From: Paramoeba atlantica | Lineage: Eukaryota > Protista > Discosea | NCBI GenBank assembly: GCA_977017575.1 | Contig: CDRNVI010000027.1 | Coordinates: 1-64,000, forward strand | Reading direction: 5' to 3' | Length of the DNA stretch: 64,000 nucleotides | Part shown: in pieces, positions 1 to 64,000 of the stretch | Position numbering within the stretch: the stretch's first letter is position 1 | Layout: each line of letters opens with the position of its first letter | Position numbers and translations under genes: made by a program | Notes under the pieces: generated by a model | Told to the model about the DNA's origin: nothing | Seen by the model: the letters and a program-made list of their open reading frames with translations, nothing else | Database searches by the model: none

Positions 1-130
1 GAATGAGGATTGTTCTAGAGAAGGAGGGGTGGCACTGTGGGTACTAGGTTCGTCTGCTCAATTTTATGCCAAAAAGGTGAAATTTCTTAAAAAACTTGCA
101 ATTGACGTTTTTGACCCTCTTACCAATTTA
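1..130 (+). mobile_element. 3' end of a Tc1/IS630-type element (transposase C-terminus at 3-47 plus downstream sequence)
   Basis: 3-47 translates MRIVLEKEGWHCGY*, nearly identical to the end of the transposase at 20738 (MRIVIEKEGGHCGY*); the downstream sequence also resembles 20739-20800. Confidence 0.8.
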
Positions 131-161
131 TGATACTGCTAAATATACGGGAAACGATATA

Positions 162-253
162 CAGGGATGGGCACGAAAATGTGGGGGGGGGGGGGGTTAA
201 AATTTCTATAACTTGGACAATTTTGGAAAGTAGCACCGCATTCGAGAGCTCTC
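162..253. repeat. Left terminal inverted repeat of the DD32E Tc1 family; partner end not found
   Basis: TA|CAGGGATGGGC…GGGGGG TTAAAATTT…AACTTGGACAATTTTGGAAAGT…CGCATTCGAGAGCTCTC aligns with the TIR at 32929-33015 and, inverted, with 20865-20949. Confidence 0.75.
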
Positions 254-1763
254 GCAGAGTTACGTGTCATGTGACCCGCAGGTAGACCTGAGGGAATTGG
301 ATCTTGCCCACGCTTTCCACCGCCGTAACGTCACAGCATCGTCCTCCTGGCCAGTTAAAATTGGTGCAATACACGTAGTCTTCCCATGCTTCTGCGGTGC
401 AAAGAAACATGGGAAGGGTGTTGCCAAGCATGTCGTTCATAGTATCAACCGATGGGGGATAAATACTTTTGGTCGCGAAAAGTGATGTACGGTGGACTCA
501 ACCACTATCACATTACTAAAAAATTTCATAGCATGCTGTTTTTCGAGACGTTGCAGGTGATAGCGCAATGAGTTTTTCTAAGGAGTTGCTTTTTTTTGCT
601 TCGTCCTTCAACTGCGCCAAGATAGGAGCCACCGAAGTTGACATTGGTTTTCGCTTGTCATCAGAGAAGAGGTCAAGGGCATTTCGTAGGGGAAGCATTT
701 TCACTCGACCCCCTACCCCCCCCCCTAGCCAGGTAGGGGTCAAAAAAGCTAATTACAACTTTTTTGGGTTCATTTTTTTTGAATGTTTCGGATGAGGAAC
801 AGTAGTAAAGTAGGTTAGAAGACGTGGAAAAGGAGTGCAAAGTAATCTCTAGTATTTAGCCATATGCACTTTAGCCTCCTTGACCAAAAGAAAAAGTTTA
901 CTATAGTCCCGGAAGGCATTCCTAAACGTTTCCGGTTAATCTTCAGAAAAAAAGCGAAAAGTTTCAATGATGGACCCGGGGCTAAGTTTATGAATTTTTC
1001 GAGTGTCTTATAGGGACTTAAGTCGCTCTCAATCGATCGCGAGTGCCGTGCGCTTCTCGGGGCACACGAGGCAGGGAAGGTAAGCACAGGGGGGCGGTGT
1101 TTCTTCGTCGTGAATCACCAACAAATGTACCAATTTTAAAAAAATGTACTCTGTGAAAAACAAATCGACTTTTTTGCGGTTTTTTTTCCCGGTTTAGGTA
1201 TGATACAGGTGTCCACGAGTGAAAAGGACCTCGGATTCGGAACCGATTGGGTTGAAAAACAGTCCCATACAAAATATTTTCCAAATCGAACAAAATGCAA
1301 GACCTGTAGGGGGGGGGGGTAAAAGAGGCTGAACACTACTGTATATGATATGCGCAAAACAAGCGTCACCGAGATCTGCAAAAATGCAATAAAATTAGCC
1401 CAAACGAAGACTTTACACAAATTTTAGAGGGGGGTGACTTATCGTGTCCCTAGGTTTATACAGTAGTACTATATTTACAACTCCATCCCAAATTTTTGAA
1501 ACCGTTCTATGGACATACCTTAGCGAGCACGGAGTGTACGTACGATTTTGCCGTGTACATGCGAGTACGTACTCGTGTACGTACAGAGCAGTTTGCTTGT
1601 TTTTAGTTTTGTAAAAAGCTACGTTTATGGGAATACCTCAAGAGGACCGGAAAAAATAGTTTTATTTGATGTACGTAAACGTTTGAAAAAATCATGTTTT
1701 TCTGAACTAAATTTGTTTAACATACGCTTTCTACAAAACTTGATTAACAATTACTTGTTCTAT

Positions 1764-3059
1764 ATGACGTCCATGTCACAGATATCTCCAAGCACGTATG
1801 GGAGCTCTGATAGCATGAGCTCAGGTTACACGAGCTCGGAGTCCACGAGTTGGGAGGCAACTTCGGAGAGCAGTTCCGGAAATTCACAAATTTGCCGATC
1901 AGGCTCTTCTGACGTTTCATCTTTGTCTTCTCACTCACCGGAGTACGCAAACTCCGATTCAGAGGATGATCCGAACGGGGATCAGAAGATGAGTCAAAAG
2001 ACTCGGAATCTCGGACTCTGGGTATGAATTTTTTGAAGAGACTCTTTTCAAAATACATCAAGATATTCAGGGTCTGTTCAAGAAGATAAAGATATCATCT
2101 TTATCCAGTTCCTCCGAAGTTCGTGGAACTTGAAAAATGTTTCGACATCCATCTTATCGAAGGCAGCAGAAGGCCCCTATGCCAAAGTGTTCGACCTCAG
2201 TCCTCCAATCAACGAACTTCCAATCCCCATCCCTCTGACCATCCATCTATTGACCCTCAGCACTCTGATGCACTCTGATGTTCCACCTACTGACTCTCAG
2301 CCCTCTGATGTTCCGCCTATTGACCCGCAGCACTCTGATGTTCCATCTATTGACCCTCAGCACACTGATGTTCCGCCTATTGACCCTCAGCACACTGACG
2401 TTCCATCTATTGACCCTCAGCACACTGATGTTCCACCTATTGACCCTCAGCACACCGATATTCCATCTATTGACCCTCAGCACTCTGATATTCCACCTAT
2501 TGACTCTTGGCCCTCTGATGTTCCACCTATTTACCCTCAGCACACTGATGTTCCATCTATTGACCCTCAGCACACTGATGTTCCACCTATTGACCCTAAG
2601 CACACTAATGTTCCACCTATTGACCTTCAGCACACTAATGTTCAACCTATTTACCCTCAGCACACTGATGTTCCATCTATTGACCCTCAGCACACCGATG
2701 TTCCATCTATTGACCCTCAGCACTCTGATATTCCACCTATTGACCCTAAGCACACTAATGTTCCACCTATTGACTCTCGGCCCTCTGATGTTCAACCTAT
2801 TGACCCTCAGCACACTGATGTTCCATCTATTGACCCTCAGCACTCTGGTATTCCACCTATTGACCCTCAGCACACTGATGTTCCATCTATTGACCCTCAG
2901 ATCTATAGACCTCTGATCGCCAACCTGATTTTCGCAACGCTCGCCGTTCTCTCCACTCGAGCTCTAAGGAAAATGAAAAGGGCGAAAACGCGAAATCGTT
3001 ACGACGCGCAGAACGCGAAAAGGAAAAGCGCAAAGCTGAAGCTCATCGTCATCGAGTAA
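1764..3059 (+). pseudogene. Ser-rich/acidic ORF continuing in the same frame (two TGAs near 2025-2036) into a 10-aa-repeat ORF with a basic C-terminus; function unknown
   Basis: ORFs 1548-2027 and 2130-3059 share a frame; repeat QHTDVPPIDP; ends KMKRAKTRNRYDAQNAKRKSAK; no recognised domain. Confidence 0.3.
2241..2900. repeat. 30-bp minisatellite, about 22 units (CAGCACACTGATGTTCCACCTATTGACCCT)
   Basis: Directly visible head-to-tail units with point variants. Confidence 0.95.
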
Positions 3060-3389
3060 AATTCGAAGCAATACATATTGCTTACATCGAAATTCGAAGC
3101 AATACATATTGAGTACTGTGACCCCCCCCTTTAATATGCACCCCCCTCTTACCTCCCTTTAATATGCACAAAATGGAGGCTGAAGAAAATTTGTGCGGTG
3201 GGACCCCCCCCTTTAATATGCACAAAATTGAAGCTGAAGAAAGTTCGTGTGGTGGGACCGATTTGATTTTTTCTTTTTTTATTCTGTTTGGAAAGTCACT
3301 TAGGCTACCAACTTCCAACATTAAGTTACTCAATACTGTAGACTTTTTAGCTTTCTCTATCTGCTCTATCTGTTTCTCTTCGTCAACAC

Positions 3390-4019
3390 ATGTCGCACAC
3401 GGACGGTGTAGCGACAACCGTGCATATGATAAAAGGTCCGCTGTCGAGTTGGGCTCGGTCAGCGCCACCCTCCCCCCAGGTAGGGGAACGGGCACCTGTT
3501 CTACAAACGAATGCACCTCCAACGGTAAACGAAAAAAAACGGCAGCGAGTTGAACTCACAATTTACGACAAACGCGTGATTTGTCGATCCCAGGATTCGG
3601 TGAAGGCTATTCGAGAAATGTACGGGATATCTCGGAGAACAGTGTACGACATCCGTGCGACTGGGATATTGAATTATCAAAAATTAATAAATCGAAATAT
3701 GGGGAACCAGCATCGTAACAGAGGGTTTAACACCAAAGGAGGTGATTACAACGACCCGGAGTCTGTCACGTACAATAAGGCAGAGGCAATGTGTGAAGTT
3801 CATCGTGCTTGTGAAAAGGCATCTTCCTTGTGGTGTCCCTTGACCAAATCCATTGTAATCGATCTAATACGCCAAAACACGAAGTTGACTTCGGTTTCAG
3901 CATTGGAAGACACATATGCACGCTTTCGGAAGCATTATGGGTGGGTTGGAGAACGAAATAGTTTTTTTGAATACTGGAAAGACAAGATTGATGTTAGGGT
4001 TCAATCGCCCACCTTCTGA
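3390..4019 (+). CDS. CENP-B/pogo-type DNA-binding protein (HTH_psq-like plus HTH_Tc5-like)
   Basis: VELTIYDKRVIC…AIREMYGISRRTVYDI resembles the first HTH; CPLTKSIVIDL…YARFRKHYG resembles the Tc5 HTH ending RFKKR.G. Confidence 0.65.
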   Translation: MSHTDGVATTVHMIKGPLSSWARSAPPSPQVGERAPVLQTNAPPTVNEKKRQRVELTIYDKRVICRSQDSVKAIREMYGISRRTVYDIRATGILNYQKLINRNMGNQHRNRGFNTKGGDYNDPESVTYNKAEAMCEVHRACEKASSLWCPLTKSIVIDLIRQNTKLTSVSALEDTYARFRKHYGWVGERNSFFEYWKDKIDVRVQSPTF

Positions 4020-4533
4020 TCTAATTACCACTGATTCACGCATTGTTGCCGTTCTCTTCTTTAACAAACACTTTATTTTGGTAGAACTCCGAAGGTCCCT
4101 GCTCACAGTGTATGACAGCTATGAGGCGTATTCTCCATTCGCCCGAAGCGACTTTTTAAAATTATTCTTGGAACGGGCAACTCCTCTTCTTGGGCAAGAA
4201 AGTGGGAACATTCGTGTTAAATATGAAAAGATCTTACAACAGGAGCCTATGCTAAATGAATGCGGATTGCATGTTGTTAACAACTTATGCTCTTTGTTAT
4301 TCTACCCTGCAACTTTTTCTAGGGTTGACAATGTGCTTGTCAGAAAAAATCTTTCCAGGTCCTGGTGGCCTCGTGGTCCAGGAATTCCTCTACCCCCTGA
4401 ACGAACAACAAATTCCGAAGAAACCCTTGGAGAAGTGTCCGTGGAGAACGTGTCGGAAGATGATTCTGATTGTTCTATAATTGTGAATTTAGTGAATGAT
4501 TTGAACTTTGAAGATGAGTCCGTTAACAGTTGA
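3916..4533 (+). CDS. Ulp1/SENP-like (peptidase C48) cysteine protease domain
   Basis: Ordered motifs NKHFILV (His), VYDS (Asp), LQQEPMLNECGLHV (Gln, Cys); overlaps the upstream ORF in another frame. Confidence 0.7.
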   Translation: MHAFGSIMGGLENEIVFLNTGKTRLMLGFNRPPSDLITTDSRIVAVLFFNKHFILVELRRSLLTVYDSYEAYSPFARSDFLKLFLERATPLLGQESGNIRVKYEKILQQEPMLNECGLHVVNNLCSLLFYPATFSRVDNVLVRKNLSRSWWPRGPGIPLPPERTTNSEETLGEVSVENVSEDDSDCSIIVNLVNDLNFEDESVNS

Positions 4534-5366
4534 AAACTTTATGGGGTCAGGGACATTGTCAAGCAAATGTTGGGGCTTAGCGAACCTCACCTCCCGAGCT
4601 TTATTTCCGTCCACAGCAACGGTTCATATTGTAATATTAGTTTTTACCACGGAACTGGGTTTTTCTGTGGTTTTTACTCGGTGTCGTGTAAGTCCTCGGA
4701 GTGCTTCTCCAGGCATATTCTACTATGGGCGTTCAACAAACTCGAAATAATGGGAGCTTGCGAAAGTAATTCGTATTGTATATATAGGGACAAAAATGTA
4801 CATGGATAATGTATATGATACAGTATATTAAAATGTATAGAGTGGGATAAAAAGAAGCTATCCGAGTACTAATTTAAATTAGTAAATTAGTAAATTAGTA
4901 AATTAGTACTAATTTAAATTAGTATCCTATGAATCAGTTACATTAGTAACTAGTATTTAGGTATACACATTTTTTATATTTTTTACTTTAAGCACTTTCT
5001 TGTTTATTAGTGTTACACAGGCTTCATGAAAAAAATCTTTGCTCGAGAACAATTCCTTCACTCTCTTCCCCTCCGTCATCGACCCTTGCTTCGCTACCGA
5101 TGTCATTGGCACCATGTACGCACTTTCTACCATCCCCCTTGTTTCACCCTTTTCTTCCCCCCTTTATTATGTACCCCCCCCCTTATTATGCACCCACCCC
5201 TTTATTATGCACCCCCCTTTATTATGCACCCCCCCTTTATTATGCACCCCCCCCCTTTATTATGCACAAACTCCAAAAACGTGTGCATATTAAAGGGGGG
5301 GGTCACAGTACAATCTTCTAAGAGAAGTATAAAAGAGAAATATCGCATGCGTGCTCTTCTAACATA

Positions 5367-5696
5367 CTGTGACCCCCCCCTTTATACTTCGCCCATTTTG
5401 AGCAGTAACGAAGTATAAAGGGGGGGTCTGAATTTTTTCCCCGCTGTAAAAACAAGTGTAAGAAAAAGGCCGTGCCGCTTCGCGGCGCGGCTCATCCAGT
5501 TTTCCTGTCTTTCCTTCTATCTCACCTTCCATTTCTGGAAGGAAAGAATGGGAACGTTCTTGTTTTTTTTCCAAAGGTTTTAGAAGAATTATGAAAAATT
5601 AGAAAAAAAATCGCCCCCCCCCTTCGGGGGGGCACACGAAAAACGAAGTATAAAGGGGGGGGTCTGACCAGCGAGGTATAAAGGAGGGGGTCACAG
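5367..5696. mobile_element. 330-bp MITE with pogo-like TIRs
   Basis: TA|CTGTGACCCCCCCCTTTATACTTCG … CGAGGTATAAAGGAGGGGGTCACAG|TA; terminal 17 bp shared with the 3116-5308 element. Confidence 0.9.
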
Positions 5697-5699
5697 TAT

Positions 5700-6200
5700 T
5701 ATGATTACAAGTTTCGGTCCAAAAGAAGTACGCTTCATCTTTCTCCCGAGAAAAGGGAGGCCCGTGTGAATTTCTGTCGCGCACTGCTTAAAGAAGATGA
5801 AGGCCTTTTCGACGTACGTGAAACATTGTGCGCCGGATAGATCACCGTATTGTAGGAACGGCCCCTTTTCAGAGGGAAGTACCTGGTGCTCAAAAATTCG
5901 TAAAAGTAGCATAGAAATAGTACTATAGAAAGGTGATTCTTCGGGATCATTGGATTCCATATCCCAGGAAAAATCCCCAGGCGATCTACATGGACGATGG
6001 AGCTCCTCCGCATCGTTCTAAGCTTACTTCTTTGTGGTGGGAAAGTATGTTCGCCAGATCGAGAACTTCCCCTTGCTTGAGGCGATACGTTTCTGTCGAT
6101 GGAAACCCTCTGCCGTTTTGGCCTGCGGATTCTCCGGATTTTAATTCGGGGTCCGACAAAGTCAAAATTTTTGAAATTTTTAGGATTATCAAAAAACAAT
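5700..6200 (+). pseudogene. Degenerate Tc1/IS630 transposase fragment with long D-E spacing
   Basis: IYMDDGAPPH…WW…WPADSPDFN in ORF 5933-6265; similar to 37892-38305. Confidence 0.75.
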
Positions 6201-6549
6201 TGACCCAAAAAAAAGTAAAAATATTTTTCCAAAATCGACTCCTAAAACGTATTTTCAGAGCTTGAGACCTCAGCTACCATTCTACGACGTTTGTTTTTAT
6301 AGATTCGCCTCCTACCCCTACTGGTAAGGCATCAAAAACGCCCCAAATTCGGGGTAAAATTTCCCAATTTTCGCCGAAAAATCGAGCGTTTTTATCCAAA
6401 AAAACAGGGGTCTGAAAATATATTGTGCCCCCCCCACTTATTTGTCACCACTTTTTCGAAAACAGGACAATTTATTTGGTTAGATGAAACAAAAGTCCCA
6501 AACTTTTTTCTTTATTTTGGGAATCTCCAAAGCATTCGGATAAAGTTGG

Positions 6550-7373
6550 CTTCACATACCCGACTTATGTGACTTCCATAACTCCGCATTACCCAGTCCC
6601 AAGCCTGGGGAAGGACCACGTGCATACATAAACGTATACACATGCTCCGGGGGAGGAGGGTGGAAGAAGTTATCGGGACATATACCCCGGGAAGTTGTGG
6701 GGATTTTTGCCACGGGAAAATATCGGGACTTGTGCCCGGGGAAAATATCGGGACTTGTGCCCGGGGAAGATATCGGGACTTGTGCTCGGGGAAGATATCG
6801 GGACTTGTACCCGGGGAAGATATCGGGACTTGTGCCCGGGGATGATATCGGGACGTGTGCCCGGGGAAGACATCGGGATTTGTGCCCGGGGAAGATATCG
6901 GGACTTGTGCCCGGGGAAGATATCGGGACGTGTGCCGGGGGAAAATATCGGGATTTTTGACCGGGGAAGATATCGGGATTTGTGCCCGGGGAAGATATGG
7001 GGACATGTGCCCGGGCAAGGCATCGGGACTTGTGCCCGGGGAAAATATCGGGATTTTTGACCGGGGAAGATATCGGGACTTGTGCCCGGGGAAAACATCG
7101 GGACGTGTGCCCGGGGAAGACATCGGGACTTGTGCCCGGGGAAGACATCGGGACGTGTGCCCGGGGAAGACATCGGGACTTGTGCCCGGGGAAAATACTA
7201 CTTACGTACACTGTACTACGAGGGGCATTACTACGAAGGGTATGATTGGGGAGGTAGGATCTAATTGGACTAGGTAGCGCTAGTATCTAATTGGGCGAAT
7301 CGTCTAAATGAAACGGGGGACTTGGGACTTGCTATGCAAAATTATGGAAGTCACATAAGTCAGGTATGTGAAG
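6550..7373. mobile_element. Foldback-like element: about 55-bp imperfect TIRs around a 25-bp minisatellite
   Basis: CTTCACATACCCGACTTATGTGACTTCCATAA (6550) versus inverted copy ending 7373; no TSD seen. Confidence 0.75.
6705..7197. repeat. 25-bp minisatellite, about 19 units (TGTGCCCGGGGAAGATATCGGGACT)
   Basis: Visible tandem units; explains the many overlapping repetitive ORFs. Confidence 0.95.
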
Positions 7374-7705
7374 TGTAGGTTTCTCATCCTTGGGTGGGAA
7401 GCCATATTTCACCTACGGCGTAATGTGATCATTTGATGGGTTGGGTGGATGTGATCAGGATTTTTTTTGTTCTGTGAACGAATTTGGTACAGTATTGAAT
7501 GCGTATAGTATGTACGCATTCGTGCAGTGAAAAATACTTTTCGTCGGAAAAATATCGAATATGCTTTGTGGCTCCCTTCTATTCGATTTTTATGAATCAA
7601 AGATGATCAAAAGTATGTTATAAACCATGGCAATGGTATCAAAGTTATTAATTGTCCAAGACTACTATACTCGAATTACACGTGTAGTTTCGACCACAAC
7701 ATATC

Positions 7706-8158
7706 ATGGCTCGTGTTGCAAAGAAGCCTAAAAAAGGCAGTATTCCAGCGAAGAAAGCGAATACGCGAGACCGGTCTTCCGGCACTTCCTCCCAGAGTGA
7801 CCCCATGGAAAAACCTCGCGAATGTCCGACGAGCCGCCGCCGGCGAAGTTCGATGCACAGGGTCCCTTCCCCCTCCCCAGAGCGGCCACGTCGAACTCGT
7901 CGAGGGTCTCGTTTCCCGTCTTACTTAAATTCCACTTGTTCGTTCTCGCGGAATTCAACCCGTAGCGAACGCCGTCAAAAGGAAGATATTAAGAAGGAAA
8001 AAGCTCGAGAACGACATGAAAGGTCATTGGGAACTGCATGTCGTCGCTTGCTCGAACAAGCGAGAAGCGAAATTGGAACGCCTGAGTCAAAATCTTTCAT
8101 AGAAAAACTTCGTAATCTTCGAAACTTCCCCTTCGAGGGCGTCCACCCTGCATCCTGA
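7706..8158 (+). CDS. Basic Arg/Ser-rich ORF, in frame with the downstream transposase across one TGA
   Basis: ATG-initiated, 150 aa, same frame as 8159-9034; no domain recognised. Confidence 0.3.
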   Translation: MARVAKKPKKGSIPAKKANTRDRSSGTSSQSDPMEKPRECPTSRRRRSSMHRVPSPSPERPRRTRRGSRFPSYLNSTCSFSRNSTRSERRQKEDIKKEKARERHERSLGTACRRLLEQARSEIGTPESKSFIEKLRNLRNFPFEGVHPAS

Positions 8159-9034
8159 GAGTATCAGGCCCTCGGAGGTGGACGCCCTCGAAAGCTTTCC
8201 GAGCCGTGCACACGCCGTGTGCGACGACTTGTGTTCTCCGGAAATTCTGCGCGAGAGGTATCATCTCAGCTGCGCCGCGAGGGCGTTGCTGATGTTGTTC
8301 CTCAGTCTATCCGAGTTTCGATGCACCGCTTCGGACACAAAGGTAGAAAGCGTGTCCGCAAGCCCTACTTGTCCAAGCGCCATCGCAAGCTTCGGATGGA
8401 CTTTGACACGGCCCATGAGCACTGGACAGTGCACGACTGGGCTCCAGTTGTATGGTCGGACGAGACGAAGATCTCGCGCTTTGAAACGGGGGGAAGTCTT
8501 TGGACATGGGGGACCCCGGGGGAGGAACTGGGTGAAAAAGGGGTAATTCCCACGGTAAAGTACGGAGAGGGGCGCATCATGATTTGGGCGTGCATGTCCC
8601 GAAGCGGTGTGGGGCATGTGCGTCTAGTTCAAGGGAACCTGAACGCCACACAGTACGTCGAGATTCTTGAAGAGAATCTTGCCCCCTCCATCGAAACTAT
8701 GGGTCTAGACCCCCCAATGGTCATCTTCCAACAAGATAATGACCCCAAGCACACAAGCCATTGTGCGCAACGGCACCTCCGGGGTACCGGGTTTGAAGTC
8801 ATGCGGTGGCCCCCGCAGTCCCCTGACTTAAATCCAATCGAAAACGTTTGGGGGGAACTCAAGCGGCGCCTTGCAGCGCACGATGAACCACCAAGCGGGG
8901 TCCGAGAGTTGTGGGAGAGGGTAAAAATGGAATGGGCGAACATACCACCCTCAGTATGTCGTGCCCAGGTGGACAGTATGCCTGCCCGTATAAAGGCAGT
9001 GCTGAAGGCTCGTGGGGGGAATACTAAATACTAA
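8159..9034 (+). CDS. Tc1-family DD34E transposase (N-terminal HTH missing or replaced)
   Basis: GGRPRKLS linker, VVWSDETK, FQQDNDPKH, WPPQSPDLNPIENVW, GGNTKY*; 34 residues between second D and E by hand count. Confidence 0.92.
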   Translation, partial: EYQALGGGRPRKLSEPCTRRVRRLVFSGNSAREVSSQLRREGVADVVPQSIRVSMHRFGHKGRKRVRKPYLSKRHRKLRMDFDTAHEHWTVHDWAPVVWSDETKISRFETGGSLWTWGTPGEELGEKGVIPTVKYGEGRIMIWACMSRSGVGHVRLVQGNLNATQYVEILEENLAPSIETMGLDPPMVIFQQDNDPKHTSHCAQRHLRGTGFEVMRWPPQSPDLNPIENVWGELKRRLAAHDEPPSGVRELWERVKMEWANIPPSVCRAQVDSMPARIKAVLKARGGNTKY

Positions 9035-9321
9035 TTTTACGGGCATAATCTCTCTTGGGCGATTACGTTTCATCTATTTTTTGGGACAAGATTTTCTCTA
9101 TAATAGGTAGCAAAAAAACCTTTCGAATGCTAAACTTTTTTATATTCATTCTTATTTCTTTGGTAGAACGAACTGAGGTGAACTATCTACGGGTACTATT
9201 AGGTGACACTCATGCCTACACTACTAGCACACATTACCAGCGCAACGGTGATATTTAATCAATAGCTCTATACAAAAGAAAAAAAAACGAAACATTCGAA
9301 CGGTTTTTTTGCTGACTGTAT

Positions 9322-14611
<5,290 letters not shown>

Positions 14612-14749
14612 AAATTTGGGCACCGTAAAAATCACCCACTATTGGCAAACTTTTTTGCCAATAGTGGGTGTACCCCCCCTTTACAATGGACGGTACTGTA
14701 TTCGTGTCATTTGTTATGTCTAAGAAGTATCAGTGCTAGGCTTTTTCTC

Positions 14750-15265
14750 CGGCTGAATTTTCTGATTTTCCATTTCTAGAAGGGAAGGCTTAGAACGTTC
14801 TTGTTTTTTTTTTTAAACTTTTAGAAAAATTGCGAAAAATTAAAGAAAAATCGTCCCCCCTTCGGGGGGGCCACACAAAAAACGAAGTACTGTACCCCCC
14901 CGTTTATAATAGCCTCGCTTTTGCCCAAATGAACCTATAAATGGGGGAGGGCGATTGCAGATTAAGAGTTGGCACAGAAATCGCCATACATTCGGGCGAG
15001 GAACCAGGAATTATTCAATCGCTAAGTGGGCCCCGGCGCTCTTCCAAAGTAAAATGTCCAGCAAGAACACGCGCCATACCTCGAAGAACCATATGAAAAT
15101 AAATATCAAAATATTAAAGACGGTGCAAGAAAATTAAAAAAAAATCCCCAGTTTGCCAAAAAAAGAATCTATAAAGGGGGGAGGGGTCGAGGCTATTATA
15201 AACAAGGGGGGTACAATATAAAGGGGGGGGGTCTGACCAGCGAAGTATAAAGGGGGGGGTCACAG
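14750..15265. mobile_element. Second copy of the 5367-5696 MITE (left end unclear) carrying a nested MITE
   Basis: 14770-14887 aligns with 5527-5648; right TIR GGGGGGGGTCACAG|TA ends at 15265. Confidence 0.8.
14890..15216. mobile_element. Nested 327-bp MITE with TA duplication
   Basis: TA|CTGTACCCCCCCGTTTATAATAGCCTCG … CGAGGCTATTATAAACAAGGGGGGTACAA|TA; removal restores CGAAGTATAAAGGGG of the host MITE. Confidence 0.88.
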
Positions 15266-16408
15266 TATATAGATTATGAATACAGGAACACTGTTTTCCT
15301 TCCTACAACTGGTAAAAGTGTACGTGTGGCTTAGACGAGGGATTCTGATATTCTATGAATATCACTGGCCTATGGCCACTTTACAGTGGCCATGAAAAGA
15401 AGTATGCACAGAAAATACAGAGGGATAGAATTGTAGACTTAAATTTATAACACCTAAACCGTTGCTTCGCAGAATGATTACAAAACGAACTCTCTCGAAT
15501 GGTTCACGGCGAAGTGCCGACAGAACTCCTCCATACCCAACTATCCGCGCCAAGCATCAGTCACGACCGAAGACCGCGTACTCTCCAAGATTATCCCGTC
15601 GGGTCTTAGAATATCTTCATTTTCAAGAACCCAGGTGGGGTAACTTCTTTTCTCTGGAAAATCAAATGAGCAGTATTTCGTGTCCTGACTCTTCAACAGC
15701 TTTTTGGAGCTCCTTCAGTACCAAGTTATATCTCAGGCTATATCTTCCTTGCTCTAACGAGGTCTGACAACCGGATAATACATGGCGGGTAGTTTGCGTC
15801 TCTTTCTCGCAAATAGAACACTTTAGGTTGGTGTGTGTCGAAATTCCCCAACGATGCATGGCCGCCCTAGATGGAAGCGGCGTGACGGTCATTAGTGAGG
15901 CGGCAAATCTTGACAGGGCAGTATTGTTGAGGTTGTTCATAGCAGACGCGAATACTTTTGCCAGTTCCCCTTCGGTGGATAGGTCCCACCATTGTGCTGC
16001 GATCGGCGTTCTTTGCCGTAGTCGAGGAATCAGATTGTTCTCGTACTCCTCACGCAGGACCGAGCGCGCTTTACGTGCGTCGTTCAGCACTTGTTGGGAC
16101 TTACATGCAGGGCGTACCTGCCCTCCGTTATGTTTCCGTATTTCATCTTGTAAACGATCTTTTCTAACGTTTTGCGAACATTCGAATCTTTTGAGCTGTT
16201 CATGCGCGTGAGTGCTTGCGCGGTTGATTCATACCATAGCAGGGATAGGCTCGTGAGGTTCCACCCTCGTCGCGAGTACAGAACTTCAGTGCTCGCCGTT
16301 CCTGCCATTTTGATCCATTGGCGAAGATGTGTCGTGGCCCGTTTTTGTAGGCACAGTACGAGGCTCAGAGTTAAGGATGGGTGTACAACGAAAAGGTACC
16401 GGATACGT

Positions 16409-16910
16409 ATAGTCAGGGCATTCGACTTTTGTCGGATGATGGGGCGTAGCGACCCCAGCTTCCCTAGCTAACTCACCCGGCGTCGCACAACAAGACGCTA
16501 CATACCTAGGGTGGGTACGATCAAGGTCCCGAGGATGACACTACCCGGTGCCAGCAAAACAAGGCACAAAATAACTAGGGTAACGGTCACCCAGACATCG
16601 CAGCGTGAGAATGACACCGCCCGGTACCGGATATAACAAGGTACTAAGAAACTAGGGCGGGTGTCATTCAGCATAATCTTTGGAGTGTTTTTTCACTTCA
16701 AAAGAAGTGTTTTTTAATAAAGAATATTTTCTTGTAGTATATAAAAGGGGTTAAAAAAAGATAAGCTGGCTGCTCGCGCTCGATCTGGTCAAATCTTCGG
16801 ATTTCACTTGCGTGCTGCGTGGCACAGCTCCTAGCAAGCGATAAGGGGGGGCTTGTTCTAGGGAGGTAACATCTCCTCGGAGATATAATGCCTATTAATC
16901 AAAATCAAAA
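16409..16910 (+). mobile_element. About 500-bp SINE-like retroposon, copy 1
   Basis: 11-bp TSD ACCGGATACGT (16398-16408 and 16911-16921); splits the RT frame IIARIR|YLFVV; ATCAAAATCAAAA tail; near-identical to 24990-25485. Confidence 0.9.
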
Positions 16911-17169
16911 ACCGGATACGTGCTATTATGGCGTTCTGATAGATCCACAATTTTTCCCGGAGGTTATGTGCGCTGTTGCCAATGTTTTCTAACCATAGTT
17001 TTAATTTTATGTCGAGTTCCTTGTATAGGGATTTGGAAGCTTGGGCCCCGGGAGCGAGTTTCATGCCCAAAAATGTACTCCCTTTATTGCAGATGTGCGG
17101 AAGAGCATTTCCGCTAACCAGGATGTTCGGTCGTCTTGTCATGTACCCTGCGTTTTGCGAATATTCGTC

Positions 17170-17779
17170 CATAGACATGGAATGTACTAACATATGTCCA
17201 TAGACATGGACTGTACATGGACTGTACATAAAGATACAGTTTCTGTACCTTGTTGGTACATTTTGCTAGCCCTTCCTTTCTTTTCCCGGAAACGGGCATA
17301 CATTTTCCCTTTTAGTGCCCGTTTCCGGCTGACGACTAGCGGGAACTGTCCCTCTTTGTCGTGGAAGTAGGGGACGTACTTCCGACTTTTCACCCCTCCC
17401 CGGCTCACTCCTTGAGTGAGTTCTCTTCCCTCCCCGGCTTTCTTCTTCTCGCACCTGTCTCTTCCCGGGAGCTATGCGCCATGGTGGCCTCCCTTGAGGA
17501 CCACTGGGCGTGACTCTGCCACGCTTTATCGCGAGGCAGCGGTCGGTTGCAGTGCGCCCCTCCGGCTGCGTAAAGAGGTGGTGAGTTGCCTGGACCACCT
17601 CTACCGACTGGGACCGAGTCGGTTGCAGTACGCCCCTCCGGCTGCGTAAAGAGAGGCGAGTTGCCTGGACCTCTCTACCGACAGAGTCCGCGTCGAACCC
17701 CCTTTGGCGGATTATGTGCCGATGATATCGGCCGTCGCATTAAGGGGATTATCTCTGCGCCAAAGAGCGCATGATAAAC
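17170..17779 (+). mobile_element. Spliced-leader-headed, structure-rich non-coding insertion in the R2-like RT
   Basis: RT frame breaks at KFSLFIM (17780) and resumes at DEYSQNAG (about 17165); contains the SL-like 28-mer at 17228-17255 and tandem structured units at 17542-17682. Confidence 0.6.
17228..17255 (+). other. Spliced-leader exon-like sequence ATAAAGATACAGTTTCTGTACCTTGTTG followed by GTAC
   Basis: Carries the CAGTTTCTGTAC core of kinetoplastid/diplonemid SL exons; 27 of 28 nt identical to the copy at 63938-63965 (minus). Confidence 0.75.
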
Positions 17780-18517
17780 AAGCTGAACTTTGCGGCGTTT
17801 AGTTTCATTCCTAGCTTCTGCAACACGGTGATCAGTGCGTTCGTCGCGATTTGCGCTTCTACTGGGTTGCGGGTAATTATGGTCAAGTCATCGGCGTAGG
17901 CCTTTTGGAATATCTTCTTTCCCCCTGGGTGCTGTATGCCGCAGGATCTGAATGCTTCGCGCATGTACCTCAGTACGATTTCCATCACTATGAGGAAAAG
18001 GGTAGGAGACAGGGTATCCACCTGCAACACACCTCTGCAGTACTGAACTGACTCTGTTAGTCCTTCCCCGTGTTTTAGTCGTACGCTCGCGTCCTTGTAC
18101 ATGTGTTGCACGTATGATATGAGAGTTCGCGATGCTTTCGACCAGCGTAGTGCCTCTAGGATAATATTGTGCGGTACCGCCCCAAAAGCGTTTTGGAGAT
18201 CGAACTGGACCATGTAATATTGTGGTTTGTTTCGTCGTTGGTGTTCAAGAAGGTCACAGAGTGACTGTGTGTGCTCGATGGTTCCTTTGATCCCTGGGAG
18301 GAATCCTTTTTGTATTTCTGGGTCGAGTACTTTGGCGTGTAGCGCATGGTTGAGGAGTCTGTGCCCTAGAATGGTGTGGAATGCCTTTCCTACTGCACTA
18401 GTCAGGCATATGGGTCGCCAGTTCCGCGTGGAACTGGTCTCCCCGCCTTTGTGAATAAGCTTAATGATACCTGCTTTCCATTGTGATTGACAAGTACCAT
18501 GTTCCATCAAGTCGTTG

Positions 18518-18698
18518 AACCCAGGGCAAAGTGGACGAGGGAGATACCAATAGTTTAGGTGCGGCAGTTTCCACAGGACAAACAGCATCTCTCCCTTTTA
18601 AGCGCTTGTCTTCATGCCATAAGGGAGATACCGTTTTTCCTTTGGAAACTGCAGCACCTAAACTATTGGTATCTCCCTCGTCCACTTTGCCCTGGGTT
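18518..18698. repeat. 181-bp inverted-repeat (MITE-like) insertion, arms about 55 bp
   Basis: AACCCAGGGCAAAGTGGACGAGGGAGATACCAATAGTTTAGGTGC and its reverse complement ending at 18698. Confidence 0.85.
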
Positions 18699-20156
18699 AC
18701 GTAGGAAAAACATGTTCCCTAGGACTCCTTACAGCTCCCCACGCGAGGAAGTCGTCGTCGCTGCGGCAAAAAGGCAGAAGGCACAGCTTTCTGCTTTTTG
18801 CCTTGTGCCTCCTCCTTCCTCCACGGTCTTGCGTAACCCACATTTCCAGTTGAAAAAAGCATACATGTATGTGGCAAATTGGGGTTTGCAAATCGCTTCC
18901 GAAGAAGGGGGTCTCGAGTGGTCCAAAAGGTGCGTTTTTCTAAAACTATCGATTTATGGTGCTGCCTTTGGTTCTTTGCGAAAAACCATTTTCCGGAAAT
19001 TTTTTTGTCGGGCCAAATTTCGGGCCAAATTTATTAATATAGGATAGCGAGCGAGTACTATCTCCCTCAATATACTGGCCATTGTTTCATGCAGTATCTC
19101 GCAGTGTTTGAAAATTCGATGCAGTATCTTGGCCGGGGGCACTCCTGCTTCGTTTGCATTTCAGCGCATTTTCGACGTCTCCTTTTGTTATTGGTTCCCA
19201 TAACATAGTCTCCTTAGGGGTCGGTCCCAGAAGGTCTGTCGGTGGCAGTTGGTAGTCTTTCGCAGGGTTTTCGTGCTCGCGATTGAAGTGTTCTAAGATA
19301 ACGCTCGTCTCGCAGGTTGGATAGGCTTGAGTTGCGTTCCCATCGGCTTTGTCTAGTACTTCGTTAGCTGCCACCCAGGGGTTACGCGTGAATCGGTCAT
19401 GGGCTCGTCTCTTATCCATTGCATTTCTTTGGTGACTCGCCTCCTCGAGGTACACCTTTTCCGCTTTCCTTGCTTCTTTAATTTGTTCTTTAGCTCATTG
19501 CGCGGTCCTTTACCATGGGTAAAACGGAGAGATCGTTTAAGTCTTTGGATACTTTTTCCCAGTTCTCCTGCAGTTTTCTCGATAGCCAGGGGACGTGATT
19601 TGGCGTTGTTCTTTTTCCGATTTGCACGGAGGAAGAAGCCGTTCGTTGGGTCGGTTGCCATCGCCGCTTCATACGTTGATACAGCTAGAGCTGAGGTAAA
19701 AATGTTTGCGTTCAATTCTGCGGTTTTAGAATTTGTTGCTGGTCGGCATGCCATTTTGAAGAAGCGTTCATTTGTCTTGGAAGTAATTTCAAGGTAATGG
19801 GTGTCACGTAGTCTCGCTGTTATCCTACCTCCGTGGATCCTATCGTGCATTTCGGAAAGGTGTTCTCTTTCTCTTTGGAGAGAGTCATCTTGATTTCCAG
19901 CGGCTTCATTCGGTTTTCGCTTGGAGCATTCTCTTGGGTCGTTGTTGTTCTCCTGCGCCGGCCCGTAGACTTTGCAGCATTTGTGCCTGCAGTTCATTTT
20001 TTCCTTGCAGGGATGCCTACATAGTCCAATTTTCTGGTCATCCCATGATGCCGGGTGGTCTTCCTGTGCTGGTGTTGTGTCCGCTCCCGTCTCTGTGCTT
20101 TGCTCCATTGTTATCGTGTGGATCATAGTTTCGTGCTTGGTTTCTCCAGATTTCCG

Positions 20157-20949
20157 ATCATTTGGTGTGATGAGAAGCTTTTTCGGTGCGGTTGCCGCGG
20201 GAGTCGAACGTTTATTGGTCGCGAAAGCGACATCGACAAGTACTCGACCCCTGGAATGGACCGTTGGGTGGGGGGGGGGAAGGGTATTATGGTGTGGATG
20301 GGGGTAAGTCTCAGGTATGGGGGGTTCATCCACATTTTCGAAGAAGATTCATCTCTGAAAGGGAATAATTTTAAGAACGCAATGACAAAGCGTGGGGGTT
20401 TTCTTTCCTTTCTTAGGCGTCATTCTGCAGCTGTTGTTGTGATGGACAACGCAACTATCCACAACACAACACGTACTTATTTTAAGGAGCGCGGGGTCAA
20501 AATGTTGGATTGCCCCCCCAAATCTCCAGACATGACGCCTATTGAGAATTTATGGTCAGTGATGGATGCCATAAAATGTAGAAAAAAACCATTAAACCGT
20601 GAATTCTTAAAAGAATCCATCACAGCTTCTTACAATGAGCTGCTTAATGAAGTCGGTTTCGTGGAACGCACTCTAAAGAGCGTGCCAAACAGAATGCGTA
20701 TTGTTATAGAGAAGGAAGGGGGGCACTGTGGGTACTAGGTTTGTCATTTCATTTTTTTGCAAATTTCTAGAAAAATTTGCAATTGACGTTTTTAAGCCAC
20801 CTGCCATTTTAAAAAAATGGAATTTATCCGGTAACCGATATATCCTCCACAGGAGGGTTGTGTGAGATCTCTCGAATGCGCTATTATTTTCCAAAATTGG
20901 CCAAGTTTTACAAATTTTAGACCCCCCCAGCATTAGCTGATCCCCCCTG
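20157..20949 (+). mobile_element. 5'-truncated DD32E Tc1/IS630 element (transposase fragment to 20738, right TIR about 20865-20949)
   Basis: IIWCDEK, VMDNATIH, PPKSPDMTPIENLW; homologous to 33156-34268; TIR matches the 32929 family. Confidence 0.85.
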
Positions 20950-20954
20950 CATAT

Positions 20955-21775
20955 AATAGAAGAAAATTTAATAGAAGAAAAATATATAAAAAGGGCTCCG
21001 GTGGTCCAAAAATTTTCAAAATAATCGGGCCATTGGGGGCTCCAGGGGGGGGGGGTCCAGGGGGGGCATACCGCATGAATTTTTTTTGAAAAAAAATATT
21101 TTTAGAAAAAAAAGCGCGGAAGGGGTTGTCGGGGTTTCGGCACGCATTTTCCACCCCCCCACCCGGGGGTGACCACCCTTCGTATGCGCAGGACGTGTCC
21201 GACATGTTCGGGTTTTTTCGGGAAAAAAAATGAAAAAAAATTCAACTTGGCGAAAAAAATGGTAAAAAAAGTATTTTTTTCGAATTCCTTTCCCCTATTG
21301 TATTTTGTTAGTGTGGGGCCTATACTAGCTTTCTACGCCTTTGTTTTCGCAAGATATCCCTTCTTGTAGCCGTGGTATGCCTCCAAATATGACCCATTTT
21401 TGACCAAAAAAGGTGAAAATGTATTTTTCGGACCCCAAGGGATCTTTTTGTGTCCAAAGAATGGTGTGATTGGAGTCGTATTCTCTACCCAATACGTCCG
21501 GGAGGCTTTGACTCATGCCTAGGAGTGATTTCCCTAACGCGAATGTCGGATTTAGTGCTCTGAGAGCAAAATATCCAAAAATCACCCCATTTTTACCCGA
21601 AAATCAGCTGTTTTTGGCTATAATCTTTCCGTTTTCTCCAGCTTTCGAAGCCGAATTTTCTTTTTTAGTCTCCTCGTTAAACGCGGTGGTAGTTTTCAAC
21701 GCGAAGCGCGCAGCATGAGTGACTTCTAAGTTGAAAACAACCACCGCGTTTAACGAAGAGACTTTAAGGGGTAAA
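20955..21775 (+). repeat. About 820-bp non-coding interspersed element; inverted diverged copy at 55095-55990
   Basis: Shared GGGCTCCGGTGGTCCAAAA, G-run GGGGGTCCAGGGGGGG tracts and a terminal hairpin CGTTAAACGCGGTGG…CCACCGCGTTTAACG. Confidence 0.85.
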
Positions 21776-21923
21776 AATATCATTATGGGGTAAAAATAGC
21801 CATGGAAGAGAAAAATGTTTAGTTGTGCTTAATTTATTCTGAGCTAATTCCAGGGTATGTAGCTAGGTGCGTAACAGTACTTAAATTATATTGTTGAGAA
21901 TTCTGTTAATCATAGAGGTTTGA

Positions 21924-22394
21924 CTAAGTTTTCATCGACTTTCCTACAATTTTCCGAACGGTATAAGTCCAGACTCGGGTCGTACTGCATACAAGGCTAA
22001 GACATGTAGATGCAAACGATAGTGCTTGAATAAGACATAATATGCCACTGCGCCAAACGATCATCGTTTCAAGCACAAAAATTGGAGCGTCACTGAACAA
22101 AAGGTGTGCCAAAATACCATATACACACCGACGAACAACCAATCCAGGTGCAGATTCGTACCGATAGGCCCACGAATAACACGCTGAGCAAACTAAAGTG
22201 AACATAAGCACACTGGAGCACGTTGCTATCAAATATAAAAGTATCACAAAGGGTCCGATACCGGGGGTATTTTTTTGGTATTGTACCCAATCAACATAGT
22301 TTACTGTACACAAGCACGAATGCAAAAAATGTAACCAAAGCATTGCTTGAACCCCCAGACGACGTTGCTTGTGATCGATCCTCATAAGAATCAC
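21924..22394 (-). CDS. Small multi-pass membrane protein (156 aa), probable host gene
   Basis: Uninterrupted ATG ORF with about four hydrophobic segments; same strand as SHMT; non-repetitive context. Confidence 0.6.
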   Translation of the reverse strand: MILMRIDHKQRRLGVQAMLWLHFLHSCLCTVNYVDWVQYQKNTPGIGPFVILLYLIATCSSVLMFTLVCSACYSWAYRYESAPGLVVRRCVYGILAHLLFSDAPIFVLETMIVWRSGILCLIQALSFASTCLSLVCSTTRVWTYTVRKIVGKSMKT

Positions 22395-23018
22395 TTTTGG
22401 CGCTGGGATACCTCAACCAGAAGATTTGTACATACAGTCTTTTCTGGATATGCTAAATACATGTACTAGTATATAGAACCTTCCGTAATACTGCATTGTA
22501 TTTATTTGGTAAAACACGTTATTCATGTAAAACTCTGTCTTCTTTTCTTAGTCCACAATCATAGCTTGTCATATCTTGAATAGGCGTCCTATACATCCAA
22601 TGTTGGTTTTCCTATCTATGAATATTCTTAAATATCTAAAAACCACGAATATACATATCAATGAGCCATTCAGAATTTCATAAACTATCTAAAATAACAT
22701 TAGAATACAGGAAGTTTTTAACTAAATAGTTTATTGATTGCAACATCAAGTAAATCAAGTTCCTACTTCAGTGTATGTACGTACGACCATAAATAATATG
22801 TCCAGAACAAATTTTCGTAAGCTCAGCATATTTTTTTCTTCTATTACTATGCCAAAATCATTCCTTTCACTATTTTATGCATGTATGCGCATTTTCATCT
22901 AGTTGAGTTTCACGGTATTCTGCACAAATTCTTGTGTATAACAAACCATATAAAGATCAGTTAATATTTTGTTGTATTACTCCATCACAAGAACATAGAA
23001 CTTTTGTAGAGATCTAGT

Positions 23019-24416
23019 TCATACCTCTGGTACATGATCACGATATTTCATCCCGTCAATACTGAAACCTGGGATTGGATACTGACCTGCAAACCCTTCC
23101 ACATCATTTCGAAGACTCTCTATCTCAGCATTCTCGGATAGCTTGGCTACAAAATCAACCAATCGTTTGCCAGCACGGAGCTGAATGTCCAACGCAATCT
23201 TCACGGCGCGTTCCATAAAGACGGCAATAAGTCTCATTTCCGCTTCTTTCATTCCTCGAGAAGTAAGCGCTGGTGTCCCAATGCGAACACCACCTGGAGA
23301 AGCAGCACTTTTATCACCCACAACAGTGTTTTTATTTATGCTGATCGATGATTTTTCTAGTATCTTCTCATATTTCGAACCTGTCAGGCCTAGTGGACGT
23401 AAATCCCAAAGTAGTAAGTGATTGTCAGTCCCACCGGTAATCAACGTATAACCTTTATCTATCAAAGCTTTGGACAGCTCCTGAGCGTTGCGAATGATTT
23501 GGCGACTGTACTCCTTAAAATCTTCTGTGGCTACCTCTTTCAACTGTACTGCAATGGCAGCGATAACATTTTGATGGGGACCGCCTTGAAGGCCAGGAAA
23601 GACTGCCATATTGATCCGCTGAGCAAAATTAGTTGAGTTACCATCGCGCCCGAGCTTACGGTAAAATATCATGCCAGCTCTTGGTCCACGAAGGGTTTTA
23701 TGAGTTGTTGTAGTCACTATGTCACAATGTGTAAAAGGAGAGCGCAGTAATCCGCTGGCCACCAGACCTGAGACATGCGCCATATCACACATTAACAGAG
23801 ATTCTGTTTTGTCCGCAATTTCCCGAAATCGTCCGTAGTCAATATCGCGTGGGTAAGCGGATCCACCGCAAATAATTACTTTTGGAAGGTATATTTCAGC
23901 AATTTTCTTCAATTCTTCGTAGTCAATGATTCCATCAGAATCAAGGGAATACGGAAGCGATTCAAAAAATATTGAGGTCGCACTGATTCGCTTTTTAGCT
24001 GTATAGTAGCCATGTGTAAGATGTCCCCCCGCAGGAAGATCCATACCCATGATACGGTCATGTGGTTGTAAAAGGCCAGTGTACACGGCGAAATTGGCCG
24101 GTGATCCAGAATAAGGTTGAACATTGACCCCCCACTCCTTCGCATCCAAATGAAATGCCTCCAACGCACGTGATTGGCACAGTCCTTCGATTTGGTCAAT
24201 AAATTGTGTTCCTCCGTAATATCTAGCTCCGATCTCCCCTTCAGCATACTTATTAGTTAGATGTGAACCTAAACATTCTAGCACTGCTGATGAAGTAAAG
24301 TTCTCGGACGCAATCATCTCCAAACCGAAGTACTGCCGCGCTTTTTCTTTTTCAAGAATGTCATAGACTGCGGAATCTTGCTCTTGTAACAGTCGATTTT
24401 GGGGTAACTTTTTCAT
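23019..24416 (-). CDS. SHMT: Serine hydroxymethyltransferase, eukaryotic type, intronless
   Basis: [15 protein letters not shown]…[26 protein letters not shown]-lysine motif [32 protein letters not shown]. Confidence 0.98.
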
Positions 24417-24705
24417 TAAGGCAAGAAAGATATGGGTAAAGAAGGCTTCAAAAATTCATGAAAAAATAATAATACAGCAACGTTAAAAAATATCTCACTG
24501 TTATGAAAAAATATTTTGTTGAGTGATTATCTTTGAAATGAAAGACCTGCGATTTTTCTTAACTTCAAGAAACTGATTTCAACGATGAGAAGTGACTCGT
24601 CCGATGAGGCTTCCGAGTACAGCTCTTTTGACTCTTCTTCCTCCTCCTCCTCCTCCTCCTCTTCTTCTTCTTCTTCCTCTTCTTCTCCTTTTTTCTTCTT
24701 CTTCT

Positions 24706-24737
<32 letters not shown>

Positions 24738-24868
24738 CTCTTCTGTGTGTGAGTGTGAAACAGATGAAGATTGGAGCCCCTCTGATTTTTCTGAGGATTC
24801 CTTCACGAGCGACGAGGAACCGTTTTTACTTCCCGACATACGTTACAGGCTCGAGGGGATAAAAAAAT

Positions 24869-26112
24869 CAGGGGGAGGGGGGGGGGGCGTTCGATGAGTA
24901 CTCACCGAACGGGCAGCCCGTTCGATGAGTACTCACTGAACGGGCAGCCCCTTCGGTGAGTAATTTGCAGAACCAGTCAGGGCAGAATCAGTCAGGGCAT
25001 TCGACTTTTGTCGGATGATGGGGCGTAGCGACCCCAGCTTCCCTAGCTAACTCACCCGGCGTCGCACAACAAGACGCTACATACCTAGGGTGGGTACGAT
25101 CAAGGTCCCGAGGATGACACTACCCGGTGCCAGCAAAACAAGGCACAAAATAACTAGGGTAACGGTCACCCAGACATCGCAGCGTGAGAATGACACCGCC
25201 CGGTACCGGTTATAACAAGGTACTAAGGAACTAGGGCGGGTGTCATTCAGCATAATCTTTGGAGTGTTTTTTCACTTCAAAAGAAGTGTTTTTTAATAAA
25301 GAATATTTTCTTGTAGTATATAAAAGGGGTTAAAAAAAGATAAGCTGGCTGCTCGCGCTCGATCTGGTCAAATCTTCGGATTTCACTTGCGTGCTGCGTG
25401 GCACAGCTCCTAGCAAGCGATAAGGGGGGGCTTGTTCTAGGGAGGTAACATCTCCTCGGAGATATAATGCCTATTAATCATCATCAATTTGCAGAACGAC
25501 CCGTTCGAAGAGTACTCATCGAACGGGACGCCCTGTTGCTTGAGAAAAATAATTTGCTGCAACATTTTGGGGGGAAAACGTGCATTAAACGCGCGTCATG
25601 GAATTCAATCGACTTGAGGAGGCTGTACAGAAACTGAATCTTTACGGCAGATCGCTGTATTCGTACCCCCCTTTTCAGCTCACAGTTGGGCCTTGCCTCT
25701 AGACAGGTAAACTAGGTGTCGCAGCATAGGAAAACGAGTTCACAATCCTGCGGAAGTTCCAGACATAGGTTCTCAGTGCGCGACCCGCGCGCTCCAAAAA
25801 ATATAATTATGTCCCAGGGCTACGCTCAAAGTTGGGCCTTGCTCGCAAACGGGGGCTTTTGCCTCCAGAAGTGGGCTACGCTCACAGTTGGGCTTTACCT
25901 CCATACACATAAACTAGGACGCAACTGTCGCATCTGGAAAAGCATTAAACGTTCTTTTTGTGGTTGACCGTCGATTCAATGAATTACTCACGGAACGGAC
26001 AGCCCATTCCGTGAGTCTCATCGAACGGGACATTACTCACCGAAGGGGCTGCCCGTTTAGTGAGTACTCATCGAACGGCTGCCCGTTCGGTGAGTAATCA
26101 TCGAACGCCCTG
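24869..26112. mobile_element. hAT-like non-autonomous TIR element (CAGGG…CCCTG ends, about 75-bp subterminal inverted arrays)
   Basis: Repeated CGTTCGATGAGTACTCACCGAACGGGCAGCC at left and its inverse at 26035-26107; flanking 8-mers AAAAAAAT/GCCAAAAT match only 5 of 8. Confidence 0.7.
24974..25485 (+). mobile_element. About 510-bp SINE-like retroposon, copy 2
   Basis: 12-bp TSD AATTTGCAGAAC (24962-24973 and 25486-25497); (ATC)n tail; short 5' duplication CAGTCAGGGC. Confidence 0.92.
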
Positions 26113-26289
26113 GCCAAAATCAGTTCCAGGTGAGCCAGAAGCATCACACTACTCTTCACCCTCATCACTATGGTCTTCCGAATCAACGGCGTCGTTTTAT
26201 TTAGCTACTGTAGAGCCGGAAGCGTCTGTAAGTTACGACGCTTAAGTACATGTATCGGACAATGTGATGATGGGCATATCTATTGATTA

Positions 26290-26625
26290 TAAGGTCGGGG
26301 CGTCCGATTAACACCGGACGATGGGACTTAGCGATCCCAGCCTCCCGAGCTAAGGCCGGCGCTAGCAAAACAAAGCGCTAAATAACTAGGCCCGTTCAGG
26401 GCACTGGTCGTCCCACCGGGATCGCTAGTGAACGAGTGCGTCCTCACTCAACGTCCCTTGATGAGTCCTCGGTGGTGAGATTCTGACGCCTGTACTCTTC
26501 CGGAAACGGAGAGGATGCTCAGCCCCACTTAAAAAGACACTCAGGCCGACGTAGAGGTATCTCTGTAACGGAGATTCCTGCTACGATCCCATAGCCCTAG
26601 TCGGCCAAACGGGATATCTTATCTT
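26290..26625 (+). ncRNA. Putative structured RNA/SINE-like segment carrying motifs 1, 2 and 3
   Basis: Diverged copies of three motifs found in other elements plus several perfect hairpins; ends in TATCTTATCTTATC; no clear TSD. Confidence 0.4.
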
Positions 26626-26849
26626 ATCAGGAGCTGGTGCACGGTGGGGGAAACAAGGGAGTCTTCCTCTGGGGTGAAGGGGGGCATAGAGGGGGTATGT
26701 TTATGGGCTGGTGGGTTGGGTTGGGACAGAGAGATATGGCTCCCTAGTTTCAGCCTAGGTGCGCTGTGCGGATGCCGATGCCCGAAGCATCTGTCCCGAC
26801 ATGAGAGTACCTCAACCATAGAAGGCACACATCCGACTTATCCCCCTAT

Positions 26850-27110
26850 AAGCCAATAATTACAGCTCCAGGGTAGGAGGGGTTCGCTACTCCCCAGCGT
26901 GGTTTAACAAGTTAATCCACGACCCTGCCTTAAATTTTTTGTGGATACTAGCCTAGTTTCTTGACGTCTTGTTGTGTTGACGCCGGGTAGATCCACACCA
27001 TGGGCGCGGCGGAGATCAAGGCGGGGAGCGAGGTGGGAGTGAGGCGGTTGGACAGCGGGGAGGGCAGCAGGGAGCACGGGGGGAACGGCGTCGGGGTTTC
27101 TTTTTTTTTT
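26850..27110 (-). repeat. Inverted homolog of 30750-31045 (GC-rich tract, motif 1, motif 2)
   Basis: CTACCCGGCGTCAACACAACAAGACGTCAAGAAACTAGG…GGGGAGTAGCGAACCCC on the minus strand. Confidence 0.8.
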
Positions 27111-27452
27111 CGTACATGGAGAAAATCTTTGCCACAACCGCCTCGACCGCCACCCGGTGTCCAACCGGCAGGCTTTTCTTGGTCGAGTGAGCTGGCCACC
27201 TTCCAGTGGCAAATGAATGGGTGTTTCCACCCACGCACCTCAGGGGAGGCACCCCATTACAGGGTAGTGCGAGACTTGCATACCAGAGTTTTGTTGAATC
27301 TCGGATTGCGTCAGAGACTCTGGTAGCTCACTCGCTAAAAACTCCACTGCTCCGGATTGTTAGTCCAGGAGCGCTCCTAGCGTGGAGAAACGAAGGGTCT
27401 TGCCTAGAAAAAAGGATCTAGTCCCTTCGCTTCTCCGGGAGATGGGGAGGGG

Positions 27453-27603
27453 AAAGGGGGTATTAAATAAAAGGAGGTATTAAACGAAAAGGGGGTATTA
27501 AACAAAAAGGGGGTATTAAACAAAAAGGGGGTATTAATCAAAAAGGGGGTATTAAACAAAAAGGGGGTATTAAACAAAAAGGGGGTATTAAACAAAAAGG
27601 GGG
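27453..27603. repeat. 18-bp minisatellite (AAAAAGGGGGTATTAAAC); further units at 28058-28085 and 29748-29866
   Basis: Visible tandem units. Confidence 0.93.
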
Positions 27604-28082
27604 CATTATACAGAAATTCACGTCGTCTTTTCCCTTCCCGACATAGAATCAATAAATTAAGTAAATAACACATGAAACTTGAATAAAATCAACATTCACG
27701 AAATACACTCACTCTAAATCCCTTATTCCTTCCCTCATATTCATCTTTCATACTATAGTATAATCCTTATTCCAAATTCAAGTAACTTACGAATGGGCAT
27801 TGCCCACCAACCCGCGAAATGGCTGGGGGTTGGTGGGTGGGAACGATTTTGTAACTGTTTGAAATTGAATGTCTCTATAACACAAGAAATGATATTTGAT
27901 ATAATCCGATCAAACTAGAAAATTCAATAATAACTAGATCAATTAAAACATTCTCTCCGATAATTTATTATTAAGATCATAGTAATCATACTATGTGCCC
28001 CGAAGGGCCACCACTCATCACGTATAAAGTCGTCTAAATTTCAAATCGTATACTAATAAAAAGGGGGTATTAAACAAAAAGG

Positions 28083-29747
28083 GGGCGTTCCACGAGCACT
28101 TCCGTGAGTTTTTGAGACACTTCGATGATTTCTCATCGAAGTGCCTACGTGTCACAGGGTGACTCATCGAAACGTCAATCTTCTCATCGAAGGTGATTTT
28201 AATTGCTTTGGAAAGAAAAAAATCGAGAACATGAAAATAAGAAAGCGGCGACACTGAGAATCTGTGTCTGCCACTTCCGCAGGTTTGTGTATTTGTTTTC
28301 CTATACTACGACACCTAGTTTACGTGTCTGGAGGCAAGGCTCAACTTTGAGCGAAGCCCACTTCTGGAGGCAAAAGCCCCCGTTTGCGAGCAAGGCCCAA
28401 CTGTGAGCGTAGCCCTGGGACAGAATTATATTTTTTGGCGACCCGCGCGCTCCAGCGCGCGGGTCGCGCACTGAGAACCTATGTCTGGCACTTCCGCAGG
28501 ATTGTGTATTTGTTTTCCTATACTGCGAGACCTAGTTTACGTGTCTGGAGGCAAGGCCCAACTTTGAGCGAAGCCCACTTCTGGAGGCAAAAGCCCCCGT
28601 TTGCGAGCAAGGCCCAACTTTGAGCGTAGCCCTGGGACAGAATTATATTTTTTGGCGACCTGCGCGCTGGAGCGCGCGGGTCGCGCACTGAGAACCTATG
28701 TCTGGCACTTCCGCAGGATTGTGTATTTGTTTTCCTATACTTCGAGACCTGGATGACACTACCCGGTGCCAGTAAAACGAGGCACTAAATGATTAGGGTG
28801 GATGTCATTCTGGCAACGTAGAATGGGTGGCACCGCCCGGTACCGAATATAACAAGGTACTAGGAAACTAGGGTGGGTGCCATTCGGGCTAATCTTTGGA
28901 ATGTGTTTGTGTTTTTTTTATCCACCCTCAAAAGATAGAGTGGTTTTTTTTGGTCAAGGGGCGCCTTATTTGCATTACCTAAGGCGCAGGGGTATAGCGC
29001 ACCTCACCTCCCTAGCTGTAACCTAACTCCTCTCCAAGCGGAGGTCAGCCGTAGCTTGCTATGGCTGGCTCTCCGGATACGTCGCAAGACGTATTCGGAC
29101 TGCCCGTTTGGGGAGTTGAGGGGCCATAACTTTTCGGAGTCAAAAGGCCCAATACACCATCATCATCATCATACTGCGAGACCTAGTTTGCGAGCATGGC
29201 CCAACTGTGAGCGTGGGTTTATCTGTATCTGTAGGTTGCGAGCAAGGCCCAACTGTGAGCGTAGCCCACGTTTTTCCCTTCGAACGGAGTTCTACACCAC
29301 TTTGTAGCTCTCGTGATAAAAATTACTAGGCTGTTCTATTTTACTTTGGTTTCGTCCCTTCTTTTTAATGAATAACAGTCAAGCGGGGAGTACACGCGAA
29401 GCTCTTTTGAATAGTTTTGTGCGTTTCGTAGACAGCGAAATGCGTCGCACTCAAGAACAAGAGGAAGAAGAAGAGTTACCTCGCACTCCAGAGGAATTAC
29501 GAACTCCTGGTGCCTGGGCTGACAGACTTATTTTTAGCCCCTTGGTTGGGGCCGAAGCTGCTGCACGTACTTTGCTTCCGTCAGTTCGTGTATGTCCAGG
29601 TTGTGCTGAGTTTGCTCCCGAGTCGAAAATGCAGCTACCACCTCAAAAGTAATTAAAATCACCTTCGATGAGTTTCTTTCGTTTCGATGATTTTCGTTTT
29701 GACACGTGGGTGTTTCGATGAGTACTCACGGAAGTGTCCTCGTACCC
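28083..29747. mobile_element. TIR element related to 24869-26112, inserted in the 18-bp array; contains a 217-bp tandem repeat
   Basis: 28090-28210 is an inverted homolog of 29645-29745 with TCATCGAA repeats; internal units start near 28266, 28483 and 28700 and match 25700-25900 in reverse. Confidence 0.7.
28751..29170 (+). mobile_element. 420-bp 5'-truncated SINE-like retroposon with a different 3' half
   Basis: 14-bp TSD ATACT(T/G)CGAGACCT (28737-28750 and 29171-29184); (ATC)n tail; two motif-1 copies homologous to the 16.5-kb SINE. Confidence 0.88.
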
Positions 29748-30487
29748 AAAGGGGGTATTAAACAAAAAGGGGGTATTAAACAAAAAGGGGGTATTAAAGA
29801 AAAAGGGGGTATTAAACAAAAAGGGGGTATTAAACAAAAAGGGGGTATTAAACAAAAAGGGGGTATACGGGCAAAGGGGGTACGGCGTCAGGGTGCACGC
29901 CGGGGCGCACGACGGGGAGAACGGCGGGGCGCACGACGGGGAGCACGACGGGGCGCACGGCGGGCTGAACGGCGGGGCGCACGGCGGGGAACACGGCGGG
30001 GAGGGCGGTGGGGAGCACGGCCGGCAGTCTGCGAAAGGCGCGGTGAAGGGGGGGTGAAGGGGGGAAGGGGTACATGGGGTAGATAGGTCTTAACAAAAGT
30101 CAACAACAAGCAACAAGGTACAGAATCAAAACAAGAACAAGGTACCAGATGGGCTGGTGGGTGGGGCAGAAAAGTCGACAAGGTACCAACAAGGTAGCGG
30201 ATTTTATACCCTTGTAAAGATGAATTACCCTGTTAAAATGTAAAAAAAAAAATTTCCCAAGATCCATTTTATAATGTAAATTACTTCAACACACCCGTCA
30301 AAAATCTTCAGATCGATCTCTCTTACTGTTTTACCCCCCTGTATAGTCACTTGCCTCAAACGTATGTAAGGCGCGATCGACCGCCAAAATTTCCGGTTTG
30401 TTTATTTCATAGGGTTCTTCCCATAAGCTGCCTGTGGCTGTCATTGGGTCTATTGAAGGGAATAATACTGCGCCCCTTGTTGTTGTG

Positions 30488-31222
30488 TGTACCTTGTTGG
30501 GTTCTGTACCTTGTTGATTTGTCCCCCCCACTGCTATTTCCATTGTCCCCCCCGCCGCTCTCCCCGCCGCGGGGAGACCCCTCCTGGACGAAAGAAGAAA
30601 TCGCCCTCCCGCACCGTCCTCCGGGTCGCCCTTCCGGTTGCCCTCCTCGCCGCCCCCCATTATGACCCCTTTGCCTGCCGCGCTCCCAGCCGCGCTCCCA
30701 GCCGCGCTCCCAGCCAGGTTCCTCGCCGCGCATCCCGCCGTCCTTCCCGCCGCCCTTCCCGCCACCCTTCCCGCCGCCGTTCCCGCCGCTCTTCCCGTTC
30801 TCCACATCGCTCTCTCCCTCCGCTGCGCTATTTACTGCGCTCCCCGCCCCGCTCCCTCTCACCGGCCTCTTCCTTGTCTCACTGTCCCATGTTGTGGAGC
30901 TACCCGGCGTCAGTAAAACAAGACGTCAAAAAACTAGGGTAGTATCCACGCAACAATTCAAATTTAGGCAGGGTAGTGGATTAACTTGTTAAACCACGCT
31001 GGGGAGTAGCGAACCCCTCCTACCCTGGAGCTGTTAATTATTGGCTTCCTTCATTGGAGGATAATATTGGAAAACTAACTCCTCTCCAAGCGGAGGTCAG
31101 CCATAGCAAGCTATGGCTGTCTCTCCGGATACGTCGCAAGACGTATTCGGACTGCCCGTTTGGGGAGTTGAGGGGCCATAACTTTTCGGAGTCAAAAGGC
31201 CCAAATCATCATCATCATCATC
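30488..31222 (+). mobile_element. SINE-like mosaic: SL relics, GC-rich repeats, motifs 1 and 2, 3' module shared with 29025-29170, (ATC)n tail
   Basis: TGTACCTTGTTG twice at 30488-30516; 31075-31222 nearly identical to 29025-29170; boundaries and TSD not resolved. Confidence 0.55.
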
Positions 31223-32928
31223 ATAGTCACTTGAACACGGAATGAATAATGATATACATGAACATTCTCACAGTATATTATATACACTTCTTTTTTGTAT
31301 CTACTCTCTCATTTGTAAACATGTTACCAAGGTTTTTGTTTTTAAAGTCAAATTCTAGAGGCCCATGTTTTGTGAATCGTCATTAGATAAATAATTTCTC
31401 AGCTGAGAGAATACAATCGACCCATTTAACTCCTGCAGGCGCAGCGAAAATTCGTTCAGTGTTCGGACCCTATCAAGTCCGCTGCAGTCCGCCAACGTAT
31501 GCAACAAGTGCCGGAGCCCGTGATGCATAGCACCACCGGAGAGGACTGGGAGGCATACGAAACGCTCTTGAGGTATCATCCCGGAAGCCACGTATGTGCT
31601 GTGCTTGCGCGTAATGGCCTCTCTCATCAAGGTACCGCTACGTTTCCGTACATTAGTGGGCGCCAGCTCGTGAATTATTGTTAGGTCATAAAAAATTTCC
31701 CCAGTTGCCCAATGTATTACAATGTCAGGTCCTGACCGATGGAGGCTCGCATTTCTACAAACTTTTTGATGATCACTTTTTCGCCATTGTGGGAACGATT
31801 CCCCGCATGTAGAGCATTTATAAGAAGTAAACTGTCGAGGTTCCCTTTCGCATGGCACACCCGCCTTCATGCACAGTTCATAGATAATACGCTCCAGATT
31901 ATTATGTTTCATTGTTGTATTATTTCCGGAACACTGGACGCATCCAGCTACATGTATGTGCGAAAAGGCTGATGAAGAATCCAGAAGGGTGCGGCATCCT
32001 GGGCATTGCAGACTTTCGGGAATACGGGGGTGGCATCAAAAGCTAATCGATGTCATCAATGGCCAATCAATGGCATCAAAAGCTCGAAAGACGTGGCATC
32101 AAAGCTAATGTGAAGAATTTGGAAGGCACTAACTTTGCCGTAGAATGAAGCCACGCGGAGTTCCCTTTTTCACTTGCTGCTCTCAGCACTGGTGCAATTT
32201 TCGGGTCCTTACTCAACGATTCTTTAATGGCTCTGTTAAGCTTTGCTTCAGTTACAAATTCATCGTGGGGAGGGGTTATCTGATCTTCATTTCCCACCGG
32301 CGATGGAGACGTGAGACTGGGTGCTCGAACTGAATAGGAATTAAGTCGTTCAAGAGTACTGTGCCTTGATGCTTCATACGCCGATTTTCGCAAGAGATCA
32401 GTGGGCGTTAACCCCAATCCTCCGCTCTTCACAGGTAGACGCGCCCAAGCAATTTGCTTTGGTGTCATCGATCCAAACCATGCAGTAAGAACTTCTTGCA
32501 CTTGCTTGTCAAAAGATTTTGCCATTTCAAAAGTTTCTTCCGGTCGATGCACCCTTATATGGTATCGATGTCGTACATTAACACATCGCGACAGGAGGAG
32601 AAGCGAAACGTTGTTTGCTCCCATGTCACAAAGCCGCCGAAAAATGGTTAGATGCTTTTCAAGCTTGGCAAGAAGCAGCTCACTGACTCGGGCTGCTTCC
32701 CCTACGTAGGCTCCTAATGTTTTGACTGCCTTCTCCGCTATCTGAACGCCTTCATTCGCTAGACTTTCGGGTAGGCGAATATTGTTCAGACCGCTAAACC
32801 ATACACACTTTTGAGGGGCAAGGCAGATTTCTTTGCTTAGAAGAAGTTCTTTGAGGCGAACATAGGCAGCTGCAACAAGATCTTCCTCAGTTGACGCAAT
32901 ATTGATATCATCAACATAAGCGTATATA

Positions 32929-34468
32929 CAGGGGTGGGCGCCTTCAGAGTGGGGGGGTCTAAAATTCGTAAAACTTGACCAATTTTGGAAAGTAATAGCG
33001 CATTCGAGAGCTCTCAAATAGTCTGGTGTAATGGCAACATCCGTTTCCCGTTTTTAGACATTCGAGATAAATGACAGAAAAACAAGGAATTTATTTTTCC
33101 CCGAAGATGCAATTTTTCAGTTTTTTTGGCTTTTTTTAGTTTTTTTGCGCCGTTAATGCCTCAGAAACGTGTACGATCGCGAACATCACGGTTTCCCTTC
33201 CAGAGAGATGCTTATTCACCACCTGGGAAGGTAGGGCCGTCGCATCGCATGCTTCTCGTAGACCATTACTTTCGTTCTGGGTCCTACAATGCTACAGCAC
33301 GCCACTTTGAAGTAGCGGAGAGCACTGTGAAGCGATGGGTCATTCGTTACAGCGAAACTGGTGATGTCGAAAGCATTCCCAGACGTCTGAATTTTACAGT
33401 TAGGACATCACTGTTTATCGGAGAAGCACTCCGCATAGTAGATGAGGGTACACGGGATCTTCCTTATGGTGTGGAATCATGGTGCGCTCTACATCGCGAA
33501 CTTCTATCCAGAGGGTTTCAGTGTTCCAGACGCACTTTGGCTCGAGCTTTGAAGCCCGATATTATCCTCCGCGTAGTTCAGCGTAAACCACGACTAACCC
33601 AACAGCATAAAGACGTTAGAGTCCGATTCTGTAAGGACATGACGGGCTGGAGCGAACACCAGCTTGATAATATTATTTGGTGTGATGAGAAAAAGTTTAC
33701 CTGCAAGAAGTCTACCAAAAACGCCTACCTTTGCCGACGGTCCGACCCTGTAAAAGAGCAGCTAGGTGAGCTGGAAGCGTGGGTAGGGGGCGATGGTATA
33801 ATGGTGTGGATGGGGGTAAGCATAAAGCATGGATTTCATCTGCACATTTTTCCTAATAGAGATGAGCAGGGAAATAGAGTTACTGTGAACGGGGCTGTTT
33901 TCGAAGCTGCCATGACCAAGCGTAATGGTCTTTTGAACTACCTACACAGGCACCGTGCAGTTGTTGCTATGGACAATTGCCCTGCGCACAACTTGGCAAG
34001 GCGTACTTTTCAGCAGCAAAACGTGCGAACGCTCCCCTGGCCCGCAAAGTCACCAGATCTCAACCCCATCGAAAACTTGTGGAATATCATGGATCAGCAC
34101 AAGGATCGCATGCGACCACGCAATCGCGCAGATCTCCTCTCTTCTATCGAGAGTGCATACGACGCACTTCAAACCGATCTCAAAAGTACTTGCGTGAAGA
34201 CCATAAAGAGTGTCTCCAAGCGCTTTCAAATCGTTATTGAGAAAAAAGGGGGAAATTGTGGGTACTGAGTTTTTTTTTCGAAAAAAAGGACTTTTTCGCT
34301 TAAAAAATAAAGTTGCAATTCGTGTTTGGGACCATTCTAGCTTTCTTTGATTCCCGTAAACTTTCGCAGAGTGCTTTTTACGATTACACTAGACTATTTG
34401 AGAGCTCTCGAAAATTGAACAAGTTTTACGAATTTTAGACCCCCCCACTCTGAAGGTGCCCACCCATG
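32929..34468 (+). mobile_element. Apparently complete 1540-bp Tc1/IS630 transposon with TA duplication
   Basis: TIRs CA(G/T)GGGTGGGC(G/A)CCTTCAGAGTGGGGGGGTCTAAAATTCGTAAAACTTG; TA at 32927-28 and 34469-70. Confidence 0.95.
33156..34268 (+). CDS. Intact DD32E transposase (about 370 aa)
   Basis: HTH (ATARHFEVAESTVKRWV), IIWCDEK, AMDNCPAH, WPAKSPDLNPIENLW, GGNCGY*. Confidence 0.93.
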   Translation: MPQKRVRSRTSRFPFQRDAYSPPGKVGPSHRMLLVDHYFRSGSYNATARHFEVAESTVKRWVIRYSETGDVESIPRRLNFTVRTSLFIGEALRIVDEGTRDLPYGVESWCALHRELLSRGFQCSRRTLARALKPDIILRVVQRKPRLTQQHKDVRVRFCKDMTGWSEHQLDNIIWCDEKKFTCKKSTKNAYLCRRSDPVKEQLGELEAWVGGDGIMVWMGVSIKHGFHLHIFPNRDEQGNRVTVNGAVFEAAMTKRNGLLNYLHRHRAVVAMDNCPAHNLARRTFQQQNVRTLPWPAKSPDLNPIENLWNIMDQHKDRMRPRNRADLLSSIESAYDALQTDLKSTCVKTIKSVSKRFQIVIEKKGGNCGY

Positions 34469-37342
34469 TATGTAGCATGGGAAATTCTTGTGCAATTGTC
34501 TCCAGTATTGGCTGAAGAAAGGAGCAGAAGTATAGAGTCGACAACGGCGACCCTTGGCGAACTCCAGCCGAACTTTCAACTGTTGAAAACAGTTCCCCGT
34601 TCTTTCCGTAAAAGAGGAGTTCAGACGCTGTCCCATATTCGGCAAAAAATAGTCGCTGAAAAGGCCGAAGGGCGCTCAAAGCAAAAATTGCTTTTGCAAT
34701 CTCGCCGCGTGAAGGGCTATTAAAAGCGTTCTTCATATCCAACGAGAGGATAGCACACCCTTCCATATATCGTCGATTGAGTTCGTGAACAATAGTCTCG
34801 CAGCCAGCGCGACTCATTACCCCATGCTGCATCGGCAGGAAAAGCTTTTCAAATTTATGTTCGTTACGCAGAAGGATTAGTCCAGCCAACTTGAGAAAAA
34901 TTTCTCCCATTGCCACCGGTCGAACGGCTTGAGCTGTTTTAGGGAGTGCAACTAAGCGTGCTCTCCGCAGTCTGCGCATTACATCCTTGGATAGCATTCC
35001 GTTAATTAAATCGCACATCATGTGGCTTAGACTCGTGCAACAGATCTCATCGTCCAAGAGCAGACGAATGATGGCCTCTGTGGTACCGGATGGACCTGGG
35101 GCGGCGCCTTTTGCGAGTCTCTTTCCTGCTTCTCGGAGTTCATGGGGCGGGATACATGCTACCTTCGGGGCGTCGGTGGGAAGCTCAAAAGAAATCGGTA
35201 AAGATGGGTGTAGTTTTTGTAATTGAGACAATTTTTCTTCATCCCCTAATGATGTTTCGGTGATGTCTTGATCTAACACGCGCGTCGCTTTCTTAATCGC
35301 TCCTTCCAAAACCAGTCGGGTCGCTTTTTTGCCTGCTCTCAGATCTTTAGCCTTTTGCTCCACTTCACTGTTTCCTGCGTTCGTCTCCTGAGTTTGAATT
35401 GGGCGGCGACGACGCTTTTTTCCAATGAGATGGCGCACTGTAGCTAACGAATGTTTCATTGCCGACATGGTTCTGTGCCAGATTTGATTTCGTTGGTCGT
35501 AAGAAGAATCTGCGTAATCCCGCATTATGTCACGATAGATAGAGACAACACAGGGCACAAACTCTGCACTGACAGTCCGCATGGTTGGCATTGGATCGAA
35601 ATCCAAGTCTGCTTCCGTATGAGAAAATCCTTGATTACTTGGAATTCCTTTAGCGTCCACATCAATGCTGCTTTTTGAATCCTTTCGATTTAGCCATTGT
35701 ATTGAATAAACTCTCACATTAGAGTTTGGAGGAATGAACCCACAAAATTGCTCGCCGCATTTGTACCCTTCTATACCTTCGTACTGGAGAGACATCCGTC
35801 CGATTCCGGAACGCTTCTTAACTGACTTAACCACACCTTTCGATATATTTATCTGCGAGGAATCGCTGAAGCACCATGCCATCAAGCACGAGTCCCCTTG
35901 TTTCGCCGTTTTTGATGAATCCCAGATGGTATCCGGTGCCAGTGGAAACTTCTCCGTTGGGTTTATCGACTTATTCAACTTCTCTATCATCTCGGCCTCC
36001 TTGGCAACTTCTATGACAGACTCTGTTTCAGCAGGAAGTTCAAAGTTCGGCATCGTGATATTGTTTTCGTCAACTACCTCGTGCAGTGTCGTAGACCCGT
36101 CAACCCTTCCCGTGCTCAATGGGGTGTCCTCAGGAGTTAAATAGTCGGCGTATGTCTGACATTCGACATCTGCGTCCTGCGTCGGCTGTTCGGCTGAAGT
36201 TTCATCATTCGTCGCAGTGATCGACTCAGTCGTCGTAGTGCCTGGCCAAACGACGCTTGCCTGAGACTCGGTATTGACGTCCTGCATCCCTAACGTTTGT
36301 TCCGCTGAAGATTCTGTATTTATCGTAGTGATCGGGAGGCAATCTAACTTTGATATCGTTCTTCTTTCTTTTCCTCGAGCGGTTTCTGCAATTTGGCGTT
36401 CCCTTGTCTCACGCTCCTCGGCTGTAGGAACACCGTGCAGTGTCAGCAGCCCATTCCACAGTCTTTCCGACCACTCCAGCAACCTTACCGAGTGTTTGAA
36501 GACGCGAAGATGGTTCAGAGTGGGGAACTTCATTACTTGAGCTTATCGTTGTGTGATTTTCTTGTCGCTGTTTTCCAATGATCACTTTTATGCGAGGTTT
36601 GCGTGAGGGGATTGCCGTTGTTGTTGTTGTTGGGTCCGGGCCGTTTGTCTCCGAAGAGATGTGGCCTCCTCACTTTCCGCGTAGGTAGCGGTGCGGGTGC
36701 TCCACGCGGGGAGTAAATCTACAGTGCGAGAGCCTAGGCTCAACCGCAGCATGTAGACACCCGACTTGCCTCCTCCGGGAGAATGAGGTGTCATGCCCTA
36801 GTTGTTTAGTGTCTTGGTATCTTGACACCGGGAGACCCATGCAAAGCGCGTGGCGATGGGGGTGTTGGCGAGGGCGGCGCACCGGGGCGAAAAGGGAGGC
36901 CAATTTATGGTATTAACGTAAATGAGAGCCCTCGCCTAATTTCATAACGTAAACTTTCAGACAACAAGGTACAGGGGTAGAGGGGATTGCCGTGGTCACT
37001 GAGTCTTCGCACTGCCTACGTGACGTTTCAGCTGCTTTCTCTTTTATTTTCTTTTCTTCCTCTGCGCGTGCGTCCAACTGCTTTTTCAACTCACTGAATG
37101 ACATGCGAAAATTTCTTTCTGTATCATCTTTTCCGGTCGGCAGCGGGAGTAGACTGGGGAACCTAAGCTCTATTGCGTTTTCGGCCGACGAGGAATCTGC
37201 TGGAGGAGACTTCGTCGCCGGAGGGGACGATGGCGATGGCGGTACTGCTGATTGCGCCTGCGACCGATAAGGTTGTTGTTGTTGTTGTTTAACCCGTTTG
37301 GCCATGACTGGCTATGGGTTCAGAGTACACCCTAGTTATTTA

Positions 37343-39054
37343 CACCCCCGTTCCCCTGTTTTGCCCGGTATTATGTGATAAAAAAAAGTTTCTATTTGGG
37401 TCTAAAGAGTGGTTTTTCGGCATAATTAGGTGATGCCCTACCAGGGAAAAATATGCCTATAGTTAAACAGCATGCGATAAACGTGGGAGGAAGGGCAAAA
37501 ATCTGAGAATTTGCTCATCTGGGCAGTGAAAAAAATCCTGTGAGGCTTTTCAAAAAATCTCATCTTCAAGTAAAATAACTCGGTTTGATAGGAAAGGCAG
37601 ATCCGAGGAGTCTGCAGGCCATCCTGGGAGAGTGTGAGAGCCTCCTCTTTGGTTTAGGTGGGGGAGATTTCATCATCAAAGCTCGTGTCTTGTCAAAAGA
37701 CGTGTCATCTCTGAAAGAAGAACATCGAAAAGAAAAAGAATTTTTTTTTTTTTTTGAAAATTTTGTCAAAGGCAGACGCGGTTTTCACAGAGATGCAAAT
37801 ACTTAAACATGTTCCTCTGAACTAAAACTTGCAGAAAATTGCATAATTTCTATCGAAATACTAAAGTGGATGAAAGATTCACTGTAGTATTTCAGTAAGG
37901 GCTCTTCTTTCCTCCATACAAAATAACCATTTCCATTCGTTTTTTAAAAGTACGGTGCAGTTTATAACATTCCTTCCGACAAACAGGAGACTTCAAGTAT
38001 CGATCGCATACTTCCTTTATTTCACTCACGGTATTTGGTCTATGTTTATTCTTGTACAGCTTGAGAATACTCCAGAGATTTTCTATTGGGTTTAGATCCG
38101 GGGAGTCTGCTGGCCATCTTGGGAGAGTCTGAGCACTCTTCACCTCTTTACAAAGCCGCAGAGCCTCAACCCGGGGATGAGATTTCCACCAGGCGATTGT
38201 TAGTATGGCCTTGTGCCCAGGCGCGTTATCGTCCATAAAAATTTTGTTTCCTATCTTCTCCCACGGAAGATACGTCTTTTGCAAAATGCATTTCAAAAGA
38301 TTCACCTTCCTCCCTCATATGACCTAGGGAAGCTGCATACGCTTCGACGCCCTTTTCTTCGCTCCAGTTGTCCTCAACAATCGAGGAAGTACAAGATACG
38401 TCGTCACTTTCTGTATCAGAAAAGTCGGATGCTAAGAGAGGAAGGTCTGGAGGATTTCCGACAGGAGGAGAAGCAACCACAGGTGAAACGAAGAATGTTA
38501 AATCACCCTCGACAGGAGTATCAGGTGGTACCGAAGAAGAGGAAACAGAAAGATGAAGCTCTGAGGAGATGAAAGAATCTGATAGTGGAGGGGTCAAGGT
38601 AGGCAACGCATCCTGATCTCGGTCGCATAAAAAATATCTCCCGCTCTGAAGTTGGATCAATTCGCCAGAGCGAACTAAATCTTCAAGGGATAAAGAACTT
38701 GGGTGACGATTGTGCATTACTAGTAAAATATTATTAATAAAACGAAGGAGTCTTAAAAACGCAGTATTGTTCATAGAATAAATAATCAGGACATTTCAAA
38801 AGAGAAATGGAAGATAGAAGTATACATAAATTGTGGTAAAATAACCTAAAAAAACAAAAAGAAATGCAATTTGTTACTGAAAAACGTGGAAAAAACGAAC
38901 CTTTTTTTCTCAGTCACCACAGCTGAAACAAGGGGTGAAAAACGCATTTTTTACACGCTCTGGCGAATCATCTACGTACTTGGCTGAAAAAATTATTCGA
39001 AAAGCTCGTCTGGTGCGCTCAATCAATTGCGGGCAAAAAAGTGGAACAGGGGTG
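37343..39054 (-). mobile_element. 1712-bp Tc1-like element with a truncated DD48E-type transposase (37892-38305) and an unrelated Ser/acidic ORF (38226-38774)
   Basis: TA|CACCCCCGTTCCCCTGTTTTGCCC versus inverted CACCCCTGTTCCACTTTTTTGCCC|TA; IFMDDNAPGH…WPADSPDLNPIENLW; first catalytic D region absent. Confidence 0.85.
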
Positions 39055-39404
39055 TAGTGCTCGTGTGAAACGGCACCGGGTATTACCGTACTCCGTGGGT
39101 GGTACGCTGTCAGTCGCGCGCAGACTTTCCCAGTGGGATGCCGCACTCGCAGATAGACAAGCAATACCTGTCAGGTTGCGTGGTCTGACTTGTCATCCGT
39201 GACTTCAATGCCCGATGGATTCGAATCCTGGGGCAAAGAAGTAGTGGAACAGTCGTTATATTCTGTTCCACCACCAGGGATGACTCACGCTAGGGTGTGT
39301 GGAGCTTGCGAGGCTCTCTCACCAGCGGGGCTCACAATGGAGCTCGACCAGTGCCCTTCACAATTTAAATTTTTGCATATGGAGACTACCCTAGTTTCTT
39401 AGCG

Positions 39405-40137
39405 AAATCAACGTCTTCTCTCCCCTGCATCATAATGAAAGTAAACCATGTTAAAACCAATTTTCCTAGTAATATATCGCTTCAATGAAAGTTTCCGTCC
39501 AATCATCCCGACCATTTTTTGTTTCCAATAAACTATATCTATCTGACGAATTATCAAGGTATCTGGCCAATATAATAAAAACAATCACAGAAACCCAGTC
39601 AACAATTCCTCAAACTTACGAACGGGCATCCCGTCCACCAACTCCGCGAAATGGTTGGGGGTTGGTGGGTGGGCGCAATTTGAAAAGGGTAAAAGAAGGA
39701 GTGTCGCTATACACAAAAACAATATATATTACTTCATCCCGAGTACTACTAAATTATAAATCTCATTACATCTAACAACGGGTGCCCCTTTCGGGGCCAC
39801 AATCTGCAAAAACAAATCATAATATAAATATTATGTGCCCCGAAGGGCCATTATGTCAATCATCCTAAATTTCTAAACGTATACTTCTAGAAATCAACGT
39901 CTTCCCTCCCCTGCATCATAATGAAAGTAAACCATGTTAAAACCAATTTTCCTAGTAATATATCGCTTCAATGAAAGTTTCAGTCCAATCATCCCGACTG
40001 TTTTTAGTTTCCAATAAACTATATCTATCTGACGAATTATCAAGGTACCTGGCCAATATAGTAAAAACAATCACAGAAACCCAGTCAACAACTCCTCAAA
40101 CTTACGAACGGGCATCCCGTCCACCAACTCCGCGAAC
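39405..40137. repeat. About 245-bp direct duplication (39405-39655 and 39888-40137); part homologous to 27770-27850
   Basis: GAAATCAACGTCTTC…CCACCAACTCCGCGAA repeated. Confidence 0.9.
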
Positions 40138-40319
40138 CAACCCGTTCGCCCGTAATCCAAACTCCCGCACGTGTTTGTAGCAAATGGTGGCGGCCAATTA
40201 CTAAAAACTCGTAACGTTTTTCAAGAATTCCTACCGCGTAATGAAATTGAATAGTATATATTTTCTATATAGCTAATTTTTTTTTTTTTGATTCTATATA
40301 ATGAGTTTTACTAATTAAT

Positions 40320-41100
40320 GGTACATTCATACCTATGCGAGTTTCCATACATGTATGTATACATGCTTATCCGGTGCGGCTGATAGGGTCCGCTGGGTTT
40401 TCGGCAGATCTCACATAACGTGCCATGATACATACGCCAAGGTTCTGATTTGTCTTCAACACACGCTTGAGCTCTCCGGCAATACTGTCGGATTTCGCGA
40501 TCTTGCGGTTGAATGCTGCTTGGCAAGAGGTGTTGCCAATAAACTAATCAACACAGGTTCCTTTTTGAAAGTGGTGTGTCAGTTTTTCAAACGCAAGTCG
40601 AACGGCCATCGCCTCAGCGTGATTCACTTCGTATTTGAACTCAGGTTGCCATTTATCGCCAACAATAATCACTTGTCCGTCGTCCCGGTAAAGAACCGCG
40701 CCCCATCCTTTAGCTGACGCATCCGTGTACAGTCGGTGTTTATGCGGGACAACGTCAGGATGCGGAGGTGGTCATATAGGCTCATTTACCAAAATGATAT
40801 CACGCCAATTCGCGAGAATCGATCGGGTGGCTGTCGGAAGAGGAACCGGTTGATGTGCGAGTTCGGGGCATCGGTTTAACTCATTGATACGTCGTCTAAC
40901 AATCTTTAAGGGGAAATGATAGTCTGGAATAATATGACCCAAGACCGCTGCTGCATAGAGGAGGAGCCCCACCGCCGTCTCCAATTGAGAGTACGTAATA
41001 TTACGAAACCGATCTCGTGACATTTTCCGTATAACCCTAGGCCCCAGGTTGACCTTATGGGTTACGTGATTGTAGAAGACGCCGTTAAAAACATATTCAG
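40320..41100 (-). pseudogene. DIRS/VIPER/TATE-type RT-connection and RNase H remnant
   Basis: LETAVGLLLYAAAVL, then LYTDASAKGWGAVL, NHAEAMAV and YVRSAENPADPISR read manually on the minus strand. Confidence 0.8.
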
Positions 41101-42359
41101 TGGAGGGGTCAAAACCAGCCTCCTTGAACAAACCACGGCGGGGAGCGCGGCGGCGGCGACGCATGGGGTAGCTCAAGCTCCCTCCCCAAGAGGGGGGGCG
41201 AAACAGGTCGCGGGAAGGGCGACGCAGCAGGGTGGAGGGGACGGCGAAGGGGGCGGCGCTAGGGGGTGAAGTGGGCGGCGGAAGGGGGGCTTAATTTCCC
41301 CAGGGGTGAAGGGGTGCATGGGGGAAATTGATGGGGGTGCATGGGGGAAATTCAACAAGGTGTGCTGTGTGATCCTCCGTATCTCCAGATGCAGCGGCTA
41401 TTCCATCGTCAAATGGCGGAGACCCGAGAGATCGACCGGGCTCCCCTCCTGTTTCCGGAATTTGCACGTCTGCAGAATTCAATGCTGCACCGGACATGGC
41501 GCTTGATGCCGTTCTTATAGCATCAGCTGCGACAGCGCACGTTCTTTTGGCAAGTGGCACTGTAGGAGTTTGTATTCTCGACCGATAAGGTGTGGATGCG
41601 CAATGCAGTGAAGGCGATGAAGGCCGCAGGCCGGGCGATGGTTGCGAGCGTAGTGCAGAGGAGGATGGTTCAGGTTTGGTGATTTGTCTGATGTTGGCGG
41701 CGGAGGCGGCGGAGATCGCACCTCGGTTGCTTTCTTCTTTCGCCGGGTGGAGGGGAGAGGCAAAATTTCGGGAGATACTCCCGATTCCTTCGCCTTAGAG
41801 CGGGTGACCACTCCCATGGGAAAGTAAGAATAAAGGGGATATAAAACAAAAAGTCAACAAGTCAACAATGAAATATACTTGAAATATACTTGTATTCCCC
41901 ATGTGCCCCTTCACTCCTATCCTTGGAGACCTTCTCGTTTTTTTTAAACTATCCAGGGTGTCATAGAAGGAGGTTTTCTTGACCCTTTCTTTTGTTAAGG
42001 GGGGTGGACTTTATAAGCTTTTTCCTATTTGGGTATCTATAGATATTATGTATATAATAATACATATTGGCATTGAACAAACGAAACTATGTTGATACGT
42101 TTGGCTCAAATGCTGTACCTATTCGCGTAAGGAAAGTTGCTATGACTTCATCGACGCGTTCTTTACGGAATTTACGGAGTGTGTCACCCGGTGCAGACGA
42201 GCTCGCGCCTACCGAGACGCTGCCTGCACAGGCTTTGAATCAACTATGTACGGTTGTGAGAGAAAAGTTACTTGTTGCTCAAGGTGAAAGACCAAGTGTA
42301 AGAGTTCGTGCGGTATTTCGCAGGAAGGATGAACCGAACGAGCCCACACAGATGCTGTT

Positions 42360-42735
42360 AAATTGTGAAGGGCACTGGTCGAGCTCCATTGTGAGCCCCG
42401 CTGGTGAGAGAGCCTCGCAAGCTCCACACACCCTAGCGTGAGTCATCCCTGGTGGTGGAACAGAATATAACGACTGTTCCACTACTTCTTTGCCCCAGGA
42501 TTCGAATCCATCGGGCATTGAAGTCACGGATGACAAGTCAGACCACGCAACCTGACAGGTATTGCTTGTCTATCTGCGAGTGCGGCATCCCACTGGGAAA
42601 GTCTGCGCGCGACTGACAGCGTACCACCCACGGAGTACGGTAATACCCGGTGCCGTTTCACACGAGCACTAAATAACTAGGGTGTACTCTGAACCCATAG
42701 CCAGTCATGGCCAAACGGGTTAAACAACAACAACA
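42360..42735 (+). repeat. Inverted, uninterrupted copy of the 5' region of CRE element A
   Basis: Reverse complement of 39056-39365 joined to 37280-37342. Confidence 0.9.
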
Positions 42736-42769
42736 AATGCTGTACCTACTGCTGCCTTCCGGGGATAAG

Positions 42770-45700
42770 TGGTTCCGCAACTGGGCGTACACTTCCGTCC
42801 CATTCAGTTCCTGAAGTAGGAGCTTGAACTCCATTTCAGTTGCTCGACGATTTAAGAGAGTCGCGTCGGATAGGACATGCAACAGAGATCTCGTATTTTG
42901 ATGAAGAGAGCCGCAGGACAGCACTGGGATGCACTGAAATGCGAAGTCGGGAATTTTTCCGGATGTCACATACGTATCCCGTTTCCGCTTGATTGCATCT
43001 TTTTTTTTTGCTTAATGTATTAGGGATTTATGCGCAGCTAAAGAAATACTTAGACGGCTGCACGCAAACTCAAGAATATAGTATATAAATTCAAACACAA
43101 ATTCACGATAAGCTGAGTCAGCTTGTAAAATACATAGAATATCATTTTTGGGATAGTTTTTTTTTTTGGTGGTCCAAAATTTTCGAGTTGCAAAGTAGAG
43201 CAAAAGCTTTATTAACTTTTGCAAAAAGTTTTAACATATGGAAATTGTTTCTAATGTTATATACAAATCAAGTCATAGAAGACCTAAGGAGTATACCCAG
43301 TCAATATTGGGTTAAATTAAAGCAAAATTCGCCTTTTTTTAATGTTATACTTTAAATGTAATACTTTAATGTTTCTAATGTAATACTTTATTGTTTGCTT
43401 TGCACTTCTTTGTGCCCTTCCAGGTACGAGAGGTCCTAAGGTGGCGTACATTCCTTTGCATTTTTTAGTACACCTCCATTTCCCGTCAGTGACGTGCATA
43501 GTATAGGGCGCCTTGTGTAGTCTTTTATAACATACAACCTTCTGAGCCACCAACTTATGGGTTCTTAACCACTCCCTGCATTTCGATTCGCTCCACACAG
43601 AAACTTTGCTCAAAGTGAGATTTCCTCGGCAAGCGAAACCGTTGCATCCTTTACAGGGCATGTGTTGGAGTTGAGGAGTCTGAATCTAAAAAATGAATCT
43701 GAAAAATAAAGGAAAAAGTGGAAATACGTGATACGATACAAAAAAAGATACAATTATTTTTAGTGGGGACGACTTTCCTTTTTTTTTCAAAAAAGGCGAA
43801 TTTTGCTTTAATTTCACCCAATATTGTTATTGTTATTTTTTTTTTAAATAAAAACACAGGTCTTAATAAAAACAAAGGTCTTAATAAAAGCAAAGATCAT
43901 CTAATCCATCCGGTTTTAGGTTGTAGTTTGTTTGCTCGTTGCTTTTTTTTTGGAGGTATTATTCACAGATTTTTAGGTAATAATTTACCGCATGATTGTT
44001 TTCGACTTTAGGCGTTGTTGTTGGAATTGACGTGGACTTGCGCATATATATATACCATATGTATATTGCTTAAAAACGAATCTCTCACTATTATTATTTT
44101 GCGGTATGTTCTTTTAGTTGCAACTTTACGCAGAGAAAATAAGCGGTCTTGACACGGGTTCTTTTTGCGAACTTTATTTTTGCATCAGTAAGAATTTCGC
44201 CTTGGAGCGGGTGACCATATTATTATTGCATATTATTATTATTGCATCAGTAAGAATTTCGCCTTGGAGCGGGTGACCACTCCCATAGAAATGTAGAAAG
44301 TAAAAAAATCAACAACGCATTCTCGTTCGCGACTCGCTTTGCCGCCCCATTACGCCTCCTCCTCCTCCTCCACCCTCTTTGCCGCCCCCTCCTCCGCCTC
44401 CCTTTGTGCTGCGCAGGAATTCGATAAGGAGATCCGGCAGGTCTTAGTGAAATGGTATGACGCTGACGAATTTTTTTATCTTTTTTTTTTATCATGTGCC
44501 CCGTAGGGCCACGGTCAGATCTCATACAGAATCAAAAGTATCTTCTTTGATCAATTCTTTCCGTAAACTATAATAAGCTAATACTTTTATTTTTTTTCTG
44601 ATGATTAGAGACTAATTTTCTGCGTCTGCCGATTTGACAAATAGCTAGGCATCTGGGCATAGACTTCGTTTCCATTTAAGTCTTGAAGAATCAATTTGAA
44701 TTCCATTTCCACTCTCCCTCGATCCAGCATTGCCGCATCCGCCAACGCGTGAAGTACGAACCTTGTGTTTTGGTGGAGAGATCCGCAAGAAAGCACAGGT
44801 AGACACTGGAAGGCGTAATCAGGAATCATTCCAGTGGCGACGTACGTTTCATTCTTGCGTGCGATGACATCTTGCAGAAGTTTCGTGCAAGTCTTGTTTT
44901 GGTTGGATGATGATAATTCATGGACTACCGATAGGTCATAGAAAATTTCGCCCGTGTTCCAGAATACCACCAGATCAGGCCCCAAACGATAATATTGCCC
45001 TCTGCCCTCCCTCTTCGCCGCTCTCCTGGCGGTCTTGCTCACCGTGCTCCTCCCCCGCATCCTCGCTGCCCTCCTTGTCGCCATCTCTGCCGCCCTCATC
45101 ACTTCCCTTGTCGCTGTCGTCCTTTTTTTTTTTTTCTATATGAATATATGGAGTATCATTCTTTTTTTTTGTATGTAAATTTCTTAGTTTTTCCTCCTTC
45201 CACAAGCAATCAGCCCACCCCAAACTAGCAAACAATTTCCCCCCACGAAGCCGCCTCCCTGAAGAGAAATGCAGTGAAAAAGTGACACCCGGAAGGTAAA
45301 AACACCCGGGGGTTTTTCCTACCCCCCCACACTGTGCCCTACCCCCCACAATTAAATCCCAGCTCGTACCGGTTGAGCTCGCGAGTAGAAAACCCATTTC
45401 GCATGAACATTACTCTTCAATTCCGTATCCATTAATAATCGCGTCGGGGGATGATGTAGGCAGCCGCAATACGAGCATACGACGTATGTATCCCGTTTCC
45501 GCTTGATTGCATCAGTAAGAAGCTGGGAACAAGATTTCGCTTGATTGGAGTTCGATAGCTCGTGCACCACGGTTAGATCGTAAAATATTTCCCCGGTTGA
45601 CCAATATATCACCAAATCAGGCCCTGAGCGAAACAGCTGACGTCCGGCACATGTTTTGTCATGAATCATTTTGTTGCTTGGAAACACTTTATTCTTGCAA

Positions 45701-46381
45701 ATTCCGCATTGCCAAGTCGAAAAAGCTCGCGGTTCTTTCTCGCATTGTATACCGGCCTTTTGTGCCAAATCGAAGATATACTTAACCAGCCGATTGTGCT
45801 TCATTGTGGTATTAAGCCCTGTACATTGGACGCATCCGGGGATGTGCTGCAAAGCTGTTTTGTTGTCGAGTAACATACGACAGCCGGGGCACAGCAGCGA
45901 TTTCGGGAGTCGAGGGTGAGGCATCCCAAGGCGTGTCATGATTGCAATCTGAAATGCACGCGTGGGTACAAATTTAGCATTAGACTGTAACCAGTCATAG
46001 CTTCCTTTCCGCTCTCAGATCTTTAGAACGGCAAAAGCTCTTATGAGCTACAAAACTTTGAAAACTCTCAATCCTACCTCTCCATCCAAATCTGCCAACC
46101 ACTATGACCTTGAACTTTTGAAAAACCTTTAAAACCCGTAGTCCTCCCCACTGTTCTTGTGAGGAAGGTATTGCCGAAGCTGCGAGTGGGCAGCTGCCCC
46201 GTTTGACTCCTGTAGATACAATTTGAATTCTGAAATCACGGACATACGCGGAAGTTGGCCCCTATCCGCCAGCGTCTTGAGAAGATTTTCTGTATTGCGA
46301 TGCAGCGCTCCACCGGAAAGCAAGGGAAGGCATTCAAATTTGTTTCCCGGTATTAAACCCGAATTGACGTACGTTACTTGC
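42770..46381 (-). pseudogene. Mosaic of CRE-like C-terminal fragments (42770-42990, 44605-44995, 45480-45960, 46129-46381)
   Basis: Recurrent CPGC…HIPGC, HN…EKEP, GPD…YDL.V.HEL, TYV.SG.IP…C.P.LS.G.LH motifs. Confidence 0.85.
43400..43661 (-). pseudogene. Possible Merlin/ISXO2-like transposase N-terminal Zn-ribbon fragment
   Basis: SKCREWLRTHKLV…C…M…WRCTKKC pattern; catalytic domain not seen. Confidence 0.4.
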
Positions 46382-46641
46382 TTTCTAAAATTTTCATCAT
46401 GGGCTGAAAAAGGACTACATGTTTTCGTACGTCCCACTTGGGGATTAGCATCCCACACGGGGACATACATTTTAATTTCGTCTGTTTTAGAAAATAGGAT
46501 AAACTAAACTCTTCAATTCTTGCAGAAGTGTAACTCATTAAATATTAGACTCATTCCATGTGCTATACGTTCTTCTATTTTCTTCTAATGGGCAAACTAG
46601 ATGAGGGCTACGTATGATTTGCTTTGAAAATACGGAATTCC

Positions 46642-48885
46642 CTACGGGCGCCGTAGGCTCTCAATATAAGTACCGATGGAGGGCAGTGGTGTCAAGTCTT
46701 CAGCGCTGGATTTTCTCGTGAAGGGATCTGCTATTTGGGCGTTGGTAGGTACCCACTTTACTTCCAGGTTAGTGTTTGATGGGATGTACTGCATCCACCT
46801 ATTGGCAGTGAAGTTAGTGCTTGCACGCCTCTGGAGGGCCATGGCTACAGGCGCGTTGTCGACGTTCAATAGAATGTCCCGATGTCCTTTTCTGACTGCT
46901 GCCATAATTCCACCAAGAGCCGCACTCAGCTCTGAGTAGAATATATGGGCTCCGGGCTTTGTCATGCCTTGTTTTGCAGTTTCGAGAATGCCTTGATTGA
47001 ACAACAGAATAGCCCATACGATTGAACTGGCATCAGTCCAAACTTCCACCTTTTCTTCTTTGGGTGTATGACCTATCTTTTTTAACCAAACATTTCGCTT
47101 GAGTGCGGAAAATGCATCAGTCAGTTCGCCTAACAGGTGGTCGGTCGGAGAGAAGGAGATCTCCCAAGACTTTTCGTCGTGCACTTTTCTGGCAACTTTT
47201 CCTAGTGTTTGAAGAAGGTGTGCAAAAGTGCATAGTGGGATTTTCATAACCGTTGCCCTCCACATTAGTAAGCCAGAAAGCGTATACAGTTCCACAGCTG
47301 TCCACGTCCCATTCCCGATTATGTCATTGTATCTTGAATACGCCTTTTCAGTCCACTTTTCTGACATGCAGTACTTCTTATTTTTTAGATCAAATTCAAT
47401 ACCAAGTACGCACGCTTCCTGTAGTGGCTTCATGGTGAGATCATCTACTTCTAGTTGAACTGCGTGGACTCGGGCGCGAAATTCTTTTGCATGGTTTTCT
47501 ACTTCTGACTTGGATTTTCCAAACAAAAGAAAATTGTCTACCCAGGCCAATCCAATGTCCCGGACAATGCAATTTGAAACTCGCTGTGCAATAGCCGGGG
47601 CCCATGACCATCCCATGGGCATGGAAGAAAATTGAATACTGCATGTTTCTCCTCTAGCGTGACCTAAAACCGCTCCAAAGTAGGATCGGATCTCGGGAGT
47701 GAGGGAAAATTGGTAAAAGTAACTCCGTGCGTCCGCGTGAGCCATCCATTCCGAATCTAGCAGATTTTCAATCACGTTATGTATGGATGGTAGGTGCATT
47801 GCGGGGGGGCATTCGAAAACTCGGTTGAGTTTCCTACAATCGCAGATTAGACGAAGTGTGGAGTCTTTCTTCGGAACTGTAAAGGTACGATGTACTACTA
47901 TCGGTCCTTCGGTCTTCTCTACAACCCCCATGCGTAATAAGTCTGGTAAATGATGTCTCATAAATCGAGATACTGGTCGATTGCCTTTAGGTGCACGCAG
48001 CATGTGCGCGTGAAAGGCGTTGACGTTCTGTAGTAGATGTAAAAAGTCTAGACTGCCATCGTCATTCATATTGTTCAGTATAGAATATGACAGTCTTGTG
48101 GTTGTGATAGGAGCTATTATTCCCTGATTTTTGTACGCTCGCACGCTCGGTGGTCGGGTGAGCTGCCCGTGAGACATAGACTGATTGTTTGTGTCTTCAA
48201 TTTTCTTCGTTGCAATGTTAGCAATGTCCGTTGAATTATGCACGTAGATAGGTTCGGGATTCGGTTCGCCTATAATGTTATCGCTATCTAGCGTGATCTT
48301 ACCGATGTGCAAGGGGAACCTACCTTGTAATTGACGTTTTAGTATGTAAACAGCTGAATTAGTTTTCTTGTCATGTCCTTTGGTGTTTTCTGGGTTCACA
48401 GTAATTTTGTCGCGTCCTGTAGCCCTAGGGACAAGGCCACTTCCAGTCGAGGGAGATATATCCACAATGTCTCCAGATCTTTGTGCTTGGCCAACAGCTG
48501 TATTACCGACAGTGGAACTCCCTCTCTGAGGAGTGATACTAGAGCCCCTCTTTTTACATAATGTGCCGACAACTCTGCTTTCACCCGCTTCAGCACGGCA
48601 TTGGCTCTCAGCGTCGTTAAAGTCGTGAACTTGTCTTCTGGCTTCAGCTTGTCCAATTGGTCCATGAAGATTTTCCACTCCGTCAAGTTGCAAGTCATTG
48701 GAATAGCAGTCCCTACTCTGAAGGGATCCCCTTTGTGAGTCGGAAACGTTACTCCCAGTATTCTCCGCTCGAGATCTACCACTTGTAAATCTAATTTCCT
48801 CAGATGTTTGACATCGTCTATTCTGCTGCATGTCTTCCACGCCAAGGTCAGGCCCGCGGCTTCGTCCGGAAGCAGCCATTCGCAC
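46642..48885 (-). CDS. Reverse transcriptase plus RNase H (TATE/DIRS type); true start uncertain
   Basis: RLICDCRKLN, DARSYFYQF, SMPMGWSWAP, AWVDN, VWTDASS, IFYSEL, NVDN, QIADPFTR. Confidence 0.92.
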   Translation of the reverse strand: MRMAASGRSRGPDLGVEDMQQNRRCQTSEEIRFTSGRSRAENTGSNVSDSQRGSLQSRDCYSNDLQLDGVENLHGPIGQAEARRQVHDFNDAESQCRAEAGESRVVGTLCKKRGSSITPQRGSSTVGNTAVGQAQRSGDIVDISPSTGSGLVPRATGRDKITVNPENTKGHDKKTNSAVYILKRQLQGRFPLHIGKITLDSDNIIGEPNPEPIYVHNSTDIANIATKKIEDTNNQSMSHGQLTRPPSVRAYKNQGIIAPITTTRLSYSILNNMNDDGSLDFLHLLQNVNAFHAHMLRAPKGNRPVSRFMRHHLPDLLRMGVVEKTEGPIVVHRTFTVPKKDSTLRLICDCRKLNRVFECPPAMHLPSIHNVIENLLDSEWMAHADARSYFYQFSLTPEIRSYFGAVLGHARGETCSIQFSSMPMGWSWAPAIAQRVSNCIVRDIGLAWVDNFLLFGKSKSEVENHAKEFRARVHAVQLEVDDLTMKPLQEACVLGIEFDLKNKKYCMSEKWTEKAYSRYNDIIGNGTWTAVELYTLSGLLMWRATVMKIPLCTFAHLLQTLGKVARKVHDEKSWEISFSPTDHLLGELTDAFSALKRNVWLKKIGHTPKEEKVEVWTDASSIVWAILLFNQGILETAKQGMTKPGAHIFYSELSAALGGIMAAVRKGHRDILLNVDNAPVAMALQRRASTNFTANRWMQYIPSNTNLEVKWVPTNAQIADPFTRKSSAEDLTPLPSIGTYIESLRRP

Positions 48886-49543
48886 GCCTCCAATACTTGT
48901 TCGCGTGTAGCCGGGGGCGCCTGATGCTCCGGTATTTGAGCCCCTTGACGCTGAAGGGATCGCATATAGGCTGTTGCTGTCGACTTTTGCAATTGACCCC
49001 AGATCGGAATATGATTTGTATCAGACTCTTTGCATACGTATGTGCGGTTTGGATGCTGATGGTACCCCGTTGAGTTTGCGGATTGATTAGTCCCATTTTC
49101 GACTCCAAGAAGCATATTATGCACCAATCTTCGCTTGGAACGTCGTTTCCGAGATTTTCCTTCCAAACTGTATACTGTTTGTACACGCTGGAAAGGTGAT
49201 TCCAGCGCGAGTTGGATTTCTCTTCTAATAGACGATCCTGGCCTAGAACGATCATTTGTTGAACGTCGACTGTAGGAATCGCGGCTCTTGTTTCTCTGTT
49301 GCCTTCCACGCGGTCGAGGAAGAGGTCTTCGATCTCCAGTAAGCTCTTTGCTCTTGATCTTGTTACTATCCTTGTAACAGCCCTGTTGCTCGTGGAAGGT
49401 TGCTTGTACTGAGTACTTCGGACATGACTGGTAGTGCCGGCGCCGGTTGTGGTTTCCGTTTGTTTTCCGTATGTTTCGTTTCCCTCTTCTTGAAATTGAT
49501 TTTTTATGCCCCTTAATAAATATATTTCCAGAATATTCTTCAC
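48396..49543 (-). pseudogene. Tyrosine recombinase, frameshifted near 49010
   Basis: N-terminal part in ORF 48848-49543; catalytic part in 48396-49166 with TCSR, THKGD, SAHYVKRGAL, KH…IYL. Confidence 0.85.
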
Positions 49544-49639
49544 TGTAAAGATTATTGCCCCTAATGTTGATAGTTCTATTATATTGCCCCTTATATAATC
49601 TATTGTTTCTTGGACTAAATTTCTGTTGAATTCTTCGAG

Positions 49640-50395
49640 TCAGAATTTTTTCCCTTGCGGTTTTGTCATCGGGCCCGCGTTTCGCCCTGTTCGGTCGTTT
49701 TTTGTCTCCATGGCTTTGATCATTGCAGGTAGAATTTTTCCCCGCAGTCCCCCGGTCGTTTTTGCTTCTTCAAGAGCCTGTGCGAAGACGCGGCAGTCCC
49801 CATGTTGAACGCGAACTTTGTAAGCAACCAACGCCGCCAATATGTTGTCCCCGACCGCCATGTTCCCGTCTGATTTCCATACAAGTCCCATTTTCATTGA
49901 GTTTCGCACCCAAGCCAAAAATGCTAGCAACAAATCGTTCTTCCGATGCTCGTCTTGGTGATAGCGTGGGGCATTGCGTTCGGCAGCTCCAATACCAAAG
50001 TAGCGACGCAAATGAGCGTCCAATTCCACAAAACTACGATCTCGCGTCTCCGAGGGTGCCTCGATGAACATCGCGTACGTAGATAATTCAAGCGGTTCGA
50101 ACGTTCCAGTCTCTCGGCCTTCAACACGCTCCATCGCAGCGGAGTAAGGGTCAGTGGCGAGTTTCTCCACCCCATGTAATCGAGCATTCGTCGGAGGAAA
50201 CGTAAGCTCGCCAAATTTCGCATAGTCCACCAACATAGTTGTTTTCTCTTCGCCAATCTTCTTCACCACTCCCTTCCACATTTCTCCACGTGGCACTTTG
50301 TCTGAGGACCATAAAACCGCGATAGTGTCGCCAACCTGACTCTCGGCCACAAACCGTCCAATGCGAGAGTCAGATAGTGGGGGGAGGTCATTCAT
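49640..50395 (-). CDS. TATE ORF1 (gag-like) with an N-terminal Tudor/SH3-like motif
   Basis: Intact ATG ORF, first in the element; GDTIAVLW…WKGVV…VDY…FPP. Confidence 0.7.
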   Translation of the reverse strand: MNDLPPLSDSRIGRFVAESQVGDTIAVLWSSDKVPRGEMWKGVVKKIGEEKTTMLVDYAKFGELTFPPTNARLHGVEKLATDPYSAAMERVEGRETGTFEPLELSTYAMFIEAPSETRDRSFVELDAHLRRYFGIGAAERNAPRYHQDEHRKNDLLLAFLAWVRNSMKMGLVWKSDGNMAVGDNILAALVAYKVRVQHGDCRVFAQALEEAKTTGGLRGKILPAMIKAMETKNDRTGRNAGPMTKPQGKKF

Positions 50396-50664
50396 TGTGC
50401 GTTTTTTGCTTTGAAAATACGGCTAGGATTACAATGAGTTACACATAATTATCCATCGTTTACTTCCATACATGTATGAATACGGTGCATTAAAACGATT
50501 TCACATTTTTACATGTATTACTCAAAGAGTTCCTGCAATACTAAATATTATAAATAAATGTTATAAATAAAATAATACGGGTATTTTCTAAAATTTTCAT
50601 CATGGGCTGAAAAAGGACTACATGTTTTCGTACGTCCCACTTGGGGATTAGCATCCCACACGGG

Positions 50665-50940
50665 AGCTTTCAGAACCAAACTTCGCTAAATGTGTCCGAA
50701 GGCACAGTCATGGGAATACGATCCCGTGGAGGATGCAAGAAAAGCACGCTGCAGTACATTGGCATTGCTGGACACAAGCAGGGACACACGTTTCAAGGTT
50801 TCTTACCGCCACAAGCAAATGTTAGAGACTACATGATACGATGGAAGATATCGCAAGACCGCAACACCTCCGAAAGTCCAATCGGATATCCAAACGAACC
50901 CCATCAAGAGTCAAGCCTCGCATCGAATGAAAATTCACGC
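50665..50940 (+). pseudogene. CRE-like N-terminal (Tudor-like) fragment
   Basis: NVSEGTV…LQYIGIAGHKQGHTFQGFLPPQANVR..IRW aligns with 35692-35905 and 59236-59458. Confidence 0.75.
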
Positions 50941-50981
50941 AATCAATGGACAGTTTTTTTTTATATATGTATGTACGGTAT

Positions 50982-51836
50982 GACTTTCTCACTTACTTTC
51001 CTACTTGCTCAACTTCTTTCCCTCACTTCCCCCCATTTTGAAAACGAGCAAAATATAAAACTAGTAAATATATGCTTTCCCATCTTACCCACTTCCCTTT
51101 ACCAATCTTTTCAGCTTTCCAGGGAGGGTGAGGTCTCCCTCTGCTAGGAGGGGCAGACTTTCCCCTAACCATTCGCGCGTTCCGGACCGGGTCTTTCGAC
51201 CTCTCCCAGCTTGCCTTGTTAACCCTTCTCTTGTTGTACGAGAGGGTTTTTTTTTCTTTTTTTTTCTTTTTATGAGAACCTTTCTTTTTATGAGAACCTT
51301 TCTTTTTATAGAGAACCTTTCTTTTTATAGAGAACCTTTCTTTTGATAGAGAACCTTTCTTTTTATAGAGAACCTTTCTTTTTATAGAGAACCTTTCTTT
51401 TTATAGCTTTACTTGCTCTATTTTTACTCCGTGTAAAGTAAAGTCAGCTGAGTAGTATTCTACCGCATTTTTTGGTTGGATGATTTGCAATTTGGTTTTA
51501 GACGTATTTTGATGGTCTAAAAAACGCGGAAGATAAATGGATAGGAAGGAACTTCTTTTTTTTTTTTTTTGGACTTTCTCACTTACTTTCCTACTTGCTC
51601 AACTTCTTTCCCTCACTTCCCCCCATTTTGAAAACGAGCAAAATACGAAACTAGTAAATATATGCTTTCCCATCTTACCCACTTCCCTTTACCAATCTTT
51701 TCAGCTTTCCAGGGAGGGTGAGGTCTCCCTCTGCTAGGAGGGGCAGACTTTCCCCTAACTATTCGCGCGTTCCGGACCGGGTCTTTCGACCTCTCCCAGC
51801 TTGCCTTGTTAACCCTTCTCTTGTTGTACGAGAGGG
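50982..51836. repeat. 265-bp direct repeat (50982-51246 and 51572-51836) separated by a 20-bp minisatellite (TTTTTATAGAGAACCTTTCT) at about 51265-51405
   Basis: Directly visible; a short part recurs at 52262-52285. Confidence 0.92.
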
Positions 51837-52528
51837 CGCAAGCAATGGGCACGGTCGCGGAGCATGATGCTGGCCGACGGGGAGGGAACAAAGTTCCCAG
51901 CCCTTGTCCTACCTCACTTGGAGTACCTAGACCTGGCGGACTAGGCGTGAGCGTAGACCCTGTCGGCATCGACCGGCATCCGGACCGGCAGTTTGTGTGC
52001 CCACGACCTATGTCACTACCATAGGTTCCGTGGGTTTTTTTTTATACTACTGTGAGATCAATCAATTTTATTTGATTAGTCAAATGGGCATGTGTATGAT
52101 TGTTCCTAATGCATTGTAATTTTCAATAGGGAAAAATTTTAATGAAATTATATTTAATTTAATTTGAGGAATTCGCAAAGCATATTTTCAATCAGGAGAA
52201 GGTTGAAGAGAGGCGGTACGAGAAGGAAAAGTGGATGATAAAAGTGGACTTATAATCATTGCACGTTTCGGACCGGGTCTTTCGAGAAAAAAACCTGATC
52301 CTACCTACCTCACGTTGGGGAACCTCACTCGAAAGAGCAAGACGTGAGAGTAAGCACTGTCGGCACGATCAACTACCGTAACGACCACATTTCGGAGGCA
52401 CAGGTCGTAAAGTAAAAGGCATAAGATGGGAGTGCTGTCGGAGAGTCGAGAAAACCGACTACATTCAGAGTCTGAGGCCTCCTAGCCACTTTTCGCCCTT
52501 GATGTGATTTCGCAGCTGCGACACGATT

Positions 52529-54793
52529 GTGTATGCTGCGAACTTTTCGTTTTCCAAATGGACAGAGCAAGACACCGATCATCTTCCCATTCCGACCTGC
52601 CGAGCCATATCGGCAGAATTTGCGCCGAGGGTGGTTGCAGTGTATCGTGAAATAATCAGAATGTATCAACAAAGCGATTATCTTGAAAGAAACAGAATCT
52701 GGCATCGTGCATTGTCGGCTATGAAATTCTCTTTGGCTGAGACGCGAAAGAGCTACGTCAGAAAACGGCGCCGCAAACCTATAATTACCGGACATGAGGC
52801 AATAGAAGACGAACAGTTAGCGGGCGACTTACGTGCTATAAAACGAGCCACTCGATTAGCCCTTGAGGGAAGCGTGACGAAGGCCGCCAAGATAATGGGC
52901 CAAAGCTTTAAGCGGAGCAAATTGACTGACAAAGAGACACTAGAAAAACTTTTAGCTTTACATCCCCAGCATCCTTGCGCTTTCCCACTGCCAACTGATG
53001 CCCCTGTCATTGCAGGGATAAATGCCGAAGAGCTTAGAAGCGCCGGACGACGATTGGCGAGAGGAGCTAACCCAGGCCCGACTGGTACCACAGACATAGT
53101 AGTACGATTGCTACTAGATGACGAGATCTGCTGCAACAGTCTTGTCATCATGGTGGAAGACCTTGTCAACGGTTTCTTGAATGATGGAGTTATGAATCGA
53201 CTAAATCGATCACGCCTCGTCGCAATTAGCAAATCAGAAACAGAAGTCAGACCGGTAGCAATGGGTGAAGTGATCACAAAGCTTGCAGGAATAACTCTCC
53301 TACAGCGGTACGAAAACACGCTAGCGCCATTATTTGAACCCATACAGCATGGGGTACTCTCCCGTGCTGGGTGCGAAAAGATTGTACACACACTGCATAA
53401 CAAGTACGAAAAAGGACAGTGCATTCTTTCGCTCGATCTCAAGAACGCCTTTAACACCCCATCCAGAATTGACATCGCAAAAGCCGTGTTTGCTTTTTCA
53501 GCGATGAGACCTTTCCAACGCCTCTTTCATGCTGAGTACTCCAGGGAATCTGAACTGTTGTATTACGGAACAGATGGGCAGCTTGCGGGAGTAGTACCGA
53601 GCACAGCTGGAGTGCGACAGGGCTCACCGTTGGCTACCCTTTACTTCTGTACTCTTATGCAACCAATCTTGGAGACAATGTCAATGGAATTCCCGGAAGT
53701 CAAAATTTTCGCGTACATTGACGATGTGAATCTGTGCTCTTCCAATAAAGCCCAACTCGAATCAGCATTTTTCCGTTTCAAAGAATTGATCGAGGATAAA
53801 AAGTTGGTTCTTTCCTCATCCAAATGTGTCTGGTTCGGGGGGGCATCTGGGGCACAGATACCTATAAAACTGGAACAGTGCGGAGTGAAGACAGAAGAAA
53901 AAGCGATCAAGATTCTTAGAGCGTACATAGGTAACAATGCAACCATCAAAGAGAAGCTGATGCAGAAGCTTGAGAAACATAACGAAATTTTTAGACGCCT
54001 CAAGATAATGGGTCCGAACAATATTTCACTCCGACTTCTCTCCAAATCAGTGAACGTCCGACACTCTTACTTCATGCGCGTGCACGCCCCGGACAATACT
54101 CAAGATTCGGCACTTCAGTTCGATAAAGAGGTAGGAGATGTATTGAAACATTGGTTGGGACCATTGGACCAAGAGCAAATGGAGCTAGCACGACTCCCCG
54201 TTAGCGAAGGCGGGTTGGGTCTTACTGCATGTAATTCGATACGACGCGCAGCTTACGCAGCATCTCGACAAACGATTTTCGAGCGCCATAATTCTTTTTC
54301 AGCTCAGATTGTCAATCGAAATGCTGTGCGTGCGTCAGAAGAAATACGAAACAGCACAGACACCAATGAAGCGAGCGAACGATCCCAGAAGCTATCCCAC
54401 ATAGTAAGGTCCACAACCTTCAAAGGAAATTACGACTGGCTGCAGTCAACTGCAAAGTTGGTACCGTCACATCTTTTTAGGCTAGCGGTATTACCGAGAT
54501 TAGGAATGCCCCTCCAATCGTCAATGAAAGAAATTCGATGCCCCGGATGCCAAACTGAACTCAACCAACATTCGGTTCTGACCCATCTACCAGGATGCAC
54601 TCAATGCAAGGGAATAAATGCCTCATTCAAACATAACACCCTGGTTCACTACATACACAAGATGTGTCTAAATGCAGGAATTCCTTGCGAGAAAGAGCCT
54701 CGAAGATTCAGCTCAGTTCACTGCACTACATGCCGAGCACCCAGGGGTGTGAACTCTTATGTTATAATTTTGCCGTACGTTGACACTTTTTGA
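52529..54793 (+). CDS. CRE-like RT protein C, truncated before the PD endonuclease motif
   Basis: RPVAMGE, DLKNAFN, GVRQGSPL, AYIDD, CPGC…HLPGC, HN…EKEP; homology ends after CTTC. Confidence 0.9.
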   Translation: MYAANFSFSKWTEQDTDHLPIPTCRAISAEFAPRVVAVYREIIRMYQQSDYLERNRIWHRALSAMKFSLAETRKSYVRKRRRKPIITGHEAIEDEQLAGDLRAIKRATRLALEGSVTKAAKIMGQSFKRSKLTDKETLEKLLALHPQHPCAFPLPTDAPVIAGINAEELRSAGRRLARGANPGPTGTTDIVVRLLLDDEICCNSLVIMVEDLVNGFLNDGVMNRLNRSRLVAISKSETEVRPVAMGEVITKLAGITLLQRYENTLAPLFEPIQHGVLSRAGCEKIVHTLHNKYEKGQCILSLDLKNAFNTPSRIDIAKAVFAFSAMRPFQRLFHAEYSRESELLYYGTDGQLAGVVPSTAGVRQGSPLATLYFCTLMQPILETMSMEFPEVKIFAYIDDVNLCSSNKAQLESAFFRFKELIEDKKLVLSSSKCVWFGGASGAQIPIKLEQCGVKTEEKAIKILRAYIGNNATIKEKLMQKLEKHNEIFRRLKIMGPNNISLRLLSKSVNVRHSYFMRVHAPDNTQDSALQFDKEVGDVLKHWLGPLDQEQMELARLPVSEGGLGLTACNSIRRAAYAASRQTIFERHNSFSAQIVNRNAVRASEEIRNSTDTNEASERSQKLSHIVRSTTFKGNYDWLQSTAKLVPSHLFRLAVLPRLGMPLQSSMKEIRCPGCQTELNQHSVLTHLPGCTQCKGINASFKHNTLVHYIHKMCLNAGIPCEKEPRRFSSVHCTTCRAPRGVNSYVIILPYVDTF

Positions 54794-55094
54794 TAGCAAC
54801 TTTAGTGAGATATTGTTAGCCTCCCAGAGAGATATACATCCCTCCCTATCGCGAACGGGTGTCCGTTATGAGTAAAGCAGGATAACAATTTTTATTAAGA
54901 TAACAATTTTTATTAAGATAACTTTTTTTTTGAAACAAGCAACGGAATGAATTCAATGAATGAGGAAGAGGGGGAATATAGGGTGTCAAAGGAGGAGATA
55001 GGAAAGAAGGAGCATCGAATTATGATTTAAGCATTCTAGAAATGCGTTTCGCTTGTGACATGGGTTCGCTTCTCATAAATAAATAAATTTCTTT

Positions 55095-55990
55095 TTTAGG
55101 CTCTTCGTTAAACGCGGTGGTTGCTTTCAACTTAGAAGTCACTCATGCTGCGCGCTTCGCGTTGAAAACTACCGCCGCGTTTAACGAAGAGCCTAAAAAA
55201 GAAAATTTAGCCTGGAAAACGGAAAGATTATAGCCAAAAATAGCCGAATTTCGGGTACAAATGGGGTCATTTTCGCATATTTTTGCTGTCAGAGCACTAA
55301 ATCCGACATTTGCGCGTGGGAAATCACTCGTAGGCATGAATAAAAGCCTACTGAACGTATTGGGTAGAGAATACGACTCCAACCATACCATTCTTTCGAC
55401 ACAAAAATGCCCCTTTAGGTCCGAAAAATACTTTTTCACCTTTTCTAGTCAAAAATGGGTCATTTTGAGGGGCGCACCACGGTTCGAAGAAGGGATACCT
55501 TGCGAAAACAACTGCGTAGAAAGCTAGTGTAGGTCCCAAACTATCAAAATACAATAGGGGAAACGATTTTGGAAAAATATTTTTTTTGTCATTTTTTTCG
55601 CCAAGTTGAAATTTTTTTCAAAAAATTTTTTCCGAAAAAATCCGAACTTGGCGGACCCGTCCTGCGGATACGCGGGGGGGTCACCCCCGGGTAGGGGGGT
55701 GGAAAATGCGCGCCAAGACCCCGGCTACCCTTTCTGCGGTTTTTTTTCGAAAACTAATTTTTTCGAAAAAATTTGCTCGACCATGCCCCCCCCCCTGGAC
55801 CCCCCCCCTGGACCCCCCCCTGGACCCCCCCCATGGACCCCCCATTTTTTTCAAATTTTTTTTTCAGTTTTGGACCACCGGAGCCCCCTTTTATATTTTT
55901 TTCTTCTATTATATTACTGTGTTCCCCTTTATATTTTCACTGTTTTTGTTCACTTTTTTTTCAATAATCGAGTGTAGAGCGGTAGTTTTA
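55095..55990 (-). repeat. Inverted diverged copy of the 20955-21775 element
   Basis: Collinear reverse-complement similarity, including the terminal hairpin. Confidence 0.85.
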
Positions 55991-56047
55991 CAACCACCGC
56001 AATGAATAAATAAATAAATATTCCAGATAGACGTGTCCGCTGACTTC

Positions 56048-58699
56048 TTACAACCGAAGTCCTCCCATCCATTTCTCTGTCGGGATGTAGTCTCTGAGTT
56101 GAGATACTATCGTGTAAGCTGACATCTTCTCAATCTCGAGTTGGAACGCATTGCGCACGTTATCATAGTTCAGCTTCGCTCTTTGTGAGAGAGCCTTTAA
56201 TAGGGCCTTTGTATCAACATGTAGCAGGCCGCAATCTGTTGCGGCCAGACATTTGAATGAATCGCTGTCGACGCCTTTCTCAACCACATATTTCTTGTAC
56301 TTTCTGTCGGCGACCTGTTGCATGAGGGCAGAGCTGGTTTGTTTCGCATAGCTAGTACAGCACGTGTGGACCACTGTAAAATCATAGAGCACCTCACCGA
56401 TGTGAGGCCACATGATGGCAAGATCTGGGCCGGAACGAATGCGGCGGGCTTTGCAAGGATGTTGCTTGGCGACTTCTGCGGAAATCGTGCACTTACATTT
56501 TGTGCAGTGGTACGAAGAGTAAATGCGCGGTTCGATGACACTAGGAAGGCCTGCTTTTGAGCATAACTCTGCGAGGTAACGGACTATGTGTGAATGCTTG
56601 CGGGTAGAGTTCATGCCGGAGCAACGGGAACATCCAGCAACGTGGGGAAGGATGGTTGAAGGAGATTCTTGATTCGAACATCCAGGGAAAATCATTTTGG
56701 CCGGTGCTTTTGACACGCCGATTCCCAAGCGCATCATGAGCGTGTATCTAAAAAGATACGGGTTAACGTAGTTACTTGTATGTTCGAGGTGAAAATTAGC
56801 TTCCTTGGTGCGCTTCAAGATATTTGTTAAGGTTGAGTCTTTTTGCACTTCAATTAATTGCTTGTCATGCGCTTGGCTCAAGTTCTTTTTAAGAAATTTG
56901 CGGGCCTTTTCCGCGCGGCTCTGAGATTTAGCTTTGACCTTGCCGCTGCCCTCTGAATCTACCGGAGCGTTATTGGGTTCAAATTGCTCTTCAATAGATT
57001 CTCGGGCCGCTGCGAAGTAATATTGTTGTTTCAGAGTGCAAGAAATCAAGCCTAAACCTCCTAGTTTTTGCGGGAGCGCTGCAAGCTTGAGTGCCTGGAC
57101 ATCGGCGCCACACCATTTCTGCAGGACCTCGTGTATGTGCTGCTCGAAAGATTGGGCTAGGTAAAGAGTAGCCTCCGGGCGGTGAACTCTTAAATGGTAG
57201 TCTTGGCGTGGAATTGTACAACGGCGCAAAATCGCCAGAGAGAGGTTACTCGGGCCCATGAGAAGAAGGCGACGAAATAGGCATTTGTGCTTGTTCAATT
57301 TGCGCAGGAGAAGATCTTCTACCACATTGTCTTTGCCGATATAGGCTCCTAGGATCTTTATCGACTCGGTGCAAAGATTAACGCCTAAGTTTTCTAATGA
57401 AAAGGGTTCGCATGACGCACATTTCTGAAAGAATTCACATTTTTGAAAGTTAACGCATAGATTGAGCTCGGCTGTGGTTTCGCGTAAGTGCAGGAACGCC
57501 GCTTCGAGTGATCGCACGTTGGTGGAACTGAGAGTCACGTCGTCTTGGTAGGCTCTTATTTTGACGTCAGGGTATAGGCTTAGGACTTCTCGAAGAGGAC
57601 CTTGTAAGAGTGCACAGAAGTACGTGGAGGATAGGGATGATCCCTGGCGAATTCCTGAAGAGCTTTCTATGGTTGCAAAAAGGGCATTGTGGGCGAAAAA
57701 CAGTAGTTCAGATGGCAGGCCGTATTCCAGATAAAACATGCGCATGAAAGGTTTAAACACGGGATTATCTAGTAGTGCCTGGGTTATAGCGTCACGACGT
57801 GGAGTGTTATACGCATTGCTGAAGTCAACCGTAATCAATGCGTGTCCATTCTCGTATTCACTTAGTAGTTCGTGCACTATTGATTCACACGCGTTCTTGT
57901 GGAGTACACCTCGTTGGATGGGCGCAAAGTACTTTCGCAGTGCGGCTTCATGTCGCTGAAGTAAAATAGACCCGCAGATTTTGAGGATCGTGTCCCCCAT
58001 GGCTACCGGGCGTATACCATTTCGTGGCTTCGTAAGAGCAATAATTCGGCATCGAGTAAGACGCTTCCGCACGCTTGACGGTATTTCACCATTGATAACA
58101 TCTCGAACCATGTGACACAATGACAGGCACGTTTCTTCATCGTCAACTAGCAAACGCATCATACTTTCGCTAAGTCCGCTTGGTCCTGGAGAGGCCCCTC
58201 GCGCAAGTTTTTCGACCGCAAGACGGACTTCCGATTTCTCTACAATGCCGATTCGTGAAAAGTCAGCTTCCGGGATTTGTATGTTAGGTCCTTCCGGATG
58301 CAATGTGCGAAGTTTTTGTACCTTTTCATCTGCTGTGAGAGCGGACTCCTTGTAGACGTTGTCCAGAATTCGAGTAGCTTTCCCTACGTTTCCGGCGCTG
58401 GCGGTCACTGAAGCATTTCTAATCGAGCGACGGTCGATTCCTAGTTCCTCTCTCTGTTGGGCGCTCAGATTTTCGCCCTCTGATTGGTCCGTACGCTTGA
58501 TTATATGTCCTATGCGTTGATTTTGCCGTGAGAGTTGGCGAATGGTTGCGAGCGAGTCCCTTGGGGCGTTCAGGAATTTGTGCCAAACTGCAGTTTTCTC
58601 GGAAACAAGTTCTACAGCTGGATACCCACGAAGTATTGCACGAAAGATTGCGACTACATGGACTGAAAATGATGAATCAATGGGCGTCATCGGGGGCAA
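56048..58699 (-). CDS. CRE-like RT-RLE protein D (883 aa), open through RT and endonuclease; (TATT)n tail near 56005-56020
   Basis: RPVAMGD, DFSNAYN, GIRQGSSL, AYQDD, HVAGC…KHS…IEPR…SGPD…YDFTVVH. Confidence 0.93.
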   Translation of the reverse strand: MPPMTPIDSSFSVHVVAIFRAILRGYPAVELVSEKTAVWHKFLNAPRDSLATIRQLSRQNQRIGHIIKRTDQSEGENLSAQQREELGIDRRSIRNASVTASAGNVGKATRILDNVYKESALTADEKVQKLRTLHPEGPNIQIPEADFSRIGIVEKSEVRLAVEKLARGASPGPSGLSESMMRLLVDDEETCLSLCHMVRDVINGEIPSSVRKRLTRCRIIALTKPRNGIRPVAMGDTILKICGSILLQRHEAALRKYFAPIQRGVLHKNACESIVHELLSEYENGHALITVDFSNAYNTPRRDAITQALLDNPVFKPFMRMFYLEYGLPSELLFFAHNALFATIESSSGIRQGSSLSSTYFCALLQGPLREVLSLYPDVKIRAYQDDVTLSSTNVRSLEAAFLHLRETTAELNLCVNFQKCEFFQKCASCEPFSLENLGVNLCTESIKILGAYIGKDNVVEDLLLRKLNKHKCLFRRLLLMGPSNLSLAILRRCTIPRQDYHLRVHRPEATLYLAQSFEQHIHEVLQKWCGADVQALKLAALPQKLGGLGLISCTLKQQYYFAAARESIEEQFEPNNAPVDSEGSGKVKAKSQSRAEKARKFLKKNLSQAHDKQLIEVQKDSTLTNILKRTKEANFHLEHTSNYVNPYLFRYTLMMRLGIGVSKAPAKMIFPGCSNQESPSTILPHVAGCSRCSGMNSTRKHSHIVRYLAELCSKAGLPSVIEPRIYSSYHCTKCKCTISAEVAKQHPCKARRIRSGPDLAIMWPHIGEVLYDFTVVHTCCTSYAKQTSSALMQQVADRKYKKYVVEKGVDSDSFKCLAATDCGLLHVDTKALLKALSQRAKLNYDNVRNAFQLEIEKMSAYTIVSQLRDYIPTEKWMGGLRL

Positions 58700-58966
58700 T
58701 GGCTCGAGATCTCCTTGACCATCTTCATTCGATACGTTCTCAGCTTGTTCTTCTAAGTTCCGCGTGATGGCTTCGATTTTAATCAGCTTCGTGGCTCGTA
58801 TGGAAAGCCACGAAGGTGGCTCGTATGGAAAGAATCATCAGGAAAGCCACGAACTGGTCCGCGCATCGCCGGCGGACACGTTCTTTGATTGTGAATCGAC
58901 TCCGTCCGGAGAGGACATATCAACATTTTTCCGACTGGTAGTCAGGCTAGTCTGGCTACAACGACG

Positions 58967-61900
58967 ATGTCCCCTGGGAACTCGAGCACGGGAGTATCAG
59001 TCACGACGATTGCAAACCGTGATAACGACGAAGTAGAAACGCACGGCATATCAGCAAATCGTGATAACGACAAAGTGGAAACGCACGGCATATCTTGTAA
59101 CAGACCCAGCGAAGTAACTTTCGTTGGATCCAATGAGGCCAATGCGCATTCCGAGGCGCTAAACTTGCTCCAATCCACCACACCGATATCACAGTTCCCT
59201 CTACCTCCTGGACTAATATGGAGTAAGTCGCGCATGATCAAAGCGGGGACCTTGTGTACTGTCGCTTGGACTTTCGCAAGGCAAGTGACATTAAACATTT
59301 CGCTCGGAAAAGTAACACGCGTGAACAATCGAAATTCGGAAAACAATGGAAAGATATTCGTAAAATATCAAGGCATTCACGGACACAAGGCTGGAGATGA
59401 GTTCAACGTATTTTTGCCTCCACAACCGGAAGTTCGCATTTACAAAGTCCTATGGCATTGATCGCCACCACCGATCGACGACATAGAGCCACATCCTTCA
59501 GAAGATGTTGATTACCGATGCAGCATTGGGGTGGCCTCACCGGACTCAGAAGCTGACGTGGACCACCTACCTATCCCAACAGCTCGTATCTTCAGCGCAA
59601 AGTTCATCCCATCTGTTGTGGCCATATATCGCGACATAATCTGTACGTACAGCAGCAGTGATCATAACCATAATAGAACTTGGAACTATCATAATAGAAC
59701 TTGGAACCGCGTACTTTCTGCCATGAAGCTTTCCCTGGCAACAGTTCATAAAGCCAACATGAAACAATGCAAGCGCCGACCATTTCACTTGAAAAGCGAA
59801 CAACAGGAAACGACGGGAGACACAAGAGCTGTAAAACGAGCTCAGCGCTTAGTTCTAGAAGGGAATGCCACCAAAGCTGCGAAAGTTTTGGATCAATCCT
59901 TTCTACCAAGCACGCTCCGTGACGAGGAAACGCTGGAAAAGCTCAAAAAACTACACCCGGATTTCCCAACTGACATGACTCTGCCAAAGGATGCACCGAT
60001 CATTGCCGGAATCACGCCCGACGAATTGAGAAGTGCTGCAAGACGATTGGCGAAAGGTGCGAGCCCAGGGCCAACAGGAACAACTGACGCCATCGTGCGA
60101 CTGCTAGTGGATGATGAGATATGCGGCACAAATCTATGTCACATGATGGGTGATTTACTGAACGGTTTCTTATCGACAGAAGTTATGCGGCGATTAAACC
60201 GTGCGCGACTGGTTGCGATCCCGAAAGCGAATGGTAGCGTGCGACCAGTTGCTATGGGCGAGGTCCTAACCAAGTTGGCTGGTATGATTCTACTTCAGCG
60301 ATATGAAAACACTCTTGAGCCATTATTCTCCCCAATTCAACAGGGTGTGATGTCAAAAGCAAGGTGCGAACGCGTAGTTCATAAGTTAAGCAGGCTTCAT
60401 CTTGAGGGCCATTCTATTTTGTCGGTGGATATTAAAAACGCATTCAATTCACCGGACAGAAGGGACATTGCTCGTCACGTGTTTGCTTTTGCTACACTCC
60501 GTCCTTTTCAGCGGTTTTTCTTTTTTGAATATTCCCAAGCTTCGGAGCTGTTGTACTTTGGATCTGAAGGTAGGTTCGTTGAGGCGATACCCAGCACTGC
60601 GGGGTTAAGACAAGGATCTCCTTTGGCTACTCTCTACTTTTGCGCCTACCTACAACCCATACTCGAAAGAATAGCGCATGAGTTTCCAGAGGTCACGGTC
60701 AACGCATTCATTGATGATATTACCCTCGCTTCTAAAAATCCAGAAATGCTTGCAAACGCATTTACAAGCCTGAGAGAACTATTGACGGAGAAACGTTTAG
60801 AATTATCAACCGAGAAATGCGTCTGGTTCGGTGGAATCTACAAGAAGACCATTCCGCAGACACTTAGAAAGGAAGGAGTGCAAACAGAAGATGACGCAAC
60901 TAAGATTTTAGGAGCCTTCATAGGGGATACTGACAACGTAGACAAATGCCTAGTTCATACACTCGAAGGGCATGACAATATTTTTCGTCGTCTAAAAACA
61001 ATGGGAATGTCCAATGTTTCGCTCAGCTTACTAACAAAATGCGTCAACGTGCGACAGCAATATCAAATGAGAGTACATCACCCTGACGCCACCGAGCGCG
61101 TATCTGAGAGATTTGATAAGAACGTTGAGGCAGTGTTGGAATCGTGGTTGGGCAAGCTTCGGACACAACAAATTGAGCTTGCTAGATTACCCCTTAAGAA
61201 AGGTGGTTTGGGGCTCACCGCGTGCAAACCCACGCGGGAAGCTGCTTACAAATCGTCTCGATATGCGGTCTTTGGGCGCCAAAAGCCTTCTACAGCTCAA
61301 AGTGGCATATCAGGGCAAATGCAAGTCAGCAACGAGCAACAAATTCCACCGGAAGACGAGATCACGACAGCTGCAAAACTACACGAAAAAGCTTGGCAAA
61401 AACTAAATCAGGGTCCTCACATGAATTCGATTCTTAAAAACACGTCCAGGAAAGGTAGTTACGACTGGATTACAGCTGCGACACGATACGTATCACCACA
61501 TGTCTTCTCTTTATCCGTAATGCCTCGGCTTGGAATCTCACATCCGAAAATCCCACAGAATTTATTGTGTCCCGGGTGCCGGAAAATACTGGACGGACGA
61601 AGCGCCCTGATACATATCCCAGGCTGTGTGCAATGCCCAGGCTTTAACGCGACATCGAAACATAACGCCCTCGTAAAGTATATCTATGATCTATGCATCA
61701 AAACGGGGATCCCCTGTGAAAGAGAGCCACGACATTTCAGCACATGGACATGCCTCACATGCAAACGAACCGTTGACCAAGATAATCATCAATTGCACCA
61801 TAAAACATGCAGTGGCAAAAATTATCACCGCTCAGGACCAGATATCGTCATATACTGGAATACGGGAGCTGTTTTCTACGACTTAACCGTGATTCACGAA

Positions 61901-62215
61901 TTGGCAGCCACACACGCGAAGAGCCATCCAGGACAACTGATGAAAGAAGCGACTGAACGTAAAATAGAAACGTATGTCCGATCAGGTATGATATCCGAAG
62001 AGTCGTTTCTTTGCCTACCGGTGCTCTCCTCTGGGTCACTCCACGCGAACACGTTAAACCTGATTCACGAACTTGCAGATGCGTCGCTTACGGACAGGAA
62101 CAATGCCATCTTATCATTTAAACTATTGCTACAAGAGCTAAATGAGTCACAAATTTATGCTCAACTGCGAAAGTTCTTAGCAGTAGATACGGAAGCGTCT
62201 CAAAAGGCAATTTAA
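58967..62215 (+). CDS. CRE-like element E: Tudor-like N-terminus plus RT-RLE in one frame, broken by a single TGA at 59459-59461; (TTG)n tail about 62412-62431
   Basis: ORFs 58967-59461 and 59531-62215 share a frame; AFIDD, CPGC…HIPGC, SGPD…YDLTVIHEL. Confidence 0.92.
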
Positions 62216-62557
62216 TACTATGAACATACGATGAGATATTTCTTATATCAATACTACACAGATTTAGATATAGAGCTTACAAAGACGCGTAAACTCTTAG
62301 TTTTTTTACCTCCCCATCATAATGGGGGGTAGCGCCAGAACAGAAAACTTTTTAATCTAAGGTGTGAAGATGTTCAAGGGAAAATATTAACCCCTTAACT
62401 GATTATATCAGTGTTGTTGTTGTTGTTGTTGAACTATGTTTGTGCAAAAAAAAAGACAACGGGAAGAGGCTAACACGGCTGGGTACAAGTTCGCGGCAAT
62501 GGTAGTAAAAAAAAAATATCAAGAAACTATCATAATACCGAATATTGAATTTCAATA

Positions 62558-63481
62558 TTATAATTCAAAAAAAAAAAGAAAAAAAAATATGGAACAGATT
62601 CTGATTTTGCTTGTCTGCGGAAGGTAAAGGAATCCACTTGAACCTTCGCTGCCTTGGGCTGGTGCATATGAAATCTTGATTTTTATTAGTCCTTTGCGAG
62701 ATGTTCTGCCTACGACGACTCCCTTCGATACGTAGTTTGTCGTTTCCTGACGGAATCCCCATTCGATTATGCAAGATGTGCCTTTACCCCACTTTGCTAC
62801 GACATTGTGCACATGATCCGGTGCTTTGGAAACGGCGCCCCGATTTGCAAGCTCTTCGATGGCCCCACAATCGCTGTAAAGGGACATCTCGTCACTTTAA
62901 TCTTCAGAGAGTTGCTCATCATTTTCGATATCGCGCTGGATCAGTCTTGAGTCTTGAGTCGTTTCGATATCCGACGTTTTTGTTTGTTGTGGGTCGCAGG
63001 CTGATTGGGCGTTTGAAGGCGTGAATCGAAAAGTTTTAGGCTTGATTTTAATGATATTGTCGGAATGCTCGCCGTGTTGTTCGCCATGGCCAGCCCAATC
63101 TTTTGGCAGTGCTACAGATCCTTCTTCGGAGTTCTGGTTTCCCTGGAGGTAATTGGCCTGGTCAGTCCCGTGGTCTGCCCAAATCTTTGAAAGAAGAGGT
63201 TCTCCTCCGACGATTCTGATGCGTGGCGTTTTCTTCGGTTTGGTCGGTGGGGGGGTAGATGCTTTTATTCGAGGTATGCGCGTCTTTGTCGTGGTGGGGG
63301 GAATAGTCTCATCAAAAGTGTCACCCGAAACGTCATTGACTATGCACTTTTTCTCACTGTTCTCTTGGCCCCTCTTGTCTTGCATTCGTGATTTCACTTT
63401 TAGTCTACCTGTTTTCAGGCCCAAGCCTTTCGATGTCTGAGAGTCTGCTCGAGCAAGGCGTGCGTGGGCAAGGCGTGTCAT
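62558..63481 (-). pseudogene. CRE-like N-terminal fragment F (Tudor-like motif), preceded by an SL relic
   Basis: GTSCIIEW…SKGVV…ISY…LYLP; TTTCTGTACCTTGTT at 63505-63519. Confidence 0.6.
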
Positions 63482-63558
63482 AGCGATTAAATCAAAAAAA
63501 AAAAAACAAGGTACAGAAAGCACCCATCACCGAAGAAACAAGCTACAACCACTCGAAA

Positions 63559-63790
63559 GTGTGTGCTGGTAGACAGACTCATCGCAATGGGCCTGATTTG
63601 GTTATCCATTGGCAAAGCGGAGAAATCTACTACGATCTGACCGTCATTCATGAGCTAGCGCCGTCGCGAATTCAACAAAAATGTGGACGCCTCATTAATG
63701 AAGCCATTAAACGGAAGCAAGCAACGTACGTCGCATCCGGATTGATTCCCGCATTATCTTTTCAGTGTCGCCTTTCACCAGGTCTTTGTT
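63559..63790 (+). pseudogene. CRE-like RLE C-terminal fragment
   Basis: NGPDLVIHWQSGEIYYDLTVIHEL…TYVASG. Confidence 0.85.
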
Positions 63791-63915
63791 TGCCTGAAAC
63801 TGGTCCCATGAACCGAGCTTGTGCGCGCCCGCTTCGCGATCAAAGTTGGATTCCTGTTTTGCTTTAGAGCGAGTTAGAACCATGGAACGTGAGAAAGATT
63901 AAGAAAAGAATTGCT

Positions 63916-63969
63916 CAACAAGGTACAGAAACTGTATCAACAAGGTACAGAAACTGTAGCTTTATCGTT
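63916..63969 (-). other. Tandem spliced-leader-like sequences: 32-nt AACGATAAAGCTACAGTTTCTGTACCTTGTTG followed by a 22-nt truncated copy
   Basis: Read directly on the minus strand; shares AACGAT…AAAGCTACAGTTTCTGTAC with euglenozoan SL exons. Confidence 0.8.
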
Positions 63970-64000
63970 AACGCCGCTGTTTTTTTCTTTTTTTTTCTTC

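Follow-up and report, generated by a model that had tools for sequence, protein, structure and literature searches.

A probable internal-deletion derivative of a pogo-type transposon family encoding a putative Ulp1-like protease in Paramoeba atlantica

The window analysed here is a stretch of 64,000 nucleotides from the Paramoeba atlantica assembly GCA_977017575.1 (contig CDRNVI010000027.1, positions 1 to 64,000, forward strand). Near its start lies an element, at 3116–5308, in which a reading frame with a predicted DNA-binding region overlaps a second frame resembling a SUMO-type protease. This copy is very probably a non-autonomous internal-deletion derivative of a cut-and-paste family of pogo type, about 3.1 kb long, whose gene combines a CENP-B-like double helix-turn-helix (HTH) region, a DDE_1 transposase core and a C48 protease. 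The loss of approximately 1,037 bp between two GAGAA pentamers took out the whole DDE core together with the linker and the first block of the protease, joining the remaining HTH and protease parts out of frame while leaving the 26-nt ends and the subterminal arrays intact. The apparent combination of DNA binding and protease without a transposase at this locus is then a deletion scar, neither designed as a module nor a signal for recoding.

Ends, target site and repeats

The element is bounded by terminal inverted repeats (TIRs) of 26 nt at 3116–3141 (plus strand) and 5283–5308 (minus strand), the left being 100% complementary to the right, with the duplicated TA target site at 3114–3115 and 5309–5310. 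The complementary arms as such extend over 3113–3141 and 5283–5311, also at 100%, and come down to 26 nt once the TA, itself a palindrome, and a single G/C pair that matches by chance are removed. Inside the TIRs, end-like motifs recur in both subterminal regions. On the left (3152–3259, plus strand) they lie at 3152–3170 and 3202–3223 within a 54-nt tandem duplication and run direct, in the same sense as the motif of the left TIR; the array on the right (5157–5267, plus strand) consists of about six 19-nt units that are inverted relative to the right end. With up to three mismatches, the 22-nt end motif occurs seven times in the window, compared to an expectation of zero.

Contigs from four public sequencing runs are similar to the element up to exactly 3114 and 5310 and continue beyond these points into many different flanks, the family contigs diverging on the left before 3114. 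TA flanks are also found on five related elements lying on other contigs, in the ENA assembly ERZ24900291. The ends and the TA target are therefore those of a multi-copy mobile family, and 3116–5308 is a real mobile element belonging to it. An earlier note, made from the sequence of the window alone, had described a pogo-like TIR element with a TA duplication and subterminal repeats echoing the TIR, and its boundaries and all of these features were borne out. A search of the window against Rfam gave no match.

One internal segment is private to the window copy: 168 bp at 4752–4919, partly a tandem repeat of the type AAATTAGT, stand in place of 4 nt (ATTA) in the family. The segment is missing from two related elements of the family (L001 and L003), and contigs from all four runs lack it and join 4751 directly to 4920.

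The two overlapping reading frames

Both reading frames lie on the plus strand, ORF1 at 3390–4019 (209 aa) and ORF2 at 3916–4533 (205 aa), and they overlap from 3916 to 4019. The native coding part of ORF1 (3390–3948) comprises a disordered leader followed by two three-helix HTH lobes and ends with the motif ...KHYGWV. In an AlphaFold model computed with ten family sequences as input, the two lobes are formed by helices within residues 58–111 and 130–183. Against Pfam, ORF1 gave only weak CENP-B_N and HTH matches with E values of 0.002–0.005, all of them under the cut-offs (CENP-B_N: E 0.0026, 17.8 bits against a cut-off of 21.2), and a profile search of PDB found nothing. CENP-B(1–129) [PDB:1hlv] nevertheless tops both fold searches, if weakly (Foldseek E 0.25, VIA Z 6.0), and in the exhaustive VIA-align search this match spans 115 residues and takes in both lobes. 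The likeness to a CENP-B-type HTH-HTH protein that the earlier note had seen in this frame is consistent with the two-lobed N-terminus, the sub-threshold Pfam match and the leading fold match. The native part is 95–96% identical to three sister sequences (P0001, P0027, P0029), and homologues of ORF1 in the same assembly run on past ...KHYGWV into the start of a pogo catalytic region (...FFGDETAMF...).

The protease remnant occupies 3949–4533 (plus strand), in the +1 frame relative to ORF1, and has an acidic low-complexity tail. Searched directly, ORF2 matched nothing in Pfam (for PF02902, nothing at E values up to 10) and no PDB sequence. An exhaustive HMMER search of the representative library with ORF2 returned 13 relatives, all short fragments; the relatives P0011, P0016 and P0017 exceed the cut-off of Pfam PF02902 (Peptidase_C48) with 28–40 bits compared to 20.7. 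A profile of the ORF2 family matches Ulp1 [PDB:1euv] with an E value of 4.6e-4 and also SENP1, and residues H52, D67, Q109 and C116 (codons at 4069–4071, 4114–4116, 4240–4242 and 4261–4263, plus strand) line up in the same order with the catalytic residues of both proteases. The core of the ORF2 model has pLDDT values of 85–94, its top Foldseek matches are SENP5, SENP1, Ulp1 and NEDP1 (E 9e-5 to 1e-3), and the best 50 matches are almost all C48 or other clan CE proteases. The relationship of ORF2 to C48 is therefore supported by its relatives, the family profile and the predicted fold. This agrees with the overlapping H-D-Q-C protease frame of the earlier note, which had suggested profile and structure searches of both frames: a C48 (clan CE) fold was recovered for the core of ORF2, while CENP-B_N stayed below its cut-off for ORF1. 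The catalytic residues, which the note had expected to be conserved in other copies, are all present in the window copy, but in P0006, a nearly identical sister, the catalytic Asp is replaced by Asn.

Loss of the transposase core

The absence of a DDE domain from the window copy, as the earlier note had it, is confirmed by the Pfam scan and by comparison with a longer sister element of 3.1 kb (L003:1464–4550). This sister is 96–97% identical to the window copy over element positions 2–841 and 837–2199, and between these two blocks, exactly where ORF1 and ORF2 meet, it holds 1,037 bp that the window copy lacks. The three-way alignment shows GAGAA at both edges of the block in the sister (2298–2302 and 3335–3339) and a single GAGAA in the window copy, at 3949–3953 (plus strand), so that these 5 bp of microhomology are common to the left and right parental sequences. 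The window copy is also short of one T in the T-run before the junction (T2 compared to T3 in the sisters). It shares with other internally deleted elements the retention of the ends of a longer sister, the absence of an inner block, and microhomology at the junction.

Three parts are encoded in the 1,037-bp block and its counterparts in sister subfamilies, namely the catalytic core of DDE_1 type, a linker and the first of the conserved protease blocks. Four family proteins (P0019, P0021, P0022 and P0023) pass the cut-off of PF03184 (DDE_1), and the family shows the motifs FGDET, TDD..H and Q.HD; judged by eye from the last two motifs, the third acidic residue appears to be an Asp that follows the second by 29–30 residues in P0019 and P0022. 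In P0021, a protein of 784 aa found in an unrelated Logan sample, HTH, DDE_1 and C48 lie in one unbroken frame; a word-indexed search with this intact relative returned only itself, and its contig (L006) stops short of the element ends. The DDE_1 core and the protease occur together in L003, L010 and P0021, and the gene of the family, read from these sequences, is HTH plus DDE_1 plus C48 in one frame. The window copy lacks the DDE core because of its private 1,037-bp deletion. The reading of the earlier note, that the element carries a protease instead of a transposase core, accordingly describes what is left at this locus and does not hold for the family, whose members have both. The C48 domain is common to the full-length sisters and is not a one-off insertion, the outcome that the note had named as counting against its proposal.

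The deletion also took part of the protease. Directly upstream of the part that the window copy retains, L003, P0021 and P0023 have a block of the form W..R...L..(A/C)VD..C. The window copy has lost this block, and its remnant aligns to residues 589–736 of P0021 (E 1e-12). With this N-terminal block gone, an HTH-tethered working protease is unlikely to be made from the window copy, and to judge from its coding sequence we would not expect a working protease of any kind from it.

The deletion probably arose by interrupted gap repair or by microhomology-mediated joining after excision, and interrupted gap repair after excision gives deletion spectra of this kind in Ac/Ds, P and mariner elements. 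With its ends preserved, the window copy presumably remains a substrate for the transposase of full-length relatives, which could excise it and reinsert it at TA sites, and it would move only with transposase from this source.

The frame overlap

The earlier note attributed the overlap of the two frames to a 1-nt lesion or to a programmed frameshift at a run of seven T residues (T7, 3962–3968, plus strand). The frame change falls instead on the private deletion junction at 3949–3953, and the T7 run is native protease-region sequence 9 nt beyond it. In L003 the same run lies beyond the right edge of the deleted block, inside one continuous native frame. GAGAA begins at codon position 2 in the ORF1 frame (it would be position 3 in the sisters, with their additional T) and at codon position 1 in the native protease frame, from which it follows that the deletion joined two parts out of frame. 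The protease frame happens to have no stop in the 17 codons that precede the junction, and ORF1 continues downstream of it into a tail of 22 codons (3954–4019, plus strand; 21 residues and the stop) in which protease-coding DNA is misread. Since the junction is out of frame, the overlap is a scar of the deletion, and in the alignment with L003 the sisters show no overlap of reading frames at the corresponding place.

A purposeful product has nevertheless to be weighed, namely a transposase-free HTH-protease made through a frameshift or single-nucleotide slip at T7, which would tether a deSUMOylating enzyme to the repeats of its own family. Both frames are open, the four catalytic residues are intact in the window copy, and the loss of one base anywhere in 3954–4016, for example by polymerase slippage on T7, would fuse the frames; moreover, an in-frame fusion of HTH to a protease remnant does exist in a sister subfamily (P0009). 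That fusion, however, lacks the part of the protease with the catalytic His and Asp, and the N-terminal conserved block is deleted from the window copy. Read in the ORF1 frame, T7 forms U_UUU_UUU, a heptamer of the -1 type, whereas ORF2 lies at +1, and a shift to -1 would run into stops immediately. The slippery site therefore does not lead into the downstream frame, and the overlap is not conserved. The junction on which the whole arrangement depends was seen, among the called proteins, at the window locus only. We consider a purposeful product extremely unlikely, and programmed recoding appears neither needed nor supported by the sequences compared. The alignment of other copies, proposed in the earlier note as a search for a fused frame, did yield the unbroken HTH, DDE_1 and C48 frame of P0021, and an HTH-protease frame without DDE is found in P0009.

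A different possibility is that a base-calling error near the junction obscures an in-frame fusion of HTH and N-terminally truncated protease made by the deletion. Errors of this kind do occur in the data, as the ENA assembly of the locus has five 1-nt homopolymer insertions in the element, and the T-run before the junction is T2 in the window and T3 in the sisters. However, two assemblies agree base for base over 3930–3975, and restoring T3 would bring an immediate stop, with no fusion. A protease read in frame would in any case be without its N-terminal block. This explanation too has very little probability, and the out-of-frame deletion remains the preferred reading.

What the window copy could still encode is, at most, a DNA-binding stub of 209 aa consisting of 186 native residues and 23 others, the latter being two at the junction and the 21 read out of frame. 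It might compete for element ends, a speculation that leads to a further alternative, in which the copy was kept because ORF1 is useful, the HTH-only stub occupying the ends of the family and damping transposition. Truncated transposases that act as repressors exist in other DNA transposons, the KP protein of the P element being an example. The native residues of ORF1 are intact and, as noted, closely similar to the sisters, and the many end-like repeats are candidate binding sites. It is equally possible to explain the high identity by a young age of the copy, and the copy is single, at one locus; no RNA run contains the stretch. By analogy such a function may be entertained, but we regard it as unlikely. 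More broadly, that the window copy is not inert, with either the stub or an HTH-protease produced by slippage at T7 binding the end repeats and so regulating the family, either its transposition or its local SUMO state, seems to us very unlikely. The window locus is best taken as an ordinary broken member of the pogo-Ulp1 family.

Reproducibility of the junction and deletions in other copies

A contig of ERZ24900291 (L007, ctg3871l) represents the same locus, with window positions 1–8016 corresponding to L007:250–8290 at 99.4% identity over 8 kb. Its junction is identical to that of the window, including the stretch of base-for-base agreement mentioned above, and the deletion junction is reproducible between the two assemblies, which probably derive from the same data or strain. 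The differences between them are almost exclusively 1-nt insertions in short homopolymers (the five inside the element among them), plus indels of 18 and 10 nt. Since the ENA assembly carries indel errors, some of the frame breaks present in L003 may be assembly errors, and frame breaks in copies from ERZ24900291 are not to be taken at face value. Contigs from the four runs leave the window sequence at 3947 into DDE-coding sequence and rejoin it at 3949; these short-read contigs break at the junction and none bridges 3949–3953. Among the called proteins no second copy of the junction was found at another site, P0026 (on L007) being the same locus.

Other members of the family have lost different parts. 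In L001 and L008 the beginning of the DDE region is retained and the protease is absent, and L009 (1.7 kb) lacks about 1.1 kb relative to L010 (2.9 kb), including the DDE region and the His/Asp part of the protease. In one run there is a joint that retains only the element ends (3224 to 5249).

The deletion common to L001 and L008 was considered as proof that a deleted copy had moved, but this was dropped as their right flanks are homologous for around 540 bp beyond the element. These two protease-less derivatives of 2.0 kb (L001:3724–6266 and L008:2727–5257) differ in their left flanks, and the element may sit there in another, nested repeat or in a partial segmental duplication.

The left breakpoints of two independent derivatives, the window copy (3945–3948) and L009 (3043–3052, in comparison with L010:3043–4172), both lie within 1–2 nt of one codon, immediately downstream of ...YGWV and in a stretch rich in G; the two copies belong to different subfamilies with approximately 62–68% protein identity. 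With two cases only, this near-coincidence may mark a hotspot of pausing or breakage during gap repair.

Relationship to known transposons and proteases

The family shares with pogo/Tigger elements (IS630-Tc1-mariner) the TA duplication, inverted ends that are short, and an HTH region of two lobes at the N-terminus, whose best though weak structural match is CENP-B. Its members have a core of DDE_1 type in which, to judge from the motifs, the third acidic residue follows the second after roughly 30 residues. It differs in the addition of a C-terminal C48 protease, and the window copy differs further in having no DDE core itself. In the literature searched, we found no report that pairs a C48/Ulp1 protease with pogo or DDE_1.

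Domains of C48/Ulp1 type are known from other DNA transposons, namely Ginger1, in which such a domain is fused to the C-terminus of the transposase, and Mutator-like elements in plants and in animals (PMC2836005); in plant TIR elements, Peptidase_C48 also recurs as an accessory protein. The present family resembles these in placing a C48 domain in a cut-and-paste transposon, and resembles Ginger1 in the C-terminal fusion, but the transposase superfamily is a different one (integrase-like or Mutator there, pogo DDE_1 here). The protease of the window copy is moreover very divergent, with no direct Pfam match and, at the catalytic His, HF instead of the usual HW. In comparison with Ulp1, SENP and NEDP1 structures [PDB:1euv, 2iy0, 9gnv, 2bkq] it has the same core fold and the same order of His, Asp, Gln and Cys, but only about 100–115 residues align (TM approximately 0.35–0.40), and the window copy is without the N-terminal substrate-binding half.

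The fusion of a pogo transposase to a Ulp1-like protease would extend the pairing seen in Mutator-like and Ginger1 elements to the Tc1/mariner/pogo superfamily. For Ginger1 and Mutator elements, the removal of modifiers by their Ulp1 and OTU domains has been proposed in general terms (PMC2836005). For the full-length elements described here, the most plausible role of the protease would be the removal of a SUMO-type modifier from the transposase or from nearby chromatin proteins, and an anti-silencing role of the full-length family protein is conceivable. That DNA transposons have recruited proteases of SUMO type repeatedly and independently points to a general benefit open to testing, and the compact elements of the pogo-Ulp1 family, of about 3 kb, are suited to such tests.

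As a deletion derivative, the window copy has familiar counterparts. Non-autonomous elements formed by internal deletion include Ds, derived from Ac, deleted P elements and the precursors of MITEs. In common with these it has kept ends and a lost interior, microhomology at the junction, and a family with several different deletions. The difference is that here the deletion leaves two reading frames that resemble a designed two-domain module.

Neighbourhood of the element

Directly upstream of the element is an ORF (2130–3059, plus strand) with 21 tandem units of 30 nt (2270–2900), encoding a 10-aa repeat of the type PIDPQHTDVPS, and a 27-nt direct repeat (3059–3085 and 3090–3116) abuts the insertion site. 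Downstream, at 5365–5698, is a TA-flanked MITE-like element of 330 bp, whose ends share the CTGTGACCCCCCCC head of pogo-Ulp1 elements and then diverge (TTTATAC...). A related end lies at 15253–15267 (minus strand), with nested end-like motifs at 14650–15260. Adjoining the MITE-like element, an ORF fragment at 5933–6265 (plus strand) has motifs of Tc1/mariner type (...MDDGAPPH..., ...WPADSPDFN) and looks like the remnant of a different transposase family, of DDE_3 type.

Further along the window are a 25-nt unit repeated 21 times in tandem (6666–7197) and a nearly perfect (TATC)n microsatellite of 5.3 kb and about 1,325 units (9319–14611). A serine hydroxymethyltransferase gene lies at 23019–24416 (minus strand). 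The second half of the window contains five long ORFs with reverse-transcriptase (RVT_1) domains (34389–36533, 46642–48885, 52529–54793, 56048–58699 and 59531–62215), and the window is thus rich in retroelements.

What the first reader, a model, noticed from the sequence alone, without database searches (positions are those of the whole stretch)
16472..42686. Motif 1: a covarying RNA module in about 14 copies, tandemly arrayed in SINE heads and CRE 5' regions (candidate new ribozyme or RT-recognition element)
Seen: consensus NCCC-G-G[NGYC]-R(N)n-ACRA-[GRCN]Y-WAANAA-CTA-GGGN. Copies: 16472, 16534, 16608, three at 25051-25248, 26353, 26945 (minus), 28752, 28826, 30900, 36790 (minus), 42645, and a Tc1-split copy at 37330/39056. 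The inner stem swaps compensatorily (CGTC/GACG, TGCC/GGCA, TACC/GGTA, TGTC/GACA, CGCT/AGCG), the outer stem covaries, the 7-nt spacer before CTA is nearly fixed, and G-U pairs favour the sense strand. Known: R2 and L1Tc/ingi elements carry 5' HDV-like ribozymes. This motif lacks hammerhead, HDV, twister and pistol cores as far as I can see. Speculative: the loop/stem AACAAG(GTAC) is antisense to the SL 3' end.
Basis: partly seen in the sequence, partly recalled or inferred. Interest (0 to 1): 0.85.

Follow-up and report, generated by a model that had tools for sequence, protein, structure and literature searches.

The report
Bulged RNA hairpin shared by SINEs
Several families of short, non-coding jumping elements in a Perkinsela-like protist carry one to three copies of an uncatalogued bulged RNA hairpin kept by paired mutations; it is probably a docking site that helps them get copied rather than a self-cutting RNA, and its unpaired parts unexpectedly match the leader sequence that starts every mRNA in the cell.

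Summary
The module is real: 13 intact copies, one split by a TIR element and one extra half copy. It folds as a 12-bp or longer helix with a 9-nt A-rich 3' bulge and a 9-11-nt A-rich loop; 8 of 12 pairs show double-sided changes, and there is no Rfam match. The context was misread: all intact copies lie in short tailed retroposons (about six families); the 'CRE 5' region' copy is a SINE inserted there (14-bp TSD, empty site found). One further copy, also in a SINE head, and none in any LINE in about 190 kb of LINE-rich DNA. A self-cleaving ribozyme is unlikely: modules sit mid-element, and full-length copies keep the sequence on both sides. Best reading: a position-independent protein-docking domain that aids retroposition, like a SINE central domain. 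New here: both conserved unpaired segments are complementary to the spliced-leader 3' end in one register (p about 0.007 against shuffled SL), suggesting origin from antisense SL or, less likely, two-point SL pairing. The scan noted what reads as the same hairpin on other contigs; the LINE 3'UTR link reported there I could not reproduce.

The parts
16409..16910 (+). SINE family A, about 500 nt, 11-bp TSD, (TCA)n-like tail, three tandem modules
16471..16516 (+). module A1
16533..16591 (+). module A2 (core 16542-16582)
16609..16669 (+). module A3; loop, stem and bulge give 17 bp of complement to the SL exon with a 2-nt bulge
24974..25485 (+). second family A SINE, 99% identical, 12-bp TSD; modules at 25050-25095, 25121-25161, 25196-25239
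26354..26392 (+). module in family B SINE (about 26285-26628, (TCTTA)n tail; 5' end uncertain)
26947..26990 (-). module in family C element (88% like 30886-31047); loop and bulge both fully SL-complementary while the stem is not
28751..29176 (+). family D SINE (A-like modules 2 and 3, different 3' half, (CAT)n tail, 8-bp TSD); modules 28759-28801 and 28833-28876
30899..30943 (+). module in family C element, downstream of SL fragments at 30475-30516
36619..36979 (-). family E SINE: SL remnant head, (CAA)n tail, 14-bp TSD, inserted in the 5' region of a CRE-type LINE; module 36796-36832
   Evidence: empty site L006:4704-4728
37327..37342 (-). 3' half of a family F module split by a TA-duplicating TIR element (37343-39054)
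39054..39083 (-). 5' half of the split module
39385..39404 (-). unlisted truncated module (3' half only) at the 5' end of the split family F copy
42359..42736 (+). family F SINE with B-box-like segment and (CAA)n tail; module 42643-42685, about 40 nt before the tail
17228..17255 (+). 3' part of the spliced-leader exon, the reference for the complementarity (not part of the module)

Best explanation
The module is a shared internal RNA domain of short non-autonomous retroposons. Shown: a long hairpin whose stem is free to change as long as it pairs, while a 9-nt bulge, a G-U/G-C pair at the bulge junction, the stem length above the bulge and the ACRA loop end are fixed; it occurs in 1-3 copies at varied positions in families with different heads and tails. 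Inferred: it is transcribed as part of the SINE RNA and folds into a binding site for a protein (the partner LINE's ORF protein or a host RNP or ribosome factor), raising the chance that the RNA is captured and copied by target-primed reverse transcription; tandem copies add avidity. Priming itself is directed by the separate 3' stem-loop and microsatellite tail. The module may have begun as a fold-back of a sense and an antisense spliced-leader fragment, which would explain the SL complementarity.
For: Covariation and fixed unpaired bases; strand bias matches the tail-defined sense; position and copy number vary, as in SINE central domains and the Alu SRP9/14-binding domain (PMC4758252; 10.1101/2024.12.16.628748); no cis pseudoknot partner in a constant register; separate 3'-terminal stem-loops next to the tails; family A is multicopy in three runs; SL fragments, some in tandem and on both strands, are abundant (PMC5601477 suppl. 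1.3 for Perkinsela).
Against: No binding protein is identified and no LINE carrying the module was found: none in CRE arrays, an R2-like element, or RTE+RNase H 3' ends. Transcription rests on one contig in a run only guessed to be RNA. Only 12 distinct copies from about seven lineages, so covariation counts include shared ancestry.
Confidence: 0.55

Rival explanations
1. Two-point spliced-leader trap. The loop end pairs with the last 5-6 nt of the SL exon and the bulge pairs with the AGUU(UCU) segment 5 nt upstream, with the upper stem acting as a ruler; the topology equals an H-type pseudoknot formed in trans. This would tether the SINE RNA to SL-capped RNAs (including SL-headed LINE mRNAs) or to the SL RNP, or close a 5'-3' loop in cis.
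For: Ten conserved unpaired positions are SL-complementary in 11-12 of 12 copies in one register; score 69 against shuffled SL p=0.007 and genomic 36-mers p=0.0003 after register scan and lineage collapse; reverse complement of SL scores 35. A3-type copies form 17 bp at -21 kcal/mol. Copy 26945 keeps 6+7 complementary bases although its stem has changed. LINEs here are SL-headed.
Against: Post hoc test on A-rich versus U-rich sequence. Most copies offer only 5+4 weak pairs (-1.1 and -0.1 kcal/mol); cofolding finds no stable binding with stems intact (it cannot model pseudoknots). Bulge positions 4-5 mostly mismatch, and invariant A2 and A10 are unexplained. The clearest SL-headed SINE (36790) has one of the poorest matches. 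SINE target sites are not SL sequence. Descent from an antisense SL fragment explains the match without pairing.
Confidence: 0.15
2. The module is a piece of the 3'UTR of a canonical RTE LINE, carried into SINE bodies by recombination and recognised directly by that LINE's ORF2 (a more specific form of the best explanation).
For: Earlier scan notes report such a link (unchecked leads). A second, canonical RTE family exists in the assembly (L016:17776-18810; window 51406-51509). Microsatellite tails and 7-14-bp TSDs fit RTE-type mobilisation (own knowledge).
Against: I could not see that family's 3' end; the RTE+RNase H copies with complete 3' ends (L007, L012/L013, L016) finish with a small hairpin and microsatellite and lack the module.
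Confidence: 0.15
3. RNA stability or retention element (exonuclease block or poly(A)/triplex-type protection) that raises SINE RNA level.
For: Compact conserved fold with A-rich strands suited to A-minor contacts; position-independent; tandem copies.
Against: ENE elements use U-rich internal loops on both sides, which the sense strand lacks; no Rfam hit.
Confidence: 0.08
4. New self-cleaving ribozyme class.
For: Conserved unpaired core with covarying stems; a twister-like ribozyme occurs elsewhere in the window; very small internal-loop ribozymes exist (PMC11620745).
Against: Internal position in full-length copies, with 68-288 nt retained upstream and three modules in a row; no known core; a one-sided bulge lacks the two-sided loop of twister-sister-like ribozymes; one contig of the possible RNA run spans all three modules (weak).
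Confidence: 0.05

Closest known systems
SINE central domains (CORE, V/Vhc, Nin, Snail; PMC4758252)
   Same: Internal domain shared by SINE families with different heads and tails; Vhc is a 40-nt hairpin with an internal loop; function unproven
   Different: No sequence relation shown; here structure rather than sequence is conserved, it is tandemly multiplied, and the host is a kinetoplastid
Alu 5' domain binding SRP9/14 (10.1101/2024.12.16.628748)
   Same: About 46-nt structured domain of a SINE RNA that promotes capture of a LINE RT in trans
   Different: Alu derives from 7SL and has a known ligand; this module has another fold and no known ligand
Stringent LINE/SINE 3' stem-loops, ZfL2/UnaL2 (PMC4176376)
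   Same: Stem-loop read by a retroposon protein through stem shape and loop sequence
   Different: Those are 3'-terminal; here a separate stem-loop fills that position and the module is internal
Pr77 / HDV-like ribozymes of L1Tc, ingi, NARTc (PMC12278014)
   Same: Kinetoplastid retroposon RNA element shared by short elements
   Different: Pr77 is 5'-terminal and catalytic with a nested double pseudoknot; the module has neither position nor fold
preQ1-I riboswitch and pistol A-rich linkers (from memory)
   Same: A-rich strand ending in ACUA after a 5-6-bp stem
   Different: No cis pairing of that strand with the loop; no Rfam hit

Membership tests
Rfam RNA families (all 4227) | CM match at or near gathering score | tested here: not met
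   No hit on any copy at E<=5 or E<=10 in 16400-16920
HDV-like retroposon ribozymes (R2, L1Tc Pr77) | Located at element 5' end, nested double pseudoknot | tested here: not met
   Internal positions; no constant pseudoknot partner
Hammerhead / twister / pistol / hatchet / hairpin ribozymes | Conserved catalytic core nucleotides and topology | tested here: not met
Twister-sister-like (lantern) ribozymes | Two-sided 5+6-nt internal loop with cleavage at a CA | tested here: not met
   One-sided 9-nt bulge against PMC11620745
Any self-cleaving ribozyme | Site-specific cleavage in vitro | not testable with these tools
   Needs a bench assay
preQ1-I riboswitch | 3' A-rich tail pairs back with the hairpin loop | tested here: not met
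   Loop-bulge complement 1-4 nt, no constant register
SINE central domain (as a kind) | Internal segment shared by short retroposon families with different heads and tails | tested here: met
   Families A-F
SINE central domain (CORE, V, Nin, Snail members) | Sequence homology to the named domain | not tested
   No SINE library available
SINE in the strict sense | Pol III head derived from tRNA, 7SL or 5S | tested here: inconclusive
   No tRNA found; one B-box-like match in family F; some heads are SL remnants
Stringent LINE 3' recognition stem-loop | Adjacent to the 3' tail | tested here: not met
   Module 40-400 nt from the tail; another stem-loop lies there
Stringent LINE 3' recognition stem-loop | Shared with the 3'UTR of a partner LINE | tested here: inconclusive
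   Absent from CRE, R2-like and RTE+RNase H copies examined; canonical RTE 3' end not available
CRE element 5'UTR | Present in uninterrupted CRE copies | tested here: not met
   Empty site in L006; none in CRE arrays L003-L007

The most novel reading that the evidence does not exclude
Retroposon RNAs carry an anti-spliced-leader aptamer: a hairpin whose loop and bulge grip two segments of the SL exon in a trans pseudoknot, letting non-coding parasites dock on SL-capped LINE mRNAs or on the SL RNP to obtain reverse transcriptase or a cap.
Probability: 0.13. Interest if true: 0.8.

Novelty: new variant of a known kind. Interest (0 to 1): 0.45.

Why it matters
Internal SINE domains are widespread but their function is unproven because they are conserved as sequence and give little structural handle. 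This one has clear covariation, a 45-nt core and a named candidate ligand, so binding and retroposition tests are direct. If it pairs with the spliced leader it would be a new way for a genomic parasite to exploit trans-splicing; if not, it is still an uncatalogued RNA family from a poorly sampled kinetoplastid lineage.

Tried and rejected
Pattern scans of metagenome, viral and prokaryotic collections: no true match (two chance hits rejected), so no homologue outside this organism. Search for a partner LINE: three homologue searches, three cluster look-ups and all 12 contig look-ups gave about 190 kb from the same assembly (ENA ERZ24900291; L012 and L013 overlap) with one more module, in a family A SINE head (L011:8728-8769), and none in LINEs. 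DNA-level roles (Helitron end, cruciform): rejected by G-U strand bias and lack of terminal position. Opposite-strand ENE-like reading: rejected by tail orientation and folding. Cis pseudoknot: rejected. SL-gene target selection: TSDs are not SL sequence. Idea that family A is a retroposed SL intron (Perkinsela has a 468-nt intron): no SL exon adjoins any of three A heads and the SL gene was not in my data, so unresolved but unsupported. The split copy was examined as two halves; it was not joined for any search.

Full report
Organism. The window holds an intronless SHMT whose best relatives are Perkinsela and other prokinetoplastids at 68-71%. A transcript of it begins with the leader end GTTTCTGTACCTTGTTG, joined at a TG acceptor; Perkinsela uses TG in 26% of cases and has hundreds of SL fragments (PMC5601477). 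The host is therefore a Perkinsela-like kinetoplastid (inference). The window is dense in CRE-type, R2-like, DIRS-like and Tc1-like elements (clades judged from motifs, no tree built).

The observation. A descriptor finds 11 perfect copies against 0.9 by chance. A covariance model gives 13 intact copies and a clean gap in score; nhmmer adds a split copy and an unlisted half copy. On 12 distinct copies, 93% of cells pair, 8 of 12 pairs change on both sides, and both shuffled and slid controls are far lower. RNAalifold reaches the same fold. The copies fall into about seven lineages, so these counts include shared ancestry, but the upper stem takes six different paired sequences. The fold is one helix: lower stem ending CC/GG, a G-U or G-C pair, five more pairs, a 9-11-nt loop ending ACRA, and a 9-nt 3' bulge AANNAACUA. 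G-U pairs outnumber A-C 15 to 5 on this strand, the same strand on which the carriers end in microsatellite tails.

Context. Every intact copy sits in a short non-coding element; most have a recognisable tail and four have 8-14-bp TSDs. Families differ in head and tail: A (triple), D (double), B, C, E, F (single). The module lies from nt 69 of 502 to nt 289 of 378. The copy said to be in a CRE 5' region is in family E, inserted with a 14-bp TSD; another CRE copy shows the empty site. The split copy is identical to family F at 42359-42736. About 190 kb of other contigs from the same assembly, mostly LINE arrays, gave one further module, in a family A head. RTE+RNase H elements with complete ends finish in a small hairpin and microsatellite without it. 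A second, canonical RTE family is present only as a fragment, so the LINE 3'UTR link reported in earlier scan notes remains untested by me. Family A is far deeper than neighbouring DNA in three runs, and one contig from a run guessed to be RNA spans its three modules; this does not prove transcription.

Ribozyme. No Rfam family matches. Known cores are absent and the twister-sister-like loop geometry is not met. More telling, efficient cleavage inside a SINE RNA would remove its 5' part, yet full-length copies keep 68-288 nt upstream and up to three modules.

Relation to the spliced leader. The match continues: in A3-type copies AACAAGGUAC, a 2-nt bulge, then AGAAACU pair with the SL exon end for 17 bp. 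Across copies the last five loop bases and bulge positions 3 and 6-9 are SL-complementary in 11-12 of 12, in one register, while the stem between them covaries away from the SL. With registers scanned and one copy per lineage, the SL scores 69; 0.7% of shuffled SLs and 0.03% of genomic 36-mers reach that, and the SL reverse complement scores 35. The test is post hoc. The geometry would be that of an H-type pseudoknot in trans (inference). Against it, most copies offer only nine weak pairs, cofolding shows no stable complex with stems intact, and the clearest SL-headed carrier has one of the poorest matches. Descent from an antisense SL fragment, later fixed for another interaction, explains the data as well.

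Mechanism. Shown: selected RNA fold, sense strand, shared by several short retroposon families, variable position and number, distinct from the 3' terminal stem-loops. Inferred: a protein-docking domain that improves capture of a LINE reverse transcriptase (0.55), specifically a piece of an RTE 3'UTR (0.15), an SL-pairing device (0.15), a stability element (0.08), a ribozyme (0.05).

Comparison. It works most like SINE central domains (PMC4758252) and the Alu SRP9/14 domain, and less like 3'-terminal LINE stem-loops or Pr77. It is a member of none as tested. No copies were found outside this organism, and four literature searches on these topics returned no description of it.

Verdict. A real, uncatalogued RNA domain of a known kind of element. 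What reads as the same hairpin was noted by this scan on other contigs. The correction of the CRE context and the two-segment SL complementarity are what this report adds. Interest 0.45.

Noticed in passing
window 16410-16472, 24990-25050, 26294-26356; L011:8661-8729; L012:5768-5843(-): A second conserved two-hairpin structure heads families A and B and an element without the module; family A copies start at the same base. No Rfam match; candidate promoter, processing or 5' ribozyme element.
   Followed up: partly
window 16863, 25442, 29120, 31172, 36668(-); 26588, 37318(-), 42694; L007:5220(-): Two kinds of bulged 3'-terminal stem-loop next to the SINE tails; likely priming signals; no LINE with the same end found.
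   Followed up: partly
window 6575-6664 (+): Twister-P1-like sequence with intact core, E 0.004, below gathering score, beside a 25-bp tandem repeat.
   Followed up: no
window 17228-17745: SL exon end followed by GTAC and about 490 nt with twin three-way junctions (17542-17695). The length recalls the 468-nt Perkinsela SL intron, so it may be an SL gene copy rather than only an SL-headed retroposon.
   Followed up: no
window 24450 (-), L002:1-30: SHMT is trans-spliced at a TG acceptor, as often in Perkinsela.
   Followed up: partly
L007:5634-8069, L011:10001-11730, L012:10001-12300, L016:10001-12590: Several RTE-like LINE families with C-terminal RNase H and very short 3'UTRs; a canonical RTE fragment at L016:17776-18810 and window 51406-51509. 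RTE is not among the four clades listed for trypanosomatids (PMC12278014).
   Followed up: partly
L012:6286-6340: Extremely 5'-truncated insertion: little more than a (CAA)n tail between 19-bp TSDs, ending like family E.
   Followed up: no
window 9319-14611: 5.3-kb (TATC)n array.
   Followed up: no
L003, L005, L007, L011: Many CRE-type LINE copies begin with a near-complete SL exon, often after a poly(A) run.
   Followed up: no
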